A stretch of DNA of 64,000 nt. It comes from Actinomycetota bacterium. Lineage in GTDB: Bacteria > Actinomycetota > UBA4738. A program made the position numbers and the translations under genes. The DNA is taken from contig DATABA010000022.1 of assembly GCA_036259835.1 (NCBI GenBank), forward strand, positions 15,087 through 79,086, in the 5' to 3' direction. Under the pieces are notes generated by a model. It was not told the origin of the DNA. It made no database searches and saw nothing but the letters and a program-made list of their open reading frames with translations. How positions within the stretch are numbered: the first letter of the stretch is position 1; each line of letters starts with the position of its first letter. Shown piece by piece: positions 1-64,000 of the stretch.

Positions 1-1367
1 AATTTGTTTCGAAGATCGATTCCCTTGACGTCGTCCCACGAGAAGTCCCTTGGCTGCTCGTCCAGCTCCTCCGACCGGTACACGCCTTCGTCCGTCTGGA
101 GAACGATGATGGGTCGATTGTTCGGATCTGCGAGAAGCACGTCGATGAGCTGCTTCAACCTCTTGGTGGCATAGACGATTTGGTCGGCATACAGGCGACG
201 GTACGATCGCCTTAACTCTTGCTCTCTCGTCACGAAGTTCCCGTTGCGGTCGACCGTGTATTCGGCCGGATGTGGCCCCTGATAGTGAGGAAACATGATG
301 TGAGCGAAGACGAACTTGGGTCCGGCGATGCGCCGAGCCCTCGCCACAAGCTCGAACTCGGCGAGCGCCCGTTTCCATTTCGCCCGCCGTGGGTCGAGCT
401 TCTCTTCCGCCACGTCGAAGATGCGAGCAAGGGGCGGAAGCACCGTCGTCTGATAGAGCGCACTCGAGAATTCAGAAAAACTCCTGTAATTGATGTTGAC
501 GTCGGCCAGCGGATCGATGGCCGTCGGCTCGTACCATGAGCCGATGTGGACATAGCGGTAGCCCAAGGACTTCAGATATCGTGCGACCTGGACGTTCCTC
601 ATACGAAACTGGATGCCCCGGAGAGTCTCCTCATTCAGGTACCTCAGGTTGAGCGACGAGGTCAATGACTGACGCGTGACCGGGTAGTTGGACATGCTGC
701 GCGTCGCCACGTAGAACCCCCTGCTCTTGAGGTAGCGCTGGAACCAGGTGGTATCGACGCCGAACCATTCGCGGTGGACGAACGGATGACCGTACCGATC
801 AGGGACGATGTAGTAGATGTCAGGAAGCTCTCTTCCCTTCACTGCTTCCGGTATGGGGCGCGCCCTCTCTCGAGACGCAGGTTCATCTCTCGTCTCGGGC
901 GGTGCTGAAACGGCGATGGAGAACACGTTCATTCCGACCAGAACGGCGCTTGCGATATTCAAACCGGTGGTGACGCCCGCGAGATGCCGTCTGACGAGGT
1001 AGGCCACCGCGATCGCGGCGATGGCCAGAACACCCCACGCCGGGAGAAGGAAGGAATCGCGTCCGACGTCGATGCCGGCAACGTCGGTGCGCTTCAGGCC
1101 TTCGGCCACCCGTCCGTAGGAGAAAAACAGAAGGGCCCATGCTGAGACAACCAGCGCCGCCGCCCTTGCGTTTCGGAAAAGCACCCAGCCGGCCAGAAGG
1201 AGGAGGGCAGCTCCACCAAGCGCCAGCCCGAGCGGGCCCCAGAGGTCTCGAAGCACGATGCCTTCTTGTGGGTTTTGAGCGAAAAGGAAAAGAACCGGGA
1301 AGGCGGCCAGTAGGAGCGGGTGCAGAGCCAGCCGGCTCAGGAGAGGCGGTTTCTTCGGGCGGTGCAT
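1..1367 (-). CDS. Membrane-anchored sulfatase-fold (alkaline phosphatase superfamily, LTA-synthase-like) protein; 3' end cut by window edge
   Basis: Not in the ORF track because there is no stop inside the window. Hand translation of the minus strand from ATG at 1367 gives MHRPKKPPLLSRLALHPLLLAAFPVLFLF..., several hydrophobic helices, then a soluble domain. That domain has blocks DIYYIVPDRYGHP, SNYPVTRQSLTS, FVFAHIMFPHYQGPHP and IIVLQTDEG, which resemble sulfatase-fold cores. Confidence 0.5.
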   Translation of the reverse strand, partial: MHRPKKPPLLSRLALHPLLLAAFPVLFLFAQNPQEGIVLRDLWGPLGLALGGAALLLLAGWVLFRNARAAALVVSAWALLFFSYGRVAEGLKRTDVAGIDVGRDSFLLPAWGVLAIAAIAVAYLVRRHLAGVTTGLNIASAVLVGMNVFSIAVSAPPETRDEPASRERARPIPEAVKGRELPDIYYIVPDRYGHPFVHREWFGVDTTWFQRYLKSRGFYVATRSMSNYPVTRQSLTSSLNLRYLNEETLRGIQFRMRNVQVARYLKSLGYRYVHIGSWYEPTAIDPLADVNINYRSFSEFSSALYQTTVLPPLARIFDVAEEKLDPRRAKWKRALAEFELVARARRIAGPKFVFAHIMFPHYQGPHPAEYTVDRNGNFVTREQELRRSYRRLYADQIVYATKRLKQLIDVLLADPNNRPIIVLQTDEGVYRSEELDEQPRDFSWDDVKGIDLRNK

Positions 1368-1459
1368 CGGCCCATTATGGAAAAGGCAGTGGCGATTGTT
1401 CGGGTGGGCCGCTCTTGCGTACGCCGCGGCCCTAAAGTACCGTTTCAGATTCTGAAGCC

Positions 1460-2665
1460 ATGATTCAGGAGGGGGGGCGCCCCGATGTCGCTCTGGACCG
1501 CCTGTCGAAGGCGTTCGGCACGGTTGTGGCCGTTGACGACGTGTCTCTCCAGGTCGGCGCGGGAGAGTTCTACTCGCTTCTCGGCCCCTCCGGCTGCGGA
1601 AAGACCACCACCCTTCGACTGATCGCCGGCTTCGAGCGTCCCGACCGGGGGCGTATCTCCATTGGGGGGCGGGACGTCACGGCAATTCCTCCGCACCGAC
1701 GCAACGTCAACACGGTGTTCCAGAACTACGCCCTGTTCCCGCACCTAACGGTGGAGGAGAACGTCGCCTACGGGCTCAAGCAGAAGAAGGTTCCGAAGCC
1801 CGAACTGCAGGAGCGGCTCAGCCAAGCGCTCGGGACCGTTCGCCTGAGCGAGCTCCGGACCCGCAAGCCAAGGGAGCTCTCGGGCGGGCAGCAACAGCGA
1901 GTCGCGCTGGCGCGAGCGCTCATCAACGAACCCACGGTTCTACTGCTGGACGAGCCGCTGGCGGCGCTCGACCTGAAACTGCGAAAGGCGATGCAGCAGG
2001 AACTCAAGAAGCTCCAGGAGCGGGTCGGGATCAGCTTTCTGTACGTGACCCACGACCAGGAAGAGGCACTCACGCTCTCCGACCGGCTGGCAGTGATGTC
2101 GGACGGCCGAATCCTTCAGGAAGGGACGCCTGACCAGATCTACGAGCGGCCCACCAGCCGATTCGTAGCCGACTTCATCGGTCAGACGAACTTCTTCTCT
2201 GGCACGGTCAAGGAAACGGACGGAGCGTCTGTTGTGGTCGATGCGTCGGGACTCCTGCTTCGATGCTCGCCGACGCCTTGGTCGCGCCCCGGCACGGCGG
2301 TCCTGGTTTCGATTCGGCCCGAAAAGATCCGCCCTGCGTCACCGGACGGGACGAGCGCAAATGGCCGTGTCAACGTGGTGACCGGCCGGCTCACCCGAAG
2401 GACGTACCTCGGCGACCTGGTTCGGTATCAGGTTGAGCTCCCCGGGGGCGTCGACGTCATGGTCCAGCGACAGAACGAACGGGGCGACCCGGCATCGGGG
2501 TGGGTCGTGGGGACGGAGGTGGACATCGCGTGGGACGCTGACAGCGCCGCGCTCCTTCCCGATGAAGGCGACGCGATTGCCAACGAGGAAGACATGCGAC
2601 TGGTCGCAGAGGGCGGAATGGACGTACCGGCGCCAGCGGAGGACACGAAGGTTCGGCAGGCCTGA
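1460..2665 (+). CDS. potA: Spermidine/putrescine-type ABC transporter ATP-binding protein
   Basis: Walker A GPSGCGKTT, signature LSGGQQQR, Walker B LLLDEP and a C-terminal TOBE-like region. It is followed by PotD/B/C-like genes. Confidence 0.85.
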   Translation: MIQEGGRPDVALDRLSKAFGTVVAVDDVSLQVGAGEFYSLLGPSGCGKTTTLRLIAGFERPDRGRISIGGRDVTAIPPHRRNVNTVFQNYALFPHLTVEENVAYGLKQKKVPKPELQERLSQALGTVRLSELRTRKPRELSGGQQQRVALARALINEPTVLLLDEPLAALDLKLRKAMQQELKKLQERVGISFLYVTHDQEEALTLSDRLAVMSDGRILQEGTPDQIYERPTSRFVADFIGQTNFFSGTVKETDGASVVVDASGLLLRCSPTPWSRPGTAVLVSIRPEKIRPASPDGTSANGRVNVVTGRLTRRTYLGDLVRYQVELPGGVDVMVQRQNERGDPASGWVVGTEVDIAWDADSAALLPDEGDAIANEEDMRLVAEGGMDVPAPAEDTKVRQA

Positions 2666-2689
2666 GAAGGCCAGAAGGGAGGAGAAGGA

Positions 2690-3835
2690 ATGTCGGACGA
2701 CAAGCTCTGGGACGCGTTGTCTCGGCGCCGAATTTCTCGGCGGAAGCTGTTGCAGGGCAGCATGGCCGCGTCAATGGCCGCGTTCCTGGCCGCGTGCCAG
2801 CGGACGGTGCAGCAGCCGAGAGCCACGGCGAGCCCTCGGGCAATTCCGACTCAGCTCGAAGATGCGCTCTCGATCTACAACTGGGAGAACTACATCAACC
2901 CCGAGACGCTCAAGAGGTTCGAGCGGGAGTTCGGGGTGAAGCCCACCCAGGACTTCTTCGCCTCGAACGAGGACCTTCAGGCCAAGATCAAGGCAGGGGC
3001 GAAGGGCTACGACGTCGCCGCCCCCACCGGCTACATGGTGGAGATCATGGGCTACGAGGACAGGACCCTCCTCGAGCTGGATCACTCACGGATTCCGAAC
3101 CTCAAGAATTGCAACCAGCGGTATCTGAACCTACCGTTCGACCCGGGCAACAAGTACAGCGTCCCGAAGGACCTCGGCACGACGGGATTCGGCTACCGGA
3201 CGGACAACGTGAAGGAAGAGCTCACCACGTGGGAGGACTTCTATCGCAACGCCTCGAAATACTCGGGGCGGTACGCGGTCATCGACAGCGGCCCGGAGAT
3301 CATTGGGTCGGCGCTGAAGATGCTGGGGTACTCCTACAACACGGATAACAAGTCAGAGATCGACGAGGCAACCGCCGAGATCATCAAGCTGAAGCCGCAC
3401 GTCAAGACGATCGACTCGGCGAACTACGACACCCAGCTCGAGCGGGGCGAGGCCTGGATCGTTCTCGGGTGGAACGGCGACGTGCTGGTGGCCCAGAGCA
3501 ACGCGCCGAAGGCCGGCATCACCTATGTCGTACCGCAGGAGGGCACCGAGGTCTGGCAGGACACGTGGGTGATCCTGCGCGACGCGCCGCACCCGGCCAT
3601 CGCGCACGCCTTCCTCAACTGGATCCTCCAGCCGGAGATCCAGGGACTGGAGACCAGCTACTCGTACTACGCCAGCGCCGTTGACGCGGCCAAGGAGCAC
3701 GTCGATCCAGCGGTGGCGAACGATCCCGCGGTCTACCCGCCGGAAGACGTGCTGGCGAGGTGCGAGGTCGCCGACTTCAGCCCCGACGGATTCAACTACC
3801 GGAACGAGGCCTTCGAGAAGTTCAAGGCCGCGTAG
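2690..3835 (+). CDS. potD: Polyamine-type extracellular solute-binding lipoprotein (PotD/PotF family), Tat signal
   Basis: N-terminus SRRRISRRKLLQG...FLAAC carries a twin-arginine motif plus a lipobox. Its size and position inside the pot operon fit this family. Confidence 0.8.
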   Translation: MSDDKLWDALSRRRISRRKLLQGSMAASMAAFLAACQRTVQQPRATASPRAIPTQLEDALSIYNWENYINPETLKRFEREFGVKPTQDFFASNEDLQAKIKAGAKGYDVAAPTGYMVEIMGYEDRTLLELDHSRIPNLKNCNQRYLNLPFDPGNKYSVPKDLGTTGFGYRTDNVKEELTTWEDFYRNASKYSGRYAVIDSGPEIIGSALKMLGYSYNTDNKSEIDEATAEIIKLKPHVKTIDSANYDTQLERGEAWIVLGWNGDVLVAQSNAPKAGITYVVPQEGTEVWQDTWVILRDAPHPAIAHAFLNWILQPEIQGLETSYSYYASAVDAAKEHVDPAVANDPAVYPPEDVLARCEVADFSPDGFNYRNEAFEKFKAA

Positions 3836-4738
3836 GTGGCCTCGGTCGGGCGAGGTGACACCAAGCCGGGACGATCGGGCAGCCCGGTAGCCGAACCACG
3901 GTCGCTACTGATTCCGGCGTCCGTCTGGTACGGAGTGCTGCTCGTCGTCCCCTTGGCAATCATGGTCGCCTACGCCTTCGCCAGGAAGGAAGGGTTCTCC
4001 ACATTCATCTTCGGCTTCAACCTGGAGAACTGGCAGCGGGTGTGGGACCCGATCTACCGGCGGGTGTTCACGAACACGTTCGTCCTGGCGCTGATGGGAA
4101 CCGTCGGATGCCTCCTCATCGGGTACCCGCTTGCCTACTGGCTGGCGACGAGGGTTCGAAAGCACAAGACGGTGATCATGCTGCTCGTCATCGTGCCTTT
4201 TTGGACCAGCCTGCTGGTGCGGACGTACGCGTGGGTGCTGATCCTTTCGGGTGAAGGGCCGGTGTCGCGGTTCCTGGAGGGTGCGGGCCTCATCTCCTCC
4301 CCGCTGGGCATCCTGTACACGAGGAACGCGGTGCTGGTAGGGCTCATTTACGACTACCTCCCGCTGATGGTCTTCCCGCTTTATGTGTCTCTGGATCGAC
4401 TCGACCGCCGGCTGCTGGAAGCGTCGCGAGACCTCGGCGCCGGGCGGTGGAGGACGTTCCGCGGCGTCACCCTGCCGCTGACCATGCCGGGGATCATCAC
4501 GGGTTCGCTGTTGGTGTTCATTCCGATGATGGGCGAGTACGTGGTCCCGAGCATTCTCGGCGGTGCGAGGTCATTCACGGTGGGGAGCCTGGTGGCCTTC
4601 CAGTTCCTGACCTCCATCAACTGGGCGTTCGGCGCGGCGATCTCGATGACCCTGATTCTGTTGATGTTGGTGATCATTTTTCTGTACCTCAAGGCGATCG
4701 GACGGCAAGTCGAGACGAACGTCGGAGCCGCCCTCTGA
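3836..4738 (+). CDS. potB: ABC transporter permease (PotB-like)
   Basis: Multi-pass membrane protein with the EAA-type loop EASRDLGAGRWRTFRGVTLPL. It abuts the potD stop. Confidence 0.8.
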   Translation: MASVGRGDTKPGRSGSPVAEPRSLLIPASVWYGVLLVVPLAIMVAYAFARKEGFSTFIFGFNLENWQRVWDPIYRRVFTNTFVLALMGTVGCLLIGYPLAYWLATRVRKHKTVIMLLVIVPFWTSLLVRTYAWVLILSGEGPVSRFLEGAGLISSPLGILYTRNAVLVGLIYDYLPLMVFPLYVSLDRLDRRLLEASRDLGAGRWRTFRGVTLPLTMPGIITGSLLVFIPMMGEYVVPSILGGARSFTVGSLVAFQFLTSINWAFGAAISMTLILLMLVIIFLYLKAIGRQVETNVGAAL

Positions 4739-4803
4739 GTACTGCTGCCGTGCCGGCCCTTGCCGTGGAGCAACAGCCACGCGCGTTGGTCTCCGACCGG
4801 GTC

Positions 4804-5613
4804 ATGAACGCCGTGTTGCGCTCACATGCCGTGCTGGTCTTCGTGTTCCTCTACGCGCCGATCCTGGTCGTGGTGATCTTCGCCTTCAACGCCAACCGGT
4901 ACGCGGCGACGTGGACCGAGCCGTCCCTCCGGTGGTTCGGGATCACGTTCGGGGACGAAACGATTCGACGATCGTTCTTCCTTTCCGTGTGGACCGCCGC
5001 CCTCAATGCCGTGATCGCCACGGTCATCGGATCGGCGGCGGCGCTCGGTCTTCGAAACATCGGGCGCCGGGCGAGGACGGTGTTCGATGCCTTCGTCTAC
5101 ACGAATCTGGTCATCCCCGAGATCGTGATCGCCATCGCCTCGCTGCTGTTCTTCACGACGGTCGGTTTTCCGCTCGGAGCGTGGGCAATCGTCCTGACCC
5201 ACTCGTTGTTCAACGTGTCGATCGTGACGCTGGTCGTTCGAGCGCGGCTGGCGGGAATGGACCGCTCGCTGGAAGAGGCCTCGGCCGACCTGGGGGGGAC
5301 GCGGTGGGGCACCTTCCGCCAGGTAACGCTGCCGCAGCTGTTCCCCGCGATCATCGCCGGAGCGCTGCTGGCCTTCACGTTTTCGTTCGACGACGTGGTC
5401 CTTTCGACGTTCGTCACCGGACCCGGTTCGACCACGCTGCCGCTTCGGGTGTTCTCCGAGGTTCGGTTCGGTCTGACTCCCCGAATCAACGTCGTCGCGG
5501 TGTTCATCCTTTGCCTCACGCTCACGGCGATCCTGATCGCTCAACTCTTGCTTCGGAGGGCCGGCTCCACGCCCCTGCCCGCCGGTGACACGCTCGTGGC
5601 GAGGGAATCATGA
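4804..5613 (+). CDS. potC: ABC transporter permease (PotC-like)
   Basis: In frame with track ORF 4447..5613. I trimmed the start to ATG 4804 (MNAVLRSHAVLVFVFLYAPILVV), because upstream of it the ORF overlaps potB and is Arg/Asp-rich junk. EAA loop EASADLGGTRWGTFRQVTLP. Confidence 0.75.
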   Translation: MNAVLRSHAVLVFVFLYAPILVVVIFAFNANRYAATWTEPSLRWFGITFGDETIRRSFFLSVWTAALNAVIATVIGSAAALGLRNIGRRARTVFDAFVYTNLVIPEIVIAIASLLFFTTVGFPLGAWAIVLTHSLFNVSIVTLVVRARLAGMDRSLEEASADLGGTRWGTFRQVTLPQLFPAIIAGALLAFTFSFDDVVLSTFVTGPGSTTLPLRVFSEVRFGLTPRINVVAVFILCLTLTAILIAQLLLRRAGSTPLPAGDTLVARES

Positions 5614-6173
5614 GCGCCCCAGCGGACGAGCTCGAGCTTGGGCGCCGGATCCGGGCTCTTCGCGAGGAACGAGGCCTCTCCCTCAGCCGTCTGGCCACGG
5701 CGGTAGGCGTGTCGGAGAGCTTCCTCTCACAGGTGGAACGCGGCGTCGCGAGTCCTTCGGTCGCATCGCTCCGACGGATCGCTGCCGCTCTGGGTGAGTC
5801 GGTGGCGGCGTTCTTCGCCGGAGCTCCCGCCACCGGCCGGGTGGTCCGAGTCGTGGACCGTCAGCGCATGGTTCACCCGCGTCGAATGTGGGAGGACGTC
5901 CTGCTGACCCCACCGGCGTCCCGGCATCTGCAGGTGATCCTGTCCGTGATCGAGCCCGGGGCGGGATCCGGCGACGAGCCGTACTCGCACGACTCGGACG
6001 AGGAATGCGTGATCGTGCTCAAAGGCCAGCTCAATTTCTGGGTCGGGGAGGACCTTTACGAGCTCGCCGAAGGCGACACGCTGCTGTTCGAGAGCCGCGT
6101 GCCACATCGCAATGACAACCCCGGCCCATCGAAGGCGGAGGTGCTGTGGGTCATCACGCCCCCTTCGTATTGA
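5610..6173 (+). CDS. XRE-family HTH transcriptional regulator with C-terminal cupin domain (PuuR-like)
   Basis: HTH LGRRIRALREERGLSLSRLATAVGVSESFLSQVERG is followed by a cupin-like C-terminus (GDTLLFESRVPHR). Its start overlaps the potC stop (ATGA). Confidence 0.75.
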   Translation: MSAPADELELGRRIRALREERGLSLSRLATAVGVSESFLSQVERGVASPSVASLRRIAAALGESVAAFFAGAPATGRVVRVVDRQRMVHPRRMWEDVLLTPPASRHLQVILSVIEPGAGSGDEPYSHDSDEECVIVLKGQLNFWVGEDLYELAEGDTLLFESRVPHRNDNPGPSKAEVLWVITPPSY

Positions 6174-6183
6174 GGCGTTTGCC

Positions 6184-7320
6184 GTGAAAGCCGTCGTACT
6201 CGGCGCCGCTGGGCTCATCGGCCGCGAGGTGGCTGGCACCGTGATCCGTCGAGGCGCTTTCCAAGGTGTCGTTCTGGCAGACCGGCAGCGCGACCCACTT
6301 CGGAAGGTTGCGGCCGACCTCGGTGCGGGCGTCGAGGTGCGGGAGACCGACGCGCTCGATCCATCGTCCCTGTCGCGGGCGCTGAAGGGTTGCGACGTTC
6401 TGGTGAACTGCACCACGTACCACCTCGGGGTGCGGGTCCTCACTGCGGCGGCCCGTGCCGGCGTCCACTACGTCGATCTGGGCGGGCTGTACAACACGCC
6501 CCGCCAGTTAGAGATGTCGGATCGAGTCGCCCGGGCCGGCATCACCGCCGTCATCGGCTGCGGGGCGACGCCCGGCGTCTCGAACGTGCTGGCACGGTGG
6601 GGGGCCGAATCGCTCGACGGGGCCGAGAAGGTCGAGATCGCGTTCGCCAGCTTCCGCGACCTGGCCGCTTCTCCCGGGCTCCTCGACACCATTCTGGATG
6701 AGTTCCGGCCGGCGATACCGCGGTTCTTCTGGCGCGACGGGGACTTCGTCCCCACCGCTCCGTTTGAAGGCCGCCGGCGTGTGCACTTCCCAACACCGGT
6801 GGGCGCGCAGGACGTCTTTTACGTCCCGCACTCCGAGACCCACACCATCCACCGGTTCCTCCCGGGCGTTCGGGAGGTTGCGGTCCGGGGGACGTGGCGG
6901 CCTCGTGACATGGCGCGGCTCCAGGCGGTCGCGTCGCTTGGGCTGACGAACGAACGGCCGGTCTCGGTGAACGGCGTTCCCGTGGTGCCGCTCCAAGTGC
7001 TTCGCGAAGTCCTTTTGGCGCAGCCGCCCGCTCCCGACGGCGAGCCCTGGGCGTTCTTCCTCTCGGTCTCGGTGAGCGGCCACTCGAACGGTTCGCCGAC
7101 GGAGGTTCGGACGACCGCCTCCCATCCGCCCGATTGGGGAACGGCGACCACCGGCCGGATGACGGGTATTCCCGCCGCGATCGGCGCCGAGATGATCGCA
7201 AGAGGACGGGCGAGCGGCGTCGGCGTGCGCCCGCCGGAAGCCGCTTTCGAACCGGAAGAGATCCTGAGGGAGCTCCGACGCGAGGGGCTGACCTTTCGAC
7301 GCAGGGTTCTCCACGATTGA
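6184..7320 (+). CDS. Saccharopine dehydrogenase-family NAD(P)-binding oxidoreductase
   Basis: Trimmed to GTG 6184, giving VKAVVLGAAGLIGREV (a Rossmann GxxGxxG). CGATPGVSNVLA is typical of the Sacchrp_dh family. Confidence 0.65.
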   Translation: MKAVVLGAAGLIGREVAGTVIRRGAFQGVVLADRQRDPLRKVAADLGAGVEVRETDALDPSSLSRALKGCDVLVNCTTYHLGVRVLTAAARAGVHYVDLGGLYNTPRQLEMSDRVARAGITAVIGCGATPGVSNVLARWGAESLDGAEKVEIAFASFRDLAASPGLLDTILDEFRPAIPRFFWRDGDFVPTAPFEGRRRVHFPTPVGAQDVFYVPHSETHTIHRFLPGVREVAVRGTWRPRDMARLQAVASLGLTNERPVSVNGVPVVPLQVLREVLLAQPPAPDGEPWAFFLSVSVSGHSNGSPTEVRTTASHPPDWGTATTGRMTGIPAAIGAEMIARGRASGVGVRPPEAAFEPEEILRELRREGLTFRRRVLHD

Positions 7321-7733
7321 CCCACATCGAGCGGCGAAACGTACCCGGGCTCGCAGAGCCACCGGGATACACGCACCTCGCGACGGTTCGCGATTGCCGG
7401 CTCGTCTTCGTCGCGGGGCAGGTGCCGTTGGACCGGGAAGGCACACTGGTCGGGAGAGGGGACGCCCGTGAACAGGCGCGTCAGTGCCTTCGCAACCTGG
7501 AGGCGTGCTTGGCCGAAGCGGGGGCGAGCCCTGACGACGTCGTCCGCACAACTGTCTACGTTGTGCCCACCGAACGTTCGTCGCTCGCGGATGTGTGGGG
7601 GGAGCTGCGGAAGGCCGACCTCGGGGCGGTGGTCCGGACCCCCGCGACACTCGTTGGAGTCGCCCAGCTCGGGTATGAAGGGCAACTGGTCGAGATCGAG
7701 TCAACGGCGGCCATTCCCATGAGGGATCGCTAA
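7317..7733 (+). CDS. ridA: RidA/YjgF-family reactive-intermediate deaminase
   Basis: In frame with track ORF 7134..7733. A TTG at 7317 overlaps the upstream TGA (TTGA). The sequence PGYTHLATV...VFVAGQVPLD...ARQCLRNLEACLAEAGASPDDVVRTTVYV is YjgF-like. Confidence 0.7.
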   Translation: MTHIERRNVPGLAEPPGYTHLATVRDCRLVFVAGQVPLDREGTLVGRGDAREQARQCLRNLEACLAEAGASPDDVVRTTVYVVPTERSSLADVWGELRKADLGAVVRTPATLVGVAQLGYEGQLVEIESTAAIPMRDR

Positions 7734-7743
7734 TCTTCACGAC

Positions 7744-7968
7744 ATGTGTAGAAGCATCAAGAAGTTGCGCGGTGCGGAGACTCACGCCTCCGAGGAGGAG
7801 ATCAGGGCGGCGGCGCTCCAGTTCGTCCGGAAAGTAAGCGGTTACAACCGCCCGTCCCAGGTCAACGCGGAGGCCTTCGACCGGGCGGTCGACGAGATCA
7901 CGGTCGCGTCGAAGGAGCTGCTGGGCTCGCTTCGCCCCACCAGAGCGGCCTCCGCCGAACGCGCCTAA
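7744..7968 (+). CDS. DUF2277-like small protein
   Basis: MCRSIKKLRG...EEEIRAAALQFVRKVSGYNRPSQVNAEAFDRAVDEI matches my memory of the DUF2277 family N-terminus (MCRNI...EIRAAALQFVRK). Confidence 0.6.
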   Translation: MCRSIKKLRGAETHASEEEIRAAALQFVRKVSGYNRPSQVNAEAFDRAVDEITVASKELLGSLRPTRAASAERA

Positions 7969-7971
7969 GCG

Positions 7972-8931
7972 GTGCCTGTTCGCCCGAGGCGCGAAGACGT
8001 GGAGCTTCGCCAGGGCTTTCGCCACGACGCACTCTTCTATGAAGGGATGGACGGCTTCCTTCGCGCGGTGGTCCCGTTCGTTCGGGAGGCGGTACAGGCG
8101 AACGAGCCGATCCTGGTCGCGGTCGCGCCGGAGAAGATCGAGCGGATGAAGGCCGCGCTGATCGGCGATGCGACCGGCGTTCGGTTCGCGAACATGGATG
8201 AACTCGGCCACAACCCTGCACGAATCATTCCTGCGTGGCGCGACTTCGTCGCTGAAAACAGGGGCGGGAGTGCCTTTTTCCGAGGCGTCGGTGAGCCGAT
8301 CTGGCCCGGACGGACCGAGGCCGAGCTGGCCGAGTGCCATCTGCACGAGGCCCTGGTGAACGTGGCCTTCGACGGCGGTCCGGCGTGGTGGCTGGTTTGC
8401 CCGTACGACACGTCCGCGCTTCATCCCGATGTGGTGTTGGAGGCCAGGCGGACTCACCCTCGTGTGATCGCGGACGAGGTCGAGCAACCTGCGGCAGGAC
8501 CATCGGCCGGTTCGGTTGCGGGGAGGTTCGACGCGTCGTTACCCGAGCCGCCGCCGTCTGCTGACCGCGTGCCATTCGACCTTCACTCGCTCTCCGCAGT
8601 GCGACACTTCCTTGCCGAACGCGCCCGCCGCGCGGCGCTTGATCCGGCCCGGACCGAAGACCTTGTGCTGGCGGTGAACGAAGCGGCGAGCAACAGCGTC
8701 CGGCACGGCGGTGGCAGCGGCACCCTGTTTGTGTGGGAAGACGGGAAGGTGCTGCTCAGCGAGCTTCGTGACGGCGGCCACATCGACGACCCTCTGGTGG
8801 GTCGGGAGACTCCAACGCTCGAGCAGCTCCGCGGGCGGGGAGTGTGGCTGGCGAACCAGCTCTGCGACCTGGTGCAGGTTCGGTCGACATCGGATGGGGT
8901 CGCGGTGCGGCTGCATATGGTCATTCCCTAG
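7972..8931 (+). CDS. MEDS-domain plus HATPase-like anti-sigma/serine kinase-type regulatory protein
   Basis: The N-terminus HDALFYEGMDGFLRAVVPFVREAV...PILVAV is MEDS-like. The C-terminus LAVNEAASNSVRHGGGSGTL...GRGVWLANQLCD is an RsbW/SpoIIAB-like ATP-binding fold. Confidence 0.55.
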   Translation: MPVRPRREDVELRQGFRHDALFYEGMDGFLRAVVPFVREAVQANEPILVAVAPEKIERMKAALIGDATGVRFANMDELGHNPARIIPAWRDFVAENRGGSAFFRGVGEPIWPGRTEAELAECHLHEALVNVAFDGGPAWWLVCPYDTSALHPDVVLEARRTHPRVIADEVEQPAAGPSAGSVAGRFDASLPEPPPSADRVPFDLHSLSAVRHFLAERARRAALDPARTEDLVLAVNEAASNSVRHGGGSGTLFVWEDGKVLLSELRDGGHIDDPLVGRETPTLEQLRGRGVWLANQLCDLVQVRSTSDGVAVRLHMVIP

Positions 8932-9043
8932 CAGGGCGAGGCGAACTCTTCGACGCGGCCGCTGTTTGCGGGCGTTGGTGAACCTCAGCCGTAGCTCAGG
9001 GAACCTCGACGGCGTCCGGGCGGTAAAGGGAGTAGATCACTCC

Positions 9044-9637
9044 ATGGAGGGCCGTCCACTGGAGGAAGCCGAACTCGTCGAGCAGGCACGACGTGGGGAC
9101 GTCGGTGCGTACGAGGAGCTGGTTCGGATGTATCAGCGGCTCGCCGTCCGGACCGCGTACGTGATCACGGGAGATGGCTCCGAGGCGCAGGACGCGACCC
9201 AGGAGGCCTTCGTGAAGGCGTACCACTCGCTGAGCCGGTTCAGAGCCGGAGCGCCGTTTCGCCCGTGGTTGCTTCGGATCGTGGCCAACGAGGCGATCAA
9301 CCGGCGGAATGCTGCACGACGGCGGGGGAGACTGGCGCTCCGCGTGGCCGAGAGCCGCTGGCCCGACGATGCGGCCCCATCGCCTGAGGCGGCGGCTCTC
9401 GGGCATGAACTGAGGCGGGACGTGGTGGCGGCCATGAACCGGCTGAGGGCCGAGGACCGATTGGTTGTGGCGTACCGCTTCTTCTTCGACCTGTCCGAGG
9501 CCGAGATGGCCGAGGCGCTCGGATGCAGACGCGGGACGGTCAAGTCGCGGTTGTCGCGGGCGCTCGACCGCCTGAGGCGAGCGCTGCCCGAGGGGATGAA
9601 GGAAGACCGCGGGAGTGTGGGGAGCGAGGCGCGATGA
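9044..9637 (+). CDS. ECF-type RNA polymerase sigma-70 family factor
   Basis: Trimmed to ATG 9044. Region 2 is DATQEAFVKAYHSL..FRPWLLRIVANEAINRR and region 4 is LSEAEMAEALGCRRGTVKSRLSRAL. Confidence 0.85.
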   Translation: MEGRPLEEAELVEQARRGDVGAYEELVRMYQRLAVRTAYVITGDGSEAQDATQEAFVKAYHSLSRFRAGAPFRPWLLRIVANEAINRRNAARRRGRLALRVAESRWPDDAAPSPEAAALGHELRRDVVAAMNRLRAEDRLVVAYRFFFDLSEAEMAEALGCRRGTVKSRLSRALDRLRRALPEGMKEDRGSVGSEAR

Positions 9638-10473
9638 CGAACGGCGTGAGCGGCCGAGACGTGGAACGAGTCTTGACCGAGGTCGGGTCGGTCCTGGACT
9701 GGCCCACCGAGGTCGACCTCGCGGTCGCGGTCGGCAATCGACTCAAGGCGGAGGCGCAACCGGCGGGGCTACGGAGTCGGATCGGCGGCGTTTGGCGAGA
9801 CGCCTTTCGGCCGATTCGGTCAGAGCGATCTCGCTGGCAACTGGCTGCCGCGGCAGCGGTCGCTGCTCTGGTTCTGTTCTCGGCGGTGCTGGCCCTCTCG
9901 TCCGGAGCCAGAACGGCTGTCGCGGAGTGGTTCGGGTTGCGCGGCGTGGAGATCAGGGAAACGCCCGCTTCCCCGCGCGCTCCAATACGCACGGTTGGCG
10001 AGGGGCTCGACCTTGGCCGGCCGGTTGCGATACAGGTTGCCGAAGGCATCGCTGGGTTCCGCCTGCAGGTTCCGAGGATGCTCGGCCGTCCGGACCTGGT
10101 GTTCGTCAGGCCACTGTCGCTGGCGGGAAACGAAGTGTTCCTGGTCTACGAATCGCGGCCGGGCCTCCCCGAGAGCTCTGAATCAGGCGTGGGCGTACTG
10201 CTCAGCGAGTTTCGCGGTGAGCTCGAGACGGCCTCGATACGAAAGGTGGCTGAGTTCACGCAGGTCTCGTTCGTTCGGGTCAACGGCAACCCCGGCTTCT
10301 GGATCGAGGGGCCGCACCAGGTCGTGTACCTCGATCCGGATCGCCGCGCTGTCGAACCGACGCGGCGGCTAGCCGGGAGCGTCCTCCTTTGGGAGCAGGA
10401 CGGAATCACCTTCCGTTTGGAATCCGCGCTGTCGCTGAAGAGGGCGTTGGAGATCGCTCGAAGCGTGGAGTGA
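9634..10473 (+). CDS. Putative single-pass anti-sigma factor with DUF4367-like extracytoplasmic domain
   Basis: An ATGA overlap with the sigma gene stop, one TM segment (WQLAAAAAVAALVLFSAVLALS), and a C-terminal LLWEQDGITFRLESALSLKRALEIARSV reminiscent of DUF4367. Confidence 0.5.
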   Translation: MTNGVSGRDVERVLTEVGSVLDWPTEVDLAVAVGNRLKAEAQPAGLRSRIGGVWRDAFRPIRSERSRWQLAAAAAVAALVLFSAVLALSSGARTAVAEWFGLRGVEIRETPASPRAPIRTVGEGLDLGRPVAIQVAEGIAGFRLQVPRMLGRPDLVFVRPLSLAGNEVFLVYESRPGLPESSESGVGVLLSEFRGELETASIRKVAEFTQVSFVRVNGNPGFWIEGPHQVVYLDPDRRAVEPTRRLAGSVLLWEQDGITFRLESALSLKRALEIARSVE

Positions 10474-10537
10474 ACTTCGTGGAACCGTCCGCCTCCAAGG
10501 GTTGTACGGGTTGATGGGAGATCCAAAGGAGGCATTG

Positions 10538-11149
10538 ATGCTTCGCGCAGCAGGGAAGATGCGGACGGTCGTGCTGGCCGCCGCTTTCGCGGGCGGTCTG
10601 GTGGTTGTCCCAGGGCCCGCGTCGGCCGGTGGCGGGGGTACCTGCCACGACTCCAAGCACGTCGGCAGGTCCGGCGTGACGGTCGATGCAAAGGAATCGT
10701 GCTTCTTTCCCACGGTCCTGTACGTCAAGGAGGGGACCACGGTCACCTGGACGAACAGGGATCACGTCGAACACTCCGTGACTGGGCTCGCGGCCGCCTG
10801 GGGAACGAAGGAGGACGTGCTTCAGCAGGGACAGAGTGTGTCCGTCGAGTTCATCGAACCGGGCGTGTATCCGTACACGTGCTTCCTTCACCCGGGGATG
10901 GTCGGCGCGGTTGCCGTGGGTTTGCCCACCGCCGCCAAGGAGGGAGATGCCATCCCGTCGGCGTCAGTACCGATCGGACGGCCCGCTCCTGATCCTGGCG
11001 CCGGCAAGCCGGCTCCAGCAGCTGCCACCGGCTCGGCGAAATCAGAGCTTATGTGGCCGTGGCTGTTTGCCGGACTGGCTGTCCTCGCCGCTACGGGGTT
11101 CCTGGTATTGGACGCGCTCAGGGGTCGAAGGCTTCGCTCGATAGCCTGA
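10538..11149 (+). CDS. Membrane-anchored cupredoxin (plastocyanin/azurin-like blue copper protein)
   Basis: AAGGAGG sits 5 nt upstream of ATG 10538, and there is a signal peptide. Candidate copper ligands are H in DHVEHSV plus YTCFLHPGMVG (C-x2-H-x2-M). The C-terminus has a TM helix. Confidence 0.7.
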   Translation: MLRAAGKMRTVVLAAAFAGGLVVVPGPASAGGGGTCHDSKHVGRSGVTVDAKESCFFPTVLYVKEGTTVTWTNRDHVEHSVTGLAAAWGTKEDVLQQGQSVSVEFIEPGVYPYTCFLHPGMVGAVAVGLPTAAKEGDAIPSASVPIGRPAPDPGAGKPAPAAATGSAKSELMWPWLFAGLAVLAATGFLVLDALRGRRLRSIA

Positions 11150-11168
11150 GCTGCGCGCCGCCGCCCGG

Positions 11169-11753
11169 TCAGGACGGAGAGGCGCCCGCAGAGTGACCGA
11201 TCTGCTCGAGGGTTCGCCGCATCTGGGCGATGTGGAGGAGCCCATGCCCGGCGAGCATTCGGTACGTGATGTCGAAGCTCTCGGGGCCGCGCTCGGCGTG
11301 GATCCCGACCCTCGCGCGGTCGCCTTCGGAGGTGCGATTCCAGAGCCGGACGTGCGACCGGATGAGTGCTCTCCACAGCGCGAGGAGCTCGTTGGGGTCC
11401 TCATCCACGTGGCGGAGGCGCTCCACCAAGAGGTCCTGGTCGTACGCCATGAGGGGCGGCTCCTCGTGCGCGAGGATCCATCGCAAACGGCCGGCGACCA
11501 TGAGTTCGGCATCGACCATGTGACCGAGGAGCTCGATCACGGACCACTCGCTGGGCTCCGGTCGCGTCCGGAGGTGCTCGCCGGCCTGATGCACCAGTGT
11601 CTCGGCGTCGTCGGGAACCCGCTGAATGACCTCCGTCGGGTCCTGATCCCCGAGGAGTCCCAGAAGCGTGTCGCGGTATTCCTTCCCTGCGGACACCGGG
11701 TCTAGGCCGACATCAAGGGCGGCCTCGGCGCCGGACGATCGCTCTCGGTGCAT
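11169..11753 (-). CDS. DinB-family protein
   Basis: WSVIELLGHMVDAE...YRMLAGHGLLHIAQM carries the DinB-like His triad spacing. The start is uncertain: the track gives 11798, and I prefer the internal Met at 11753. Confidence 0.6.
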   Translation of the reverse strand: MHRERSSGAEAALDVGLDPVSAGKEYRDTLLGLLGDQDPTEVIQRVPDDAETLVHQAGEHLRTRPEPSEWSVIELLGHMVDAELMVAGRLRWILAHEEPPLMAYDQDLLVERLRHVDEDPNELLALWRALIRSHVRLWNRTSEGDRARVGIHAERGPESFDITYRMLAGHGLLHIAQMRRTLEQIGHSAGASPS

Positions 11754-11826
11754 GCATGGATTATGCCGAACCCGCACCGATCTTCGCCCGCAGTCCACGT
11801 GCAGACTGCGCTACTACGTTGAGGGC

Positions 11827-12489
11827 ATGCCCGCAAGCATCACGCCGAAACAGTTCCACCAGACCGACGGCGTCGACGACTGGCGCGTGCTGGGGGATGG
11901 AGCCTGCGCGTACTTCCCCACTGCCTCGTTCGAAGAAGGCGTCCGGCTAATCCAAGCGATCAGCGAAATCGGTGGTTTGGGCGCCGGCCATCCCGATATC
12001 GACTTGCGAGTGGAAGGCGTTACCGTGCGACTCGTCACCATCACAGCTGGCTACTACGGGCTGAGCCAGCGGGACGTCGAGCTCGCCCGAGCGATTTCGA
12101 CGGTGGCCCGTGATCTTGACCTCGCAGCAGACCCCTCTGCCACCCAAACCGTTCAGATTGCGATCGATGCGCTCGTCCATCCTGACGTGATTCCGTTCTG
12201 GCGAGCGGTGCTCGGCTACGTGGACCGCGACCCAGTCGGTGAGGATCTGATCGACCCACATCGTCGTGGTGCGCCGCTCTGGTTCCAGCAGATGGATGCG
12301 CCGCGCCCGCAGCGCAACCGAATCTACGTCGATGTCTTCGTTCCACACGAGGAGGCGGAGAAACGAGTCGCGGCGGCGATCGCGGCCGGTGGGCACCTGG
12401 TGGGCGACGAGCATGCGCCGGAATGGTGGACGCTGGCCGACGCCGAGGGGAACGAGGTCGACGTGGCCACGACGTTTACCCGCGACTGA
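11827..12489 (+). CDS. Pterin-4a-carbinolamine dehydratase-like domain fused to a VOC/glyoxalase-like domain
   Basis: Trimmed to ATG 11827. GHPDIDLRVEGVTVRLVT resembles the PCD HHPD motif. The C-terminal half (NRIYVDVFVPHEEAEKRV) looks VOC-like. Confidence 0.45.
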   Translation: MPASITPKQFHQTDGVDDWRVLGDGACAYFPTASFEEGVRLIQAISEIGGLGAGHPDIDLRVEGVTVRLVTITAGYYGLSQRDVELARAISTVARDLDLAADPSATQTVQIAIDALVHPDVIPFWRAVLGYVDRDPVGEDLIDPHRRGAPLWFQQMDAPRPQRNRIYVDVFVPHEEAEKRVAAAIAAGGHLVGDEHAPEWWTLADAEGNEVDVATTFTRD

Positions 12490-12558
12490 GTTCGGCCGTA
12501 GGAGCGGCGTCGGCACCAGCTCCTCCAGGGCTGACAACCCCGTCCTCAGCGGTCATCA

Positions 12559-13914
12559 TTGTCAGCCGGGGGGCACCGCGAGTTCACGATGGATAGGACC
12601 GATACGCCAACGCAAGCTGGAAGGCGGTTGCCGTTCAGCCTCGAGCGGCTGCGGCTGCGGTTTCGCGACCCTGCTCTCGAGGCGGCATTTCGGGATAATA
12701 GGTTCCGCCACAATGTGGCGAACATCCGCTTCGCCTTCTTTGCCGGGATCGTCGTCTGGGTGGCGTGGGGATTCCTCCTGCGACCTCACATCCTTGCCGA
12801 GGCTGATCGCAGACTCGACACGATCATGCGGTTTGGGGTGTTTATACCGATGCTCCTCGTCGGCTTTGTGCTTACGTTCACACCCTTCTTCCGGCGAATT
12901 TGGCAAGGACTGTCGGTGTTCATCGCGACGACCACGATCCTGTTATGGGTTTACTACGTCTCGCACATCTTGACGCTGCCTGCCGAGTACGGCTACGTCG
13001 GGGTCATCCTGATCACGGCGTTCACGTACACGCTCCTGCGGCTTCGGTTCCTCTGGGTGGTAGTCATCACGGTGGTCGGCATCGCCGCATACCTGCCGTA
13101 CGCGTTCACGGCGCGCTACATCGTGGACGTGAGCCGGACGTTGGCGACCCTTTATCTGGTCTCGTTCGGATTTCTGGGAGGCCTGGCCGCCTACCGACTC
13201 GAACGGTTCTCCAGACAGGTGTTCCTTCGGGAGCGCCAGCTCGACCAGGAACGGGAGCGATCAGACGCCCTGCTGCTAAACATCCTCCCGCAGGCGATTG
13301 TCGAGCAGCTCAAGACCTCCTCCGGCGGGCGGATCGCTCAAGCGTTCGACCAAGTGACGGTCGTCATCGCCGACGCCGTTGGATCCACGGAGCAGGGGGC
13401 ACGGTCATCGCCCGAGAGGTTCGCCGCCGCTCTGGACGAGCTGTTCCGCAGGTTCGACGACCTTGCCGACCGGCACGGCCTCGAGAAGATCAAGACCATC
13501 GGAGACGCGTACATGGCCGTGGCGGGCGCGCCTGTCCCTATGGCGAATCACGCCGCGGCGGCGGTTTCCATGGCGCTCGAGATGCTCGCCGAAGCCGGGC
13601 AGGTTCAGTGGCCCTCCGGTGACGCCATCCGGGTGCGGATCGGGGTCGCCACCGGGCCGGCCGTCGCCGGAATCATCGGGTTCCGGAAGTTCGCCTACGA
13701 CCTGTGGGGCGACACCGTGAACCTCGCCAGCAGACTCCAGGAATCCGCAGAGCCCGGCCAGGCGCTGGTCTCGGAACCGACGGCCGAGTTGCTCAGCCAT
13801 GACTACGACTTCGGGCCTCCGCACATCGTGGACCTGAAGGGCAAGGGACCGACTCCCGCCCGCGTCGTGCTCGGCCGCCGTGCCGACCTTCCCATTAAGG
13901 TGCCGTCTGCTTGA
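12559..13914 (+). CDS. Membrane-bound class III adenylate/guanylate cyclase (about 6 TM N-terminal domain)
   Basis: A hydrophobic N-terminal half is followed by cyclase blocks VVIADAVGSTE, KTIGDAYMAVAG and GDTVNLASRL. An alternative start is ATG 12589. Confidence 0.8.
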   Translation: MSAGGHREFTMDRTDTPTQAGRRLPFSLERLRLRFRDPALEAAFRDNRFRHNVANIRFAFFAGIVVWVAWGFLLRPHILAEADRRLDTIMRFGVFIPMLLVGFVLTFTPFFRRIWQGLSVFIATTTILLWVYYVSHILTLPAEYGYVGVILITAFTYTLLRLRFLWVVVITVVGIAAYLPYAFTARYIVDVSRTLATLYLVSFGFLGGLAAYRLERFSRQVFLRERQLDQERERSDALLLNILPQAIVEQLKTSSGGRIAQAFDQVTVVIADAVGSTEQGARSSPERFAAALDELFRRFDDLADRHGLEKIKTIGDAYMAVAGAPVPMANHAAAAVSMALEMLAEAGQVQWPSGDAIRVRIGVATGPAVAGIIGFRKFAYDLWGDTVNLASRLQESAEPGQALVSEPTAELLSHDYDFGPPHIVDLKGKGPTPARVVLGRRADLPIKVPSA

Positions 13915-13928
13915 GGCGGACTGACCTC

Positions 13929-14837
13929 ATGAGGAAGCTCTTGCTGCTGGGCGTGTGCGTGACGCTGACAGCGTGCACTTCCTCCGGTGCCGGGCGGACT
14001 CCCCCTAGTCCCGGTGAACCGAAGGACGTGATCGTCGTCGGGGTGTCCGGCGCGTTCGCTGAGAACCAGATCGTGGCGGAGATGTACGCGCAAGTCCTGG
14101 AGGGGGCCGGCTACAGCGTCGAGCGACAGTTCGACCTCCGATCTCGGGAGATCTCCCAGAATGCCCTCGAGTCGGGACAGATCGACCTGAAGCCGGAGTA
14201 CCTCTCTTCGTTGCTCCTCTTTCTCGATCCGAATGCACAACCCGCGGACGATCCCGCTGGGGTTGCCAGACAAGACGGCGAGCTGTTGGAGGGGAAAGGG
14301 ATCACGGTGCTCTCGCCGTCACCAGCGCAGGACACGAATGAGTTCGTGGCGAACGCGAAGACAGCCCAGCGATTCAACCTCACGACGATGAGTTCCCTCG
14401 CGCCCGTCGCAGGCCAACTGACGTTCGGCGGCCCGCCGGAATGCGCTCAACGACCGTTCTGCCTCCCGGGACTGCACAGGGTCTACGGGATCCTCTTCGA
14501 GGATTTCCTAGCGCTGGATGTGGGAGGGCCCCAGACGATCGCCGCACTGAAGGCCGACGAAGTGCAGATCGGCCTGCTCTTCTCCACGGACCCGAGCATC
14601 AGGGAGAACGGATTCGTTCCGCTCGTGGACGATAAGCACCTCCAGAACGCGGAAAACATCACGCCAGTGATCCGCTCGGAGAAGCTCAACGCCGAGATCG
14701 AGGGATTGCTCGGTGAGGTGAGCGCCCGGCTCTCTACGGGGACCGTGACCGAGCTCGTGGGGAAGGTCGTGATCGAGAATCAGAATGTGGCGACGGTGGT
14801 CAGAGAGTTCCTGACGGCAAACGGCCTTTCCGATTAG
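13929..14837 (+). CDS. Glycine-betaine/osmoprotectant-type (OpuAC/ProX-like) substrate-binding lipoprotein, orphan
   Basis: Lipobox LLLLGVCVTLTAC. The sequence VIVVGVSGAFAENQIVAEMYAQVLEGAGYSVERQFDL...IDLKPEY is typical of OpuAC-family SBPs. No cognate permease or ATPase lies nearby. Confidence 0.65.
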   Translation: MRKLLLLGVCVTLTACTSSGAGRTPPSPGEPKDVIVVGVSGAFAENQIVAEMYAQVLEGAGYSVERQFDLRSREISQNALESGQIDLKPEYLSSLLLFLDPNAQPADDPAGVARQDGELLEGKGITVLSPSPAQDTNEFVANAKTAQRFNLTTMSSLAPVAGQLTFGGPPECAQRPFCLPGLHRVYGILFEDFLALDVGGPQTIAALKADEVQIGLLFSTDPSIRENGFVPLVDDKHLQNAENITPVIRSEKLNAEIEGLLGEVSARLSTGTVTELVGKVVIENQNVATVVREFLTANGLSD

Positions 14838-14860
14838 CGGTCGTTAGCCGTTTCCGGTCG

Positions 14861-14933
14861 TGCCCCCGGGAGGAATCGAACCTCCGACACACGGTTTAGG
14901 AAACCGTTGCTCTATCCACTGAGCTACGAGGGC
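14861..14933 (-). tRNA. tRNA-Arg (anticodon CCT)
   Basis: The reverse complement is GCCCTCGTAGCTCAGTGGATAGAGCAACGGTTTCCTAAACCGTGTGTCGGAGGTTCGATTCCTCCCGGGGGCA. It folds as a cloverleaf with anticodon loop TTCCTAA. Confidence 0.85.
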
Positions 14934-15014
14934 AAGAGGTCTCTCTAGAGTACGAGAGGCGGCGACGACAGTGTGGCGATCACCTTCCTTCGTTCCTCTT
15001 GACGGATACTCTTT

Positions 15015-16145
15015 GTGTTCGATATTTTTCGAACCATACGTTCGATCCTTGTCGAAAAGGATAAATCCTTGGGGCAGACGCTCCTTGATCGTCGCCGGGC
15101 GGCTCCGCAGCCGATGGTGGACATCCGCTTCGGGACGTCGTACGAGCTGCTTTTGAGCATTTCTGCATATCAGGCACCCGAGCTCGTCGGGGCGCCGGAC
15201 GTCGTGCCGCCTTCGTTTCTGGCAGTGCCGAAGACGCTTCCCAGAGCGATTCGAGAAGCGGTCGATCGGGTCGGCCTCGGGCCCATGTGGCAGAACTTCG
15301 TCGGCTTCGCCGCGACCGACCCGGTGGCCAGCGACATCCCTTCGCTGATTCGAAAGGTTGAGGCCACCTCCGCATTCGATGTGCGGCTCACCGCACTCGG
15401 AGCGCGCTCTCCCGCCTTCAGAGCCGTCGTCGACCCCGGAATCTTCACCGACGCAGCTCAGGGTGACGCGAACGCGAGGGCCGAATTGGTGGAGAGGTTC
15501 GCGAAGTCGCCCAGGGAACGCGTCGAATTCACGAAGCTCCTCACTCTCAAGGCCGGCGAGACGAAGCGCGCGATCGTCGACGTTCTGCGGTTGTGGCACC
15601 GCGAGGTGCTGGCCCCTCGCGAGTCACAAGTTCAGGAGGTGCTACGCCGGGACGTCACGAGCAAGCTCTCGCACCGAAAGCGGGTCCCGGCAGAGACGCT
15701 CATCGAAATCGCAACGAACGGTCTCGAATACCGTCCAGAGCGTTGGGCGAAGCGGGTTCTGCTCATCCCTCAACTCTCGTGGCGCCCCTGGAACGTCTTG
15801 CTCGACCACCAGGACGTCTCGATCATTTGCTATCCCGTCGCGGACGAGAGTCTGGGAATGGACCGTGATGAACCACCCGCGTCGCTCGTGCGCTTTCATC
15901 AGGCGCTGGGCGACGACAAGCGCCTTCGGATCCTCAAACGCCTGGCAGAGGGAAGCGCCACGCTTCAAGAGCTCGCCGCCGTGGCGAACCTGGCGAAATC
16001 GTCCGCTCATCATCACCTGGTCCTTCTTCGATCCGCCGGTCTGGTTCGCACGACGACCGAAGAACAGGGCCGCTACACGCTTCGACGCGACCAGATCACG
16101 AACATGTCGGCGCAGCTCGAGCAGTTCCTCAGGGGCATCGAATGA
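15015..16145 (+). CDS. ArsR/SmtB-family winged-HTH regulator with long N-terminal domain (DUF5937-like architecture)
   Basis: C-terminus LGDDKRLRILKRLAEGSATLQELAAVANLAKSSAHHHLVLLRSAGLV. The stop overlaps the MFS gene start (ATGA). Confidence 0.7.
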   Translation: MFDIFRTIRSILVEKDKSLGQTLLDRRRAAPQPMVDIRFGTSYELLLSISAYQAPELVGAPDVVPPSFLAVPKTLPRAIREAVDRVGLGPMWQNFVGFAATDPVASDIPSLIRKVEATSAFDVRLTALGARSPAFRAVVDPGIFTDAAQGDANARAELVERFAKSPRERVEFTKLLTLKAGETKRAIVDVLRLWHREVLAPRESQVQEVLRRDVTSKLSHRKRVPAETLIEIATNGLEYRPERWAKRVLLIPQLSWRPWNVLLDHQDVSIICYPVADESLGMDRDEPPASLVRFHQALGDDKRLRILKRLAEGSATLQELAAVANLAKSSAHHHLVLLRSAGLVRTTTEEQGRYTLRRDQITNMSAQLEQFLRGIE

Positions 16146-17458
16146 ACGAAGCGAAGCGCTCCTCGTCGCTGTGGCGGCAGAGCAATTTCATGAAGCTCTG
16201 GACCGCCCAGACCATCAGCCAGTTCGGCACCCAGGTGACGTTGCTGGCGCTGCCGCTGGCGGCGGTGCTCGTTCTGGATGCAACACCGTTTCAGGTCGGG
16301 CTTCTCACGACGCTCGAGTACCTGCCGTTCCTTCTCATCGGCTTGCCCGCAGGAGTCTGGGTCGACCGTTTGCCACGGCGCCCGATCCTCATCGCCGGTG
16401 ACATGTTGCGCGCCGTGACGCTCGGGTCGGTCCCGATCGCCTATCAGATGGGCGTGCTTTCCATGACACAGCTGTACGTCGTCGCACTCTTGACCGGAGT
16501 CGGCACGGTCTTCTTCGACATCGCTGATCAAGCCTTCCTTCCGTCGCTCGTTGGGCGCGACCGACTGGTTCAGGCGAACGGACGCTTGGAAATGAGTCGC
16601 TCGGGCGCTCAGCTGGCCGGACCCGGAATCGCCGGGTTCCTGGTCGAATGGGTTCGAGCTCCGATGGCGATTGCCCTCGACGCCGTCAGCTATGTGCTCT
16701 CCGCGCTGTTCCTCGCCGCCATCCCGCGGACGAAAGGCCAGGCCTCGAGGGCCGGCGCCGGCCGCAGGAGCATGAGGGCGGAGATCCGGGAAGGTCTTCG
16801 CTATGTATTCCGCCATCCACTTCTGTTGCCGATTGCCGGTTGTACGGCCACGTCCAACCTGTTCAGTTCGATGCTGCTGGCCGTGCTGATCCTCTTCGCC
16901 ATTCGGGAGCTGGGTCTGTCTCCGGGTGAAATCGGGATCATCTTCGCCATCGGGAACGTCGGGTTCCTGGTGGGGGCCGTCGTCGCGGCACGCGTCGCGA
17001 AGGTCCTCGGGTTGGGCCGGGCCATCGTCGGGTGCGCCATGGTCTTCGGCGCCTCGAACTTGCTGATTCCGGTGGCGAGTTCCTCGACGGCCGCTCCACT
17101 CCTGATCGGAGCGATGTTCCTCATGGGGCTTGGAGGGACGGCCTACAACGTGAACCAGGTCAGCCTCCGGCAAGCGATCACTCCCGAGAAGATCTTGGGG
17201 CGCATGAACGCGACCATGCGCTTTCTGGTTTGGGGAACCATGCCGATCGGCGCGTTCGTCGGAGGAATCCTCGGCAACACGCTTGGCCTCCGGCCGACGG
17301 TTTGGGTCGCCGCGATCGGCGGCACGCTGGCGTTCATCCCGCCGTTGCTCTCTCCGGTCAGGTCGCTCCAGCGAGTGCCCGACATCGAGCCGTCGCCGGG
17401 CGCCGTAGCGACGCCCCCGCGGTCCTTACAGGCGCCGTCGGACGTCGCCGCACCGTAG
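16142..17458 (+). CDS. MFS transporter (EntS/efflux-like)
   Basis: About 12 TM segments. The N-terminal NFMKLWTAQTISQFGTQVT motif is typical of MFS_3/EntS-like exporters. Confidence 0.75.
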   Translation: MNEAKRSSSLWRQSNFMKLWTAQTISQFGTQVTLLALPLAAVLVLDATPFQVGLLTTLEYLPFLLIGLPAGVWVDRLPRRPILIAGDMLRAVTLGSVPIAYQMGVLSMTQLYVVALLTGVGTVFFDIADQAFLPSLVGRDRLVQANGRLEMSRSGAQLAGPGIAGFLVEWVRAPMAIALDAVSYVLSALFLAAIPRTKGQASRAGAGRRSMRAEIREGLRYVFRHPLLLPIAGCTATSNLFSSMLLAVLILFAIRELGLSPGEIGIIFAIGNVGFLVGAVVAARVAKVLGLGRAIVGCAMVFGASNLLIPVASSSTAAPLLIGAMFLMGLGGTAYNVNQVSLRQAITPEKILGRMNATMRFLVWGTMPIGAFVGGILGNTLGLRPTVWVAAIGGTLAFIPPLLSPVRSLQRVPDIEPSPGAVATPPRSLQAPSDVAAP

Positions 17459-17487
17459 AGCCTGACCAGCGGGTCTAGAGTCGGCCG

Positions 17488-19035
17488 ATGGCCCCGTTTC
17501 GCACCTCATGGCCGGTTCGTGGGGCGCTCTTCGCGATGCTGGCCGGTTACTTCGGGTTCGTCCTCATTGCCTCGGCGCCGTCCTCTCCGCTCAGACCCCC
17601 ACTGCCCCGGCGGGTCGGCGTTCCGGCCTGGGGTGAAATGGCGAGTGAGTGGATCGGTCTCGATCGCTTGACCCATGACGGGCTAACCGTCATGGCTCTG
17701 CTCTTGCTTGCAGCTCTCCTCGCGGCGTTCACGTTTATCTCCCGGGAGGCCTGGAACGAACGAACGGGTCTCGGTTCAGTGATCGCGATCACGGCCGTCT
17801 CCCTCGGCCTAGTCACCGCGGGACCGCTCGTGCTTTCGCGCGATGTGTACAGCTATGCCTCGTACGGACGGATGTACGCGGTCTCCCACACAAACCCGTA
17901 CGTGGCGAGCCCCAGCAAGTTCGGAAGAGATCCCTTCACTGGAGTTGTGTCGAATGAATGGCGAAACACGCCATCCGTCTACGGTCCGGCTTTCACGCTG
18001 CTGAGCGCTGCAATCGCGGGAGCAGCGAGAAACTCACCCGCTGCCACCGTTTGGACGTTCAAGGTGTTGGCTGTCATCGCGGCGGGAGGTGCGGCGTATC
18101 TCGCGGCTGCGGCGTCCAGGGCCGTACGGCCCGGCAAGGAGGCCTTCGCGGTCGCCGTCGTTGGCCTCAATCCACTGATGGTCCTCCACGTCGTCGGGGC
18201 GGGACACAACGACGCGCTCGTCGCCGCCCTGCTTGCCGGCGCTCTACTCGTGGCCGTATGCGCGGCGCGGTCGCGGGACCACTCGAAGGAAGCGAATCGA
18301 GAAGCTTCGGGTTCAGAGACCTTCTCCACCGCTTCAGCAATTGCCGTGACCGTCCTCATCACATTGGCAGCGCTCATCAAGGTGATCGCGGCGATCCCGT
18401 TACTGCTGTGGCTCGCATATCTCGTTCGGTCGTCGCCCCCCAGGAGACGAGTGCGGGTTGCCGGGATCCAGGGTGCCGTCGCTATCGCGGTTACGGCGGC
18501 CGTCACGGCGCCGCTGTTTTCGGGCGGGGACACGCTGAGGGCAATCGGAAACGTGGCCGGAAGGGAAGGCTGGGCCAGCAGCGCCCGTCTCGTCGCTCGG
18601 ACCCTTCGAGCACTTACGGGAGTGGAGCTCGGTTCGTCCGCCGACGTCGCCCTATCGGTGGGCGTCTACCTGGGTTTTTTGGCCGTTTTCCTGACGCTCA
18701 CATGGCAGCTTTTTCGGGCGACCGGCGGGGATCCGGCCGCCGTGTGGGGAGGGGGACTCCTGTTGTTTGCGCTCGCGGCCTCGTATCTCCTGCCGTGGTA
18801 CGCGGCGTGGTTCCTTCCGTTCGTGCCGTTCCTCATGAACGTCCGGCTGGGAACCGTCGCGTTGGTGGTCGCCGGACTCCTCACCTTGACGGGAGTTCCG
18901 GCCGAGCCCGGATTGGACCCATCCCTCTGGCGGAACATGATTCTCGTCGTTCACTACGTGGTCGCACCCGCGATGCTCGCGCTTCTGTTCGTCGCCGCCG
19001 TGCGGGTGAGGCGGCTCGGCATGCTACAGGCCTGA
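17488..19035 (+). CDS. Polytopic GT-C-like membrane glycosyltransferase (MptB/DUF2029-like mannosyltransferase candidate)
   Basis: Many TM helices, with SRDVYSYASYGRM...NPY...W..TPSVYGPAFTLL and GAGHNDALVAALL motifs as in polyprenol-phosphate-mannose-dependent transferases. Confidence 0.45.
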   Translation: MAPFRTSWPVRGALFAMLAGYFGFVLIASAPSSPLRPPLPRRVGVPAWGEMASEWIGLDRLTHDGLTVMALLLLAALLAAFTFISREAWNERTGLGSVIAITAVSLGLVTAGPLVLSRDVYSYASYGRMYAVSHTNPYVASPSKFGRDPFTGVVSNEWRNTPSVYGPAFTLLSAAIAGAARNSPAATVWTFKVLAVIAAGGAAYLAAAASRAVRPGKEAFAVAVVGLNPLMVLHVVGAGHNDALVAALLAGALLVAVCAARSRDHSKEANREASGSETFSTASAIAVTVLITLAALIKVIAAIPLLLWLAYLVRSSPPRRRVRVAGIQGAVAIAVTAAVTAPLFSGGDTLRAIGNVAGREGWASSARLVARTLRALTGVELGSSADVALSVGVYLGFLAVFLTLTWQLFRATGGDPAAVWGGGLLLFALAASYLLPWYAAWFLPFVPFLMNVRLGTVALVVAGLLTLTGVPAEPGLDPSLWRNMILVVHYVVAPAMLALLFVAAVRVRRLGMLQA

Positions 19036-19722
19036 GACGCTTCCCTCGTACGCCGGGGCTATCGCCACTTCGAGGTTGGCGAATGCACGCGCGAATGCCA
19101 GGCGTTCTTCTTGCTGAGGCGCGACCAGAAGGATGAGGGTGGTGGATGGCGAACTGCCCGCAGCGCCGGCATCAAATCCGCCCTGCTCTTCCGACGTTGC
19201 CCTGAAGTCTCCGCCCCGCAAGACGAACAGGACCTCCACACCACTCACGACGACCTCCGTGTGCGGCTGTCCGGACGCGAACGTGGCGAGCACGTCGACG
19301 TGGTCTCCGGCGCGAACGGTGCCGGCAGGTAATGACGTTGGTACGGCGAAGGCCCGGAGCCCCTCGGGAACGAGCGACGCCACCGGACCTGCCCGTACGC
19401 GAGCCAGCCGATGATCGGTCACCACCTCACCCTTGAGCAGATCCCCGAGAGCGACCCGGCCGGCAGCTTGCGAAACCTTGGAAAGCGGTCGCGGCGGCAC
19501 ATACTCTTCGGGCATGTGGACCACCGAAACATGACCCGGGGCGATCGGTGTTCCCCGCCTCACGTCTTGAGCAACCACCAGGACGGGAACCCGCACCCCG
19601 CTGTCTCCGGCGCGCGCCTCGAGGCGCCGGAGAAACGAGTGGACCATGACCCCAGCCAGCAGAGCGAGGGTGACGGAACCGCTGAGGAAGATCCACGACG
19701 GCCTCGCCGAACCCCTTCGCAT
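19024..19722 (-). CDS. CpaB/RcpC-like SAF-domain protein (Flp pilus assembly family), orphan
   Basis: An N-terminal TM segment is followed by VPVLVVAQDVRRGTPIAPGHVSVVHMPEEYVPP (SAF-like) and LRAFAVPTS...GDHVDVLAT. No other tad/cpa genes are in the window. Confidence 0.6.
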   Translation of the reverse strand: MRRGSARPSWIFLSGSVTLALLAGVMVHSFLRRLEARAGDSGVRVPVLVVAQDVRRGTPIAPGHVSVVHMPEEYVPPRPLSKVSQAAGRVALGDLLKGEVVTDHRLARVRAGPVASLVPEGLRAFAVPTSLPAGTVRAGDHVDVLATFASGQPHTEVVVSGVEVLFVLRGGDFRATSEEQGGFDAGAAGSSPSTTLILLVAPQQEERLAFARAFANLEVAIAPAYEGSVSGL

Positions 19723-19836
19723 TCCGTGTCCTTACGACGCGTGACTCCCGATCACGCGTGACCGTAAAGAAGGAAGCGCCCATACGGCTATGAAAAACCT
19801 CACACCGACTGCAGAAAGAGCGCCAGAAACGGAGAG

Positions 19837-20652
19837 CTATGCCTCGAACCTGGCGTTCTCGAGGGCGTTGGCGCAGGGGCAGTCGCGCCCTTCGGGGACC
19901 TTGGAGATCATTCGAAACAGCAGATCGCGTAGTCGCCCCAGGTTCTCCTGGAAAACCTTGATGACCTCTTCGTGGCTGACCGGGGCGGTTTCCCCAACCA
20001 CGCCCACGTCGTAGTCGGTCACGACCGAGATGTTCGCGTAGCAGATCTCCAGTTCCCGAGCCAGGATCGCCTCGGGATGCTGCGTCATGTTGATGAGCTC
20101 CCATCCCTGCTGTGCGTAGTGATGAGACTCCGCGCGGGTCGAGAAGCGGGGCCCCTGCACCACCACGACGGTGCCTCGGTTGTGCACTGGTAGGTCCATC
20201 GCGCGCGCCTGCTCGAGGGCAACCTCACGCATGGTCGGGCAGTAGGGGTCGGCGAACGAGACGTGTGTCGTCTCGGGCCCGTCATAGAAGGTCGAATCGC
20301 GTCCGGTGGTCCTGTCGACGAGCTGATCCGCGATGGCGAAGTCGCCGGGCTTCACACCGGGCTGGAGAGACCCGACCGCGCACGGTCCGACGATCCGTTC
20401 CACCCCCAATTGCTTCAGCGCCCACGCGTTCGCCCGATACGGGATCATGTGCGGGGGAAACTGGTGCTTGGCGCCGTGGCGGGGGATGAACGCGACTCGA
20501 GTTCCCTCGACTGTGCCGATGGCGATCGGCGCCGAAGGCTTCCCCCACGGTGTCTCGGCCTCCATTTCTTCGACGTCATCGAGAAAGGCGTAGAAGCCGG
20601 ATCCTCCGAATACGCCGAGTCGGACCGGATCTCCATCGGGGGAACGGTTCAG
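19837..20652 (-). CDS. mtnP: S-methyl-5'-thioadenosine phosphorylase
   Basis: GVFGGSGFY, FIPRHGAKHQFPPHMIPYRANAWALKQLG and MTQHPEAILARELEICYANISVVTDYD are all present. The start is unresolved, because no ATG/GTG/TTG lies just upstream of the GGSG motif. I placed it at CTG 20652 (see finding). Confidence 0.8.
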   Translation of the reverse strand: MNRSPDGDPVRLGVFGGSGFYAFLDDVEEMEAETPWGKPSAPIAIGTVEGTRVAFIPRHGAKHQFPPHMIPYRANAWALKQLGVERIVGPCAVGSLQPGVKPGDFAIADQLVDRTTGRDSTFYDGPETTHVSFADPYCPTMREVALEQARAMDLPVHNRGTVVVVQGPRFSTRAESHHYAQQGWELINMTQHPEAILARELEICYANISVVTDYDVGVVGETAPVSHEEVIKVFQENLGRLRDLLFRMISKVPEGRDCPCANALENARFEA

Positions 20653-20987
20653 GCCGACTTCTCCTTGCTGCCGCCCGAGGACGCGCTTGCCGGCGTTTCC
20701 TTGGACCCGCCGGACGCGGCTGTGTCCTTCGATTTCTCTTTCGAGCCCGTCTTCGGCGTGTCCCCCGCGCCGTCGCCCGAAGACCCCTCGCCCCCGCCGC
20801 TCTTGGCGGCAGCGCGTGAGTCGGTGGCATAGAACCCGGACCCCTTGAACAGGATCCCCGCGGGGTGGAAGACCTTTCGGAGAGGTCCACCGCACACGCC
20901 GCAGTCACGAAGCGGCTCGTCGCTGAACCGCTGGTAGACCTCGATGTGCGAGCCACACGACTGGCACGCGTACTCATACGTCGGCAT
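20649..20987 (-). CDS. FmdB-family zinc-ribbon protein
   Basis: MPTYEYACQSCGSHIEVYQRFSDEPLRDCGVCGG, followed by a Ser/Gly/Lys-rich tail. Trimmed to the Met at 20987. Confidence 0.8.
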   Translation of the reverse strand: MPTYEYACQSCGSHIEVYQRFSDEPLRDCGVCGGPLRKVFHPAGILFKGSGFYATDSRAAAKSGGGEGSSGDGAGDTPKTGSKEKSKDTAASGGSKETPASASSGGSKEKSA

Positions 20988-21078
20988 GAATCGATTATAG
21001 AAGTGGCCTGTCGCGATTCCTCTGCTGGACGACGCGAGGCATTGCCGCTCCGGCCGGTGGGCTAGACTCGCTCGCCAT

Positions 21079-21954
21079 ATGAAGGTCAAGAAAGCGGTGA
21101 TCCCCGCGGCGGGCCTGGGGACCAGGTTCCTCCCCGCGACGAAATCTCAGCCGAAGGAAATGCTCCCGCTGGTGGACAAGCCGGCCATTCAGTACGTCGT
21201 TGAAGAGGCCGTCACCGCCGACCTCCGCGACATCCTGATTATCACGGGGCGGGGGAAGCGAACCATCGAGGACCACTTCGATCGGTCCTTCGAGCTCGAG
21301 CACCGTCTGGAGCAGGGTGGCAAATACGAAGAGCTCAAGGAAGTTCGAAAGATCTCGGAGATGGCCGCGATGCACTACATCCGGCAAAAGGATCCACAGG
21401 GGCTCGGGCACGCTGTCTCCCTCGCTGAACCGCACGTGAACCGCGAGCCGTTCGCGGTTCTCCTGGGCGACGACATCATCGGCTCCGGAAGCTTGATTCG
21501 GGAAATGCTCGACCTCTACGACCGGTACGGGCGCAGCTTGATCGCCGTCAAGGAGGTCCCGCGCGCGGAGATCAACCTGTACGGCGCGGTGGAACCGGAG
21601 TTCGTGGAAGACAACCTGGCCCGGATCATCCAGATCGTGGAGAAGCCTTCCCCTGAGGCGGCGCCGTCGAATCTGGCCGCCATCGGACGGTACGTCTTGA
21701 CACCGGAAATCTTCGACGCACTCCGTGAGACGCCGCCCGATGAGCGCGGAGAGGTTCAGTTAACGGACGCGTTGAACCTCCTGGCGCAGCAGCAGACGGT
21801 CTACGCGTATATCTATGAGGACGTCCGGTACGACATCGGGAAGAAGCTCGACTTCCTGCGCGCCACCATCGAGCTGGCCATCGACCGGGACGACCTCGGC
21901 TCCGAGTTTCGGACGATCCTCGCCGAGCTCGTTCAGCGAAAGAACATTCTCTAG
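21079..21954 (+). CDS. galU: UTP--glucose-1-phosphate uridylyltransferase
   Basis: KAVIPAAGLGTRFLPATKSQPKEMLPLVDKPAIQYVVEE and EKP...APSNLAAIGRYVLTP. Confidence 0.9.
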   Translation: MKVKKAVIPAAGLGTRFLPATKSQPKEMLPLVDKPAIQYVVEEAVTADLRDILIITGRGKRTIEDHFDRSFELEHRLEQGGKYEELKEVRKISEMAAMHYIRQKDPQGLGHAVSLAEPHVNREPFAVLLGDDIIGSGSLIREMLDLYDRYGRSLIAVKEVPRAEINLYGAVEPEFVEDNLARIIQIVEKPSPEAAPSNLAAIGRYVLTPEIFDALRETPPDERGEVQLTDALNLLAQQQTVYAYIYEDVRYDIGKKLDFLRATIELAIDRDDLGSEFRTILAELVQRKNIL

Positions 21955-22059
21955 GCGATGTGGGATCCACGAGGTACCCAGGCTGATTCCCCCGTGCGAC
22001 AGTCGCGGGGGTCGTCGGACCTGCGACAGCTCCGCCGTGCGGGGACGGATCCGGGCGAA

Positions 22060-23283
22060 ATGCGGCAGGTCGAGGCAGTTCGCAACTCGATCCTCGACCG
22101 GATTCCGGTCCTTGCGCCCATCGACCTGCCCTTGCAAGAGGCGTTCGGTTGTGTCCTGGCTGCCGACGTGGTGGCGGACGAAGACGTGCCGACGTTTTCG
22201 TCTTCAGGGATGGACGGCTTCGCCGTTCGAGCCGCCGACGTCGCCGAGGCCACTCGAGACGACCCCGTCACGCTCCAGATCGTGGGGCGGGCTCCGGTCG
22301 GTAGGCAGCCCGAGGGAACCGTTGGGACGGGAGAGGCGGTCCGGATCGCAACCGGGGCTCCAATTCCCGCCGGAGCCGACGCCATCGTCCCGGTGGAGCA
22401 CGCGCTCCTAGAGGGAGAACGGGTCCACGTCCTCCAGGCGGTTCCGCAGGGCAGCTACATTCGCCCGACCGGGGAGGACGTTCGGGCCGGTGAGCTCCTG
22501 GTCCCGCAGGGGCGAAGGCTCTCCGCTCCGGAAATCGGCCTTCTGGCATCCGCGGGTCACGGCTCGGTACAGGTCCATCCCCGGCCCCGGGTCGTGGTGA
22601 TCTCGACGGGAAACGAGCTGGTTGAGCCGGGCCGGCCCGCTCCGTTCGGGATGGTCCGCGACGCGAACTCCTACACGCTGCTCGGGGCGCTGCGGGAGGT
22701 GGGAGCGGTGCCATACCTCGCCGGGATCATTCGCGACGACGTCGACGCCCTGAAGGAGGAGGTGCTCGGGCTGGCCCTTCGCGCCGACTGCTTCATCAGC
22801 TCGGGAGGTGTTTCGGTCGGCGAAGGCGACGTGGTCAAGAAGGCGTTCCACCGCCGAGGCGAAGTGGACTTCTACCGTGTCGCGATGCAGCCCGGCATGC
22901 CGCAGGGCTTTGGGAAGATCGACCAGACGCCGTTCTTCGGCCTCCCCGGAAATCCGGTGTCGGTTTTCGTCTCGTTCGAGGTCTTCATCCGTCCCGCCCT
23001 GCTCAAGATGATGGGACGGACCGACATCTTTCGGCCGGAGGTATGGGCCACACTGGAGACCGACATCTCCGGGCCGGCGGACAAGATCCAGTTCGCACGG
23101 GTCCGCGTGTGGCGTGACCGAGCGCGGTGGCGGGCGGCGAGCACCGGGGGGAGAGGCTCGAACCTCCTGGCGACGGTATCGAAGGCAAACGGTCTGGCCA
23201 TCATCCCGGTCGGCACCGACACGGCCACCGCCGGCTCGCGGGTCCGCGTGATGCTGTTCCGGGCCCTGGACGCGGGGGAGTAG
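22060..23283 (+). CDS. moeA: MoeA/gephyrin-family molybdopterin molybdotransferase (possible Glp-type paralog)
   Basis: SSSGMDGFAVRA, ISSGGVSVGEGDVV and GLPGNPVSVFVSFEVFIRPAL. Start chosen at ATG 22060; the track ORF begins at 21958. Confidence 0.8.
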   Translation: MRQVEAVRNSILDRIPVLAPIDLPLQEAFGCVLAADVVADEDVPTFSSSGMDGFAVRAADVAEATRDDPVTLQIVGRAPVGRQPEGTVGTGEAVRIATGAPIPAGADAIVPVEHALLEGERVHVLQAVPQGSYIRPTGEDVRAGELLVPQGRRLSAPEIGLLASAGHGSVQVHPRPRVVVISTGNELVEPGRPAPFGMVRDANSYTLLGALREVGAVPYLAGIIRDDVDALKEEVLGLALRADCFISSGGVSVGEGDVVKKAFHRRGEVDFYRVAMQPGMPQGFGKIDQTPFFGLPGNPVSVFVSFEVFIRPALLKMMGRTDIFRPEVWATLETDISGPADKIQFARVRVWRDRARWRAASTGGRGSNLLATVSKANGLAIIPVGTDTATAGSRVRVMLFRALDAGE

Positions 23284-23290
23284 CGAGACC

Positions 23291-23749
23291 TTGTCCGAAC
23301 CGGCCGCCCGGATGGTCGAGGTGGGGGCCAAGGACTCAACCGCGCGCGAGGCCACCGCGGAGTGCGTGATTCAGATGACGCCCGAAGCGTGCTCCACCGT
23401 TGTGGGCGGAACGCCGAAGGGCAACCCTCTGGAGGCGGCGAAGGTCGCCGGCCTCCTCGCGGCGAAGCGTACGCCGGAACTCTTGCCGTATTGCCATCCA
23501 GTGACGCTCACCGGAGGCGCCGTCCTCGTTGAACCCGATCCCGAGAGCGGCGCCATCCGCGTCGAAGCGACGATCACGGCCACCGACCGCACCGGTGTGG
23601 AGATGGAGGCGTTGACCGCGGCTGCCGTCGCGGCGCTCTCCCTCTACGACACCGTGAAGGCCTACGACCGCTCCGCGGAGATCACCGCGCTTCGCCTGGT
23701 GTCCAAGACCGGCGGAAAGAGCGGGCCGTACCGCAGGTCGGCTCCGTAA
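23291..23749 (+). CDS. moaC: Cyclic pyranopterin monophosphate synthase
   Basis: MVEVGAKDSTAREA..., LPYCHPV and TGVEMEALTAAAVAALSLYD. Confidence 0.85.
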   Translation: MSEPAARMVEVGAKDSTAREATAECVIQMTPEACSTVVGGTPKGNPLEAAKVAGLLAAKRTPELLPYCHPVTLTGGAVLVEPDPESGAIRVEATITATDRTGVEMEALTAAAVAALSLYDTVKAYDRSAEITALRLVSKTGGKSGPYRRSAP

Positions 23750-23873
23750 GAGCTCTCTCGCACCAATTCGACAATCAAGGGACAGGCAAATCCTTGATCC
23801 GGTCCTATGCCGTGCTACGTTGCGGTTCCAGGCTCGATAGCAGCGGTCGGCCACAACGATCGCGGGGAGGCCT

Positions 23874-24557
23874 GTGCTCGGCTGGCTTTTGTTCGCCCTT
23901 TTGGGCATTATCTGGATTGCCTTCCTCCTTCCCCGCAAGCACTCTTCCCCGCTTGGGAGCGCGAAGGACTTCGAGAGAACGTTGAATCTCCTGGCGGAGG
24001 CAAACAGGACCGTTTCCGGACGGTGGGTGCTGGTGCCCCCGAAGGGTCGGGTGCTGGACGGCGGGCAGACCTCGCGCCGGATTCGGGCGCGCCGGCGTCG
24101 GCGGCTGCTCTTCGTCCTGATGGCCGACGGGGCGCTGATGACGGGAATCATGGGAGCGTTCCCGGGCCTTCGGCCGATGCTCTTCGGAACTGCCTTCCTT
24201 TCTTCCTTGCTGCTCCTGTACACCGGTTTGCTGGCCGCAATCGCCGCCCATGAGCGCGCCGAGACCCGCCGGCGGAGGGCGCGCGCCTTGCTGGAGCAGC
24301 GCCCGCGCGTGATGAGCCGGTACACGGCAGTCCCGAACCGAAACGGGAACGGCCAACCCGCCCTCGAGGGAAATGGACACCCGGGGGGCAATGGGAAGGG
24401 ACACCGAAGCGGCAACGGCAACGGGCACTGGACCATCGCCGTCTCCGACGGACGCAAGATGGCGGCCACGGCGTTCGAGGACTCCGACGACGACGTCCAC
24501 GTCGTCGTTCGGCGGGCGCCGGCCCGAAGCCGAGGAGCGATGCGGTCGGCCGGTTAG
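23874..24557 (+). CDS. Membrane protein, candidate GlpR/SepX-like divisome receptor
   Basis: An N-terminal TM segment (LGWLLFALLGIIWIAFLLP), a basic linker, two more TM helices and a disordered Asn/Gly-rich tail. Its position downstream of galU-moeA mirrors the actinobacterial glp-glpR locus. Confidence 0.4.
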   Translation: MLGWLLFALLGIIWIAFLLPRKHSSPLGSAKDFERTLNLLAEANRTVSGRWVLVPPKGRVLDGGQTSRRIRARRRRRLLFVLMADGALMTGIMGAFPGLRPMLFGTAFLSSLLLLYTGLLAAIAAHERAETRRRRARALLEQRPRVMSRYTAVPNRNGNGQPALEGNGHPGGNGKGHRSGNGNGHWTIAVSDGRKMAATAFEDSDDDVHVVVRRAPARSRGAMRSAG

Positions 24558-24593
24558 CGAGCCCCGTCCGGGTATAGAAGAATCGGTCTCTCC

Positions 24594-25226
24594 TTGGACC
24601 TCAGCGCGCTCTCTCCGTCATTTCAGCGGCGGTTCGAAGAAAAGACCGCAGCCCGCGAGAAGGCGCTTTCCGCTTCCCGCCGATCCATTCGCGCCTCGGC
24701 GAACGCCATTCGCGCCACCCACCGCCGGGACTTCGAACAGGCAGAGCAGCTCATGGCCGACTCACGTGCCGCACTGGACAGCGGGAAGGACGCGGTGGCG
24801 AGTCAACTCGACGTCTACTACGCCGGCTTTCTCCAGGATGCGCAGAAGGAGTACGCCGAAGCGCGGTTGACGAACGCGGTCGTGCAAAATGCCGACCTGC
24901 CGTCTCCAGACGATCTGGACGTGGAGCTGGCGCCATACCTCAACGGCATGGCCGAGACGATCGGCGAAGCGCGGAGGGCCATCCTGGACCTGTTGCGGCG
25001 AGGCGATGTCGTGGAGAGCGAGCGGATCCTCACCGCCATGGAGGACATGTTCTACGTGCTGGTTTCAATGGACTTTCCCGATGCGATCACCGGCAACCTT
25101 CGCCGTTCAACCGACGTCGCCAGGAGCATCATGGAACGAACAAGGGGCGATCTCTCCATCACGCTCGTCCAGCGGAACCTTCAGGAGGCGCTGGAGCGGC
25201 ACGCCCGCGGCCTTCAGGACGGCTAG
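24594..25226 (+). CDS. Translin-family protein
   Basis: An all-helical 210-aa protein. YYAGFLQDAQKEYAEA and YLNGMAETIGEARR resemble translin/TRAX signature helices. Confidence 0.5.
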   Translation: MDLSALSPSFQRRFEEKTAAREKALSASRRSIRASANAIRATHRRDFEQAEQLMADSRAALDSGKDAVASQLDVYYAGFLQDAQKEYAEARLTNAVVQNADLPSPDDLDVELAPYLNGMAETIGEARRAILDLLRRGDVVESERILTAMEDMFYVLVSMDFPDAITGNLRRSTDVARSIMERTRGDLSITLVQRNLQEALERHARGLQDG

Positions 25227-25245
25227 TCGCCCCAGGCTAACTGCC

Positions 25246-25503
25246 CTATCTGACCAGTTTCTTCGCCTCGTCGGGCGGAGGAGCGTGATCAACGACCTCG
25301 ACGCCGTCACGCAGGCTGTACTTGAGCGCGTCGATCAGCGTTTTCCACTCGCTCTCGGTCATGGTGAGCGTGCCTGCGAACGTCAGGTGGTCGTCGAACC
25401 CGGTCAGCATGTTGACGGTCACCGCCGACTCGTTTCCCTTGACTCGAGCGGGGTACCGGCCGAGGATCGAGAACTGGTACCTGTACTTCCGGTCTTCTCC
25501 CAT
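25246..25503 (-). CDS. Small hypothetical protein (85 aa)
   Basis: GGAGA lies upstream of the Met at 25503, which is 10 nt after the stop of the upstream gene. No family recognised. Confidence 0.4.
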   Translation of the reverse strand: MGEDRKYRYQFSILGRYPARVKGNESAVTVNMLTGFDDHLTFAGTLTMTESEWKTLIDALKYSLRDGVEVVDHAPPPDEAKKLVR

Positions 25504-25513
25504 CGCGGGCTCC

Positions 25514-26314
25514 TTACACGATTCGTAGCTTGGAGAGAAACCTTGCCGCGAGTTCCTGGTCGCCGTCCACTCGGATGGTCCCACTGGTCCTGAGATCGTC
25601 GAAACTGTCGCGTCCGGCCGCCGCCATCAGGAACGCCGGTGCCGGGGCGACGATGCGCGCCGCTACCTCACCCGAAACTGACCCAGAACCGTCCGGACCG
25701 AACTGTTTGGTGGCCAGGTCGAAGTTCCATTCCGGGATCGCAACGCCCTCGAGCTCAACGACCAGCCGGCCTCTCCCGCCATCCAGCAGGTGAATGGTCT
25801 GGAGGCCGATCGCGGTGAGAAGGAACTCGGTCGCCGCCTCGGCGTCGACGTCTTCGTCTGACATGCCGAGCGCGCGCCGGACGTCTTGGCGGTGGATCCA
25901 TTCGTCGTAGGCTCGAACCCAGACGTAGATCCCGAGCGGTCCTCGGCCCCACGGGCTCGGAAGCCGAGGCCGATACGCGGGCGCCGGAAGAGCGGCCGCA
26001 AGGCGAATGAACCGGCGTCCCCATCGATCCAGTCCCATCAGCAACTCCGGGACCGGTCGGTTCGCCCACTTAGGGACCTGTCGTTCGTTCCATGCCTCGA
26101 CCTTGTCGGTGTTCTTCGCAAGCAGAATCGCCGGAAGGATCGCGCCCGTCACCGCTGCCTGGTCGGTCGAAACGAGATGCGCGACCACCTCTCGTACGCG
26201 CCACCCCGGAAGTGCGGTTGGCGTGTCGAATCGGTCGGGGTCAAGGCTGCGCAGCAGCGACAATGTGGCTCGGCGTTCGCCCCTAACGGCTCGAAGAATG
26301 TCGTCCTTATTCAC
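25514..26314 (-). CDS. Maleylpyruvate isomerase-family mycothiol-dependent enzyme (DinB-like N-domain plus SCP2-like C-domain)
   Basis: RRATLSLLRSLDPDRFDTPTALPGWRVREVVAHLV is the TIGR03083-type N-terminus. Confidence 0.65.
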   Translation of the reverse strand: MNKDDILRAVRGERRATLSLLRSLDPDRFDTPTALPGWRVREVVAHLVSTDQAAVTGAILPAILLAKNTDKVEAWNERQVPKWANRPVPELLMGLDRWGRRFIRLAAALPAPAYRPRLPSPWGRGPLGIYVWVRAYDEWIHRQDVRRALGMSDEDVDAEAATEFLLTAIGLQTIHLLDGGRGRLVVELEGVAIPEWNFDLATKQFGPDGSGSVSGEVAARIVAPAPAFLMAAAGRDSFDDLRTSGTIRVDGDQELAARFLSKLRIV

Positions 26315-26681
26315 GCGTGCTCCCTGGGGTTGGCTCAGGCGGTGGAGTGTTGGCAGGTGGCGATACCGGCGGTTGCTCCCCCAGTGACATCTTCTCCGTT
26401 CCGGTGTCCGTTACTGACGTCGCCTCTTGCGGTGTGGAAGGCTCGCGGAGAAGAACCGCCCGCCGTTCCAGGAACTCCTCCCGTGTTATTTCGCCACTCG
26501 CATACCGCTCTTCCAGGATTCTCAGCGCAGATGGGGTGGCGAACCGGTCACGGAGCCGTGGTGCATCATTTCGTAGCAGTAGGACCCCGCCGACGATCAG
26601 CGCGACCCAGAACAGCATGCCGGCGAGGGGAAAGACCCACCCCCATGTCCATCCGGTGTCCCACGCCCAGTTGAACGGCAT
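26307..26681 (-). CDS. SHOCT-domain membrane protein
   Basis: A Trp-rich TM N-terminus, then LRILEERYASGEITREEFLERRAVL (SHOCT). Confidence 0.65.
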   Translation of the reverse strand: MPFNWAWDTGWTWGWVFPLAGMLFWVALIVGGVLLLRNDAPRLRDRFATPSALRILEERYASGEITREEFLERRAVLLREPSTPQEATSVTDTGTEKMSLGEQPPVSPPANTPPPEPTPGSTRE

Positions 26682-26992
26682 CAGCGTCTCGCCAGGTCCA
26701 TGCGGATCTGCTCCAGCTCTTCGGCCGAGATCTCTCCTCGAGCGAAACGTTCCTCCGCGATCCTGAGCGCCGACTGACGCCGATGCGTCTGCGAATCGAC
26801 CGGTACGGGCGAGCCCTTAGGCAGAACGATCCAGAGGACGACGTAGAGCAAGATGCCCACACCCTCTAACAGCGCGAGGACAACGAACACGATCCGGACA
26901 AGCGTGGCGTCCACGCCGAAGTACTCGGCGATGCCCCCGCAGACGCCGGCGATCCGCTTGTCGGTTTCTGATCGCGTCAGCCGAGCTTGCAT
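26681..26992 (-). CDS. PspC-domain membrane protein with C-terminal SHOCT motif
   Basis: RIAGVCGGIAEYFGVDATLVRIVFVVLAL (PspC) and LRIAEERFARGEISAEELEQIR (SHOCT). The start may instead be 27028. Confidence 0.7.
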   Translation of the reverse strand: MQARLTRSETDKRIAGVCGGIAEYFGVDATLVRIVFVVLALLEGVGILLYVVLWIVLPKGSPVPVDSQTHRRQSALRIAEERFARGEISAEELEQIRMDLARR

Positions 26993-27075
26993 AGTTTGAT
27001 CGTGTCGCATGGCGCCCGGCAGCGTCAAAAGACACGCTAACCAGCGGAAAGGCCTCTGTTAACCTAACTAGCCCC

Positions 27076-27150
27076 GGGGGTGTAGCTCAGTGGTAGAGCG
27101 CTGCCTTCGCACGGCAGAGGTCGTCGGTTCGACTCCGATCACCTCCACCA
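27076..27150 (+). tRNA. tRNA-Ala (anticodon CGC), CCA encoded
   Basis: GGGGGTGTAGCTCAGTGGTAGAGCGCTGCCTTCGCACGGCAGAGGTCGTCGGTTCGACTCCGATCACCTCCACCA. It has the G3:U70 Ala identity pair and anticodon loop TTCGCAC. Confidence 0.9.
27110..27149 (+). repeat. attL-like copy of the direct repeat (inside tRNA-Ala)
   Basis: cacggcagaggtcgtcggttcgactccgatcacctccacc recurs at 43044-43083 with 39/40 identity. Confidence 0.8.
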
Positions 27151-27359
27151 CTCGAACTCGCAGGCCAGAGCCGGTTTTCACCACTTCCGGACGCGAGCGC
27201 CACGACTTCGGACCTACCCTCAGGCGGCAAACAGGCGGCATCACCCGCCATTTCGTCCAGCCGCTCGGCTAGTCGCTCCTCAACAGACGGGAACAGGTGC
27301 CCGTAGATGTTGAGCGTCGTAGTGATCGAGGCGTGACCGAGACGTGCCATGATTTCCAC
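27151..27359 (-). pseudogene. Tyrosine recombinase (phage-type integrase) C-terminal remnant
   Basis: The translation VEIMARLGHASITTTLNIYGHLFPSVEERL contains the conserved LGH...T...Y catalytic-Tyr box. An in-frame TGA sits immediately upstream, so about 300 N-terminal codons are missing. Confidence 0.75.
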
Positions 27360-27734
27360 TGTTCATTCCGATTCTTGAACTCAATGTGGGTGCTTCGGCG
27401 CCTCTCATCGTTGAATCATTCACGCGACACACGCCAACTGGGCTGAGGGTCAGCTAGTGGGACGGAATGCAGCGAGCTGACCATCCAAACCGATCCTCAC
27501 TCATTGCCATAGTTGTCGTACTCGTAACCCAGATTCTGGTCCGGGGGGGCGGTCGCCGTGACCTACCTGGTAACCCGACCGGACCCGGTCGATCCCCGCG
27601 AGGGCGCTTGCATTCAGAGCGGCCGTAGGTGGGACCGCGCCCTTGAGTTCTGTGCCCCACCGGGGTTTTAGGGCGAGCGTTCAACCACTATTCCGCGACT
27701 CCAATCCGGACCGTGATAGAGACGTCGAATTGCT

Positions 27735-28496
27735 CTAGTGCGGCCCGAATGGGTTGGGGTCGATCCCTTCGTCCTGGAAGGTGGGGATGACAAGCACCTT
27801 CTTGCTCTGGTCGTCGAAGGCCACCGCGTTGGCGCACTGGCGCCCTTCGTAATCGCCCGGAGCGATCTCGGCGGTCCAATCATCGAAGTGGTGATCTTCG
27901 AGGACCTCCTCGGCGATCTGCAGGGATTGGTCCTGCGTCAAACAGGCGTTGTGTTCCGTGGCCGGCCCTTCCGTAGCAACTTCAAACATGCGCCTCACAA
28001 CCGCATCGCGCATCGCGATGAACCGCTTGGCCTCTCTGACGTAGTCATCGGGCAGATCTTGAAACCCGAGCCTCGTGCAGAGCCCATCGTCATCGCTGGG
28101 GAAGACGTGGATGGCGCCACCTTGCCCAGCGCATGCGGTCATCGCCGGTGCCGGACCGAGGTTCCCGAGATCTCCTCTGTTCCACAGTCGCGTACACACC
28201 TTCCCCGGGTGCTCGCCCGTGGTCGACACGATCGCGACGTTGGAGTCGTCGGTTGGCGCGTCGTGGCAGCCGATCCCGGCGGCGACCACCTGATCGGATT
28301 TCAGAAGGACGTAGCTCGTCGCTGCGACTCCGAGCAAGGCAGCGGGCAGTAGGATCACCGCCAGTCGCCGACGGCGTTTGCGATACGTCAGGCGATTTCG
28401 TTCCTTGGCTATCTCCTTCATGAGAGCTTCCTTTCTCAGCTCGAGCCGAGCGGGAGGAAGGTCCCTTGGGGAGGGTGGTGACAGCAGTTCTTTCAT
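27735..28496 (-). CDS. Putative single-pass anti-sigma factor with Cys-containing extracytoplasmic domain
   Basis: A 4-nt overlap with the upstream ECF sigma gene, a basic stretch plus a TM segment (RRRRLAVILLPAALLGVAATSYVLL), and an extracytoplasmic region of about 190 aa with 6 Cys. No family recognised. Confidence 0.45.
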   Translation of the reverse strand: MKELLSPPSPRDLPPARLELRKEALMKEIAKERNRLTYRKRRRRLAVILLPAALLGVAATSYVLLKSDQVVAAGIGCHDAPTDDSNVAIVSTTGEHPGKVCTRLWNRGDLGNLGPAPAMTACAGQGGAIHVFPSDDDGLCTRLGFQDLPDDYVREAKRFIAMRDAVVRRMFEVATEGPATEHNACLTQDQSLQIAEEVLEDHHFDDWTAEIAPGDYEGRQCANAVAFDDQSKKVLVIPTFQDEGIDPNPFGPH

Positions 28497-29113
28497 CCCT
28501 CGTCCTCGCTCGGTTGTGTGATGGAAGCTCCGGCCAGAGCGCTGCTTTCGTTGCTGTAGTGTCCGGTGCCGAGTGAAAGTTCGCGCAACCGCCGACGCGC
28601 CCGGGCAACGCGGGACTTGACCGTGCCCACAGGGATGCCCAGCGCGAGCCCTGCCTCTTCATAGCTCAGGTCGGACCACACCACGAGCGCCAGCGCCTCT
28701 TGCTCTTGCTCGGGTAGGTCGGCGACCATGTTCAACAGGTTATGCATGCGGCGCTCGTCGTCGAGTCTGTCGGCCGCGTCGTCTTCAGGTAGCAGCCTCG
28801 GCATCTCGGCCTGGACCCGCTGCAGTGCCGCGTCCCGCCTACGCGCTGAGCGCCGTTGGTTCCGCATAAGGTTGGTTGCCGTGCCTAAAAGCCAAGGACG
28901 CAAAGACTCTCCTGAGAGTTGGATCTCGTCCCTCCTGCGCCACGCCTCCAAGAAGGTGGCCGCCATCAGGTCCTCGGCTAGATCCCACTTGCCGACCCGG
29001 CGGAAGCAGTAGTTGTAGACAGCCTTCGCGTGGCGCTCGAATAGTTCGGCAAAAGCGGCGTCTGATCTGGCCGTCTGCTCCCACAGCTTCCTATCGGATG
29101 GGTACTCCATCAC
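28493..29113 (-). CDS. ECF-type RNA polymerase sigma factor
   Basis: AEDLMAATFLEAWRRR...LRPWLLGTATNLMRNQRR (region 2) and LSYEEAGLALGIPVGTVKSRVARARRRL (region 4). Confidence 0.85.
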   Translation of the reverse strand: MMEYPSDRKLWEQTARSDAAFAELFERHAKAVYNYCFRRVGKWDLAEDLMAATFLEAWRRRDEIQLSGESLRPWLLGTATNLMRNQRRSARRRDAALQRVQAEMPRLLPEDDAADRLDDERRMHNLLNMVADLPEQEQEALALVVWSDLSYEEAGLALGIPVGTVKSRVARARRRLRELSLGTGHYSNESSALAGASITQPSEDEG

Positions 29114-29572
29114 CTTCTAATGTCCGATTCGGTCCGCTGGTTCGCGTTCTAGAAGCGAGTCGTCTATCACTCTGTGCGTCCGTGGCTCGGCCTACACTCC
29201 GGCCCATTGGCTCCGATCTTCTTCGACCAGCATGCCTGCAAGCCGCCATCGACAACTGACCTGATAGGACGAGAGCTCGATTGGACCTGCCGTCATTGCC
29301 AGCGACGATGGCGATTGGAGCACTACTTCGCGAAGGATGGCTCGATCGTAGGGCCGTCATGGATCGTGCTTTAGGTTGCTCGGGCTCCTCGCCGCGTTAG
29401 GCGCTGGCCTCTCGCTGATCCTGTTCCTCCGGTCTGGGGATGAGCCGAGCCGGGTCCACTGGTTGGCGTGGGCGATCCTGTCCGCGCTCGTCTTCGTCGT
29501 CTGGATGCTGGTTCTCTAACCGAGCAGGCGGCAAACAGGCGGCAGAATGCAGTGAATGCCGCGTAAACGGTC

Positions 29573-29806
29573 CTAGCGGCGCGCAGCCAAAAAGGGGCTT
29601 TGACAAGCGCTTCTGGCTATTTCCGCGAGGAGCGCCCGCGGGCCCAAATCAAAGAATGCGGCTAGAGCCACAAGCTCTTCGATAGAGATTCCCCGCCGTC
29701 CCGCCTCGGCCTCGATGACTGTTTGTCGGTGCCAAGAGAAACCCAACGTCCGAAATGCGTTGGCTAATTCCTCCGTCTGGCGGTTCTCGGAGCCGACGAA
29801 CGTGAA
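29573..29806 (-). pseudogene. XRE-family HTH regulator fragment (no start codon)
   Basis: Hand translation gives ...TEELANAFRTLGFSWHRQTVIEAEAGRRGISIEELVALAAFFDLGP... It is preceded by an in-frame TAA with no ATG/GTG. Not in the ORF track. Confidence 0.5.
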
Positions 29807-29838
29807 TTAGGCAACGGCGCCGCCGGTGGTCTCTGGAT

Positions 29839-30966
29839 CTAAACCGGTACGAGAAGAGCTTCGTCGATCTGCCAGTGAACTTCCACTTGGCGGGAGATGA
29901 ACGTCGCTCTGGCGCTTGCCTGAGGCGTCCGAACGAAGAGCCGAATTCCTTCCTCTGTTCGAACGACGAACTTGATTACCGGCCCGAGGTAGATCGCCTC
30001 CTCAAGGGTTCCACGCAGGGCCATCTCGCGGCGATCGCCAGTTCCGCCTTGTCCGCTAGCGGGGCGGACGTATGTACGCTCGGGGCGAACGACGAGAGCG
30101 ATCGCATCTCCGCTGGCAAGACCCAGTCGATGAACAGATTTCGGGTCGAGGCGGATCGGGCGTCGCTCCGACCGGACCAGCAAGCTCTCCTCCACGTCCA
30201 GAGTACCTCGGAAGATGTTCGATTCGCCGATGAAGCTAGCCACAAACAAGGAACTCGGCTGTTCGTACAGCTCTTCACCAGTACCAGTTTGTTGAATCCT
30301 TCCCTTGTTGAAGACGGCGATGCGGTCGCTCATCGCCAAGGCTTCTTCCTGGTCGTGCGTTACATAGATGATTGTGACGCCGAGGTCTCGACTGATCTGC
30401 ATGATTTCTAATTGAAGGGCCTCGCGGAGTTGCTTGTCGAGAGCTCCCAAAGGCTCATCCATGAGAAGCACCGGAGGGTGGAACACTAGCGCGCGAGCCA
30501 AGGCGATCCGTTGCTGCTGCCCTCCGGAGAGCTGGCGCGGATAACGATCACCTAACTGCTCGAGTCGGACCAACCGAAGTGCCTCGTCGACCATGCGATG
30601 AATCTCGTGCCGAGGGAGCCGTCGCGCCTCGAGCGGAAACGCAACGTTCTCGGCGGCGGTCATGTGCGGAAACAAAGCGTAGTTCTGGAAGACCATCCCC
30701 AGGTTCCGCTTATGGGGCGGCATTCCGGTGAGGTCGCGACCGTCGAGGTTCACGCTTCCGGCGTGCGGATGAATGAATCCGGCGATAACCCGAAGCAGCG
30801 TCGTCTTTCCGGCGCCTGATGGGCCCAGAAGCGTGAGGAACTCGCCCGGCTGTACCTCCAGTGTGATGTCCTCGATCGCCACCTCGTCACCGTAGAGGCG
30901 TGTGACGCCTTCTACCGAAAGCGCCCCGACTTCGGTTCTCTCCGGCCGGATCACTCTGGTCGTCAA
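29839..30966 (-). CDS. ABC transporter ATP-binding protein (PotA/UgpC-like)
   Basis: [30 protein letters not shown] and a TOBE-like C-terminus. Trimmed from the 579-aa track ORF to TTG 30966, which overlaps the permease stop (TTGA). GTG 30954 is an alternative start. Confidence 0.85.
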
Positions 30967-31766
30967 CTGATCCTTTGCGCGCGCTTGCGAGGGAGTAGCA
31001 CGAGCATCAGCAGACCGAACGTGACCCCGGTCAATACGGTCGCCATTGCAGCGATCGTTGGCTCGATGACGCTCCGGACCTGTCCCCACATCACGACGGG
31101 AAGCGTTCGAACGACTGGGCTCGAGAGGAAGATGGACACGACCACCTCGTCCCAGGAGGTGATGAAAGCGAAGAGGGCCCCCGTGACGATGCTTGGCCTC
31201 GTCAGGGGCAGCGTTATCCGGAGGAATGTCCGGACGGGACCGGCGCCCAGGCTCCTTGCGGCGACCTCGAGCGCTGGATCTAGGTTCTGCAAACTGGCCC
31301 CGACGACGATGACCACCAGTGGGAGCGCGAGCGCGGTATGGGCAAGGACAAGTCCATGGAAAGTACCGATGAGCTTCCAATCTGAGTACACGAAGAACAT
31401 CCCAATAGCGACCACCACGACTGGTGTTACCAACGGAGACATCACAAGGCCGGAAATGGCGGCCCGCCCCGGGTACCGGCCTCGCACCAGTCCAAGCGCT
31501 GTGACTGTTCCGAGCGATGTCGCGAGACCAGCTGTGGCGACCCCGACTTTGAGACTGGTGACGAGTCCGGCTGTCCAACTGGGATCGTCAAACAAAGTCC
31601 CGTACCAGCGGATGCTAAAACGGGTTGGTGGGAATGTGAGCAGCCCGCCGGCCGAAAATGACATGGGAATGACGATGAGCGTCGGGACGATCAGAAGCAG
31701 GGCAACGAGTCCGGCATACCCATATATCGCGACGTTCCAGTCGAGGATGCGTTTGCCCGCCATCAA
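30963..31766 (-). CDS. ABC transporter permease (PotC-like)
   Basis: Six TM helices and the EAA loop EVAARSLGAGPVRTFLRITLPL. Confidence 0.8.
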   Translation of the reverse strand: MMAGKRILDWNVAIYGYAGLVALLLIVPTLIVIPMSFSAGGLLTFPPTRFSIRWYGTLFDDPSWTAGLVTSLKVGVATAGLATSLGTVTALGLVRGRYPGRAAISGLVMSPLVTPVVVVAIGMFFVYSDWKLIGTFHGLVLAHTALALPLVVIVVGASLQNLDPALEVAARSLGAGPVRTFLRITLPLTRPSIVTGALFAFITSWDEVVVSIFLSSPVVRTLPVVMWGQVRSVIEPTIAAMATVLTGVTFGLLMLVLLPRKRAQRIS

Positions 31767-32716
31767 TCTTGGGCAGGCCCGAAAGCTTCACTAATCCGGA
31801 CGAAGCGGCTTCCGACCCAGAGAAGGATGAGCGTCACAGCGAGAAGAGTTATGGCTAGGGCACTCCCCGTTCCGAACTGCAGACGCTCGGTAACCATGTT
31901 GACGACGAGTTCACTGAACATGGCATTGCGCGGGTTTCCGAGTAGCGAGGGAGTGATGTAGAAGCCTAGGGACAACACGAATACGAGGAGACACCCCGCC
32001 GCGACACCGGGGAGGCTTAGGGGCATGAAGACGCGGAGGAACGCTCTGGCGGCGCTCGCGCCCAACCCTTTCGCGGCCGGGATCAGGTCAGCATCGATTC
32101 GCCGCATCGCTGCGAAGACTGGCAAGACCATGAAGGGCAGGAGGATGTGGCTCATGCCGATCGTGACGCCGAGCGTGTTTCGCATTAGTGCCACGGGATG
32201 TTCAATGACGCCAAGCCGGAGCAACAGCGAGTTGATGACGCCAGTGTCGCCAAGCAGAACGGTCCAGGCATACGTTCGAACGAGCAAGCTCGACCAGAAC
32301 GGAACCAGTACCAAAGCCGCGAGCAGCGCTCGGAGCCGGTTTCCGCTGTGGTTCATGGCGTAGGCGTATGGGTAGCCAAGCGCGATACAAATCACTGTGA
32401 CGAGCAGAGATATTCGGATCGTCGTCCACAAGACTCTGGCGTAAACGGAAGATTCGACGAACACCAAGTAGTTCTCTGGCCCCGGATCGGTGAAGCTCCG
32501 GGCTCCCATTCGGAAGACAGGGAGCACGAAGAAGAGTGTCAGAAAGACGACCCCTGGAATCGCGAGAACGGCCCACCCATCGAGTAGCTTGCGCCGGGGC
32601 GGTTCCGCCGCTTCTGAGTTCCCGGTCAATTTGGCGAGCACCGGGCTACGACCAATCAGGTCTGAAGCCACTCCTGCCATCGCCGATCGACGGCGTCGAA
32701 ATTCTCGTCCCACCAA
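31763..32716 (-). CDS. ABC transporter permease (PotB-like)
   Basis: TM-rich, with the EAA loop PAAKGLGASAARAFLRVFMPL. The start may be the internal Met near 32680. Confidence 0.8.
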   Translation of the reverse strand: MVGREFRRRRSAMAGVASDLIGRSPVLAKLTGNSEAAEPPRRKLLDGWAVLAIPGVVFLTLFFVLPVFRMGARSFTDPGPENYLVFVESSVYARVLWTTIRISLLVTVICIALGYPYAYAMNHSGNRLRALLAALVLVPFWSSLLVRTYAWTVLLGDTGVINSLLLRLGVIEHPVALMRNTLGVTIGMSHILLPFMVLPVFAAMRRIDADLIPAAKGLGASAARAFLRVFMPLSLPGVAAGCLLVFVLSLGFYITPSLLGNPRNAMFSELVVNMVTERLQFGTGSALAITLLAVTLILLWVGSRFVRISEAFGPAQD

Positions 32717-33708
32717 ACGTCGTTGAAGCCTATGCCGGTCTCAACGTAGGACGTCGGAAGGTCGCGTTCCTTCGTCCGATCGACGTTGTTGACCGCTCCC
32801 TCGTTCGCAGGAGCGTACGCAATGTGCTTGCTGATCTCAGCGTTGTTCTTGTCTGACACGATCCATGAGATCAGCTGCATAGCTGCTCGAACGTTCTTCG
32901 AGCCCTTCGGGACCACCAAGTAATCGGCGGTGAGTATGTGTTGATCCCACATGATGTCGACGGGAGCGCCTTCCCGCTGGATATCGAAAATGCGGCCGTT
33001 CCAGCTCATTCCCATGGCTACTTCCCCGTCTGCGAGGAGCTGTGCCGACTGCGCGCCCGAGTCGTACCAGACGATCTGGTCCTTGACCGTGTCGAGTTTC
33101 GCGAACGCCCTGTCCAAGTCGAGCGGGTAGAGCTCATCTGCCTGAACACCATCCGCGAGGAGCGCCATCTCCAGGAGGCCCCAGGATGCGTAGTTGAAGG
33201 CCCCGCGTTTTCCAGGGAACTTCTTCAGATCAAAGAAGTCAGCGAAACTCGTTGGTTGCTTTCCAGCAAACGCGTCTGACCTATAACCGACGACGACCGA
33301 ATAGACGATATCTGGAACCCGGTATCCTCTGGTCGGGAAGAGATCCGACTGGAGCTCGTCGCAGGGAACGATCTTGCAATCGATGGGCTCGAGGACGTCG
33401 TGATCGCTCGCCAACCCGAAGTCGTTCCCGACTTCAACTACGTCCCATGTGACGTTTCCCGATTCAACCATGGCCTGGAGCTTCGCGTAGTCGGTGGGCT
33501 CCTCCTGGACAATCCTGACGTTCGGATTGGCCTTCATGAAGGGCTCCAGCCACGCGTTGGTCTGGGCCTGCTGATACGCGCCTCCAAAGCTTACGAAGGT
33601 CAACGTGACCGGCTCACCGCCTCGCCGCGTCTCCGGCCCTCCACAGGCCGCAGCGATCAGTGCCAGTACGGAAAAGGTCGTCGCGATTCTCCGCCAGGTC
33701 ATCCGCAC
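32656..33708 (-). CDS. Extracellular solute-binding lipoprotein (family 1, PotD/PotF-like)
   Basis: Lipobox VLALIAAACGG. It is about 350 aa and is the first gene of the ABC operon. Confidence 0.75.
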   Translation of the reverse strand: MRMTWRRIATTFSVLALIAAACGGPETRRGGEPVTLTFVSFGGAYQQAQTNAWLEPFMKANPNVRIVQEEPTDYAKLQAMVESGNVTWDVVEVGNDFGLASDHDVLEPIDCKIVPCDELQSDLFPTRGYRVPDIVYSVVVGYRSDAFAGKQPTSFADFFDLKKFPGKRGAFNYASWGLLEMALLADGVQADELYPLDLDRAFAKLDTVKDQIVWYDSGAQSAQLLADGEVAMGMSWNGRIFDIQREGAPVDIMWDQHILTADYLVVPKGSKNVRAAMQLISWIVSDKNNAEISKHIAYAPANEGAVNNVDRTKERDLPTSYVETGIGFNDVWWDENFDAVDRRWQEWLQT

Positions 33709-33742
33709 CTCCTGCCGACGTGTCCGATCGCAGCATAAGAGC

Positions 33743-33760
33743 TAACCAAGCGCTTGGTCA
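33743..33760. promoter_or_regulatory. Candidate TetR operator 2 (palindrome TAACCAAGCGCTTGGTCA)
   Basis: The core ACCAAGCGCTTGGT is a perfect 14-bp palindrome about 35 nt upstream of the SBP start. It matches the site at 34549 in 15/18 positions. Confidence 0.55.
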
Positions 33761-33824
33761 ACCGAGCCTCGCGGTCCGTGGACCTGCGGCGGGCCTAGCA
33801 GAAGCTCGCGGGTGGGGCGGTTCG

Positions 33825-34502
33825 CTACTTGCTGCCTCGTGTTGACCGTGAAAGGTTCGGCTCTTTCTGGCCGGAGGTACCCACGTCGCGTTCGGCTGCG
33901 ACGATCCGGTTGAACAGACTCGTGAGCAGGTGCTCGGTCTGAAGTGCCGGGTCGAGAACCTGCTGCTGAACGAGCCCGTCAGCTGCGGAAGCAAAGGCCT
34001 CTCCCACGCCGTGCGGGTCTAGTGAGATAAGGCTGAGCTCGTCGGCGACCTCGCGGAAAAGCGTGACGAACGGCTTCCGCCAGCGCGCGTACTCGCCGGC
34101 TAGGTGCTCCCGGACCTCTTCGTCGCCCAACGCGAACCAAAACAGCGCAAGGTGTACCCGCATGACTTCGATGGTCGCGGGTTCCGCCATCCAAGCGATG
34201 ACCGACCGGGCACGAGATTCCGCGGGACCAGCGCCATTGACGATCCGCTCCAGCGGCTCGACCCAGTCGCGCCTGGCGTGTTCGACCAGAGCTAGGACAA
34301 GGTCTCTCTTGTCCTTGAAGTGGTAATGGCACATGCCGTGCGAGACGCCTGCTATGGCCGCCACCCGGCGCGTGGTAAAGCGGTTGATTCCCTCTTCGGC
34401 CAGCACCTGGCGCGCAGCCTCGAGGATTCGACTACGCGTCTCTTCCCCACGACTAAGCCGCTCCGCTGAGGCGTTCCGCACGACCACGACAGAGTCCATC
34501 AT
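33825..34502 (-). CDS. TetR/AcrR-family transcriptional regulator
   Basis: HTH FTTRRVAAIAGVSHGMCHYHFKDKRDLV. Confidence 0.85.
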   Translation of the reverse strand: MMDSVVVVRNASAERLSRGEETRSRILEAARQVLAEEGINRFTTRRVAAIAGVSHGMCHYHFKDKRDLVLALVEHARRDWVEPLERIVNGAGPAESRARSVIAWMAEPATIEVMRVHLALFWFALGDEEVREHLAGEYARWRKPFVTLFREVADELSLISLDPHGVGEAFASAADGLVQQQVLDPALQTEHLLTSLFNRIVAAERDVGTSGQKEPNLSRSTRGSK

Positions 34503-34548
34503 GACGGAACTCGGCCCCCGTGCGGCTCACGCATCCGCCTCTCCCAGT

Positions 34549-34566
34549 TGACCAGACGCTTGGTCA
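34549..34566. promoter_or_regulatory. Candidate TetR operator 1 (TGACCAGACGCTTGGTCA)
   Basis: Inverted arms TGACCA/TGGTCA separated by 6 nt, about 47 nt upstream of the tetR start. The site lies in the divergent intergenic region shared with the 34722 operon. Confidence 0.55.
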
Positions 34567-34721
34567 GTTCTAGAGTCTGGACCTCCCTAGCCAGGGGTCG
34601 GAGGCATGCGAGCTGTGTGGGATCACGGTGGCGCTGCGTTGCGTCAGCGCCAGTGTCAGCTTCGGTGCTCGGCGCGCCGTGGTTTTCGCCCCCGGGGACC
34701 GATTCCACCTAATCCTCAGCA

Positions 34722-35528
34722 GTGCGGCCGCTTCGGCGCATGACCGAGCTCGACATGTGCGCTCGGACACATGACGACCTCGCCTCAAAGGCACTTCAGA
34801 TTGTGGAGCAAGCGTCGGCCATGGGCCTTTCTCTCCGAATCCTCGGAGGCGTGGTGATCCGCTGGTACGTGACGGTCGCTCGGGAGACTTACGACGTCCT
34901 GCGCCCGGTTCCGAACGACATCGATCTTCTCGCTCCGCTCAAGTCGAGCCATGCCATACGGAAAACGCTCACGTCATTGGGATACGAACCCGACGATCGG
35001 CTCATTGCTTGGCGCGGGGACCAGCGTCACCGTTACTGCGAGGCGTCGAACGGTGGAGGCGTGTACATCGACGTGTTCCTCGGCACGCCGCCCCAGTGTC
35101 ATCGACTGGAACTCGCGCACGCGCTGGCCACGCCGGGTCCGGCGCTGCCTCCCACCCTTTTGCTGCTTACGAAGCTCCAGATCGCATCCATCAACGAGAA
35201 GGACCTGATAGATGTGGGCTTCCTTCTCTTGGAGTCTCCGTCGGCGCTGACGAACGACGGCAGTGAGGCGTCCATATCGCTCGGATACTTGGCGGACGTT
35301 CTCCGCAGAGACTGGGGATTTCACCATACGGCGTTGGGCAATCTCCGGAAACTGTCAGAAAAGCTGGATTCTCTCTTTCCAGCGACTTTCCGTTCAGTGG
35401 TTGACGAGCGGATCAACGCACTGACCCGCGTTATTCAAGAGGCTCCGAAGACACTTCGCTGGAAGGTTCGGTCAAAGGTCGGCACCCGATGGCAGTGGTA
35501 CCAAGACGTCGAAGAGGTCGTCCGGTGA
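34722..35528 (+). CDS. Pol-beta-fold nucleotidyltransferase-like protein (uncharacterised NTase family)
   Basis: LRILGGVVIRWYV...RPVPNDIDLLAP...LTSLGY carries the GG...DxD pattern seen in PF14907-type and aminoglycoside NTases (pattern recognised by eye). Confidence 0.45.
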   Translation: MRPLRRMTELDMCARTHDDLASKALQIVEQASAMGLSLRILGGVVIRWYVTVARETYDVLRPVPNDIDLLAPLKSSHAIRKTLTSLGYEPDDRLIAWRGDQRHRYCEASNGGGVYIDVFLGTPPQCHRLELAHALATPGPALPPTLLLLTKLQIASINEKDLIDVGFLLLESPSALTNDGSEASISLGYLADVLRRDWGFHHTALGNLRKLSEKLDSLFPATFRSVVDERINALTRVIQEAPKTLRWKVRSKVGTRWQWYQDVEEVVR

Positions 35529-35541
35529 GGGAGAAGCTGGC

Positions 35542-36513
35542 ATGATCCGGCGGCCGAAGGCTCGGGCGAACCGTCGCCGACTGCTGTTCGTGACCGACCT
35601 TCACGGGAGCGACCTCACGTTCCGCAAACTCCTGAAGGCGCTCGAGGTGTGGCGCCCCGACGCCGTCATAGCGGGCGGAGATGTTGCTGGGAAAGCGATG
35701 GTCCCTGTCGTCGACCTCGGGGACAAGTTCCGCCTGAAGTGGATGGGGCAGGTCCACGAGTTCGCCAGTCGCGAGTTGTCCACTTTCCTGGAGAAGGTCG
35801 GCCAGGTCGGTTTCTATTGGCACATCGCACCCGTCGAAGAGATCGAAGCGATGCGCGACGACCCGGTCAGAACGAATCGCATCTTCGAGGAGGTGATTGC
35901 TCGTCGCTGGTCCGCTTGGCTCGAACGGCTGGAAGATCGCTGTCGCCAACTTCGGGTCCCGGCCTACGTCATGGCGGGCAATGACGACCCGTGGAGTCTG
36001 GATGCGGTCACCTTGGTTCAGCGCGAATGGGTCACTCCCGCCGATGGCGCAGTTGTTCCGGTTCTGGATCACTGGATGCTCGTCTCTTGTGGACTCGGAA
36101 ATCCGACGCCGTGGCAATGCCCTCGGGATGTCTCCGAGAGTGAGTTAGCCGACAAACTTCGAAGCATCACTGAGGGGCTAAAAGACTTCAGCAACGTCAT
36201 CGCCAACATCCACCCACCCCCATTCGATTCGACGCTCGATCTGGCACCGAAGCTCGATACGTCCGTTTCGCCGCCTCGGCCGGTCCCAGGCGAGATTGCT
36301 CCAGTCGGTAGCACAGCGGTAAGGGATTTCCTCGCCGACGCTCAGCCGCTGCTCAGTTTGCACGGCCACATTCATGAATCGCGGGCTGCTGTTCGGCTCG
36401 GGAGGACGTGGGCCGTCAATCCCGGGAGCGAATACGCGGAGGGCGTCCTCCGAGCGGCCCTCGTGACGGTCGAGCCATCCAGAGTCGTGAGTCATCAACT
36501 GGTGGCGGCATGA
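35542..36513 (+). CDS. Calcineurin-like metallophosphoesterase
   Basis: LLFVTDLHGS, AGGDVAGK, MAGNDDPW and LHGHIHES follow the canonical D-x-H / GD / GNH(D) / GH-x-H pattern. Confidence 0.75.
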   Translation: MIRRPKARANRRRLLFVTDLHGSDLTFRKLLKALEVWRPDAVIAGGDVAGKAMVPVVDLGDKFRLKWMGQVHEFASRELSTFLEKVGQVGFYWHIAPVEEIEAMRDDPVRTNRIFEEVIARRWSAWLERLEDRCRQLRVPAYVMAGNDDPWSLDAVTLVQREWVTPADGAVVPVLDHWMLVSCGLGNPTPWQCPRDVSESELADKLRSITEGLKDFSNVIANIHPPPFDSTLDLAPKLDTSVSPPRPVPGEIAPVGSTAVRDFLADAQPLLSLHGHIHESRAAVRLGRTWAVNPGSEYAEGVLRAALVTVEPSRVVSHQLVAA

Positions 36514-36528
36514 GAAAGGAGGCAGGCA

Positions 36529-38199
36529 GTGGAAACGGCTGCTCGATCGCGGAAATCTGACGACCAAGCACTCGATGTCTTCCTGCGGCAATCGTCGGGA
36601 TTGGTCCGAGAGCTCTCTATCTTCGATGCTGCGGTTTTTGGAGTGCTTGCAAGCGGGCTCTTCTTCTCCTTCATTTATTTCTTCCCATACCCGCAGTACA
36701 TCACGCCGGGGATTAACACCGTCCTGATGCTCGTCCTCGGCACGCTGGCCTCGTTACCCGTAATCATCTGCTATGCGGCGCTTGGCTCGGCGATGCCGAG
36801 AGCGGGCGGCGACTACCTGTACGACAGCCGGACGGTCTCTCCGGCACTGGGTTTCGCCATTCCACTTGGTATGGGGGCGTTCGTCTGGACCATCCTGTTT
36901 CCACTGGGCACATTCGTCATCGTCTCGTTTGGGCTCGGGCCCGTTCTCAACGCGGCTGCCTCGCAGTTCGGAATCGAAACCCTCACTGGATGGGCCAACG
37001 CGCTCCAGGGAACAACTGGACAGCTGATCACGACGATCGTTCTCGCATTGCTGGCGTGGTTGATCACCATCCGAGGAGTCCGGCTCTACCGGATCATCCA
37101 GCGTAGCGTCTTTCTTCCGGCGATCGTGGTGACGAACGTGGCGTTGTTGATCCAGCTTTTCGTCAGCTCAAACGACCGGTTTCGGCAGGCATTCGACCGG
37201 TTCCCAGCGAACGAAGCAGACGGCATCACCTACGCCGGCATCCTCTCAACCGCCCAGCAGAACGGCTGGCAGCCGCCGTCATTCAGCTGGGGAGACACGC
37301 TCCTCTGGATCCCCGTGATGCTGGGCGTCGTCCCATTCGTGGTCTACGCGACCGAGGGCATGCTAGGAGAGGTCAAACGCGCCCGTGACTTCGCCCGGTT
37401 GAGCCGAGCTCTCATCCTAGGGGCGCTCTATATCGGGATTGTCGTCTTTGGGCTCCTGTACTTCCTGTTCGAACGAATGGCGTCCCAGGAGTTCATCTCT
37501 GCGGCGTCGTTTCTCGTGAATGAGGAAATTATCGCGCTGCCATACGACCTCAACATCACATCCTTCAGCTCCATCGTGAACGACAACTTCTTTCTGGTTC
37601 TTGCGGTGTCGCTCGGGTTCATCGCGAGCGCCTTCCAACTCATGACCGCCGTGATGATGAATGAGACCCGGATCCTGGTCTCCATGGGGCTCGACCGCAC
37701 GCTCCCCGCGAAGTTCGCCGACGTGAACCCGAGGTTCCACGCGCCGATCTTCTCGGCTACCGTGTACGTTGCCCTCGTCCTGGGCATGACGCTGTGGTTC
37801 ACCTACGCGCCGGAGTGGTCCACGGTGTTCACGTATCTCAGCGTGTACGGCGGGCAGGGCGTATTGCTCTTCGGCTGCCTGGCAGCGTTCCTCCTCCCGA
37901 TCCGGGCGAGGGCGATCTACGAAGCCTCTCCCGTGGCGAGGTACCACATCGGGCGTCTTCCGCTGATCACGGTGATCAGTGCGCTCGGAATGATTCTGTA
38001 CGTGGCAAGCCTGTTCGTCATCGCCACCAACGACAAGGTCGGCCTCACCGGAGCGGGCCTCGGCTTGCCCGCCGACCCCCGCTGGCTCCTGATCGTGCCC
38101 GTCGTTTTCTTCCTCGCGGTCTTCTTTGCGTGGCAATGGGTCGAGAGGAGGCGAGGGATCGATACGAGGCTTGTCTTCGAGGCGGTCCCGCCCGAGTGA
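36529..38199 (+). CDS. APC-superfamily amino acid/polyamine permease
   Basis: A 556-aa protein with at least 12 TM helices. AALGSAMPRAGGDYLY is the APC signature region. Confidence 0.75.
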   Translation: METAARSRKSDDQALDVFLRQSSGLVRELSIFDAAVFGVLASGLFFSFIYFFPYPQYITPGINTVLMLVLGTLASLPVIICYAALGSAMPRAGGDYLYDSRTVSPALGFAIPLGMGAFVWTILFPLGTFVIVSFGLGPVLNAAASQFGIETLTGWANALQGTTGQLITTIVLALLAWLITIRGVRLYRIIQRSVFLPAIVVTNVALLIQLFVSSNDRFRQAFDRFPANEADGITYAGILSTAQQNGWQPPSFSWGDTLLWIPVMLGVVPFVVYATEGMLGEVKRARDFARLSRALILGALYIGIVVFGLLYFLFERMASQEFISAASFLVNEEIIALPYDLNITSFSSIVNDNFFLVLAVSLGFIASAFQLMTAVMMNETRILVSMGLDRTLPAKFADVNPRFHAPIFSATVYVALVLGMTLWFTYAPEWSTVFTYLSVYGGQGVLLFGCLAAFLLPIRARAIYEASPVARYHIGRLPLITVISALGMILYVASLFVIATNDKVGLTGAGLGLPADPRWLLIVPVVFFLAVFFAWQWVERRRGIDTRLVFEAVPPE

Positions 38200-38296
38200 G
38201 AAGCTCAGGAGTTCCAAAGGCTGCCGGCGTCAGTTGCCCAAAGTAGGCCGAAGGCCACCTCGCGGGCGTTGATAAGCGAGCCGTGAAAGGAACGCG

Positions 38297-39502
38297 ATGA
38301 CGTATTTCCCCATGGATGAGTACGAGCAACGGTGGAGTCGCGTATGGGATGCGATTCACTCCGCGGGGTTCGAGACCGCGCTGGTCTGGGGGCAGAGCGG
38401 CGGAAATTACGAGCGGTGCAATGACATCCTCTACCTGACGAACTACTACTCGAACCAGTCAGGTCATGCGTACGACTCAAGCGTGAGACTGGCGAGCAGT
38501 TACTCGGCGGCATTGTTCGCAAATGGAGATTCGCCGGAACTCTTCGCCGACCAACCTGACTACCCTGAAGACCTTCTTGCAGTCGGTCGTGTTTCGTCCG
38601 ATCGAAACCTCATCCGTGCTGTGACTGCCGGACTCCGGCAGAGGAGCGCCACGGGAAAGGTACTCTCGGTCGGACACGACTTCCTTCCCGTGAAGTACGC
38701 CCGCCTCCTCGAAGACGCTTTCCCCGGGATTGAGTTCACTTACGACGATGAGCTAGTGCGCGACGTCCGACGATACAAGTCGACGTTCGAGCTCGAGTGC
38801 ATACGTGAAGCTGGTGAAACAGCTTCCGCAGCCCTCCAGGCGCTGATGGAAACCGCCATGCGTGGCGGTACACAGGCTGACGCCGCAGCCGCCGGAATGG
38901 CGGAGCTCGCTCGACGAGGAGGCTTCCCCCACATGATTCCCGTCTCGAGCGGGGCTACGATTCACCGATTCACCGGCGACCCGATCGCGGGCTTCTCTCG
39001 AGAAATCGTCATGGCTCCTGGCGACCTCGTCCGTGCGTGGGTCTACGGACCAATCTGGCAGGGGTACTGGCTCGATCCTGGGCGAACTGGCATCGTCGGT
39101 CGAGCTGGCACTCGTCGACAGCGTGAGTTGATTCGAACCGCTACCGACATCACCCATCGCCTGATGGAGTCGGTTACCCCCGGTTCCCGGGTGCTCGATG
39201 TCGTCGCTCTCGGCGAGCGACTGACTACAGAGAGCGGCTCTCAGGACGATCCCGTATCAAACATGTTCCCGTTGTACGGGCACGGAGTCGGGATGTTTTG
39301 GGAACGACCCACGCTTGGGGAAGGGATGCTCGGCGAGCCCGGGACAGAAGAGCGATACGCGTACTTCCACTCCGGCCAAACGTGCACCATCGAAGTCTTC
39401 CTGAGTTGGCCGGGCGTGGGAAGCGCTGGGATCGAGGAGTGCTTCATCGTGCAGGACGGAAAAAACGAACTACTTACTACGACTGATCTGGAGTGGTGGT
39501 GA
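38297..39502 (+). CDS. M24-fold (creatinase/prolidase-like) hydrolase, paralog A
   Basis: Creatinase-like N-domain (MDEYEQRWSRVWDAI...ALVWG) and a pita-bread C-domain (YWLDPGRT, YGHGVGM, TIEVF, GIEECFIV). Confidence 0.7.
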   Translation: MTYFPMDEYEQRWSRVWDAIHSAGFETALVWGQSGGNYERCNDILYLTNYYSNQSGHAYDSSVRLASSYSAALFANGDSPELFADQPDYPEDLLAVGRVSSDRNLIRAVTAGLRQRSATGKVLSVGHDFLPVKYARLLEDAFPGIEFTYDDELVRDVRRYKSTFELECIREAGETASAALQALMETAMRGGTQADAAAAGMAELARRGGFPHMIPVSSGATIHRFTGDPIAGFSREIVMAPGDLVRAWVYGPIWQGYWLDPGRTGIVGRAGTRRQRELIRTATDITHRLMESVTPGSRVLDVVALGERLTTESGSQDDPVSNMFPLYGHGVGMFWERPTLGEGMLGEPGTEERYAYFHSGQTCTIEVFLSWPGVGSAGIEECFIVQDGKNELLTTTDLEWW

Positions 39503-39547
39503 GGAGTAATGAACGCGTTCCCGTTGGAGGGCGCCCCGAAGCTTGGG

Positions 39548-40741
39548 TCACCACCATTCGAGTTCGGTCGTGGTGAGCAGTTCATTTCGCTCCCGTCCCA
39601 CGATGAAATTCTGTTCCACACCCGCGCTGCCCACGCCCGGTCGATACAGAAATGTCTCGGCCGTAACGGTCTGGCCTTCGTGAAACGCCGTCACCTCGTT
39701 CTTCCACCCTTCGGTGAAGTAAGGCTCCTCCCAGTAAAGCCCAATCCCATGGCCGTACAACGGGAACATCCTTGCCGCTTGGTCATCCTCCGTACCGGCC
39801 TCCCTCCGCAGCTGGGAGCCGAGATTCACGATGTCCTTCACGCGGACCCCCGGACGGATCGCCTCCATCACGCGAGAGACGATGTCATTGGCCGCCCCGA
39901 TGAGCGCTCGCTGATCCGGACGCGGCTTCCCACCAACCACGGCCGTCCGGCCAGGATCGCACCAGTAACCTTGCCAAGCGGGGCCGTACACCCAGGCGCG
40001 GACCATATCACCGTCGCTCATCGAGATGGCGGGCGACGAGCCAGTAATCGGATCGCCCGCGAAGTGGTACATATCGTTGCCGCTGGCAACGGGAACCATG
40101 TGCGGAAATCCACCGCGCCGCACAAGCTCCGATGCACCGGCCGCAGCGGCCTCCGCTTGTGTCCCGCCGCGCACTGCCCGCTCCATCAAGGCGGTCATCG
40201 CCGCGGATACGGCGACGCCGGCCTCGCGGTAGCAGTCGAGCTCGCGCTGGGTCTTGTGAAGCCTCACGTCACGAACCAGGCGGTCGTCAGCGACAAATTC
40301 AACGCCGGGAAGAGCTTCCGTCAGAAGGCGGTAATACTTCGCGGGGAGGAAATCCTCGCCAACCAGGGCCACGCGACCCTCCGTGATTCCGCGCGCCTTG
40401 AGCACTTCTGCGACCGTGACGAGAACGTTCTCACCCCAGACGACGCGCTCAACCGCGATCGGGAGGAGCTCCGAAGGGTAGTCGGGTTCGTCGGCAACCA
40501 ACAGGGGGACGTCACGCTCGTGCATCAGGACGGCGCTGAATCCGAGTCCCGTCCACCAATCCGTGTCGTAGTCGTGTCCAGACTGACTCGAGTAGTAGTT
40601 GGTAAGGTACAGAAGGTCGCCGTGTCTCTCGTACGTACCGGCCGTCCGTCCCCAGACCAGCGCGGTCGCTATTCCCTTAACCTCCATCGCGTCGTAGATG
40701 CGACGCCATCGCTCCTCGTACTCGTCCTGAGGGAAGTACAC
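39548..40741 (-). CDS. M24-fold (creatinase/prolidase-like) hydrolase, paralog B
   Basis: By eye about 50-55% identical to paralog A along the whole length, including the identical C-terminus NELLTTT(D/E)LEWW. Convergent with A. Confidence 0.7.
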   Translation of the reverse strand: MYFPQDEYEERWRRIYDAMEVKGIATALVWGRTAGTYERHGDLLYLTNYYSSQSGHDYDTDWWTGLGFSAVLMHERDVPLLVADEPDYPSELLPIAVERVVWGENVLVTVAEVLKARGITEGRVALVGEDFLPAKYYRLLTEALPGVEFVADDRLVRDVRLHKTQRELDCYREAGVAVSAAMTALMERAVRGGTQAEAAAAGASELVRRGGFPHMVPVASGNDMYHFAGDPITGSSPAISMSDGDMVRAWVYGPAWQGYWCDPGRTAVVGGKPRPDQRALIGAANDIVSRVMEAIRPGVRVKDIVNLGSQLRREAGTEDDQAARMFPLYGHGIGLYWEEPYFTEGWKNEVTAFHEGQTVTAETFLYRPGVGSAGVEQNFIVGRERNELLTTTELEWW

Positions 40742-40874
40742 GATCCGCCTCCTCTTGCTGGTTCACTCACGGCTACGGCGTGGGCGAACGCCGGGCGGAA
40801 TCGTAGATCACCGGGGGTGCGATTTGCCGCCGACATCGCTGGTCGTTCCCACGCTCGTTTCGGAGGCGGGTGAG

Positions 40875-41744
40875 ATGAGACCGCTCCCGATCCTGGCGGT
40901 CCAGGCCGCTCCAGTCCCGTGGGAGGTGGACGCGACGTGGGAGAAATTCGAAGTGACGACGAGACGACTCGTCCAAGCGTTCCCGAGCACGAAACTGGTC
41001 GTGTATCCGGAGCTGTTTCTATCGGCGATCGGGCCCACGACGATCCCTCCCCGAGCCGGCTATTCGGTCGAAAGGGTGGCGCAGCGCATCCCTGGACCCT
41101 TGACGGAGCGGCTCGGCGAGCTTGCCGAAGAACTCCAAATCTGGCTCGTGCCTGGATCGGTCTACGAGATCGGAGACGCCGGCCGAATCTACAACACAGC
41201 CGTCGCCGTTCGACCCGACGGCTCCATCGCGGCGCGCTATCGAAAGATTTTTCCGTGGCGGCCATGGGAGCGGTCATTCCCCGGCGAGGACCTCGTCCTG
41301 TTCGACATCGATGATGTGGGTCGTGTGGGCCTGATGATCTGCTACGACGGCTGGTTCCCTGAAGTCGCGCGGAATCTTGCTTGGCTAGGGGCTGAACTGA
41401 TTCTCCAGCCTGCTGCCACCTGGACCTCCGACAGAGAGCAGGAGCTCGTTCTCGTCCGCGCTCAGGCCATCACCAATCAAGTGATCGTTGTCAACGTCAA
41501 CGTCGGCGGTGGTTACGGGGAAGGGCGCAGCTTAGTGGTGGATCCAGAGGGGCACGTCCTTCAAGCTGCTGGCGGCGGGGAAGAAGTAATTACGGACGTC
41601 CTCGATTTCGACGGCGTGCGAAGAGTGAGGCAGTACGGCTCTGTAGGGATGAACAGGCTGTGGGAAGAAGTGCGTGAGCGCCAGAGGATAAGGCTTCCCA
41701 TGTATGGCGGCTCGCTTCCCGGCATGATTCAACCATCCGCGTAA
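40875..41744 (+). CDS. Carbon-nitrogen hydrolase (nitrilase superfamily amidase)
   Basis: The E-K-C triad contexts VVYPELF, RYRKIFPW and MICYDGWFPE are present. Trimmed to ATG 40875. Confidence 0.75.
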   Translation: MRPLPILAVQAAPVPWEVDATWEKFEVTTRRLVQAFPSTKLVVYPELFLSAIGPTTIPPRAGYSVERVAQRIPGPLTERLGELAEELQIWLVPGSVYEIGDAGRIYNTAVAVRPDGSIAARYRKIFPWRPWERSFPGEDLVLFDIDDVGRVGLMICYDGWFPEVARNLAWLGAELILQPAATWTSDREQELVLVRAQAITNQVIVVNVNVGGGYGEGRSLVVDPEGHVLQAAGGGEEVITDVLDFDGVRRVRQYGSVGMNRLWEEVRERQRIRLPMYGGSLPGMIQPSA

Positions 41745-42345
41745 GGCACCCACCCTCACGCCCGCCCTTGACCAGTTTCCTTGAGCTCCAAGAATGGCGG
41801 GAGTTCGCCAGTGAACGGGATGATCCGGGTGAGGTGTAAAAATCGGGCAGGGCGACGCCCTCCTCCCATCGTCGCAGCGCCGTTGTGAGAACGTCGGCTC
41901 CAGAACGAAGCGCTCTTGGCCCAGCCCTAACCGCTTTCGTTGTCCCTTTATCCACTCGCTGAACTCGGCCGTAAGGCTTTCGCTCCGCTTTGGCCGCCCT
42001 AGCTGCACCGCTTCCTCCCTTCCCGCCGTGGGAAGCTGCTGACCACGGTAAGCCCCGGCAGTGACTCAAGCTGAGTTTGGAAACCCGTTTTTGTCACTCT
42101 GGTCCGTTGGGGATTTTCGGTGGTCTCGCAAGCGCCTGCCGCAAGAAGCTGGGTTGGTTCCGTCTGAACAACAACTGAGGACGGCATATCCCGTTGTGGG
42201 AGTCGCTCAACAACTACTCCGCGCCTTTCGGCTTGGATGAGCTGATTTTGAATTGACCGGCGCGGCTGAAGGATCATTTCGATGAGCGAATGCGTACAAC
42301 CGTGAAAACTGCACTTGGCCTACGGTTTCTATCTCCGGGGCGCGC

Positions 42346-42936
42346 TTAGAAGGCTGCAGACACGAGAAACCACAGCGCCGCGAACGGGGCCACTGCAATC
42401 TCCACCAGGCATCCGATCACGCCGACGAGCGCCGCCACCAGGACCCACGGTGCAAACACGAACCGCGCTGGCACCAGAGTGAGAAGCAACTCTCGCGTGC
42501 CCGCAGCGGTTCGCCAGAAGCGGTACGAATTGAAGACCGACCTGACCCAGCTCTTCTGTGCGGCTCCCCGAGCTTCGCGGGACAGGCGTCGAAGCTCCTC
42601 TGCCCGCTCCCCGACGAGCTGAGGTAACGCACGGAAGTGCTCCCGGACTCGAGTCAGGCGGCTCAGCCCGACAGTGAAGACGAGCAAGACCGCAGGACTT
42701 GCCATGAGCACGAGTGCCCAGAGAGCCAGCGTCGTGGGCTCCCGGGCGGCCTGAACCTGCGTTGGGATGGTGACCCAGATCAGAGCACCGGCGGCCATAC
42801 CCAGCAAGGAGAGCTTTCGCAATCGCCCAGCCGTTCGATGGATCAACGCTAGGACCGCGTCGAGGGCCTCCGACGTCCGGCCCAGTGCCGAGCGCGGAGC
42901 GCGGCCTTCGACCGGATTACCGGATCGCTCTTCCAT
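42346..42936 (-). CDS. Hypothetical membrane protein (about 4 TM)
   Basis: The ORF has good hydrophobic segments (LSLLGMAAGALIWV, LALWALVLMASPAVLLVF, PWVLVAALVGVIGCLVEIAV). No family recognised. It is the last gene before attR. Confidence 0.4.
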   Translation of the reverse strand: MEERSGNPVEGRAPRSALGRTSEALDAVLALIHRTAGRLRKLSLLGMAAGALIWVTIPTQVQAAREPTTLALWALVLMASPAVLLVFTVGLSRLTRVREHFRALPQLVGERAEELRRLSREARGAAQKSWVRSVFNSYRFWRTAAGTRELLLTLVPARFVFAPWVLVAALVGVIGCLVEIAVAPFAALWFLVSAAF

Positions 42937-43043
42937 CCCTGTGGTGTTCCCGGTGTGGGTGCTTGTACTCGCAGGGAGTGGACCGTCCGTGGGGCATCCT
43001 CCAATTTTGCGCTGGCCTAGGAATCCCTCTGACCTCGCCTACA

Positions 43044-43083
43044 CACGGCAGAGGTCGTGGGTTCGACTCCGATCACCTCCACC
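43044..43083 (+). repeat. attR-like displaced copy of the tRNA-Ala 3' half
   Basis: cacggcagaggtcgtGggttcgactccgatcacctccacc. The single mismatch would disrupt the T-stem. There is no D-arm or 5' acceptor strand upstream, so this is not a tRNA gene. Confidence 0.8.
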
Positions 43084-43149
43084 CATCCGGCGATCTGTGC
43101 CCGGCCGCTGGCCGCCGTACGGCTTCTGTGATCCGCGTGAAGCTGGATG

Positions 43150-43728
43150 CTACCCAGTCACAGTCGGCTCGTTGACGATGACGGGTGGAGGCGGAGCAAC
43201 CGCACCGGATCCTCCTGCACCGCCGCCCGTCGAGAGAGCGCCGCCACTGCCGCCCGTGGACTGAGTGCCACCACTGCCGCCGTCTCCACCACCGCCATCT
43301 CCATCGCCTCCACCGCCGTTGCCCTTCCCGGGCCGGGGCGGAGGTCCATGACCACCTGAATCCACATGCTCAACGCTATAGACGACGAAGTGATTGAGGT
43401 CCTTATCGAAGAAGGATGACTGGGACTGTCCGCCAGGAATGCTCGTACTCATGAGGCCCGAAATCTTGCTGCCGTTCGAGAACTCTTCCTTGCCTTCTGC
43501 ACACCACGAGACGGTAGCCATGTCGGATGTTGTCGTGTTGGTCATTGTCAACGTACCGCCTGACACCTGAAAGCTCACCCCGTCAACACTGCCGGACGTG
43601 GTGAACTGCTGTCCGCCGGCGGGGCACTGAACGGCCTGAGCCACCGCCCTTTGCAGGCCAACTACCAATCCGAGCATGACCAGTCCAGCGACCAAGGACT
43701 TCTGGGGTGAAACCGTCGTTCGCGTCAT
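43150..43728 (-). CDS. Secreted protein with Gly-rich low-complexity C-terminal region
   Basis: A signal peptide (LVAGLVMLGLVVGLQRAVAQA), two Cys in the N-domain, then a GGGGDGDGGGGDGGSGG... tract and a PPPPVIV tail. Confidence 0.45.
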   Translation of the reverse strand: MTRTTVSPQKSLVAGLVMLGLVVGLQRAVAQAVQCPAGGQQFTTSGSVDGVSFQVSGGTLTMTNTTTSDMATVSWCAEGKEEFSNGSKISGLMSTSIPGGQSQSSFFDKDLNHFVVYSVEHVDSGGHGPPPRPGKGNGGGGDGDGGGGDGGSGGTQSTGGSGGALSTGGGAGGSGAVAPPPPVIVNEPTVTG

Positions 43729-43841
43729 CGCATGCTCCGTCCGATTTAGTGGTCGTTAGAAAATTCGCATTGACCACTCTGTCGCGACCTTGTGACATGT
43801 CAAGCATTTGACCGATGGTTGGGGTGCTCTCTATCGCCTAC

Positions 43842-44579
43842 TCAATTTGCGTTAGGAGACTCCCTCGCTTCCTGACTCGCCGGGTACGCGTCGGCGCGCA
43901 ACCGGTTGAGTGGACCGATGGGACGGATCCGATCGGATGTGTTCCACGGGTTGAACCTGAGTTCGTCCGAGAGCTCCTGGGATAAACGGCGCTCCAACTG
44001 AAGGTTGCCGATGCGGCGCCACGCCCCAGTCAACCTCGCGACGGCGAATCGGAATCGCAACCGGCCTTGCTCGAGCGCCTCATCCAGTTTGGCGAGGTCG
44101 AGACCTGTAACGCGTTCTTCGGGCGGTGACGGGAGCGTTCCAAACAGGAGGACCTCTCCGTCCACTTCGTATGGGAGGACCGTCGAAAAGGTTCGCGAAC
44201 CGAATTCAGACGCGGGCAGCAATAGATGTCTTGCCACCGGCGCGCTGGCCGCCGAAACGAGAAGGAAGTCCTGGTCCCTCCGCGGGCCGTTGTAGTCGGG
44301 GAGCTTGATGGCAAGGCCCAGAACATCCGGCAGTCCTTGAGGGACTCCCGCGCCCCGAGACAACCGTGCGATCGCCTGGTGGTCTCCTTCCTTCAGAGCA
44401 GCTCTCTCTTTCGGGATGTGCAGGGTCCCGGCAAACGCGCGGCCGTATGGGTGGAAGAAGCGCCGGCCGCGCAGTCGCGTCGCAACCGCAAAAAAGGCTG
44501 CGGTGGGCACGGGAAGAAGCGTTTCGGCAGCACGTTCGCCGAACTTCTCGATCGCCGCGACGAGATTCTTCTTGGCCAT
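43842..44579 (-). CDS. Hypothetical protein, possibly catalase-related haem-fold
   Basis: FFHPYGRAFAGTL...RLSRGAGVPQGLPDVLGLAIKL...DQDFLLVS loosely recalls catalase-core strands. This is a weak by-eye call. Confidence 0.3.
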   Translation of the reverse strand: MAKKNLVAAIEKFGERAAETLLPVPTAAFFAVATRLRGRRFFHPYGRAFAGTLHIPKERAALKEGDHQAIARLSRGAGVPQGLPDVLGLAIKLPDYNGPRRDQDFLLVSAASAPVARHLLLPASEFGSRTFSTVLPYEVDGEVLLFGTLPSPPEERVTGLDLAKLDEALEQGRLRFRFAVARLTGAWRRIGNLQLERRLSQELSDELRFNPWNTSDRIRPIGPLNRLRADAYPASQEARESPNAN

Positions 44580-44648
44580 GGCCGCAAGTTACTCGTTTCC
44601 TGGCCGGAAGCCGCACCTACGCCGGCGGCGACGGCGTGGGAGACGAAG

Positions 44649-46040
44649 CTAGCCGAACTCCTCGGCGACCAGGTGCCGCTCTACGCTCAGATTGCCGCTC
44701 TCAGGCGATTGCGTTATCCGGTCGAACGCCAGGAGCGTTGGCTGTGGTCGCGGCTCGAAGTAAAGGATCTGAGCGGAGAGAGGGATCCCACCTTCCTGCG
44801 TGAACACCGTGAAACCGGATCCGCCGGTGGTTCCCGTGCGGAGAAAAATGGTGCCGTGCATCATCCGCGCTGCGGGCTGGTGGAAGTGTCCGGAGATCAC
44901 AACCGGAACGCGGCCCGCGACGGCCTCGGCCATTCGGTCGTCGTGCACGGCGACCACCGCGGGTGGCGTCAAGCCCATTTGCACCTCCCTAAGGATCCGC
45001 TCCCCGGCCTGTCTCGCTTGCGCCTCGAACTCGGCGTCGTTCACCGTGGTTTCCTTGTTGGGCGTGAAGACCGGGTGTCGCAGCCCATAGAACGTCACCC
45101 CCGCCTTCTGCACGGACGCGCCGTTCAGGACCGTGACGTTCGGGACCCGCGCCATCGCCGCTTCGATGGACGGCCCATCATGATTGCCGGGAACGAAGAG
45201 GTACGGGCGGTTGAAGCCCGGGACGAACCTGGCGATGAGGTCCTCGGCCGGCGTTCCGAACGATGTGAGGTCGCCCGTATCGACCACAACGTCCACGTCG
45301 AACGCCTCGGCGAGCTGTCGGGCGAACTCCATCCCAAGTGGCGACAGGTGGACGTCAGCGATATGGAGGACCCGAATCTGATCGCCCGGAAATTGCCTCG
45401 TCTGGATCCGGCTGTACACGCGAGCGGCGCCGCTGACGATCCGTTGGAGCTCCAGACGGAAGGCGTCGATCCGAGCCGCGGCGGTCTCCACTTCTCCCAC
45501 GAGCCGCGGCGCGAGTGCCAGCGAACCGGAGAACCGCGGGGCCCGAAACGCGTTGCTGTCGTAGGTGACCCAGGCGGCCAGCTCGCTTCCACCGACCACG
45601 GTCACCGGAACCACCAGCGATAGCAGAACCGCTCGCCAGTTCGTTCGAAACACCAGCACGGCCAGGAGCAGCGCCCCGAGGATTCCCATCCCGAGCAGTT
45701 GAAACCCAAAGGGAACCACGTGCCTTCGGGCGGAATCACCGATGTCGTCGGCGAGCTGACGAACGCTTTGGTCGCGGACCAGCCTCGTGAGTTCCTGGAT
45801 CTCAACTTCCCGAAGCGTGGCGCGAAACGACAGTGGAGGTGCGTGCGTATCGGCGGTAACGCGGCCGAGAGGAGGAAGCACGATCTCCGTCTGCCCGCTC
45901 CCAAATGCGCCCGAAAGTTCGACGTCGAAGGGTCCGAGTGCGGCGCCTCGTTTCGCCCCGACCGTGACCCCCAGCCATGTGCCGGCCAGTCCGACGCCTG
46001 CCACGGCGAGCAGCATCACGGTTCGTTTGCCGAGCTTCAT
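44649..46040 (-). CDS. Membrane-anchored metallophosphoesterase
   Basis: N-terminal TM helices, then VLHIADVHLS, DTGDLTSFG, VPGNHD and ISGHFH. Confidence 0.7.
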   Translation of the reverse strand: MKLGKRTVMLLAVAGVGLAGTWLGVTVGAKRGAALGPFDVELSGAFGSGQTEIVLPPLGRVTADTHAPPLSFRATLREVEIQELTRLVRDQSVRQLADDIGDSARRHVVPFGFQLLGMGILGALLLAVLVFRTNWRAVLLSLVVPVTVVGGSELAAWVTYDSNAFRAPRFSGSLALAPRLVGEVETAAARIDAFRLELQRIVSGAARVYSRIQTRQFPGDQIRVLHIADVHLSPLGMEFARQLAEAFDVDVVVDTGDLTSFGTPAEDLIARFVPGFNRPYLFVPGNHDGPSIEAAMARVPNVTVLNGASVQKAGVTFYGLRHPVFTPNKETTVNDAEFEAQARQAGERILREVQMGLTPPAVVAVHDDRMAEAVAGRVPVVISGHFHQPAARMMHGTIFLRTGTTGGSGFTVFTQEGGIPLSAQILYFEPRPQPTLLAFDRITQSPESGNLSVERHLVAEEFG

Positions 46041-46057
46041 TTGGAGTGGAGCCGACT

Positions 46058-46759
46058 TTAGCCAGGTGGGACCGGCGGCACCTCGGCCGTAAAGATCGCC
46101 GTTCCCGATTCCCGTTCGATCAAGTCGAGCCCAGCCATCTCAAACAGAGAGATTGGCGACGCCGAACCAAAGGTGCCGCGGCCGCCGGTGAGCTTCACTC
46201 GTCCGAGCGGGACCCTGTGCCCTCGTCTGGTGCGCAGCTGGACGTCGAACATACCCGACCGCCGGCCCTCGGTGATCACCACGAACACCCACGGGGTCGC
46301 CCCCTCGTACGCGAATGCCGTCCCCGCTCGTCGAGCCCTCGTTTCCATCAGCGGGAAGGCACCCAGTCCCTTCCCGTCGGAAACTTCGAGCGTCCGCTTG
46401 TAGAGCCGCACCAGCTCCAGGTCCTCTCTCAATGCGACGTAGCCGCCCACGAGCGCGGCCGTCGCTCCAAGAACGGCCGCGGTGGCGAGTGCGATCGTGC
46501 GACGCAACCAGGGTGGTCTTGCCGGCGTGCGTCCGAGTCGCTCGACCACCTTTCGCTCGAATTGGTCCGGCGGTGCCTCCTCCGGTCCGGTCAGCAGCAA
46601 CGCGTCCGCCACGCTGGTGAAATCCTCGAGCTCGCGGCGACATTTCAGGCACGTCCCCAGATGGGCTAGGGCTCGGGTCCGGTCGTCCTCCGAAGCGATG
46701 CCCAGGGCGAGCTCCGCCACCAGGTCGTGCACGTGCTCGCGCGCATCGTCGTCCGTCAT
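46058..46759 (-). CDS. Zinc-binding (ZAS, zf-HC2) anti-sigma factor, single-pass
   Basis: The H-x3-C-x2-C motif HLGTCLKC, one TM segment, and a 4-nt overlap with the upstream sigma gene. Confidence 0.7.
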   Translation of the reverse strand: MTDDDAREHVHDLVAELALGIASEDDRTRALAHLGTCLKCRRELEDFTSVADALLLTGPEEAPPDQFERKVVERLGRTPARPPWLRRTIALATAAVLGATAALVGGYVALREDLELVRLYKRTLEVSDGKGLGAFPLMETRARRAGTAFAYEGATPWVFVVITEGRRSGMFDVQLRTRRGHRVPLGRVKLTGGRGTFGSASPISLFEMAGLDLIERESGTAIFTAEVPPVPPG

Positions 46760-47322
46760 CGCTCGCCTTCCAGTGCGGTTCTCAACTTCAGAATCCCGCT
46801 TCGAATCCTCGTCTTCGCGGTTCCGAGCGGAATCTGCTCGGCTTCGGCGATCTGTCGAACTGTCATTCCGCCGAACGCCGCCATGATCAGCGCCCGCCGT
46901 TGATCATCGGGAAGTCCCTTCAACGCCTCCCGGAGCGCTCCAACTTCGTGCCCCGTCATGGCGGCGTCCTCAGGGTTCGGCGCCGGATCGGTCTCCGCAA
47001 GGGCAAGGATCGCGTCGGGATCCATCGGCGTGGATCGGCTGTGTCGCGAAGCATCCACCGCCGTGTTCCGCGCGATGGTGAGCAGCCAGGACGCCACGGC
47101 CCCGCGTCGGGAGTCGTACCCACCGGCGTGTTTCCAGGCGCGGACGAACGTTTCCTGCGCGACCTCTTCGGCCGCGGCCCTATCGCCCACGATGGCGAGG
47201 GCCAGCCCAAAAACGCGGGCCTGGAACCGTCGAACGAATGCGGCCGCGGCGTCGGGGTCACCCGAGGCGAGTCCCGCGAGGAGTGACTCGTCGGAGTGCG
47301 AGCGCTTGGGATCCAACCACAT
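46756..47322 (-). CDS. ECF-type RNA polymerase sigma factor
   Basis: AEEVAQETFVRAWKH...SWLLTIARNTAVD and MTVRQIAEAEQIPLGTAKTRIRSG. Trimmed to the Met at 47322. Confidence 0.85.
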   Translation of the reverse strand: MWLDPKRSHSDESLLAGLASGDPDAAAAFVRRFQARVFGLALAIVGDRAAAEEVAQETFVRAWKHAGGYDSRRGAVASWLLTIARNTAVDASRHSRSTPMDPDAILALAETDPAPNPEDAAMTGHEVGALREALKGLPDDQRRALIMAAFGGMTVRQIAEAEQIPLGTAKTRIRSGILKLRTALEGER

Positions 47323-47489
47323 AAGGAATACCGGCTTACCCCACACTCCGGATGTCGAGGGAAGCCCGACTTTAGTAGGGACGCAATGCCGCCCGCGGGC
47401 CGGTGGCTCAAAGGGAGTCGGATCGGCAGCCAACGCCGAGATCTCCCGTTGACCGCTCTCACGAACGGCGGCGCTAGCATGACGGCCGC

Positions 47490-48695
47490 ATGGACCAGCT
47501 TTCGGCCGACGAAGTCGCCTCGCGATCGGGGGTAAGCATCGACTTCGTCGAGCGTCTGGTCGAGTTCGGGATCCTCGCGCCGGCCGATCGCGAACGTGCC
47601 TTCTCCCGCGGCGACATCAACAGGACACGACTCGCCCACGCATGCCAAGAGGCCGGGCTCCCGCTCCAGGAAATCGCCCGTGCGGTGAGAGAAGGGAAAT
47701 TCTCATTTGGGTTCCTCGACCTGCCGCACTACGAGTGGTCCTCGCTTGCACCGAAGACAGGGCGTGACATCGCGAACGAAACCGGGCTCTCGCTCGATTT
47801 CCTTGCGGCGCTGCGGCAGGCTCAGGGGTTCGCCCGCCCGCCACCGGACGAGCCGATGCGAGAGGACGAGATCTCGCTTCTTCCCGTCCTTCAACGCGCC
47901 CTGGAGGCTTCGGTTGCTGACGAGGCGGACGTCATCCGGATCCTCCGGGTCTATTCAGACGCGCTTCGGCGAATCGCCGAAGCGGAGACCCATTTGTTCC
48001 ACTCGAACGTGGAGCTTCGGGCTCTGCAGTCAGGGATGAGTGAGCGGCAGCTCACCGACCTTGCCGCGACGTTGTCGGCAGAGTTCATCCCGCTGATCGA
48101 CCAAACGATCCTTACGCTCTACCGGCGCCAGCGAGAGCGAGCCTGGATTGAAGATCTCGTCGGCCATATCGAACGGGCCGTCGAAGAGGCCGGATACCGC
48201 CGGCCGCTGGGACGCCCTCCGGCGATGTGCTTCCTCGATATGGCCGGCTACACGAGGCTGACCGAAGAGATGGGTGACCGAGCGGCGGCGGATCTCGCCG
48301 CCAAGCTGGTGGGCTTCGTGGAGCACGAGTCGCTCGAACGTGGCGGCCAGCCCGTCAAGTGGCTGGGCGACGGCGTGATGTTTTACTTCAAGGACCCCGC
48401 CGCGGCGGTCGACGCCGCCCTCGAAATGGTCGCCACCTCGCCTCAGGTCGGGTTGCCTCCCTCGCATGCCGGCGTCGCCGCAGGGCCGGTGATCTTCCAG
48501 GACGGCGACTACTTCGGTCGAACGGTGAACATGGCGTCGCGCATCGCCGCCCGCGCCGATCCAGGCCAGGTCCTGGTGAGCGAAGAGGTCGTCGAGGCCG
48601 TCGAAAGGGGCGACGGCATCCGCTTCGAGGAGTTCGGCCCCGTCGAATTGAAGGGGCTCATGAAGCCGGTTTCGCTGTTCGAAGCTCGGCGCTAG
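47490..48695 (+). CDS. MerR-like HTH fused to class III adenylate/guanylate cyclase
   Basis: The N-terminus LSADEVASRSGVSIDFVERLVEFGIL is a MerR-type HTH. The C-terminus has CFLDMAGYTRL, KWLGDGVMFYF and GRTVNMASRI. Confidence 0.7.
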   Translation: MDQLSADEVASRSGVSIDFVERLVEFGILAPADRERAFSRGDINRTRLAHACQEAGLPLQEIARAVREGKFSFGFLDLPHYEWSSLAPKTGRDIANETGLSLDFLAALRQAQGFARPPPDEPMREDEISLLPVLQRALEASVADEADVIRILRVYSDALRRIAEAETHLFHSNVELRALQSGMSERQLTDLAATLSAEFIPLIDQTILTLYRRQRERAWIEDLVGHIERAVEEAGYRRPLGRPPAMCFLDMAGYTRLTEEMGDRAAADLAAKLVGFVEHESLERGGQPVKWLGDGVMFYFKDPAAAVDAALEMVATSPQVGLPPSHAGVAAGPVIFQDGDYFGRTVNMASRIAARADPGQVLVSEEVVEAVERGDGIRFEEFGPVELKGLMKPVSLFEARR

Positions 48696-49339
48696 GGCGA
48701 GAGCGCCCTTTCACGGCCGCTGACGGCTGCCACCGCGAGGCACGCCGGGCACGAGGCTTCCGTCCATGGCTGTGCCGCGCCGCGGCGGCCTCGACGGGCG
48801 ATCCACACGACGACTCCCACCGCGACAAGGAGAAGGAGACCGATCAGAACGGGACCCCGGGCCCGGTTCAGCGCGTCTTCGGCGATCGGCCCGAGAAGAA
48901 AGCCGAGGGCGAGATGCCCCTGAATGAAGATCGTGCTCCCGATCAGCAGCGGCGGCAGGGCCCGGCCCGCCGGCAGCCTCGACGCGGCGGCGGCCGCCAC
49001 GGTGAGCGTTCGAAGGCCCGGAGTGGTGCGCCCCACGATGAGCGCGTTCCTTCCTCGTCGTTGCAAGAGGTCCTCGGCACGAGCGATCCGTTCGGGCGTG
49101 ATGCCGACCCGGCGCCCGAAGCGCCGCAGTACGGATCCGGCCGGGCCGCGAATCAACAGGAACAGCCCGGTGGTGCCGGTGAGCGTGACCGCCTCGAGCG
49201 CGAGCACCGCGACCCACAGTGGGATCTCGCCGGCTCCGGCCCGTTGCCCGATGAACAGCATCAGGAGGTCGGAGGGAATGGGGATGGGAACGCCGGCCTC
49301 CATCGGGAGGAGTAAAGCGAGGGCCGCAGCGATGCCCAC
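48692..49339 (-). CDS. DedA/VTT-family membrane protein
   Basis: EAGVPIPIPSDLLMLFIG...GRNALIVGRTTPGLRT. Confidence 0.65.
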   Translation of the reverse strand: MGIAAALALLLPMEAGVPIPIPSDLLMLFIGQRAGAGEIPLWVAVLALEAVTLTGTTGLFLLIRGPAGSVLRRFGRRVGITPERIARAEDLLQRRGRNALIVGRTTPGLRTLTVAAAAASRLPAGRALPPLLIGSTIFIQGHLALGFLLGPIAEDALNRARGPVLIGLLLLVAVGVVVWIARRGRRGAAQPWTEASCPACLAVAAVSGRERALSP

Positions 49340-49389
49340 CCCACCAACGGCCGTTCGTCCGGCCTTGGCGGCGACAAGGGCTACCAGGC

Positions 49390-50958
49390 TCAGGTGGTGC
49401 AGTTCCGCGTCGACTTGTTGCAGGTGATGGTTCCATGCTGGAACCGAGCTCGAACTCGAATCGAATCCACCCTCACCACGTCGCTGATCGGAAGGCCGAA
49501 TGAACTCCTATGGCCGCCGAGCTTAAGGTATTTCGACAGAACCAGGCCGTGGATCCAGTGGGCGCGGTTCACCGCGTCGTTGACGTAGATCCGTCCAACC
49601 CTGAACGCCTGGTACCGGCCGCCCTTCACCTCGACCAGGCGAGACGTGGGGAGTCGTGGCGCACAGCGCAACGAGTCGTACTTGGAGCGAACCCGCCCGA
49701 TGATATTTCGATTCTGGTTGATCCAGACGCGCGCGCTCTTCAGGCCGAGTGCGCTTCGAAGCGTCGATCCGGACACCGTCACGGATCCCCTGCTCCCGGC
49801 GACCGTTGCCCGAACGATCGCTCCCGAGACGCCTCGTGAGACGTTGGAGAACGACCTGGCGTCGCCGATGTCCTTTCCGGTCGCCCGCTGCAGCGCGTTC
49901 CCGACCGCCGCACCCGAAAAGGAGGCGGTCCACGTTCGGTTCGGGTCTCCGTTGTAGACCCAACGGTCACAGACGCCGCGCAGGTAGGACAACGCCGAAC
50001 CGCCCCACACGTTCTCGACGTCCTCGGTGTGCCCCCCCGAAGAGGAGGAGTAGACCGCCAGGATCGGCTTGCCGTCCTTGACCACAGCCAGCCCGTTGGT
50101 GGCGTCGACGGCGTCACGCCACCGGCTGCCCCCGGTCGACCTGACCTTGTCAACCCCGACGTACACCTGGTCACGGGTTGTGGCATAGACGGCGCAATTG
50201 CAGATCGACCGGTGTTGTCCCGAGGTCAGGATCTTGTAAGAGGCGTACGTCCGACCGGCAACCGCCTGTGCCCGGAGGGCGGCGGAGGGCCACAGGCTCG
50301 GTACTTCGCCAAGGCCGTACAGATACCCCTGCATGCCGACGGTGTTGATCGCCCTGAGCCTCGAACCGCAGCTTCCACACGGCCGGTAGATGTTGAACTC
50401 GATCCACCCGTGAGCGTAGGTGTGTCCGGTGGAGTGGAGGTAGACGCCGCTCGATCCATAGGTGGCGAACAGGTGCGTGGAAGGACTCCCGTACCCCCTC
50501 CCACCGACGTACGAGCCGTCCGGGCGCCGAATCCAATACTCGCCGGAGCGGAGCACCACCGTCCAGGTGGACCCCGAAGGAACTCGTGCAACCACCGTTC
50601 CCGATGGTCCGCCGCGTCGTAGGGAGACCGACCCGCCTGCTCCCTTGACCCCGATCCCCATGGCGCCCTGGACCAGCCCCACGCGAATCGTCGAGGGTCG
50701 AGACCTGGGCCTGGTAACCGACGTTCCCCTGTAGAAGTGCTTCAGGATCTCGGTGCCGGACTTGCCGGCGCGAGCCATGCCATACGCGCCCCACTGCGAC
50801 ATCCCGATCAGGTGTCCATAGCCCGACCCGTAGAAGCGGAAGGTCGTGTCGGCGCGCGCAGCACCGGCCGGCAGAAGGCCGACAGCCAGGGTCGCCGCTG
50901 CGATCAACGTAACGGCGGCTTGTGCAGGTCTCGAAGCGGGAGGGCGGGCCATCCCCAT
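49390..50958 (-). CDS. SpoIID/LytB-domain cell-wall protein with C-terminal LGFP-like repeats
   Basis: GSGYGHLIGMSQWGAYGMA and YSSSSGGHTEDVENVWG, with C-terminal ...LGGHRSSFGLPISD. Confidence 0.8.
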   Translation of the reverse strand: MGMARPPASRPAQAAVTLIAAATLAVGLLPAGAARADTTFRFYGSGYGHLIGMSQWGAYGMARAGKSGTEILKHFYRGTSVTRPRSRPSTIRVGLVQGAMGIGVKGAGGSVSLRRGGPSGTVVARVPSGSTWTVVLRSGEYWIRRPDGSYVGGRGYGSPSTHLFATYGSSGVYLHSTGHTYAHGWIEFNIYRPCGSCGSRLRAINTVGMQGYLYGLGEVPSLWPSAALRAQAVAGRTYASYKILTSGQHRSICNCAVYATTRDQVYVGVDKVRSTGGSRWRDAVDATNGLAVVKDGKPILAVYSSSSGGHTEDVENVWGGSALSYLRGVCDRWVYNGDPNRTWTASFSGAAVGNALQRATGKDIGDARSFSNVSRGVSGAIVRATVAGSRGSVTVSGSTLRSALGLKSARVWINQNRNIIGRVRSKYDSLRCAPRLPTSRLVEVKGGRYQAFRVGRIYVNDAVNRAHWIHGLVLSKYLKLGGHRSSFGLPISDVVRVDSIRVRARFQHGTITCNKSTRNCTT

Positions 50959-51033
50959 AGAAATCGGCCACCGAAAGGGAGGCTTGAAGCTTCATCCGCG
51001 TGTCTGTTGCGCTCTCGAGGCGGGGCCCCCGGC

Positions 51034-51219
51034 CTAAAGCCAGTCGCGCCTCTTGAAGGACCGATAGAGGAGCAACGCGGCGGTCGTCATCAGCCCCAGC
51101 GCGAATGGGTAGCCGAACAGCCACCCGAGTTCCGGCATGTGCTCGAAATTCATGCCGTAAACGCCGGCGATCAGGGTTGGGACCAGGATGATGCTGGCCC
51201 ACGCTGTGAGCTTCTTCAT
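51034..51219 (-). CDS. corA: CorA C-terminal two-TM part with GMN motif (gene split)
   Basis: MKKLTAWASIILVPTLIAGVYGMNFEHMPEL. The ATG overlaps the upstream TGA (ATGA), and AGGAGG lies 2 nt upstream of it (AGGAGGtcATG). Confidence 0.65.
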   Translation of the reverse strand: MKKLTAWASIILVPTLIAGVYGMNFEHMPELGWLFGYPFALGLMTTAALLLYRSFKRRDWL

Positions 51220-52004
51220 GACCTCCTGAGGCGGTTGCTCACCACCGACAGGTGCGCGTCCAGCGCGGAAGACAGCAGGTCGCGGATGCTGTCGATGAAG
51301 TCCGTGACCCGGAGGACGTGGTCGTAGACATCCCGGTAGTACGGCTCCAGCCTCTCGGTGACGATGGGAACGCGGCGCTGCTGGAGAACATCCAAAACGT
51401 CTCGAAGAGGAGCCACTGCTCGCCTGAAGTGAATGAGATCCTTGCGTAACAGAAAGATCTCCGCCTGCGCGTCCGCGGCTCCGGTCGCCTCAAGCACCTG
51501 CTCCTCGATCTCCTGCGACCGGTCCTCCATGGCGTCGACGGCGACGAAATAGCCGTCGACGATATGGTCGAGCAGGACGTAGAGCAGGTGCCCGGCGCCT
51601 TCCTCGCCGAGCTCGGGATGCGTTGCCAGTCGATCTTCCACCGGGGATAGATCGAACGGTGGGTCCTTTCGGACCGTCACCAGGTACCGCGGTCCGACGA
51701 ACATCGCCATCTCGTGTTCCTCGACGTCTCCGCCCTTCCGCGATGCGCCGTACGCGACCACGAAGAAATACTTGTCGTACTGCTCGATCTTCGGCCGCTG
51801 ATGCGGATGGAGGCAGTCCTCCAGGGCCAGTTCGTGAAAGCCGAACTCCTCCCTCAGCGTGTTCATGGCCGGCTCATCGGGTCCGTCGATGTCGACCCAC
51901 ACGACCACGTCGCTGTCGCGGAGGACCTCGCTCACATTGCGGACGTCGAAGTCGGGCTCCTCGAGCTTTCCGTGCCGGTACAGCCGCGCACTGATCACGG
52001 ACAT
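51216..52004 (-). CDS. corA: CorA magnesium/cobalt transporter, cytoplasmic N-terminal part (gene split)
   Basis: A 262-aa soluble CorA funnel domain that ends LSVVSNRLRRS* exactly where TM1 should begin. Confidence 0.7.
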   Translation of the reverse strand: MSVISARLYRHGKLEEPDFDVRNVSEVLRDSDVVVWVDIDGPDEPAMNTLREEFGFHELALEDCLHPHQRPKIEQYDKYFFVVAYGASRKGGDVEEHEMAMFVGPRYLVTVRKDPPFDLSPVEDRLATHPELGEEGAGHLLYVLLDHIVDGYFVAVDAMEDRSQEIEEQVLEATGAADAQAEIFLLRKDLIHFRRAVAPLRDVLDVLQQRRVPIVTERLEPYYRDVYDHVLRVTDFIDSIRDLLSSALDAHLSVVSNRLRRS

Positions 52005-52044
52005 TGCGAGCCGAGCGTACCCCAGCGATGCGGGGCAGCGACTG

Positions 52045-52977
52045 TTAGAGGAGGGGCTTCAGAGCATCCTCGATGAGCGCCGCCACGACCGGCCCCTCGA
52101 ACCGCGCCCTGATGATCCCGTCCCCGTCGATGATCACGGTCCACGGCTCGGTCGTGAAGCCCCACTTCCGCCAGTACGACGGGATGGTCTGCGGATCGGG
52201 CTTCAGGTCCGCTCCCGGGGGAAACTCCTCCACGTGGACGAAGTTGGCGCGCTTCGCCCCGACTCGCTCGAACACCAGAAGCTGTTCGTCGACCACCGGC
52301 CCACAGATCTGGCTTTCACAAAGCAGCGGCGTGGCGAAGGTCACCACCGTGGGCTTGCCGTTCCTGAGTGCCCGCTCGAGGGAGATGTAGTGCATGGGAT
52401 CGGGAGGCTTGCGGGTGCAAATTCTCTTCGCCTCGGCTGCGTTCGTGGCCACCGGCGTCTCAACGGCGATGGCCTTCGTGCCGGCCCGGGCGGGTCCCTC
52501 TCCGGAGGTGACGCTCAACGTCTTGGCCCCGACGAGCCGAGAGCCGTTGACGTCGGCGACGGCGGCAACCGACCACGTTCCCGGACCGGGAATCTCGAGC
52601 GGCGCGGCGTAGAACCCCGTCAGCGGAGTCCTCGGCGAGTGATCCTCGTGATTCACGGTGAACCGATGGAAGGTTGCCCGGAACGGGCCGAGGGGGCGGG
52701 TTCGTCCGTCTCTGGCGATCCACACTTGGGGCGATCCACCGGTAAGGAGGGCGCCTTGCTTCGTGACCATCCCAAAGGTGAAGGTCGCTTCCCCGGTGGG
52801 CAGTGCTTCCTGCGCTTGCAGAAGGTCGACCTGAACGCCATTCTGCGTGATCGAGTTCAGGCAGAGCGTTCCCCCGACACACTCGGCCGTCGACTCGGGC
52901 CCGCCCCCGCAGGAGACGGCCAGCAAGGCAAAGCCAAGGCTCACTGCGGCAATTCGTCTCACAAGGGAAGAAGACAT
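52045..52977 (-). CDS. Lipoprotein with C-terminal thioredoxin-like fold
   Basis: Trimmed to the Met at 52977. Lipobox LLAVSCGG. The C-terminal TVVTFATPLLCESQICGPVV is a CxxxC in a Trx-like context. Confidence 0.5.
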   Translation of the reverse strand: MSSSLVRRIAAVSLGFALLAVSCGGGPESTAECVGGTLCLNSITQNGVQVDLLQAQEALPTGEATFTFGMVTKQGALLTGGSPQVWIARDGRTRPLGPFRATFHRFTVNHEDHSPRTPLTGFYAAPLEIPGPGTWSVAAVADVNGSRLVGAKTLSVTSGEGPARAGTKAIAVETPVATNAAEAKRICTRKPPDPMHYISLERALRNGKPTVVTFATPLLCESQICGPVVDEQLLVFERVGAKRANFVHVEEFPPGADLKPDPQTIPSYWRKWGFTTEPWTVIIDGDGIIRARFEGPVVAALIEDALKPLL

Positions 52978-53032
52978 TTCGACCTCAGCGTATCGGGTGG
53001 CCGGAGGAAACGCGGCGTAGAGTCTGCCCGGC

Positions 53033-53683
53033 ATGGACGGGCGGGAACAGGAAAAGAGAGCGGCCGCAGAGGCCGCGACGCTCCTGGTCCAGGACGGCAT
53101 GACGGTCGGTTTGGGGACCGGGAGCACCGTGGCGCACTTCCTTCCGGCGTTGGCGCGCCGGCAGCTCGCGATCACGTGTGTGGCGACCTCCGTCTCTACG
53201 GAAACGACGGCTCGGTCGCTCGGCCTCGCGCTTGACCCATTCGATGCCGTCGATCGGCTCGATCTCGTCGTCGACGGCGCCGACCAGGTCGCTCCAGACC
53301 TGTGGCTGATCAAGGGAAGGGGCGGAGCTCACCTACGGGAGAAGATCGCCGCCGCCGCCGCCGACCGCTTCGTGGTGATCGTTTCGTCCGACAAGCTCGT
53401 CGGGGAAATCGGGCCGCCGGTCCCTCTCGAGGTGCTTTCGTTCGGGCTCGGGGCCACCATTCGAACACTCTCGTCCTTCGGAGAGGTTCGGACGCGACAC
53501 GGCGTGACGCCCGACGGCAACGTGCTCCTCGACTTCTACGCGCCGGTCGACGATCCCGAGCAACTGTCCGGGACGCTGGATGCGGTCCCGGGCGTCGTCG
53601 GGCACGGCCTGTTCGCTCCCAACCTGGTCGCCGAGGTGCTCGTCGGGAAGGCCGATGGGTCCGTTGACCGGCTCACTTCGTAA
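53033..53683 (+). CDS. rpiA: Ribose-5-phosphate isomerase A
   Basis: GMTVGLGTGSTVAHF, VVDGADQV and LIKGRGGAHLREK. Confidence 0.85.
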   Translation: MDGREQEKRAAAEAATLLVQDGMTVGLGTGSTVAHFLPALARRQLAITCVATSVSTETTARSLGLALDPFDAVDRLDLVVDGADQVAPDLWLIKGRGGAHLREKIAAAAADRFVVIVSSDKLVGEIGPPVPLEVLSFGLGATIRTLSSFGEVRTRHGVTPDGNVLLDFYAPVDDPEQLSGTLDAVPGVVGHGLFAPNLVAEVLVGKADGSVDRLTS

Positions 53684-53705
53684 GTTCCACCCCTCGCGGT
53701 GCGCT

Positions 53706-55181
53706 TTAGATCCAGCTGCGGAACCACATGCGCATCTGCCAGGCGGAGTGTGAAATCGCCTGGCCAGTGAGGACCGGGTAGAAGAAAAAGAAGAGCGCGA
53801 CCGAAAGCAAGACCACAATCGCCGAGACGGGAGGGATCTCCCAGCGCCACCGATCAGTCAGCCGGGTCGTGAGATGACGCGTGTCCCGGAGCACATAGAC
53901 AAGCGCCAGAACCATGAACGGCGTCATGGGCGCCATATAGAAGAAGAACGTCGTTCGCGCGGGGAGGAACCACAGGAAGTATTGAATGGCGAAGGCCATG
54001 ACGATGAGGGCGGCCCGCCAGTCTCGGCGCCGCACCCCCGCAACCAACGTGTACGGCAACGCCAGGACGCTTCCCCAAAAGATCACCGGGTTTCCGATGG
54101 CGAGGATCTCCGAGGGCAGGCACCTCTCCGGCTGCCCGATGCACCGGTAGTAGTACGCGACCGGGCGCTCCATCACCAACCAGGTCCAGGCGCGAGACGC
54201 GTACGGGTGTTTCGCCCGCAGATCCAGTGAGAACGAGGCCATCCCCCGTTGGATGTCCCACCATCCCCCGAGGTCGACCCCGTTGGCCCAGAACCAGTTC
54301 GCGTAGGACGCCATGTACACGCCAATCGGAAGCATGACCAGGAACCAGAAAATCCCGAAGCTCTCATCGCGAACCGCCTCCATCAACGGGCGCTCCAGTC
54401 CGAGGCGGCCTCGTCGTGACCGTTCCCACGCCAGCGACAGCACGATGGCGACGAGGAGGGGAGGAATACCGGACCACTTGCTCGCCGCCCCCATGCCGAA
54501 CGCGAGACCGGCGGCGAGCCGCCACGGCCTGAAGATGGGAGAAGGCGGCCGATCAGGCGGAAGGTCCAGCAGCTCGCTGTCGACGCCTTGACCTGCCGGC
54601 TGGAGGGCGGGGGTTCGACGCTCGATCCACTCGCGGTCGAGCACCAAGCAAAGGAACCCTCCGACGACGAACATGGTGACGAAGATGTCGATCATCGCGA
54701 TTCGCGACTGCACGAAATGGAGGCTTTCCGTCGCCAGGAGCAGCCCGGCCACGGCGGCCCACGCCGTGCTGGCGAAAAGCTTCCGCGCGAGGAGAGAGAG
54801 AAGCAGGACCGACAACGTGCCGGCGATCGCGGACGTAACCCGCCACCCAAACGGGTTGTTGCCGTACGCCGCGACGCCTCCCGCCATGATCCAACGGCCG
54901 AGCGGGGGATGGACGGTGAAGGTCTGCTCACCCGGCGCCTTGAGCTTGCACTCGCGGAAGGGGAAGCCGGCGTCGTAGCAAGCGTCCTTCGCGTAGTACA
55001 CCTCGTCGAAGACGTACGTCGGCGGCGTCGAGAGGTGGTAGAAGCGAAGTCCGGCAGCCAGCGCCGTCACCGCGAGGATGGCCACCAGGGGGTGCTGATA
55101 GGCACGTCGGCGGTGGTGTCGATCCGATCGTCCCGGCCGAACGGGTTCCGCGGTAGTCACGACCTCGGTTTCGCTCTCCAC
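53706..55181 (-). CDS. pmt: Dolichyl/polyprenyl-phosphate-mannose protein mannosyltransferase (GT39, Pmt)
   Basis: YVFDEVYYAKDA (the DE motif) in a polytopic protein, divergent from rsmI as in mycobacteria. Start set to GTG 55181; the track ORF extends to 55361 across the rsmI start. Confidence 0.75.
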   Translation of the reverse strand: MESETEVVTTAEPVRPGRSDRHHRRRAYQHPLVAILAVTALAAGLRFYHLSTPPTYVFDEVYYAKDACYDAGFPFRECKLKAPGEQTFTVHPPLGRWIMAGGVAAYGNNPFGWRVTSAIAGTLSVLLLSLLARKLFASTAWAAVAGLLLATESLHFVQSRIAMIDIFVTMFVVGGFLCLVLDREWIERRTPALQPAGQGVDSELLDLPPDRPPSPIFRPWRLAAGLAFGMGAASKWSGIPPLLVAIVLSLAWERSRRGRLGLERPLMEAVRDESFGIFWFLVMLPIGVYMASYANWFWANGVDLGGWWDIQRGMASFSLDLRAKHPYASRAWTWLVMERPVAYYYRCIGQPERCLPSEILAIGNPVIFWGSVLALPYTLVAGVRRRDWRAALIVMAFAIQYFLWFLPARTTFFFYMAPMTPFMVLALVYVLRDTRHLTTRLTDRWRWEIPPVSAIVVLLSVALFFFFYPVLTGQAISHSAWQMRMWFRSWI

Positions 55182-55251
55182 CGACCCGAGGATAAACGGG
55201 CCGGTCAGCCCTTCGGTCCGGCTGCAACGAGCGTGTCGCCATAATCGAGGT

Positions 55252-56097
55252 GTGGCGGGCACCCTGTTCCTCGTCGGGACGCCGATCGGAAATCTGGAAG
55301 ACCTGACTGAACGGGCACGGCGCGTTCTCGCTTCCGTGGACTTGATCGCCGCGGAAGACACCCGCCGTACCGGACGGCTTCTTCAGCGTCTCGGGATCAA
55401 GGCGTCGATGGTGTCGTTTTTCGAGGGAAACGAAGAGAAGCGACTGCCCGAGCTCATCGAGGCGCTTCGAGGAGGTTCGAGCGTCGCCGTGGTCTCAGAC
55501 GCGGGCATGCCTGCGCTCTCGGATCCTGGTTATCGCCTGGTCGCGGCGTGCGTGGAAGAGGGGATTCCGGTCGACGTCGCGCCCGGGCCCTCCGCCGCAG
55601 TCGCCGCCCTGGTCATTTCCGGCCTCCCCACGGACCGCTTCGTGTTCGAGGGATTTCTGCCGCGTTCGGGCCGGCGTCGTTCTGAGCGCCTCGAGGCGCT
55701 TGGCCCGGAGCCTCGGACGATCGTTCTGTTCGAATCCCCTCGACGAGCCGCCGGTCTCCTCGAGGACCTCCGTAACAGGCTGGGAAATCGCCGCGCCGCG
55801 CTGGTCCGCGAACTCACGAAGCAGCATCAGGAGGTGCTTCGAGGCGGCATCACCGACCTCCTCGAAGAAGTGAAGACCCGCGAGCTTCGAGGCGAGGTCG
55901 TGCTGGTGGTCGAGGGGTCAAGCGAAGAAACGGGAGAAGTCGACGATCAAGACGCTGTCGCCATGGCCTCCCAGATGGTGGCGAAAGGAGAGCGAAAGCG
56001 GGAGGCCGCTCGCCGGGCCGGCCGGCTGACCGGGGTTCCGGCCAACCGAATCTACGCCCGGCTCGCGTCCTCCCGCCCGATTCGCCCTACGGACTGA
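55252..56097 (+). CDS. rsmI: 16S rRNA (cytidine1402-2'-O)-methyltransferase
   Basis: GTLFLVGTPIGNLEDLT, AEDTRRTG and SDAGMPALSDPG. Confidence 0.9.
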   Translation: MAGTLFLVGTPIGNLEDLTERARRVLASVDLIAAEDTRRTGRLLQRLGIKASMVSFFEGNEEKRLPELIEALRGGSSVAVVSDAGMPALSDPGYRLVAACVEEGIPVDVAPGPSAAVAALVISGLPTDRFVFEGFLPRSGRRRSERLEALGPEPRTIVLFESPRRAAGLLEDLRNRLGNRRAALVRELTKQHQEVLRGGITDLLEEVKTRELRGEVVLVVEGSSEETGEVDDQDAVAMASQMVAKGERKREAARRAGRLTGVPANRIYARLASSRPIRPTD

Positions 56098-56110
56098 CTC
56101 GAATTGCTCG

Positions 56111-56848
56111 TTACGCCGAGGCCGCGACCGGCGCTCGGCCGTCAACACGCGTGCTCCCCGCCGGTCGGTCCGCCCTGCTCGGGACGCGCTGCATCACCAG
56201 GATGCTGGTGACCAGGATCCACGCCACGAACAGAAGGAACATGGCGTAGCCGTATGCGCCCCCGGCGGCCAGCATGCCCCGCTCGACGAACGCCGAGGCA
56301 GCGGCCACGATGAAGCCGATGCTCAGGACGCCGCTGAGTCGTGCATGCCAGGCGGGAAGAGCGCCCGTTCGGGATGACACAACTGCCGTCGCGCCGACGA
56401 GAACTGCGATCGGGAACCACGCGAGACTGAAGACCATGTTTCCGACGTCGAACAGCGCCCTCATTACTGCCTCGCTTCCCGGGACAGCGCTCTGGGCAAC
56501 GCTGAACGCCAGAGCGCTCGTCACGGCGGTTCCGATCAGGGCCATGGTCCCGGCGACGAGCCCGCCGCCGAACGCGATCGAAGCCATGCGTCCGGTCTCG
56601 CCCTCCGCGCGCATGAGATGGCTGCGGAGACTCCCCGTGAACCACAGTGCGAAGGCGATGGCCAGCCCGGTTACGTATCCGGCCATGAGCAAGCCGTCGC
56701 GGTGCTCGCGGAAGTACCCCTGAATCTGACCGAGCGAGTCATCGGCCGCCGGAGGGGACTGTGGAACCAGGAGCACCGTCGCCACGGCGAGGATCCCGAA
56801 CGCGATCCCTGACGCGGCGCCGTACCGCTCCCATGCAGAACCATCCAT
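56111..56848 (-). CDS. Hypothetical polytopic membrane protein
   Basis: Six or seven hydrophobic helices. No family recognised with confidence. Confidence 0.4.
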   Translation of the reverse strand: MDGSAWERYGAASGIAFGILAVATVLLVPQSPPAADDSLGQIQGYFREHRDGLLMAGYVTGLAIAFALWFTGSLRSHLMRAEGETGRMASIAFGGGLVAGTMALIGTAVTSALAFSVAQSAVPGSEAVMRALFDVGNMVFSLAWFPIAVLVGATAVVSSRTGALPAWHARLSGVLSIGFIVAAASAFVERGMLAAGGAYGYAMFLLFVAWILVTSILVMQRVPSRADRPAGSTRVDGRAPVAASA

Positions 56849-56930
56849 CGGATCTCCTTTCTTGGCCGCCCCGGAGTGGGACGTTCGCCTGACTTGGTTT
56901 GGCCCAGGAGAGAAGGAAACGGTTACACCG

Positions 56931-57851
56931 TCAGACGGCCGAGGCCGGCTCGACTCGCTCCTCGGGTGGACGCCGAGCCGAAATTTCGGAATACGTCATG
57001 GCGCCCAGCACAAGCACCGCTCCCACCCATTGATGCGCGGAAAGGCGCTCCGCGATCCAGATCGCGCTGAACAGCGCGGCGAACAACGCTTCACCCGCCA
57101 ACAGGACGACCGCACGGCTCGCGGTCAGCGTCCGCTGCCCGATGATCTGGAGGGTGTACGCAACGCCGGAGCCGAGAACGCCGGTCAGAAAGAGCAGCGG
57201 AAAGACCGATGCCGACAACGCCACGCCGGTTCGAAACCCGATGGTCGAAGTGGCGAGGACCTGCAGCAACGCCGTCACTCCCATTTGTGAAAGCGAGAGC
57301 GACCACGCCGAGAACTTCGGTGAGAGGCGGCTCACACCAACCACGTGACCGGCCCACACGACGGCGCCCGCGAGCACCAGAAGGTCACCACCGTAGACAC
57401 GGATGTCGCCGAGCTCGCGAATGGACAACAGCGCCAGCCCGATCACGGAGATTCCAACCGAGAGCCACGCGGCGCGAGGCACCCTTTGCCGGAACAGCAT
57501 TGCCGCGAGGATCGGTGTGAAGACGACGTAGAGGCCGGTGATGAATCCGGCGTTCGTGGCCGTCGTTCGCTTCAGGCCCTCCGTCTGCAGGATGTACGCG
57601 ACGAAGATCAGCGCACCGAGCAGGAGTCCCGCTCGAACGACGTCTCCCCGTGTGCTGGGATTGCTGTTCTTCTCCCGGCCTCTGAGGAGTGGAACCATCA
57701 ACAGGATCGACACGAAGCCAAGCGCTCTGGTCCATGCCATGAAGACGAGCGGAGGGAGCTGATCCAGAGCCAGCTTGCCGGCGGGGAACGTGATGCCCCA
57801 CAGGATGGGGGTCGGCAAGAGGAGCAATCCGGGATCGATGCGGCGCCGCAC
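56931..57851 (-). CDS. DMT-superfamily (EamA) transporter
   Basis: About ten TM helices in two EamA-like halves. Confidence 0.7.
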   Translation of the reverse strand: MRRRIDPGLLLLPTPILWGITFPAGKLALDQLPPLVFMAWTRALGFVSILLMVPLLRGREKNSNPSTRGDVVRAGLLLGALIFVAYILQTEGLKRTTATNAGFITGLYVVFTPILAAMLFRQRVPRAAWLSVGISVIGLALLSIRELGDIRVYGGDLLVLAGAVVWAGHVVGVSRLSPKFSAWSLSLSQMGVTALLQVLATSTIGFRTGVALSASVFPLLFLTGVLGSGVAYTLQIIGQRTLTASRAVVLLAGEALFAALFSAIWIAERLSAHQWVGAVLVLGAMTYSEISARRPPEERVEPASAV

Positions 57852-57909
57852 GAGCCGGACGATACAGGCTCCATGAGCGTGCTTGTGCGCTGCCTACAAT
57901 GACCGCACC

Positions 57910-59442
57910 GTGAAGGACTCCTTCTACATCACCACTCCGATCTACTACCCGAACGACGTCCCGCACATCGGGCACGCCTACACGACCGTTGCCACGGACT
58001 TCATCGCCCGGTACCGCCGATTGAGAGGTGACGAAACGTACTTCCTGACCGGAACGGATGAACATGGGTTGAACCTTCAAAGAGCTGCGGAGGCGAAGGG
58101 CGAAACGCCGAAGTCGTTCGTCGACGCGATGGAGCCAAGGTGGCGGGAAGTCTGGGAGCGGCTCGAGATCTCGTACACCGACTACATCCGAACCACCGAA
58201 CCCCGCCATCACGCGGCCGTTCAGAAGCTCCTCACCACCGTGTACGAAAACGGTCGGGACGATATTTATCTGGGCACCTACGAGGGCCTGTACTGCGTCT
58301 CCTGCGAGCTCTATTACTCGGAGGACGAGCTCGTGGAGGGTAACTGTCCAATTCACGAGCGACCGGTCGAGCGGATGGCGGAGCAGAACTATTTCTTCCG
58401 GTTGTCCGCGTACCAGGACCGGCTGCTCGAGCACTACGAACAGCACCCGGACGCGGTGGAGCCTGATTTCCGGAGAAACGAGGTCCTGTCCCTGATCAAA
58501 GGCGGGCTCCAGGACTTCTCGATCTCCCGAACCTCGTTCGACTGGGGAATCCCGCTTCCATGGGACCCCGCGCATATCTGCTACGTGTGGTTCGACGCGC
58601 TCACCAACTACATGACCTCGGCGGGATACGGCTCGGACGAAAAGCGGTTCGCCCGACTCTGGCCCGCTGACGTGCACATGATCGGAAAGGACATCGTTCG
58701 GCAGCACGCCGTGTACTGGCCGGCCATGCTGATGGCAGCGGGTATCGAACCTCCGCTGCAGGTCTTCGTTCACGGCCATCTGCTGGTGGGCGGGAAGAAG
58801 ATGTCGAAGACCCGTCTCACCGGCATCCACCCTTTCCAGCTGATCGATCACTTCGGCGTCGACGCCTACCGCTATTACTTCCTGCGGGAGATCCGGTTCG
58901 GGCAGGATGGAAACTTTTCGTGGGAATCGATGCTGGCTCGCTACAACGCCGATCTGGCAAATGGGCTCGGCAACCTGGCCAGCCGGGTTTTGGCGATGAC
59001 CGACTCCTACTTCGACGGAAAGGTCCCCGAGCCAACCGGCAGCGGAGGCGGACGCCTCAGCGCAGCCGCGAACAGTTTGTCGAAGCGGTTCGAGGAGCAC
59101 ATGCTCGCCTTCGAGCTCACCGAGGCGGTTGGCGCGCTGGACGAGTTCGTCCGTGAGGCCAATCGATACCTGGTAGAGGTCGCGCCGTGGAACCTCGCGA
59201 AGCAGCCGGATCGCAGGCAGGAGCTCGCGGACGCGCTGTACGAGGCGCTCGAGGGGCTGCGGCTGGTCGCGCTGTTCTCGTTTCCGATCATGCCGGACGC
59301 CGCCCGCCGGCTGTGGACGCAGTTGGGAATCGAAGGTTCTCCCGAGGACCAGCGACTCCCCGACGCCGCATCGTGGGGGCGCCTCGTGCCGGGCGCGGCC
59401 ACGGCGCGTGGCGACGCTCTGTTTCCGCGGCTCGACGAGTGA
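57910..59442 (+). CDS. metG: Methionine--tRNA ligase
   Basis: FYITTPIYYPNDVPHIGHAYT (HIGH) and KKMSKTR (KMSKS). Start chosen at GTG 57910; the track gives TTG 57883. Confidence 0.9.
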   Translation: MKDSFYITTPIYYPNDVPHIGHAYTTVATDFIARYRRLRGDETYFLTGTDEHGLNLQRAAEAKGETPKSFVDAMEPRWREVWERLEISYTDYIRTTEPRHHAAVQKLLTTVYENGRDDIYLGTYEGLYCVSCELYYSEDELVEGNCPIHERPVERMAEQNYFFRLSAYQDRLLEHYEQHPDAVEPDFRRNEVLSLIKGGLQDFSISRTSFDWGIPLPWDPAHICYVWFDALTNYMTSAGYGSDEKRFARLWPADVHMIGKDIVRQHAVYWPAMLMAAGIEPPLQVFVHGHLLVGGKKMSKTRLTGIHPFQLIDHFGVDAYRYYFLREIRFGQDGNFSWESMLARYNADLANGLGNLASRVLAMTDSYFDGKVPEPTGSGGGRLSAAANSLSKRFEEHMLAFELTEAVGALDEFVREANRYLVEVAPWNLAKQPDRRQELADALYEALEGLRLVALFSFPIMPDAARRLWTQLGIEGSPEDQRLPDAASWGRLVPGAATARGDALFPRLDE

Positions 59443-60227
59443 CGCCCGCCTCGCCCGACGGCGTCCTGTCCGCGGTCGACACTCACTGCCATCTCTTTCT
59501 TATGGAAGAGAAGCCGGAAGACGTGCTGCGATCCGCTGCCGAGGCAGGGGTGGACCGTTTGATCTGTGTCGGGATCGACGTCGAATCCAGTACTCGGTCA
59601 GTTGAGCTCGCCCGATCTTTCTCCGGCATCTTCGCCACCGCCGGCGTTCATCCTCACACGGCTTCCGAATTCGATCGGAACTCGAGGGCGAATCTCGAGG
59701 CGCTGGCTTCCGCGTCCGTTGTCGTCGGAATCGGAGAAACGGGGCTCGATTACTACCGTGAGCTGTCTCCGCGGGGAGATCAGCACCGAGCGTTTCGCGA
59801 GCACATCGCGGTGTCGGTGGATTCGGGAAAGCCCTTGGTCGTGCACGTCCGGGAGGCGTGGGAGGACGCGCTCCGGATTCTCGAGGAAGAGAGGGCCGAG
59901 AAGGTCGTCCTGCACTGCTTTTCGGGTGACGAGGCGCTCGCGAAAGAGGCCACCGCTCGCGGCTACTTCCTGTCGTTTGCCGGAAACGTGACATACCCCA
60001 ACGCGGGTGCGTTGCGTGACGCTGCCGGCGCGGTTACGCCCGACCAGATTCTCTGCGAAACCGACAGCCCTTTCCTTGCCCCTCAGGTGGTTCGGGGGCG
60101 AGCGAACAGCCCGGCCAATCTGCCGTTCACGCTGGCGGCTCTGGCCGAGGTTCGGGGCGTCTCCGTTGCCGAGGTCGCGGCGGCGACGGCCGCGGCCGCT
60201 CAGTCAGCCTTCCGACTGTCCCCATAA
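59439..60227 (+). CDS. tatD: TatD-family metal-dependent hydrolase
   Basis: VDTHCHL, GVHPH, GETGLDY and ETDSPFL. GTG 59439 overlaps the metG stop (GTGA). Confidence 0.85.
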   Translation: MTPASPDGVLSAVDTHCHLFLMEEKPEDVLRSAAEAGVDRLICVGIDVESSTRSVELARSFSGIFATAGVHPHTASEFDRNSRANLEALASASVVVGIGETGLDYYRELSPRGDQHRAFREHIAVSVDSGKPLVVHVREAWEDALRILEEERAEKVVLHCFSGDEALAKEATARGYFLSFAGNVTYPNAGALRDAAGAVTPDQILCETDSPFLAPQVVRGRANSPANLPFTLAALAEVRGVSVAEVAAATAAAAQSAFRLSP

Positions 60228-60230
60228 GCG

Positions 60231-61103
60231 ATGGGAGGAGGCAGGCCGTCGATCGCGGGGCCGCGCCTCACCCCAGCGTCGCTTCGGGCCCTTGCCGCCC
60301 GTCACGGGGTTCGACCCAAGAAGTCGCTCGGACAGCACTTTCTGATCGAACCGGCGCTGGCGAAACGCATCGTCGAGATCGCCGAAGTCGGCCCCGACGA
60401 TCGGGTCTTGGAGGTCGGCGCTGGCCTCGGCTCGCTCACCGTAGCCCTCGCCCAGACGGCGGGTGAGGTGGTCGCCGTCGAGCTCGACCGAGCGTTGCTT
60501 CCGGCTCTCCGTGAAGTGGTGGAGGGTTTGCCACGCGTTCGCGTGGTGGCCGAGGACGCCGTCCGCGTCGATTGGGCTCACCTTTTGGGACCCGGCAGTT
60601 GGAAGATGGTCGCCAACCTCCCATACAACGTCGCCGTCCCCGTCGTCATGCGGGCGCTCGAAGACGAACCGCGGATCGCCAGCCTTCTCGTCATGGTTCA
60701 ACGGGAGGTCGGCGAGCGGCTGGTGGCGGCGTCGGGGGACGAGCAGTACGGAGCGGTCAGCGTCCGCGTCGCCTACCGGGCCGAGGGACGCGTGGTGCGC
60801 CGAGTTCCGAAGACGGTGTTCTGGCCCGAGCCGAAGATCGAGTCGGTCCTGGTCTCGTTGGTTCGCCGTCCGCCGCCCGTGACTGTCGACGAATCGGCCC
60901 TGTGGCGAGTGGTGGACGAGGCGTTCGCCCAGCGGCGAAAGACGGTTGCGAACGCCCTGGTTCGGTTGGGGGTCGAACGACCGGAAGCCGAGTCGATTCT
61001 TCGCCATTGCGGTCTTGTCATGACGGTGCGCGCGGAGCAGCTCGATCTCGCTGCGTTCGCCTGCGTGGCCGACCGATGGGCGGCGGTGACTGCTCGGCCG
61101 TGA
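60231..61103 (+). CDS. rsmA: 16S rRNA (adenine1518/1519-N6)-dimethyltransferase
   Basis: KKSLGQHFL, VLEVGAGLGSLT and NLPYNVA. Confidence 0.9.
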   Translation: MGGGRPSIAGPRLTPASLRALAARHGVRPKKSLGQHFLIEPALAKRIVEIAEVGPDDRVLEVGAGLGSLTVALAQTAGEVVAVELDRALLPALREVVEGLPRVRVVAEDAVRVDWAHLLGPGSWKMVANLPYNVAVPVVMRALEDEPRIASLLVMVQREVGERLVAASGDEQYGAVSVRVAYRAEGRVVRRVPKTVFWPEPKIESVLVSLVRRPPPVTVDESALWRVVDEAFAQRRKTVANALVRLGVERPEAESILRHCGLVMTVRAEQLDLAAFACVADRWAAVTARP

Positions 61104-61975
61104 GCCGGCCGCCGGCCCCGCTTCCGAACACCAGAGTCGTTCGAGCCAGGGCCAAAGTGAATCTCTTCCTTCGGGTCCACGGCCGGCGTCAAGACGGGTA
61201 CCACGAAGTGGAAACGGCCATCGTCCCCATTTCGCTGGCCGACCGATTGGAGGTCCACGCCGTCGCCGATCCCACCTTCAGGACCCTGTCGCTCGCCCTT
61301 GAGGTAATAGGCGAGCCGGCGACGGTGCGAGCGGTGCCGGCCGATGAGAGCAACCTGGTCCTGCGCGCCGCCGACGCGCTTGCGCGAAGAGTCGAGGCAA
61401 CCGGCTTTGCCGATGTCCTCCTCGAAAAGCGAATCCCAGTCGCGGCTGGGCTGGGTGGAGGAAGCGCCGACGCTGCGGCCGCCCTGCACGCGCTCAACGA
61501 CCTTTGGGGAAGCGGTCTCGACGATGAGGAGCTGCGAAGCCTCGGCGCAGACGTCGGGTCCGACGTCCCGGCCCTCCTGGCCGGTCGGCCGGCCCTGGCT
61601 CGCGGCCGCGGCGAATCGATCGAGCCCCTCGCCCTTCCTTCCATGCGATGGGTCCTGATGCCGTTCAGGTTCGGCGTCTCGACCCGGGATGCCTACTCGT
61701 GGTGGGACGAGGGAGAAGGTGGCACCGGGCCGGACCCCGGGCACTTGATCGACGCCGCTCGCGAGGGCGACGTCGAACAGGCTGGACGGCTTCTCTTCAA
61801 CGACCTCGAGCAGGGAGTGCTCCGGCACCATGCGGAGATCGGCGGGATGAAGCAACGGCTGTTGGACGCCGGAGCGGCAGGCGTTGTGCTCTGCGGGAGC
61901 GGACCGACGCTTGCTGCGCTGGTCTCCCCGGGGGTTGACCTGCGGGTTGACGGCGGGATCGAAGTGGAATCGTGA
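61100..61975 (+). CDS. ispE: 4-diphosphocytidyl-2-C-methyl-D-erythritol kinase
   Basis: AKVNLFLRV and IPVAAGLGGGSADAAAAL. GTG 61100 overlaps the rsmA stop. Confidence 0.85.
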   Translation: MSRPPAPLPNTRVVRARAKVNLFLRVHGRRQDGYHEVETAIVPISLADRLEVHAVADPTFRTLSLALEVIGEPATVRAVPADESNLVLRAADALARRVEATGFADVLLEKRIPVAAGLGGGSADAAAALHALNDLWGSGLDDEELRSLGADVGSDVPALLAGRPALARGRGESIEPLALPSMRWVLMPFRFGVSTRDAYSWWDEGEGGTGPDPGHLIDAAREGDVEQAGRLLFNDLEQGVLRHHAEIGGMKQRLLDAGAAGVVLCGSGPTLAALVSPGVDLRVDGGIEVES

Positions 61976-61979
61976 GTTG

Positions 61980-62051
61980 CTGGGCCCCCGCGACTCGAAC
62001 GCGGATTTCCGGGACCAAAACCCGGCGTCCTGCCAATTGGACGAAGGCCCA
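61980..62051 (-). tRNA. tRNA-Gln (anticodon TTG)
   Basis: The reverse complement is TGGGCCTTCGTCCAATTGGCAGGACGCCGGGTTTTGGTCCCGGAAATCCGCGTTCGAGTCGCGGGGGCCCAG, with anticodon loop TTTTGGT. Confidence 0.85.
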
Positions 62052-62201
62052 CTGAAGCACTTCAACCTTACCTGCTCGGGCTGCCCGTACCGGCACGCCG
62101 GCGCGACCGGGATCCTCTTGCGTCGATGACATAATTTCGCTGCCACTTCTGCACGGCGTGGCACGGAAGAACCGTTACGGACGGCGACCGAAAGGGAACG
62201 C

Positions 62202-63656
62202 TTGGCCGCGCGCAAAACTCCCCGAACCCTTGCCGCTGTGGTACTTGCCGCGGGGCGGGGCAAGCGGATGAAGTCCGCGCGCCCGAAGGTCCTGCACGAC
62301 GTCTGCGGGCGTCCGTCCCTGTGGCACGTGCTGAAGGCGGCGCTCGAGGCTCGTCCGCGGACCCTTGTCGTGGTGGTTCGGGAACGGGGCGACGAGGTCG
62401 AGGAAGCCGTGACGAAGTGGGGGTTGAAGCCGGAACCGACCTTCGTGTACCAGGGAACGCCGCTTGGCACCGGGCATGCCGTTGGTGCGGCCGAGAACGC
62501 CGTCGGTGACTTCGAAGATGTCCTCGTTCTTTCCGGGGATGACCCGCTCATCGGCGGCGAGCAGGTTCGATCGCTGCTCGGTGTCCACCGGCGGTCCAAG
62601 GCGTCGGCGACGATCCTCACGACGATGCTCGACGACCCGGCCGGGTTCGGAAGGGTTATCCGGCGCGGAGGCGAACTCGTCGAGATCGTGCAGGAGGTTG
62701 ACGCGTCGCCCGAGCAGCTCGAGATCAAGGAGGTCTCGACACTGGTGTACGTCTTCCGGCGGGAGGACCTGTTCAGGGCGCTTCCATTGGTGGGACGGGA
62801 GAACAAGCAGAGCGAGTACTACCTCCCCGATGTCATTTCGATATTGAAGGACAAGGGTGAGAAGGTCGGCGTGCTCGCGGTCGACCTCGGCGGAGGGCTC
62901 GGCCTGAACTCGAGAGGCGGACTGGCCGAGGTCTCCAGGATCATGCGGCGGCGGATCATCCAGCGCCACATGGAAAGCGGTGTGACGTTCGTGGACCCGG
63001 CCACCGCGTACGTCGACGTCGACGTCACCATCGGCCGTGACACGCTGATCCTGCCGTTCACCTTTTTGCAGGGCAGCACGCGAGTGGGCGCTCGATGCCG
63101 GATCGGTCCCGGGACCCAGATCGTCGACTCCATGATCGAGGAAGACGCCGAAGTGGCGTTCTCCGTGGTCCGCGGGGCGCGAATCGGCCCCCGAGTGATG
63201 GTCGGTCCCTACGCCAGCATTCGGCCGGGAACGGAGATCGCCGAAGGTGGAAAGGCCGGGACCTTCGTCGAGATGAAAGCAACACGTGTTGGGAAGAGGA
63301 GCAAGGTTCCGCATCTCGCGTATATGGGCGACGCCACGATCGGAGAAGACGTGAACGTCGGCGCGGGGACCATCACCTGCAACTACGACGGGTTCGAGAA
63401 GCACCCAACGGTGATAGAGGACGACGCGTTTATCGGCTCCGATACGATGCTCGTGGCTCCGGTGAAGGTGGGGAAGGGAGCCGTGACCGGAGCGGGATCG
63501 GCCATCACCAAGGATGTCCCCCCAGGCGCCCTGGCGGTGGAGCGAGCCGAGCAGCGCGTGGTCCCGGACTATGCGAAACGAAGAACGCGAGAATCGACCG
63601 GAACCGACGACGGCGAGAAAGGAACGAGGAGGGGGGGCCGCAAGCGTGGCAAATAA
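62202..63656 (+). CDS. glmU: Bifunctional UDP-N-acetylglucosamine pyrophosphorylase / glucosamine-1-phosphate N-acetyltransferase
   Basis: VVLAAGRGKRM, and left-handed beta-helix hexapeptide repeats in the C-terminal half. Confidence 0.9.
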   Translation: MAARKTPRTLAAVVLAAGRGKRMKSARPKVLHDVCGRPSLWHVLKAALEARPRTLVVVVRERGDEVEEAVTKWGLKPEPTFVYQGTPLGTGHAVGAAENAVGDFEDVLVLSGDDPLIGGEQVRSLLGVHRRSKASATILTTMLDDPAGFGRVIRRGGELVEIVQEVDASPEQLEIKEVSTLVYVFRREDLFRALPLVGRENKQSEYYLPDVISILKDKGEKVGVLAVDLGGGLGLNSRGGLAEVSRIMRRRIIQRHMESGVTFVDPATAYVDVDVTIGRDTLILPFTFLQGSTRVGARCRIGPGTQIVDSMIEEDAEVAFSVVRGARIGPRVMVGPYASIRPGTEIAEGGKAGTFVEMKATRVGKRSKVPHLAYMGDATIGEDVNVGAGTITCNYDGFEKHPTVIEDDAFIGSDTMLVAPVKVGKGAVTGAGSAITKDVPPGALAVERAEQRVVPDYAKRRTRESTGTDDGEKGTRRGGRKRGK

Positions 63657-64000
63657 CTCGAGCCGTGTGATCAACACGAAGCAGCGGATGATGGTCTTTG
63701 CGGGGACCATGCATCTGCGGCTCGCCGAGGAGATCGTCGAACACGTCGGAATTCGCCTTTCGGAGGCACGCATTTCCCGTTTCTCGTCGGGGGAGATCTA
63801 CTTCCGTCCCGATGAGAGTGTCCGTGGCGCAGACGCTTTCGTCATTCAAACGCATGCCGAGCCGATCAACGAGTCGATCATGGAGCAGCTCGTGATGATC
63901 GACGCGCTCAAGCGCGCGTCGGCCAAGCGCATCAGCGCCGTCATTCCGTATTACGGATACTCGCGGCAGGACAAGAAGACGCTTGCCCGGGAGCCGATTT
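63646..64000 (+). CDS. prs: Ribose-phosphate pyrophosphokinase, 3' end cut by window edge
   Basis: MVFAGTMHLRLAEEI...FSSGEIYFRPDESVRGADAFVIQT...MEQLVMIDALKRASAKRISAVIPYYGYSRQDKK. The start is uncertain (GTG 63646, GTG 63667 or ATG 63688). Confidence 0.85.
   Translation, partial: MANNSSRVINTKQRMMVFAGTMHLRLAEEIVEHVGIRLSEARISRFSSGEIYFRPDESVRGADAFVIQTHAEPINESIMEQLVMIDALKRASAKRISAVIPYYGYSRQDKKTLAREPI

Follow-up and report, generated by a model that had tools for sequence, protein, structure and literature searches.

The question raised by this locus is whether the roughly 16 kb lying beyond a tRNA-Ala(CGC) gene entered the chromosome as an integrative element and, if so, how much of that element is left. 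The window analyzed was a stretch of 64,000 nucleotides (64 kb) from an Actinomycetota bacterium; its features are collected in Table 1. A preliminary description had read this segment as an element integrated in the tRNA gene that had lost its integrase and retained its cargo. This reading is supported by the data presented here, and neither of two contrary outcomes, a dispersed repeat or relatives carrying the same genes in the same place without a compositional break, was encountered.

Table 1. Features of the tRNA-Ala(CGC) island and its right border (window coordinates)
Feature	Position	Strand	Evidence
tRNA-Ala(CGC), intact, CCA encoded, T-stem GTCGG/CCGAT; attL end of island	27076-27150	+	ARAGORN; Rfam RF00005, 71.2 bits
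Direct repeat, proximal copy: last 3 nt of anticodon-stem 5' strand to discriminator plus CC	27103-27149	+	Alignment
Sequence directly 3' of tRNA (CTCGAACTCGCAGGCCA...), running on into integrase stub	27151-27177	+	Alignments
Tyrosine-integrase stub, last ~50 codons, box II LGHASITTTLNIYGHLF with catalytic Tyr	27207-27359	-	Translation, tblastn limits
Noncoding patch, 59.3% GC, between stub and next gene	27360-27734	.	
Putative anti-sigma factor, 253-aa single-pass membrane protein	27735-28496	-	Position and topology only
ECF-type sigma-70 factor	28493-29113	-	Sigma70_r2/r4_2; TIGR02937, 87.5 bits (cut-off 42.9)
XRE-type HTH gene remnant, interrupted by one frameshift	29573-29838	-	HTH_3, E=7.7e-4 (below Pfam cut-off); phrog_6463, E=7e-4
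PotA-like ABC ATPase (start approximate; 579-aa ORF over-long)	29839-30960	-	ABC_tran and TOBE_2; TIGR01187, 364.2 bits (cut-off 355.6)
Two ABC permease genes	30963-31766 and 31763-32716	-	BPD_transp_1
Extracellular solute-binding protein, distantly PotD/PotF-like	32656-33708	-	SBP_bac_8, E=1.5e-48
TetR-family regulator, divergent from catabolic genes	33825-34502	-	TetR_N and TetR_C_6
268-aa protein, no assigned function; faint nucleotidyltransferase-5 match only	34722-35528	+	
Metallophosphoesterase-family protein	35542-36513	+	Metallophos
APC-superfamily amino-acid/polyamine permease	36529-38199	+	
M24 hydrolase (creatinase/prolidase fold), copy a	38297-39502	+	Peptidase_M24, E=6.6e-18
M24 hydrolase, copy b	39548-40741	-	Peptidase_M24 and Creatinase_N; GC3; PDB prolidases
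Carbon-nitrogen hydrolase (amidase/nitrilase superfamily), ORF opening at 40755	40875-41744	+	CN_hydrolase, E=3.8e-35
Possible second XRE-type HTH remnant (weak), frameshift near 41905	41780-42008	-	By-eye reading; phrog_4836, E=5.7e-3
u196, 196-aa predicted multi-helix membrane protein, small uncharacterised family	42346-42936	-	
Distal tRNA-Ala 3' fragment (attR), no encoded CCA, 3 substitutions vs proximal copy	43037-43083	+	
Extra 0.77 kb just outside attR, with 192-aa secreted Gly-rich protein (43150-43728)	43092-43860	-	

The repeat that bounds the segment was examined at both ends. A 40-mer at 27110-27149 recurs, as had been described, on the same strand at 43044-43083 with one mismatch. 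Only these two copies are present in the 64-kb window, and none of 100 dinucleotide shuffles produced a match, so the repeat is not dispersed there. The similarity is longer than first described, extending over 47 nt (27103-27149 vs 43037-43083; 44/47 identical), and the 40-mer begins at the last anticodon base rather than in the anticodon-stem 3' strand. One of the three mismatches (C27125 vs G43059) falls in the 5' strand of the T-stem, at its third base (canonical position 51), and the other two (T27107/A and G27109/A) lie in the anticodon loop. Since position 51 pairs with G63, a T-stem pair would be broken in the distal copy, for which Rfam made no tRNA call. The proximal copy matches the distal fragment of one relative, L009, at 47/48 positions. 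Among 185,579 species genomes, the 30-nt T-arm/acceptor core was found only in the homologous distal fragment of another relative, L001, and in one unrelated spirochaete, and a search of IMG/VR with the att core gave no match.

Just inside the tRNA end, the minus strand encodes the C-terminal remnant of a tyrosine integrase. The remnant had been put at about 35 codons; its minus-strand motif (ARLGHASITTTLNIYGHLFP) is genuine, while tblastn homology gives it about 50. An in-frame TGA lies upstream, at 27363-27365, as claimed. The assignment was confirmed by translation, by tblastn and by a match to the phrog_1 integrase family (E=3e-7); Pfam gave no match on the stub itself, and the homology is drawn from the PHROG match and from homologs that carry PF00589. 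From the full R-K-H-R-H/W-Y set of the ~170-aa domain, the stub retains only the box II His and the catalytic Tyr (LGHASITTTLNIYGHL). The HxLRH box is present in homologs P0023-P0025, the HxLRH/Arg-I part has no counterpart in the window, and tblastn with longer homologs found nothing else of the gene in the 64 kb. A destroyed integrase was correctly described; the remnant points toward the tRNA, and with the gene lost the island is no longer able to excise by itself. The sequence between the tRNA and the stub is common to relatives over 17 nt (L001 and L009) or 27 nt (L015) and is absent from L002-L006. In the patch that follows the stub, a six-frame Pfam scan and Rfam found no protein or RNA family.

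The expected compositional break was also observed. GC is 0.613 inside the island and 0.650/0.655 in the flanks (Mann-Whitney test on 2-kb windows, p=2e-4), tetranucleotide correlation falls from 0.90-0.95 outside to 0.80-0.89 inside, and GC3 is lower inside. The three ORF-poor patches had been singled out as low in GC, and at 59.0-60.7% they are; this is uninformative by itself because it lies at the low end of the flank intergenic range (59.7-63.7%). The composition is not uniform within the island: the cargo genes have a GC of 0.59-0.63, and that of u196, near the right end, is 0.655, which is host-like.

The cargo is metabolic and regulatory. The start of the putative anti-sigma gene overlaps the stop of the sigma gene, and its product had no match in Pfam, NCBIfam or PDB. 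Of the two XRE-type fragments described earlier, the left one is suggested by the HTH_3 match below the Pfam cut-off; Pfam gave no match for the right one, to which the reading and the PHROG match point. A PotA-subfamily ATPase, two permeases and a family-8 binding protein form one operon, the gene set of a polyamine-type (PotABCD) importer, and the binding protein scores far below the PotD/PotF equivalog cut-offs. The nearest database homologs of the APC permease are 74% and then 61% identical, and no close homolog was found in species-representative genomes, including that of L001. A 454-aa plus-strand ORF (39509-40873) was rejected as a gene, being the shadow of M24 copy b. From this domain content, the cargo is predicted to serve the import and hydrolysis of a nitrogen compound of the amine, amide or guanidino type. 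As stated previously, no xis, rep or tra domain occurs in any scanned ORF. PADLOC returned a single partial match, below threshold, for anti-phage defence. L001, L009 and L015 lack the 0.77-kb segment outside attR, whose 192-aa gene has the lowest GC3 of the region (0.65); whether this segment is part of the island is uncertain.

The nearest relatives found were three MAG contigs and one metagenome contig. In these the flanking genes are kept and 27168-42328 is missing. In L001, L009 and L015 the left flank still has the PspC/MDMPI genes and the right flank the 245-aa and metallophosphoesterase genes, and not one cargo gene is present, which answers the second of the concerns named at the outset. 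They also retain the first 17-27 nt of the island and its last 0.75 kb, with the tRNA fragment present in two of them. The JGI contig (sample 3300067032) has the same integrase stub next to u196, with 198 bp between and no cargo; the contig is short (1,738 bp), and the cargo permease has no counterpart on it. In L002 the tRNA is followed by one M23-like ORF and then the right flank, with no repeat. The tRNA-Ala(CGC) gene is thus a variable site in this clade. The clean empty site that had been anticipated, joining 27150 to 43084, was not found in any relative, nor was an intact relative of the element, with full integrase and cargo, found in any collection searched. The boundaries of presence and absence lie inside the repeats, at 27168 or 27178 on the left and about 42328-42344 on the right, and because they are internal the 16 kb need not be the product of a single insertion.

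The right-end module, consisting of u196 and the 107 nt that lead to the tRNA fragment, is common to the relatives at very low synonymous divergence. The dS of u196 is 0.10-0.21, compared to 0.5-1.1 (0.53-1.08) for flanking genes of the same genome pairs, and it was therefore deduced that the right end was exchanged after these lineages split. The island had been called old, which holds only in a relative sense, as its right end is about five to ten times younger in dS than the split from the nearest relatives. More distant homologs of u196 occur in ordinary chromosomal contexts, and given these contexts and the host-like GC of the gene, cargo and u196 may differ in history. IMG/VR searched with u196 gave no match.

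These dS values bear on the proposal that there was no insertion, the segment being ancestral chromosome lost by the relatives and the tRNA fragment a local duplication unrelated to site-specific recombination. Deletions clearly occur here, since L015 lacks the distal fragment and L001 the stub, and the exact empty site was not recovered; to that extent the proposal fits. It is nevertheless very improbable, as what is left of the integrase lies precisely at the tRNA end, the compositional break coincides with the island, the clade has no close relative of the cargo permease, dS at the right end is five- to ten-fold below that of the flanks, and the orientation and extent of the fragment fit the canonical signature (PMC4383910).

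A two-step history must be weighed more seriously, though it is judged unlikely. Here a small remnant consisting of the tRNA, stub, u196 and tRNA fragment, as on the JGI contig, would already have been present, and the 15.2-kb cargo would have come later between stub and u196 through illegitimate or homologous recombination with foreign DNA; entry would be unrelated to the tRNA site and the repeats would bound no single insertion event. Consistent with this, every relative with the u196 module is without cargo, the ends of the window-only DNA lie away from the repeats, the GC of the cargo differs from that of u196, and the JGI contig has the same truncated stub only 198 bp from u196. The 15.2-kb ends, however, carry no repeats, transposase or recombinase, and tandem integration at the tRNA site would put new DNA on the tRNA side of the old stub rather than past it. 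The number of events required equals that for independent deletions, and no special mechanism is called for when deletions end at the border of a gene under selection. The rearrangement breakpoints all cluster within about 17 nt of the stop codon of u196, as expected if deletions into u196 were purged.

Near-identical u196 copies (dS 0.06-0.22, where host genes of the same pairs have dS about 1) were found in at least six neighborhoods. One is that of the 15-kb cargo; another lies immediately at tRNA-Ala, where the fragment may be present or missing; in the others u196 adjoins the integrase stub, an alpha/beta-hydrolase gene or a cupin gene, or is found close to a tRNA-Thr. The dN/dS of u196 is 0.3-0.9, unusually high for a conserved gene. 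In view of these copies, of the breakpoints clustered at the u196 stop and of the dN/dS, it is conceivable, but improbable, that u196 and the tRNA fragment form a small mobile unit, either moving itself or mobilised in trans, that serves as an anchor for cargo swapping and is not passive debris. Being found across lineages and in several contexts at five- to ten-fold lower dS, the right-end module is the one feature that may repay more work.

Taken together, 27151-43083 is with good confidence an immobilised genomic-island remnant, inserted by a tyrosine integrase at the anticodon-loop ('A'-type) site of tRNA-Ala(CGC). According to the canonical model, an element bearing the tRNA sequence from anticodon loop to 3' terminus would have recombined with the chromosomal gene, restoring a working tRNA at 27076-27150 and leaving the tRNA 3' fragment at the other end (43037-43083). 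The restored tRNA would have its CCA and its downstream sequence, which continues into the integrase gene, from the element. The integrase gene beside the tRNA has decayed to its last ~50 codons, and both XRE-type regulator genes may also have decayed, the first suggested by profile matches and the second read by eye. What is retained is the 15.2 kb of cargo: the ECF sigma and putative anti-sigma factors, PotABCD-like importer, TetR regulator, APC permease, two M24 hydrolases, carbon-nitrogen hydrolase and metallophosphoesterase. A single element comprising int, cargo and u196 may have been acquired after the lineages split and eroded to a different extent in each. This history was deemed the most economical because the right end circulates among related lineages, with the relatives carrying cut-down versions of the same element without cargo.

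A further observation runs against this explanation: both repeat copies in the window are of the GTCGG/CCGAT type, where the canonical model wants one element-type and one host-type copy. The distal copy had been taken for the displaced, decaying original 3' end. Decay is borne out, since the distal copies of L001 and L009 keep the C at the mismatch and an intact anticodon loop. Displacement fits its lack of an encoded CCA, but the T-stem of the relatives' working tRNA (AGGGG/CCCCT) is unlike both window copies, and either copy may be the original. CCA followed by CTCGAA is encoded in the proximal tRNA of the window, L001, L009 and the JGI contig, and CCA followed by TTCGAA in that of L015; the native tRNA-Ala genes of L002-L006 and both distal fragments are without CCA.

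The opposite polarity is therefore a possibility of some standing, if not the preferred one. The distal fragment would be the attP-derived copy of the element rather than the displaced host 3' end, with crossover at the T-stem/acceptor junction (CACCTCCA) and a host T-stem of AGGGG/CCCCT, and recombination or conversion between the repeats would later have given the window tRNA its element-type T-arm. AGGGG/CCCCT is found in L002 and L005, which have no element, and in the working tRNAs of L001, L009, L015 and the JGI contig, and GTCGG/CCGAT only in distal fragments and the window's tRNA; no actinobacterial species genome has a tRNA-Ala of that type. Crossover in CACCTCCA would fully explain L001 and L009, in which the proximal copy combines a native T-stem with element CCA plus CTCGAA and the distal copy an element T-stem with a native CCA-less tail. 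On the other hand, a fragment starting at the anticodon stem-loop is the hallmark of anticodon-centred sites, at which the island supplies the 3' part (PMC4383910), and T-stems vary freely in L002-L006, so that GTCGG/CCGAT could be the host type in the window/L001 clade. Either direction needs an extra assumption to account for two like copies in the window.

The value of the finding is local: in an uncultured Actinomycetota lineage it marks 15 kb of horizontally acquired genes with a predicted role in taking up and hydrolysing nitrogen compounds. It also illustrates clearly how an island would escape standard island finders, whose searches depend on an intact integrase.

Among known systems, the actinomycete integrative and conjugative elements (AICEs) include pSAM2 in tRNA-Pro and SLP1 in tRNA-Tyr. 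Shared with these, as they are generally described, are the actinobacterial host, a tyrosine integrase beside a tRNA 3' end, a size in the 10-25 kb range, and att identity over about 45-60 nt that spans the tRNA from its anticodon loop to its 3' end. The present cargo differs in being metabolic and regulatory only; Rep, FtsK/Tra-type transfer, spread, excisionase and Nudix/Pra-type genes were not detected, and neither ICE/AICE conjugation (FtsK/TraB-type or T4SS) nor replication genes were found by Pfam, NCBIfam and PHROGs among the likely genes and small intergenic ORFs. Cryptic prophages at tRNA genes in E. coli are an example of defective elements retained for their cargo. As in such cryptic or defective elements, the integration module has decayed, leaving the element immobile and with genes that presumably benefit the host. 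Unlike cryptic prophages, of which KplE1 is the subject of PMC2951348, the island has no phage genes and its integrase is truncated rather than merely silent. In the search for phage structural, packaging and lysis genes, PHROGs matched only the stub and, weakly, the two HTH remnants; it was run on these and on the proteins without Pfam matches, the other cargo having non-phage Pfam/NCBIfam assignments.

The closest class is that of the tDNA islands of Islander, which defined the island signature and the anticodon-centred 'A' site class (Hudson, Lau & Williams 2015, PMC4383910). Common to both are an intact tRNA gene at one end, a cognate direct 3' tDNA fragment from the anticodon stem-loop at the other, an integrase positioned directly inside the tRNA end, foreign composition, and cargo missing from relatives. 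The present island differs in that the T-arm of both repeat copies is unlike the relatives' working tRNA, no clean empty site is known, and its tyrosine integrase is a stub of ~50 codons, which Islander's integrase filter would therefore reject. Because the integrase gene is not whole, the element is a degenerate member and not an active one. The feature is thus a degenerate tRNA-integrated genomic island, a new instance of a common and well-understood kind.

The gene for tRNA-Ala(CGC) was called at 27076-27150 (+) by both ARAGORN and Rfam (RF00005, 71.2 bits). A 40-mer from its 3' half (27110-27149), previously described as bounding an island of about 16 kb, recurs on the same strand at 43044-43083 with one mismatch; these are the only two occurrences in the window, and none was obtained in 100 dinucleotide-preserving shuffles. 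The repeat proved longer than this, since it starts at 27103 and 43037 and thus covers 47 nt with three mismatches, so that the distal fragment begins in the anticodon stem-loop. The mismatch already noted (C27125 versus G43059) falls on the third base of the 5' strand of the T-stem, where it would disrupt pairing with G63. The anticodon loop is altered by the remaining two (CGC to CAC), and the distal fragment was not scored as a tRNA by Rfam. A tandem array containing a third, middle tRNA fragment was rejected, as a search at word size 7 (E-value limit 50) found none.

Directly inside the tRNA end, the minus strand encodes TVEIMARLGHASITTTLNIYGHLFPSVEERLAERLDEM immediately after an in-frame stop (TGA, 27363-27365). 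The proposal that this is a destroyed integrase was borne out: database proteins sharing the stub sequence carry PF00589, and the stub was assigned to the PHROGs integrase family phrog_1 (E=3e-7). In tblastn searches, only the last ~50 residues of longer homologs aligned, at 27207-27359, and their HDLRH box had no counterpart in the 64 kb. Since only ~15% of the length is kept, the 5' ~85% being lost, and the catalytic residues of tyrosine recombinases are known, it was deduced that this integrase cannot be active. The close database matches to the stub are, without exception, short C-terminal integrase ORFs themselves (79-109 aa). Of these, the two whose contigs were inspected, P0024 (L023 178-507) and P0023 (L024 2389-2691), are contig-interior, with no tRNA on either contig, which suggests that truncated copies of the stub-type integrase are common in these soil/metagenome lineages.

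The absence of excisionase, replication and transfer genes was confirmed among the island ORFs scanned. Neither phage nor defence genes were detected in the island, and a defence-island reading was rejected after a PADLOC scan. The two XRE-type fragments reported earlier were retained in part. The first (~29573-29838) is frameshifted and weak (HTH_3 E=7.7e-4, below the cut-off), and the second (~41780-42008) was recognised by a reading of the sequence and a weak PHROG match only; the frameshifts in these HTH remnants could be assembly errors. The idea that the cargo is a 12-kb insertion into one XRE gene, with its N-terminal HTH half at ~42008 and its C-terminal half at ~29776, was discarded, as the HTH domain is complete at both sites, with a separate frameshift interrupting each.

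A compositional break was found: GC is 0.613 in 27151-43043 versus 0.650 in the left and 0.655 in the right flank, and the 2-kb windows differ accordingly (Mann-Whitney p=2e-4). The tetranucleotide-usage correlation with the flanks was 0.80-0.89 inside and 0.90-0.95 outside, and GC3 was lower in most island genes. The three ORF-poor patches are low in GC as described (59.0-60.7%), but this is only the low end of the flank intergenic range (59.7-63.7%). No riboswitch or other ncRNA was found in them.

Relatives were retrieved by the left-flank MDMPI gene, and all are MAG or metagenome contigs. Two MAG contigs, L001 (JALYGK010000036; MDMPI 84% identical) and L009 (JALYEW010000191), match the left flank up to window position 27167, followed by ~68 unrelated nt, then window 42329-43091 at 88.6% identity with the distal tRNA fragment, and then a jump to 43861. 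In L015 (DATAAX010000101), window position 27177 is joined almost directly to the stop codon of u196, a 196-aa membrane-protein gene at the right end of the island (42346-42936, minus strand); the u196 start abuts the 245-aa right-flank gene, and the distal fragment is absent. A 1.7-kb JGI metagenome contig carries u196 (92% identical), 198 bp and then a 100-aa product starting MEIKACLGHASITTTLNTYGHLFPSVEERL, which continues across the tRNA in antisense; it is the window's truncated stub again, here lacking the cargo. In L002 (67% identical), the tRNA is followed by one M23-like ORF and then by the right flank; both the fragment and u196 are missing. None of these loci (L001/L009, L015, JGI contig, L002) encodes a cargo gene, and no close relative of the cargo permease occurs in any of 185,579 species genomes; the cargo was therefore deduced to be specific to the window. 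The presence/absence boundaries lie at 27168 or 27178 on the left and ~42328-42344 on the right. The exact empty site predicted in the preliminary description is absent from the available data, and no element-free close relative was found.

The ORF of the element-free L002, at 4692-5300 in the gap that separates tRNA-Ala from the 245-aa flank gene, resembles an M23 peptidase by eye, and the PspC gene is missing in L002; the tRNA-Ala neighbourhood is thus variable across the clade. Just outside the distal fragment, a 0.77-kb segment (43092-43860) is absent from L001, L009 and L015, and within it a gene (43150-43728) encoding a secreted 192-aa protein, Gly-rich in its tail, has the lowest GC3 of the region (0.65). 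Both features indicate that foreign-looking DNA reaches past the repeat-bounded island.

Between the window and L001, the dS of u196 is 0.10 (third-position identity 91%), as against 0.54-1.08 for eight flanking genes; the corresponding values are 0.21 versus 0.53-1.04 for the window and L015, and 0.14 versus 1.07 for L001 and L015. Overall, u196 dS ranges over 0.06-0.22 (L001, L013, L014, L015, L016) versus 0.5-1.1 for other genes. From this sequence comparison we infer that the right end of the element was probably exchanged horizontally after the lineages split. The earlier label of "old" can accordingly be kept in a relative sense only, since the right-end dS (0.10-0.21) is far below that of the flanks. 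A reading in which no insertion took place is contradicted by this dS contrast as well as by the stub and the composition.

The dN/dS of u196 is high (0.3-0.9). Its family of membrane proteins is small and uncharacterised (21 close homologs, 72 cluster representatives), with no match in Pfam, PHROGs, PADLOC or PDB; the AlphaFold2 model (pLDDT 57) was too poor for searching. Close copies occur in at least six different neighbourhoods, for example near a DinB_2 gene and tRNA-Thr (L013) or adjoining a cupin gene (L014) or an alpha/beta hydrolase gene (L016); the more distant ones are found together with YceI in a chromosomal setting that is stable. A tRNA-Thr repeat around the L013 copy was sought and not found. 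All breakpoints downstream of u196 lie within ~17 nt of its stop codon.

An island remnant as such is probable, and gives the best account of these data. A single element, ordered integrase-cargo-u196, would have entered at tRNA-Ala once the lineages had separated; the 5' ~85% of its integrase would have been lost, and the relatives' copies trimmed to differing extents, up to the u196 edge. It is rather doubtful that a small remnant came first and received the 15 kb later, between stub and u196: this would take an equal number of events, yet it has no visible mechanism, as terminal repeats or a recombinase are absent from the ends of the 15 kb and tandem integration at the tRNA site would not insert its DNA on that side of the stub. 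Candidate direct or inverted repeats around the window-only 15.2 kb were dismissed as chance-level 9-14-mers, among them a 14-nt inverted match (27154-67 versus 42316-29) with E ~4.

The distal copy had been regarded as the decaying, displaced original 3' end of the tRNA. That the window's distal copy is decaying is firm, as in the distal copies of L001 and L009 the mismatched position still has C and the anticodon loop is intact; on its origin, the CCA evidence speaks for the claim and the T-stem evidence against it. CCA is encoded neither by the native tRNA-Ala of L002-L006 nor by the distal fragments. In the window, L001, L009, L015 and the JGI contig, the working tRNA carries CCA followed by CTCGAA (TTCGAA in L015), a sequence running into the stub. 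This pattern agrees with the anticodon-loop model, where a new 3' end comes from the island and that of the host is displaced (PMC4383910). The T-stem is AGGGG/CCCCT in the working tRNAs of all relatives; GTCGG/CCGAT is found only in the L001/L009 distal fragments and both window copies (GTGGG in the distal one), and in no other actinobacterial species genome. The opposite polarity, with a crossover at the T/acceptor junction, accounts for the L001/L009 pattern equally well. Like the canonical model, it needs an extra step for the two like window copies; a variant element whose T-arm matched, or exchange between the two repeats, could provide it.

The cargo gene calls, corrected by GC3, are listed in the table.

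Cargo genes of the island
Feature	Coordinates	Strand
253-aa single-pass membrane protein, overlaps ECF sigma gene; putative anti-sigma by position only	27735-28496	-
ECF sigma factor	28493-29113	-
PotA-subfamily ATPase (TIGR01187 above cut-off), two permeases and family-8 binding protein	29839-33708	-
TetR regulator	33825-34502	-
268-aa protein, function unknown	34722-35528	+
Metallophosphoesterase	35542-36513	+
APC permease	36529-38199	+
M24 hydrolase, copy a	38297-39502	+
M24 hydrolase, copy b	39548-40741	-
Carbon-nitrogen hydrolase	40875-41744	+

As judged from family matches, the cargo would import and hydrolyse a nitrogen compound of the amine, amide or guanidino type, with regulation by TetR and ECF. 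Every enzyme match is far under the equivalog cut-offs, and only this general reading is justified. A 454-aa ORF at 39509-40873 (+) was rejected as an antisense shadow of M24 copy b, having no family match and low GC3. The best database homologs of the permease are 74% and 61% identical. A search of known plasmids for the cargo gave nothing beyond short matches to the carbon-nitrogen hydrolase (65-71% identity).

No intact copy of the element was found in genome, viral or metagenome contigs. The repeat is not dispersed, as a search with its T-arm core returned only L001 and one spirochaete; the att-end pattern was found in L001 only among genome contigs, and the att core had no match in viral contigs. 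Homologs of u196 were absent from viral contigs, confined to L001's own contig among genome contigs, and present in three short metagenome contigs (1.0-2.0 kb, 60-65% identical, no tRNA).

Two other tRNA-associated loci were noted in the window. A 90-nt tRNA-Gly(TCC) called by ARAGORN at 62497-62586 was not called by Rfam at the gathering threshold and is probably spurious. On the 3' side of tRNA-Arg(CCT) (14860-14933), synteny with L001 is interrupted three times within 1379-14857, where window DNA of ~3.1 kb (11766-14857), ~3.2 kb (7952-11201) and ~6.3 kb (1379-7727) is absent in L001. No tRNA-Arg fragment repeat was found near 1379-14857, which is therefore taken as a variable region rather than a recognisable tDNA island.

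Compared with known systems, the tRNA-Ala island is without all the features that would define either an AICE/ICE or a prophage. It works like the tDNA-integrated genomic islands (PMC4383910), but falls short of what these require of an integrase, and it is a degenerate member of that group, in the anticodon-centred site class.

Follow-up and report, generated by a model that had tools for sequence, protein, structure and literature searches.

A putatively TetR-controlled actinobacterial locus probably involved in import and breakdown of nitrogen-rich polyamine- or guanidine-type compounds

Related uptake and degradation systems

Uptake systems of the AgtABCD type, represented by Atu4243, Pf622 and PA0602-AgtB-PA4985, resemble the ABC importer of the locus described here in their solute-binding protein (SBP), with its carboxylate-binding arginine and aromatic pocket residues, and in the PotA/B/C-like architecture of the membrane and ATPase components. 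The ligands of the Atu4243/Pf622/AgtB family are GABA and 5-aminovalerate (PMC11113362). Their regulators are GntR (Atu4232) or the two-component AgtSR, in contrast to the TetR regulator of the present locus, and the published descriptions that we consulted include no linkage to M24, C-N hydrolase, nucleotidyltransferase (NTase) or metallophosphoesterase (MPE) genes, all of which are present here. Agmatine and polyamine catabolism (SpeB/GbuA, AguA-AguB with N-carbamoylputrescine amidase, acetylpolyamine amidohydrolase, SpdH) has a logic that the locus appears to share, namely import followed by C-N hydrolysis and release of an amine or omega-amino acid. However, agmatinase, AguA, HDAC and SpdH are absent from the window (the whole 64-kb stretch of DNA that was analysed), which instead encodes non-canonical M24 proteins and an amidase-like C-N hydrolase; in sister loci, agmatinase-subfamily, HDAC-type and SpdH enzymes accompany the pair of APC permease and MPE genes. 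To our knowledge, the known polyamine pathways include neither an NTase nor an MPE.

Ectoine degradation involves DoeA/EutD (an M24 hydrolase), the deacylase DoeB, the class-III aminotransferase DoeD and the aldehyde dehydrogenase DoeC. As is predicted for the present locus, an M24-fold C-N hydrolase acts on a non-peptide substrate before an amidohydrolase, and in the relatives L050 and L052 these are followed, as in the ectoine route, by a class-III aminotransferase and aldehyde dehydrogenases. However, the second hydrolase here belongs to the nitrilase superfamily rather than being of the DoeB type, the ectoine-hydrolase models score 24-41 bits against cut-offs of 575-613, and there is no Ehu/Ueh-type ectoine transporter in the locus. 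Creatinase (creatine amidinohydrolase), a metal-free M24 protein, shares with the M24 proteins of the locus a length of about 400 aa, the Creatinase_N and pita-bread domains, and a departure from the canonical dinuclear metal site. Nevertheless, four of the five ligands are retained here, the match to the solved creatinase is marginal (E = 5.6e-4) and no closer than that to prolidases (E = 1e-14), and no sarcosine-oxidising genes are found near the locus. Finally, ANT(2'')-Ia and LnuA are similar to the NTase in the Pol-beta fold, the G[GS]...DxD...D signature and the size (about 180-270 aa), whereas the helical C-terminal domain of the NTase is different and larger, and its context is catabolic rather than resistance-related.

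Gene content of the locus

All 11 genes of the locus (29839-41744) were confirmed by examination of open reading frames and domains, so that the gene content originally predicted (two importers, three hydrolases and an NTase-MPE pair) holds:

29839..30954, minus strand: ABC ATPase, PotA-like, with a TOBE domain (ABC_tran 2.1e-37, TOBE_2 4.7e-10)
30963..31766, minus strand: ABC permease, PotC-like (BPD_transp_1 1.1e-13)
31763..32716, minus strand: ABC permease, PotB-like (BPD_transp_1 4.3e-07)
32656..33708, minus strand: lipoprotein SBP of the Atu4243/Pf622/AgtB family (SBP_bac_8)
33825-34502, minus strand: TetR-family regulator with a BetI-type C-terminal domain (TetR_N 3.3e-13, TetR_C_6 1.2e-08)
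34722..35528, plus strand: NTase of an uncharacterised family, Pol-beta fold with a helical C-terminal domain (invariant motifs, AF2 model)
35542..36513, plus strand: MPE with a ~90-residue insertion (Metallophos 29.7 bits)
36529..38199, plus strand: divergent APC-superfamily permease (AA_permease 31.5 bits)
38297..39502, plus strand: M24_A, creatinase/prolidase-fold hydrolase (Peptidase_M24 6.6e-18)
39548..40741, minus strand: M24_B, paralog of M24_A (Peptidase_M24 2.6e-24, Creatinase_N 1.9e-06)
40875..41744, plus strand: nitrilase-superfamily amidase, E46-K124-C156 (CN_hydrolase 2.5e-35)

None of the proteins reaches an NCBIfam equivalog cut-off and their homologs carry only generic names, in agreement with the earlier view that the combination matches no described pathway. 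Curated families, solved structures and papers gave no function for the locus, and we found no literature on this gene combination or on the function of PF14582 or PF14907.

The ATPase, the start codon of which is uncertain (30930 or 30954), exceeds the cut-off of the TIGR01187 potA subfamily (364 against 355.6), and the PotC-like (150 bits against 326) and PotB-like (189 bits against 348) permeases fall below the respective equivalog cut-offs; the true start of the PotB-like gene is probably downstream of 32716. The ATPase, the PotC-like and PotB-like permeases and the SBP are, respectively, 60%, 73%, 71% and 73% identical to their counterparts in an actinobacterial metagenome-assembled genome (MAG; locus L001). 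Among the PDB structures, the SBP matches the Pf622 sensor scaffolds (E = 3e-85 and 2e-84) and Atu4243 (E = 4e-74) ahead of PotD (E = 1e-16), with full-length identity of about 57% to Pf622 and about 50% to Atu4243. The carboxylate-binding R205 of Pf622 is conserved, F102 is replaced by Tyr, as in Atu4243, and Y137 by Phe (for the roles of these residues in GABA binding, see bioRxiv 10.1101/322578). The importer had been described as PotD-type, which is correct with respect to the SBP fold, but the close characterised relatives of this SBP bind GABA or 5-aminovalerate, and the system is predicted to be of the GABA/omega-amino-acid type.

The two M24 proteins are 57% identical to each other. 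In both, as in every member of their clade, Trp takes the place of the first metal-binding Asp, whereas the remaining ligands (D, H, E, E) are kept; because four of the five ligands are retained, the site is likely to be mononuclear. M24_B runs towards M24_A and away from the C-N hydrolase gene, so the right-hand part of the locus is not a single operon and the C-N hydrolase forms its own transcription unit. The shared ...LEWW-stop codons of the convergent M24 genes form a hairpin that may be a bidirectional terminator:

39491..39559, no strand assigned: hairpin between M24_A and M24_B (-33.6 kcal/mol, z = -3.4)

The catalytic triad of the C-N hydrolase is intact and readable in the sequence. 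The nearest solved relatives of this protein are Nit2 omega-amidase, PH0642, formamidase and aliphatic amidase, and it reaches no equivalog cut-off (AguB, 61.5 against 410).

The NTase assignment initially relied on a sub-threshold Pfam match (PF14907, 16.6 bits against a cut-off of 31.2) and is now backed by the invariance of G42, D66xD68 and D117 among 47 homologs and by the fold neighbours of an AF2 model (pLDDT 91.7; 5uvd, ANT(2'')-Ia and LnuA). A profile search retrieved 3140 representatives at 50% identity, all unnamed. The MPE retains all metal motifs (DxH, GD, GNDD, H, GHxH), with D19, H21, D47, N147, H224, H276 and H278 invariant; the nearest structures to its AF2 model (pLDDT 94.5) are the unannotated structural-genomics proteins aq_1956 and TT1561. 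A search for a precedent for a catabolic role of an NTase with a phosphoesterase found none, and no described pathway accounts for this pair. The APC permease profile weakly matches Asc-1, CAT1, LAT2 and ApcT.

Conservation of the gene neighborhood

The neighborhood is conserved in relatives. A metagenome contig (L046) encodes NTase, MPE, APC permease, M24 and C-N hydrolase in the same order (58, 68, 74, 73 and 72% identity, respectively), with M24_A being the ortholog of its M24 protein and with the C-N hydrolase, a separate unit in the window, translationally coupled to M24 through gene overlap. The set is rearranged in five Solirubrobacterales-type loci: four have the order NTase-APC-MPE-M24-CN hydrolase-HDAC (L002, L004, L019, L048), with a PotD-like SBP following in the last three of these, and the fifth has APC-MPE-M24 (L007). 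A Bacillota MAG (L050) contains Aminotran_3-APC-MPE-M24-NTase, and L001 combines two M24 genes with the orthologous ABC importer. M24_B is closest to the M24 proteins of L052, L047 and L001. The APC-MPE pair, usually with the NTase, is found in Actinomycetota, Thermomicrobiota, Bacillota, haloarchaea and one Bathyarchaeota MAG. The widely conserved core excludes the TetR and ABC genes, and the locus is a lineage-specific fusion of the five-gene NTase-MPE-APC permease-M24-CN hydrolase set with an ABC importer sub-module.

The enzymes encoded next to APC-MPE elsewhere fit the originally suggested substrate class (guanidino, ureido and N-carbamoyl amines, polyamine conjugates). In L052, L054 and L055, agmatinase-subfamily enzymes are encoded within the unit or adjacent to it, the TIGR01230 cut-off being reached by two of these three; ureohydrolase homologs adjoin it in L033, L036 and L038, a urease cluster is present in L054, and HDAC-type deacetylases are encoded in L052 and the four Solirubrobacterales-type loci with the HDAC gene. 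In each of the two nearest relatives, L001 and L046, M24 is adjoined by a Tat-signal spermidine dehydrogenase SpdH homolog; L046 also contains a PmfR-like PucR regulator. Amidases, class-III aminotransferases and aldehyde dehydrogenases are further neighbors (the latter two in L050 and L052), and the Solirubrobacterales C-N hydrolase shows a weak AguB-type match. Among the ten large open reading frames of the window that were tested, none near the locus encodes a urease, a GABA transaminase or an aldehyde dehydrogenase. More distant APC-MPE-NTase loci contain LacI, enolase-superfamily and Zn-ADH genes, which suggests other substrate classes and shows that the triad is not confined to the chemistry of amines or guanidines.

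MPE and APC permease are adjacent in 28 of the 29 loci, with the NTase nearby in 24, whatever the neighboring enzymes; the partner of the NTase-MPE pair is the permease rather than the hydrolases. This pattern is compatible with the three genes comprising a self-contained regulated transporter, in which the NTase would reversibly nucleotidylate the permease or a constant small partner, the MPE would reverse the modification, and the hydrolases would be parked next to it in particular lineages. Several features point in this direction: sequence identity is much higher for the MPE (35-69%) than for the permease (23-37% outside the closest relatives); many residues of the NTase C-terminal domain are invariant, suggestive of a constant acceptor; the NTase is often transcribed separately; and the permease subfamily has a specific cytoplasmic C-terminal tail (...GIDxxLxFxxVPPE-COOH) that is kept in 31 MPE-linked homologs. 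Yet the same tail is present in the L018 permease, with no MPE within 21 kb, the APC-MPE-CN hydrolase locus of T. roseum has no NTase of this family annotated nearby, and the tight coupling with M24 and C-N hydrolase in the L046 operon suggests a shared pathway. We also know of no MPE that removes a nucleotidyl group from a protein. On balance, we consider a self-contained transporter unlikely.

Regulation

Two promoter-like sites on either side of tetR contain near-identical palindromes:

33732..33761, minus strand: promoter-like site of the ABC operon; the palindrome 33744-33759, AACCAAGCGCTTGGTC, overlaps the -35 box and spacer
34548..34576, plus strand: promoter-like site directed towards the NTase operon; the palindrome 34550-34565, GACCAGACGCTTGGTC, located 48 nt upstream of the start codon of tetR, overlaps the -35 box

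These are the only two copies of the 15-16 bp palindrome (up to two mismatches) in the window. Of the four promoter-like sites over 12.8 kb, two fall on the palindromes, each of which includes TTGACC. Because the -35 boxes of both promoter-like sites are overlapped by near-identical palindromes, assignment of the ABC unit and the NTase operon, which extends from the NTase through MPE and APC permease to M24_A, to one TetR regulon, with putative operators, is supported. There is no operator-like site in the 130-bp divergent region between M24_B and the C-N hydrolase, and TetR control of these two genes, which had been proposed for the whole locus, is therefore not supported.

That a TetR-linked GABA importer, a transporter cassette, housekeeping Xaa-Pro peptidases (the public annotation of the M24 homologs) and an omega-amidase were brought together by chance, with no common pathway, appears improbable. 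The absence of TetR and ABC genes from L046-L048 and of MPE and NTase from L001, along with the separate, operator-less transcription units of M24_B and the C-N hydrolase, would fit such a juxtaposition. However, both promoters share the operator-like palindromes, M24 is linked to the ABC importer and to APC-MPE, and the C-N hydrolase to APC-MPE, in independent genomes, and one canonical metal ligand is missing from the M24 clade. The grouping appears to exceed chance because the combination recurs in independent genomes and the two palindromes flank tetR.

TetR regulators often control resistance genes, and the NTase could be part of a detoxification system, in which this ANT-like enzyme would inactivate a cationic (aminoglycoside-, lincosamide- or streptothricin-like) antibiotic sensed by TetR, and the hydrolases and MPE would dismantle or recycle the drug. 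ANT(2'')-Ia and LnuA are among its nearest folds, APH-family kinases are encoded in L052 and L054, and guanidino-group hydrolases would suit streptomycin-like drugs. The fold similarity is, however, weak (TM 0.35-0.56, about 12-16% identity), both transporters are importer types (an SBP-dependent ABC system and an APC permease), the SBP is close to GABA binders, and the neighbors in relatives (aminotransferases, aldehyde dehydrogenases, urease) are nutrient-catabolic, all of which makes a resistance function highly improbable. An anti-phage or nucleotide-signaling system, with the NTase as signal synthase, the MPE as degrader and the membrane protein as effector, would superficially resemble signaling defence but is the least credible by far, given that PADLOC gave no significant match for NTase, M24 or C-N hydrolase and marginal ones for MPE and APC, that the catabolic operons in which the unit is located have regulators that respond to metabolites (TetR, PucR, LacI, AsnC, IclR), and that the NTase fold is closer to small-molecule ANTs than to cGAS/CD-NTases.

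Proposed function

We favor, with moderate confidence, a TetR-repressed two-promoter regulon that would scavenge nitrogen-rich organic cations (modified polyamines or guanidino-amines) as well as the related omega-amino acids; the best reading of the predicted route is catabolism towards GABA-like products. Under this scenario, binding of the substrate or a GABA-like product to TetR would release both promoters, and the APC permease would bring in a cationic, amino-acid-like substrate. The M24 enzymes would then carry out C-N cleavage (deamidination or deacylation), as would the agmatinase-family ureohydrolase that occupies the M24 slot in a sister operon, and the C-N hydrolase would take off the remaining carbamoyl or amide group, while the ABC system would import GABA-like omega-amino acids of the same route. 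For the NTase-MPE pair, which constantly accompanies this APC subfamily, the most likely role would be nucleotidylation of a constant acceptor followed by hydrolytic removal of the nucleotidyl group; candidate acceptors are the permease itself and a hydroxyl group on the amine that is imported.

Taken together, the genes form a genuine, putatively repressor-controlled set, with the import and breakdown of nitrogen-rich polyamine- or guanidine-type compounds as its probable job, built around a predicted five-gene core operon that is seen repeatedly across many soil microbes.

Gene organization and predicted regulation

Reading of ORFs and domains shows that the module contains exactly the genes listed for it in the original prediction. 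These eleven genes encode an ABC importer with its solute-binding protein (SBP), a TetR-family regulator, a nucleotidyltransferase (NTase), a metallophosphoesterase (MPE), an APC permease, two M24-family proteins and a C-N hydrolase.

Genes of the module (window coordinates)
29839-~30954, minus strand, ABC ATPase with a TOBE domain
30963-31766, minus strand, ABC permease
31763-32716, minus strand, ABC permease
32656-33708, minus strand, SBP, a lipoprotein
33825-34502, minus strand, tetR (TetR_N, 49.6 bits)
34722-35528, plus strand, NTase-like gene
35542-36513, plus strand, MPE
36529-38199, plus strand, APC permease
38297-39502, plus strand, M24_A
39548-40741, minus strand, M24_B, convergent with M24_A
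40875 (ATG)-41744, plus strand, C-N hydrolase, divergent from M24_B

The NTase, MPE, APC permease and M24_A genes form a plus-strand run with intergenic gaps of 13, 15 and 97 nt. The right-hand end is not one operon, since M24_B is on the minus strand and the C-N hydrolase gene diverges from it across 130 nt. A palindrome of 15-16 nt (GACCAAGCGCTTGGT) occurs in only two copies in the 64 kb window at two or fewer mismatches, at 33744-33759 and 34550-34565. Scanning 12.8 kb for consensus promoters yielded four sites, two of which coincide with the palindromes, and in both of these the -35 hexamer belongs to the palindrome.

Promoter-like sites that coincide with the palindromes
33761-33732, minus strand, TTGACC-18-TATGCT, 24 nt upstream of the SBP start
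34548-34576, plus strand, TTGACC-17-TAGAGT, facing the NTase operon and 48 nt upstream of tetR

A palindrome placed over the -35 box is the classic layout for a TetR-type repressor, and the overlap with both -35 boxes argues that the ABC operon, tetR and the NTase-MPE-APC-M24_A run comprise a single predicted TetR regulon. No operator-like palindrome was detected upstream of M24_B or the C-N hydrolase gene in the scan of the 64 kb window, so that the TetR control originally proposed for the entire module is retained, as a prediction, only for the former genes. Riboswitch control, by guanidine or another ligand, was rejected because no match was found in the module region at E <= 1 or in eight related loci at the gathering score.

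Both M24 proteins end in ...LEWW-stop, and for this reason their last codons form a 12-bp inverted repeat that closes a hairpin (39491-39559; -33.6 kcal/mol, z -3.4) in the 45-nt gap between the convergent genes. This hairpin may be a bidirectional terminator arising from protein-level conservation.

The gene for an ECF-type sigma factor (28493-29113), just upstream of the end of the ABC operon, shares 4 nt with an ORF of 253 aa that has no Pfam match and possibly encodes the anti-sigma factor (the pair spans 27735-29113, minus strand). Two genes for class III adenylate/guanylate cyclases are found at 12559-13914 and 47490-48695, both on the plus strand; in the latter, the cyclase is joined in one gene with a MerR HTH and an adenylate-cyclase regulatory domain.

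The ABC importer

The importer was originally classified as a PotD-type system, an assignment that has to be revised because the SBP is of the GABA type. Its equivalog scores are only 69 bits for PotD (cut-off 582) and 26.7 for PotF (cut-off 636), whereas over residues 35-348 it aligns with the Pseudomonas fluorescens Pf622 scaffold of the GABA sensor iGABASnFR (E 3e-85) and with Agrobacterium Atu4243 (E 4e-74). In a residue-level alignment, R239 of the SBP matches R205 of Pf622, which binds the ligand carboxylate and whose replacement in R205A abolishes the GABA response, this mutant being used as a non-binding control (bioRxiv 10.1101/322578). The pocket residue F102 of Pf622 aligns with Y136, with Tyr also in Atu4243, and Phe is found at the position of Pf622 Y137. 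Given that the characterized members of the Atu4243/Pf622/AgtB family bind GABA and 5-aminovalerate (PMC11113362; PMC3656012), the predicted cargo of the importer is most likely an omega-amino acid similar to GABA, or a compound closely derived from one. The ATPase matches the potA subfamily model TIGR01187 (364 bits, cut-off 355.6); the ATPase and the permeases are below the equivalog cut-offs of PotA (366/482), PotB (189/348) and PotC (150/326). A second, polyamine-type ABC system, with a PotA-like ATPase (ABC_tran and TOBE_2) and an SBP_bac_8 protein, is encoded at 1460-~5600 on the plus strand.

M24 proteins and the C-N hydrolase

Both M24 proteins contain the pita-bread domain PF00557 (65.7 bits for M24_A and 86.6 for M24_B, cut-off 23), and the Creatinase_N domain is recognized in M24_B (28.8 bits) but not in M24_A (17.5, under the cut-off of 22). 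In the entire clade to which they belong, the first metal-binding Asp (D209 of Pyrococcus prolidase) is replaced by Trp within the motif GDxVRxWxYGPxWQGYWxDPGRT, and the four other ligands of the dinuclear site (set D, D, H, E, E) are kept. Neither protein approaches the NCBIfam equivalogs for prolidase, ectoine hydrolase, DddP or MetAP; for the ectoine hydrolases DoeA/EutD (TIGR02993, NF038259), the scores are 22-41 bits against cut-offs of 575-613. The match to the solved creatinase 7yto is marginal (E 5.6e-4), and the only pipeline name among the homologs is 'Xaa-Pro peptidase'. Paired M24 genes are also present in loci L001, L009, L010 and L014-16 from other genomes and on Agrobacterium and Rhizobium plasmids, a recurrence compatible with a hetero-oligomer. 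On the Rhizobium tumorigenes plasmid (L057, 8992-11846), homologs of the Trp-type clade (38-41% identical) form a convergent pair around a VOC-family gene, and the same arrangement is found on Agrobacterium tumefaciens pAtAF1_95 (L058, 11992-14877). With GntR regulators, an amino-acid ABC transporter, a D-amino-acid transaminase and genes resembling those of the PxpABC 5-oxoprolinase nearby, these loci look like an uncharacterized plant-associated catabolic island, perhaps opine-like.

The C-N hydrolase (CN_hydrolase PF00795, 122.5 bits) retains in its translation the E46-K124-C156 triad, in agreement with the intact E-K-C context noted originally. It is closest to omega-amidase/Nit2, PH0642, formamidase and aliphatic amidases, and is far under every equivalog cut-off, namely those of N-carbamoylputrescine amidase AguB (61.5/410), formamidase (86.3/406), aliphatic amidase (85.6/427) and deaminated-glutathione amidase (84.7/355).

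The APC-MPE-NTase unit

The MPE and APC permease genes are neighbors in 28 of the 29 loci analyzed together, and the NTase gene is nearby in 24. In the search of species-representative genomes, this unit was found in Solirubrobacterales, Gaiellales, other Actinomycetota, Chloroflexota and one Bathyarchaeota MAG. Among cultured organisms, Thermomicrobium roseum DSM 5159 carries APC and MPE genes directly followed by the gene for a 602-aa C-N hydrolase with two nitrilase-superfamily matches (TRD_RS12770; L056, 9963-11771), with a GcvT-like aminomethyltransferase and an SBP encoded upstream. In the haloarchaeon Halobellus limi, MPE and APC genes flank a 'hypothetical' gene, an NTase homolog, beside genes for IclR, Fe-ADH and aldehyde dehydrogenase. 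The locus tags in H. limi CGMCC 1.10331 are DV707_RS16305 for MPE, DV707_RS18515 for NTase and DV707_RS16315 for APC, and the T. roseum genes are TRD_RS12760-12770.

The MPE (PF00149, 29.7 bits, cut-off 21.5; the MPE search gave over 5400 proteins clustered at 90%) has motifs that are invariant in 43 homologs (D19xH21, G46-D47, G146-N147-D148-D149, H224 and G275-H276-x-H278), including GNDD in place of the calcineurin-like consensus GNH[DE], that is, Asp for His. The structural model (pLDDT 94.5) confirms the metallophosphoesterase fold, with aq_1956 and TT1561, function-unknown structural-genomics proteins, as the nearest structures. A second, unrelated metallophosphoesterase of 463 aa (44649-46040, minus strand; Metallophos 1.7e-12) is encoded 3 kb downstream of the module, beyond several ORFs without a Pfam match.

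The NTase has the invariant residues G42, D66xD68 and D117, which correspond to the hG[GS], DxD and third carboxylate of the Pol-beta superfamily, and Foldseek matches of its AF2 model (pLDDT 91.7) include 5uvd, ANT(2'')-Ia, LnuA, TENT5 and CCA-adding enzymes. It scores 16.6 bits against PF14907 (NTP_transf_5; gathering score 31.2), to which only a few homologs have a precomputed match, and all members of the family are unnamed. The family is not rare: a word-indexed search gave 64 matches, but an exhaustive profile search gave 3140 representatives at 50% identity.

The APC permease (AA_permease PF00324, 31.5 bits, cut-off 24.6) weakly matches, at the profile level, the amino-acid transporters Asc-1, CAT1, LAT2, xCT and ApcT (E 2e-11 to 4e-6), and these matches place it in no narrower subfamily. 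Outside close relatives, the MPE-linked permeases have diverged to 23-37% identity, but their C-terminal tail is invariant, G[IV]D[IL]xLx[FY]xE[IV]PPE-COOH (window 38140-38199; L002-L055, L056, L059), with the variants ..EVPAE in T. roseum and ..EIPKD in Halobellus; an APC of L054 that is not linked to MPE is without it. A role of this tail as an MPE docking motif is weakened by its presence in an alphaproteobacterial APC (L018) with no MPE within 21 kb. Because the MPE is more conserved than the NTase, the NTase far more than the APC permease, and many NTase residues are invariant, these patterns suggest that the NTase-MPE pair acts on a constant acceptor.

Gene neighborhoods in related genomes

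Altogether, 55 loci were compared, from species-representative genomes searched with M24_A and with MPE and from contigs encoding close homologs. The best match, the metagenome contig L046, contains NTase, MPE, APC, M24 and C-N hydrolase genes in the window order (identities of 58, 68, 74, 73 and 72%, respectively), with a 4-nt overlap of the last two and a PucR/PmfR-like regulator gene divergent from the operon; tetR, ABC genes and a second M24 gene are absent from this locus. In the Actinomycetota MAG L001, which lacks MPE and NTase, two M24 genes adjoin the orthologous ABC importer (identities of 73% for the SBP, 71-73% for the permeases and 60% for the ATPase). The module of the window thus joins an L046-type operon to an M24/ABC unit of the L001 type, under a TetR. 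Four Solirubrobacterales loci (L002, L004, L019, L048) have the order NTase-APC-MPE-M24-CN hydrolase-HDAC and a LacI regulator, and in the last three a PotD-like SBP follows and the M24 clade of the window is represented by a second gene. L007, also from Solirubrobacterales, has APC-MPE-M24, and a Bacillota MAG (L050) has Aminotran_3-APC-MPE-M24-NTase. In L050 and the Solirubrobacterales loci, the M24 position of the operon is taken by a second, canonical clade.

The neighbors of the unit provide hints at the substrate. Agmatinase-subfamily ureohydrolases adjoin it in L052, L054 and L055 (two of the three reach the TIGR01230 cut-off), in L055 inside the unit itself (NTase-APC-agmatinase-MPE), and ureohydrolase homologs are beside it in L033, L036 and L038. 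A urease cluster is near the unit in L054, and HDAC-type deacetylases resembling acetylpolyamine amidohydrolases, an amidase-signature amidase, class-III aminotransferases and aldehyde dehydrogenases are encoded beside it elsewhere. Taken together, the neighbor enzymes are the repertoire of polyamine, agmatine and acyl-polyamine catabolism towards 4-aminobutanal and GABA, with which the GABA-type SBP of the window and the PmfR-like regulator of L046 agree.

In both nearest relatives, the M24 genes adjoin a gene for a Tat-signal flavoprotein of 631-638 aa (L001, 7901-9817, and L046, 14791-16686, both minus strand; 76% identical to each other). An arginine 2-monooxygenase route (arginine to 4-guanidinobutyramide, 4-guanidinobutyrate and GABA) was considered for this protein and ruled out by its Tat signal, by its sole strong solved relative, the spermidine dehydrogenase SpdH of P. 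aeruginosa (E 1.6e-28), and by its absence from the 64 kb window.

APH/choline-kinase-like kinases adjoin the agmatinase-family genes in L052 (1-1854) and L054 (5604-6533). In L052 the kinase has as its partner a class-III aminotransferase that is best matched by models of the kinase-fused PRK06148/06149 type. This points to an amino-alcohol kinase/phospho-lyase pair, which may bear on the association of a phosphoesterase with the permease. Lombricine-type phosphodiesters or aminoglycoside catabolism, as substrates that would account for the MPE, the NTase and the kinase neighbors, are pure speculation.

Proposed mechanism and alternatives

Under the proposed mechanism, TetR would repress both promoters until it binds an effector, and the APC permease would import a cationic, amino-acid-like amine. 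The M24 enzymes would then cut a C-N bond (amidino or acyl), standing in for the agmatinase of the sister APC-MPE operons, the C-N hydrolase would take off a carbamoyl or amide group, and the ABC system would import GABA-like omega-amino acids of the same route. No known pathway accounts for the NTase-MPE pair; either a hydroxyl of the imported compound would be nucleotidylated and then hydrolyzed, or the permease would be reversibly modified. We consider this overall logic to have an even chance of being correct, and each individual step to be less secure than the whole.

A further reading, which we regard as tentative and rather doubtful, combines an uptake-coupled nucleotidylation/phosphodiesterase step with a new M24 amidinohydrolase. 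The APC-MPE-NTase part may represent a previously unrecognized cross-domain uptake unit, in which an ANT-like enzyme may transiently nucleotidylate either the permease or the compound taken up, an amine or amino alcohol, with the product then processed by the dedicated phosphodiesterase; to our knowledge, no nutrient-catabolic system is described that works in this way. The Trp-substituted M24 clade may be a new amidino- or acyl-amine hydrolase that replaces agmatinase-family ureohydrolases, probably mononuclear and possibly functioning as an A/B hetero-oligomer.

In more distant loci, LacI, enolase-superfamily and Zn-ADH genes are found beside the APC-MPE-NTase triad, which is itself therefore not restricted to polyamine or agmatine chemistry. 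That the module is a regulated-transporter unit with unrelated cargo genes is unlikely. Chance juxtaposition is quite improbable. A lack of co-conservation, originally named as a refuting outcome for the module, is not observed, the gene sets recurring in L046, Solirubrobacterales, L050 and L001. Slightly less probable still is an antibiotic-detoxification module: ANT(2'')-Ia and LnuA, small-molecule nucleotidyltransferases, are among the structural matches of the NTase model, and the similarity to both is weak. A defense system is highly implausible, with no meaningful matches from PADLOC.

Novelty and implications

As originally stated, the gene combination corresponds to no described pathway: NCBIfam, Pfam, PDB and the searchable literature offer no function for the gene set or for its MPE and NTase subfamilies, and literature searches on PF14582, TT1561, aq_1956, PF14907 and the gene combination gave no functional account. 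A regulated catabolic cluster is a known kind of system, whereas the enzyme combination is new. The module is thus a recurrent gene set, absent from searchable annotations and papers, that ties organocation transport to unusual enzymes, namely M24 proteins that lack one metal ligand, an amidase, an NTase of the ANT-like type and a metallophosphoesterase from an orphan subfamily. The existence of cultured APC-MPE carriers, Halobellus limi (with NTase) and Thermomicrobium roseum (with C-N hydrolase), makes the question experimentally tractable.

Although abundant in soil, Thermoleophilia and their relatives among the Actinomycetota are poorly cultured, and their acquisition of organic nitrogen is largely unknown. 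Assignment of a substrate would give an annotation to thousands of proteins now called 'hypothetical' or 'Icc-related' (3140 NTase representatives and >5400 MPE proteins) and could uncover a new route of polyamine or guanidine nitrogen turnover.
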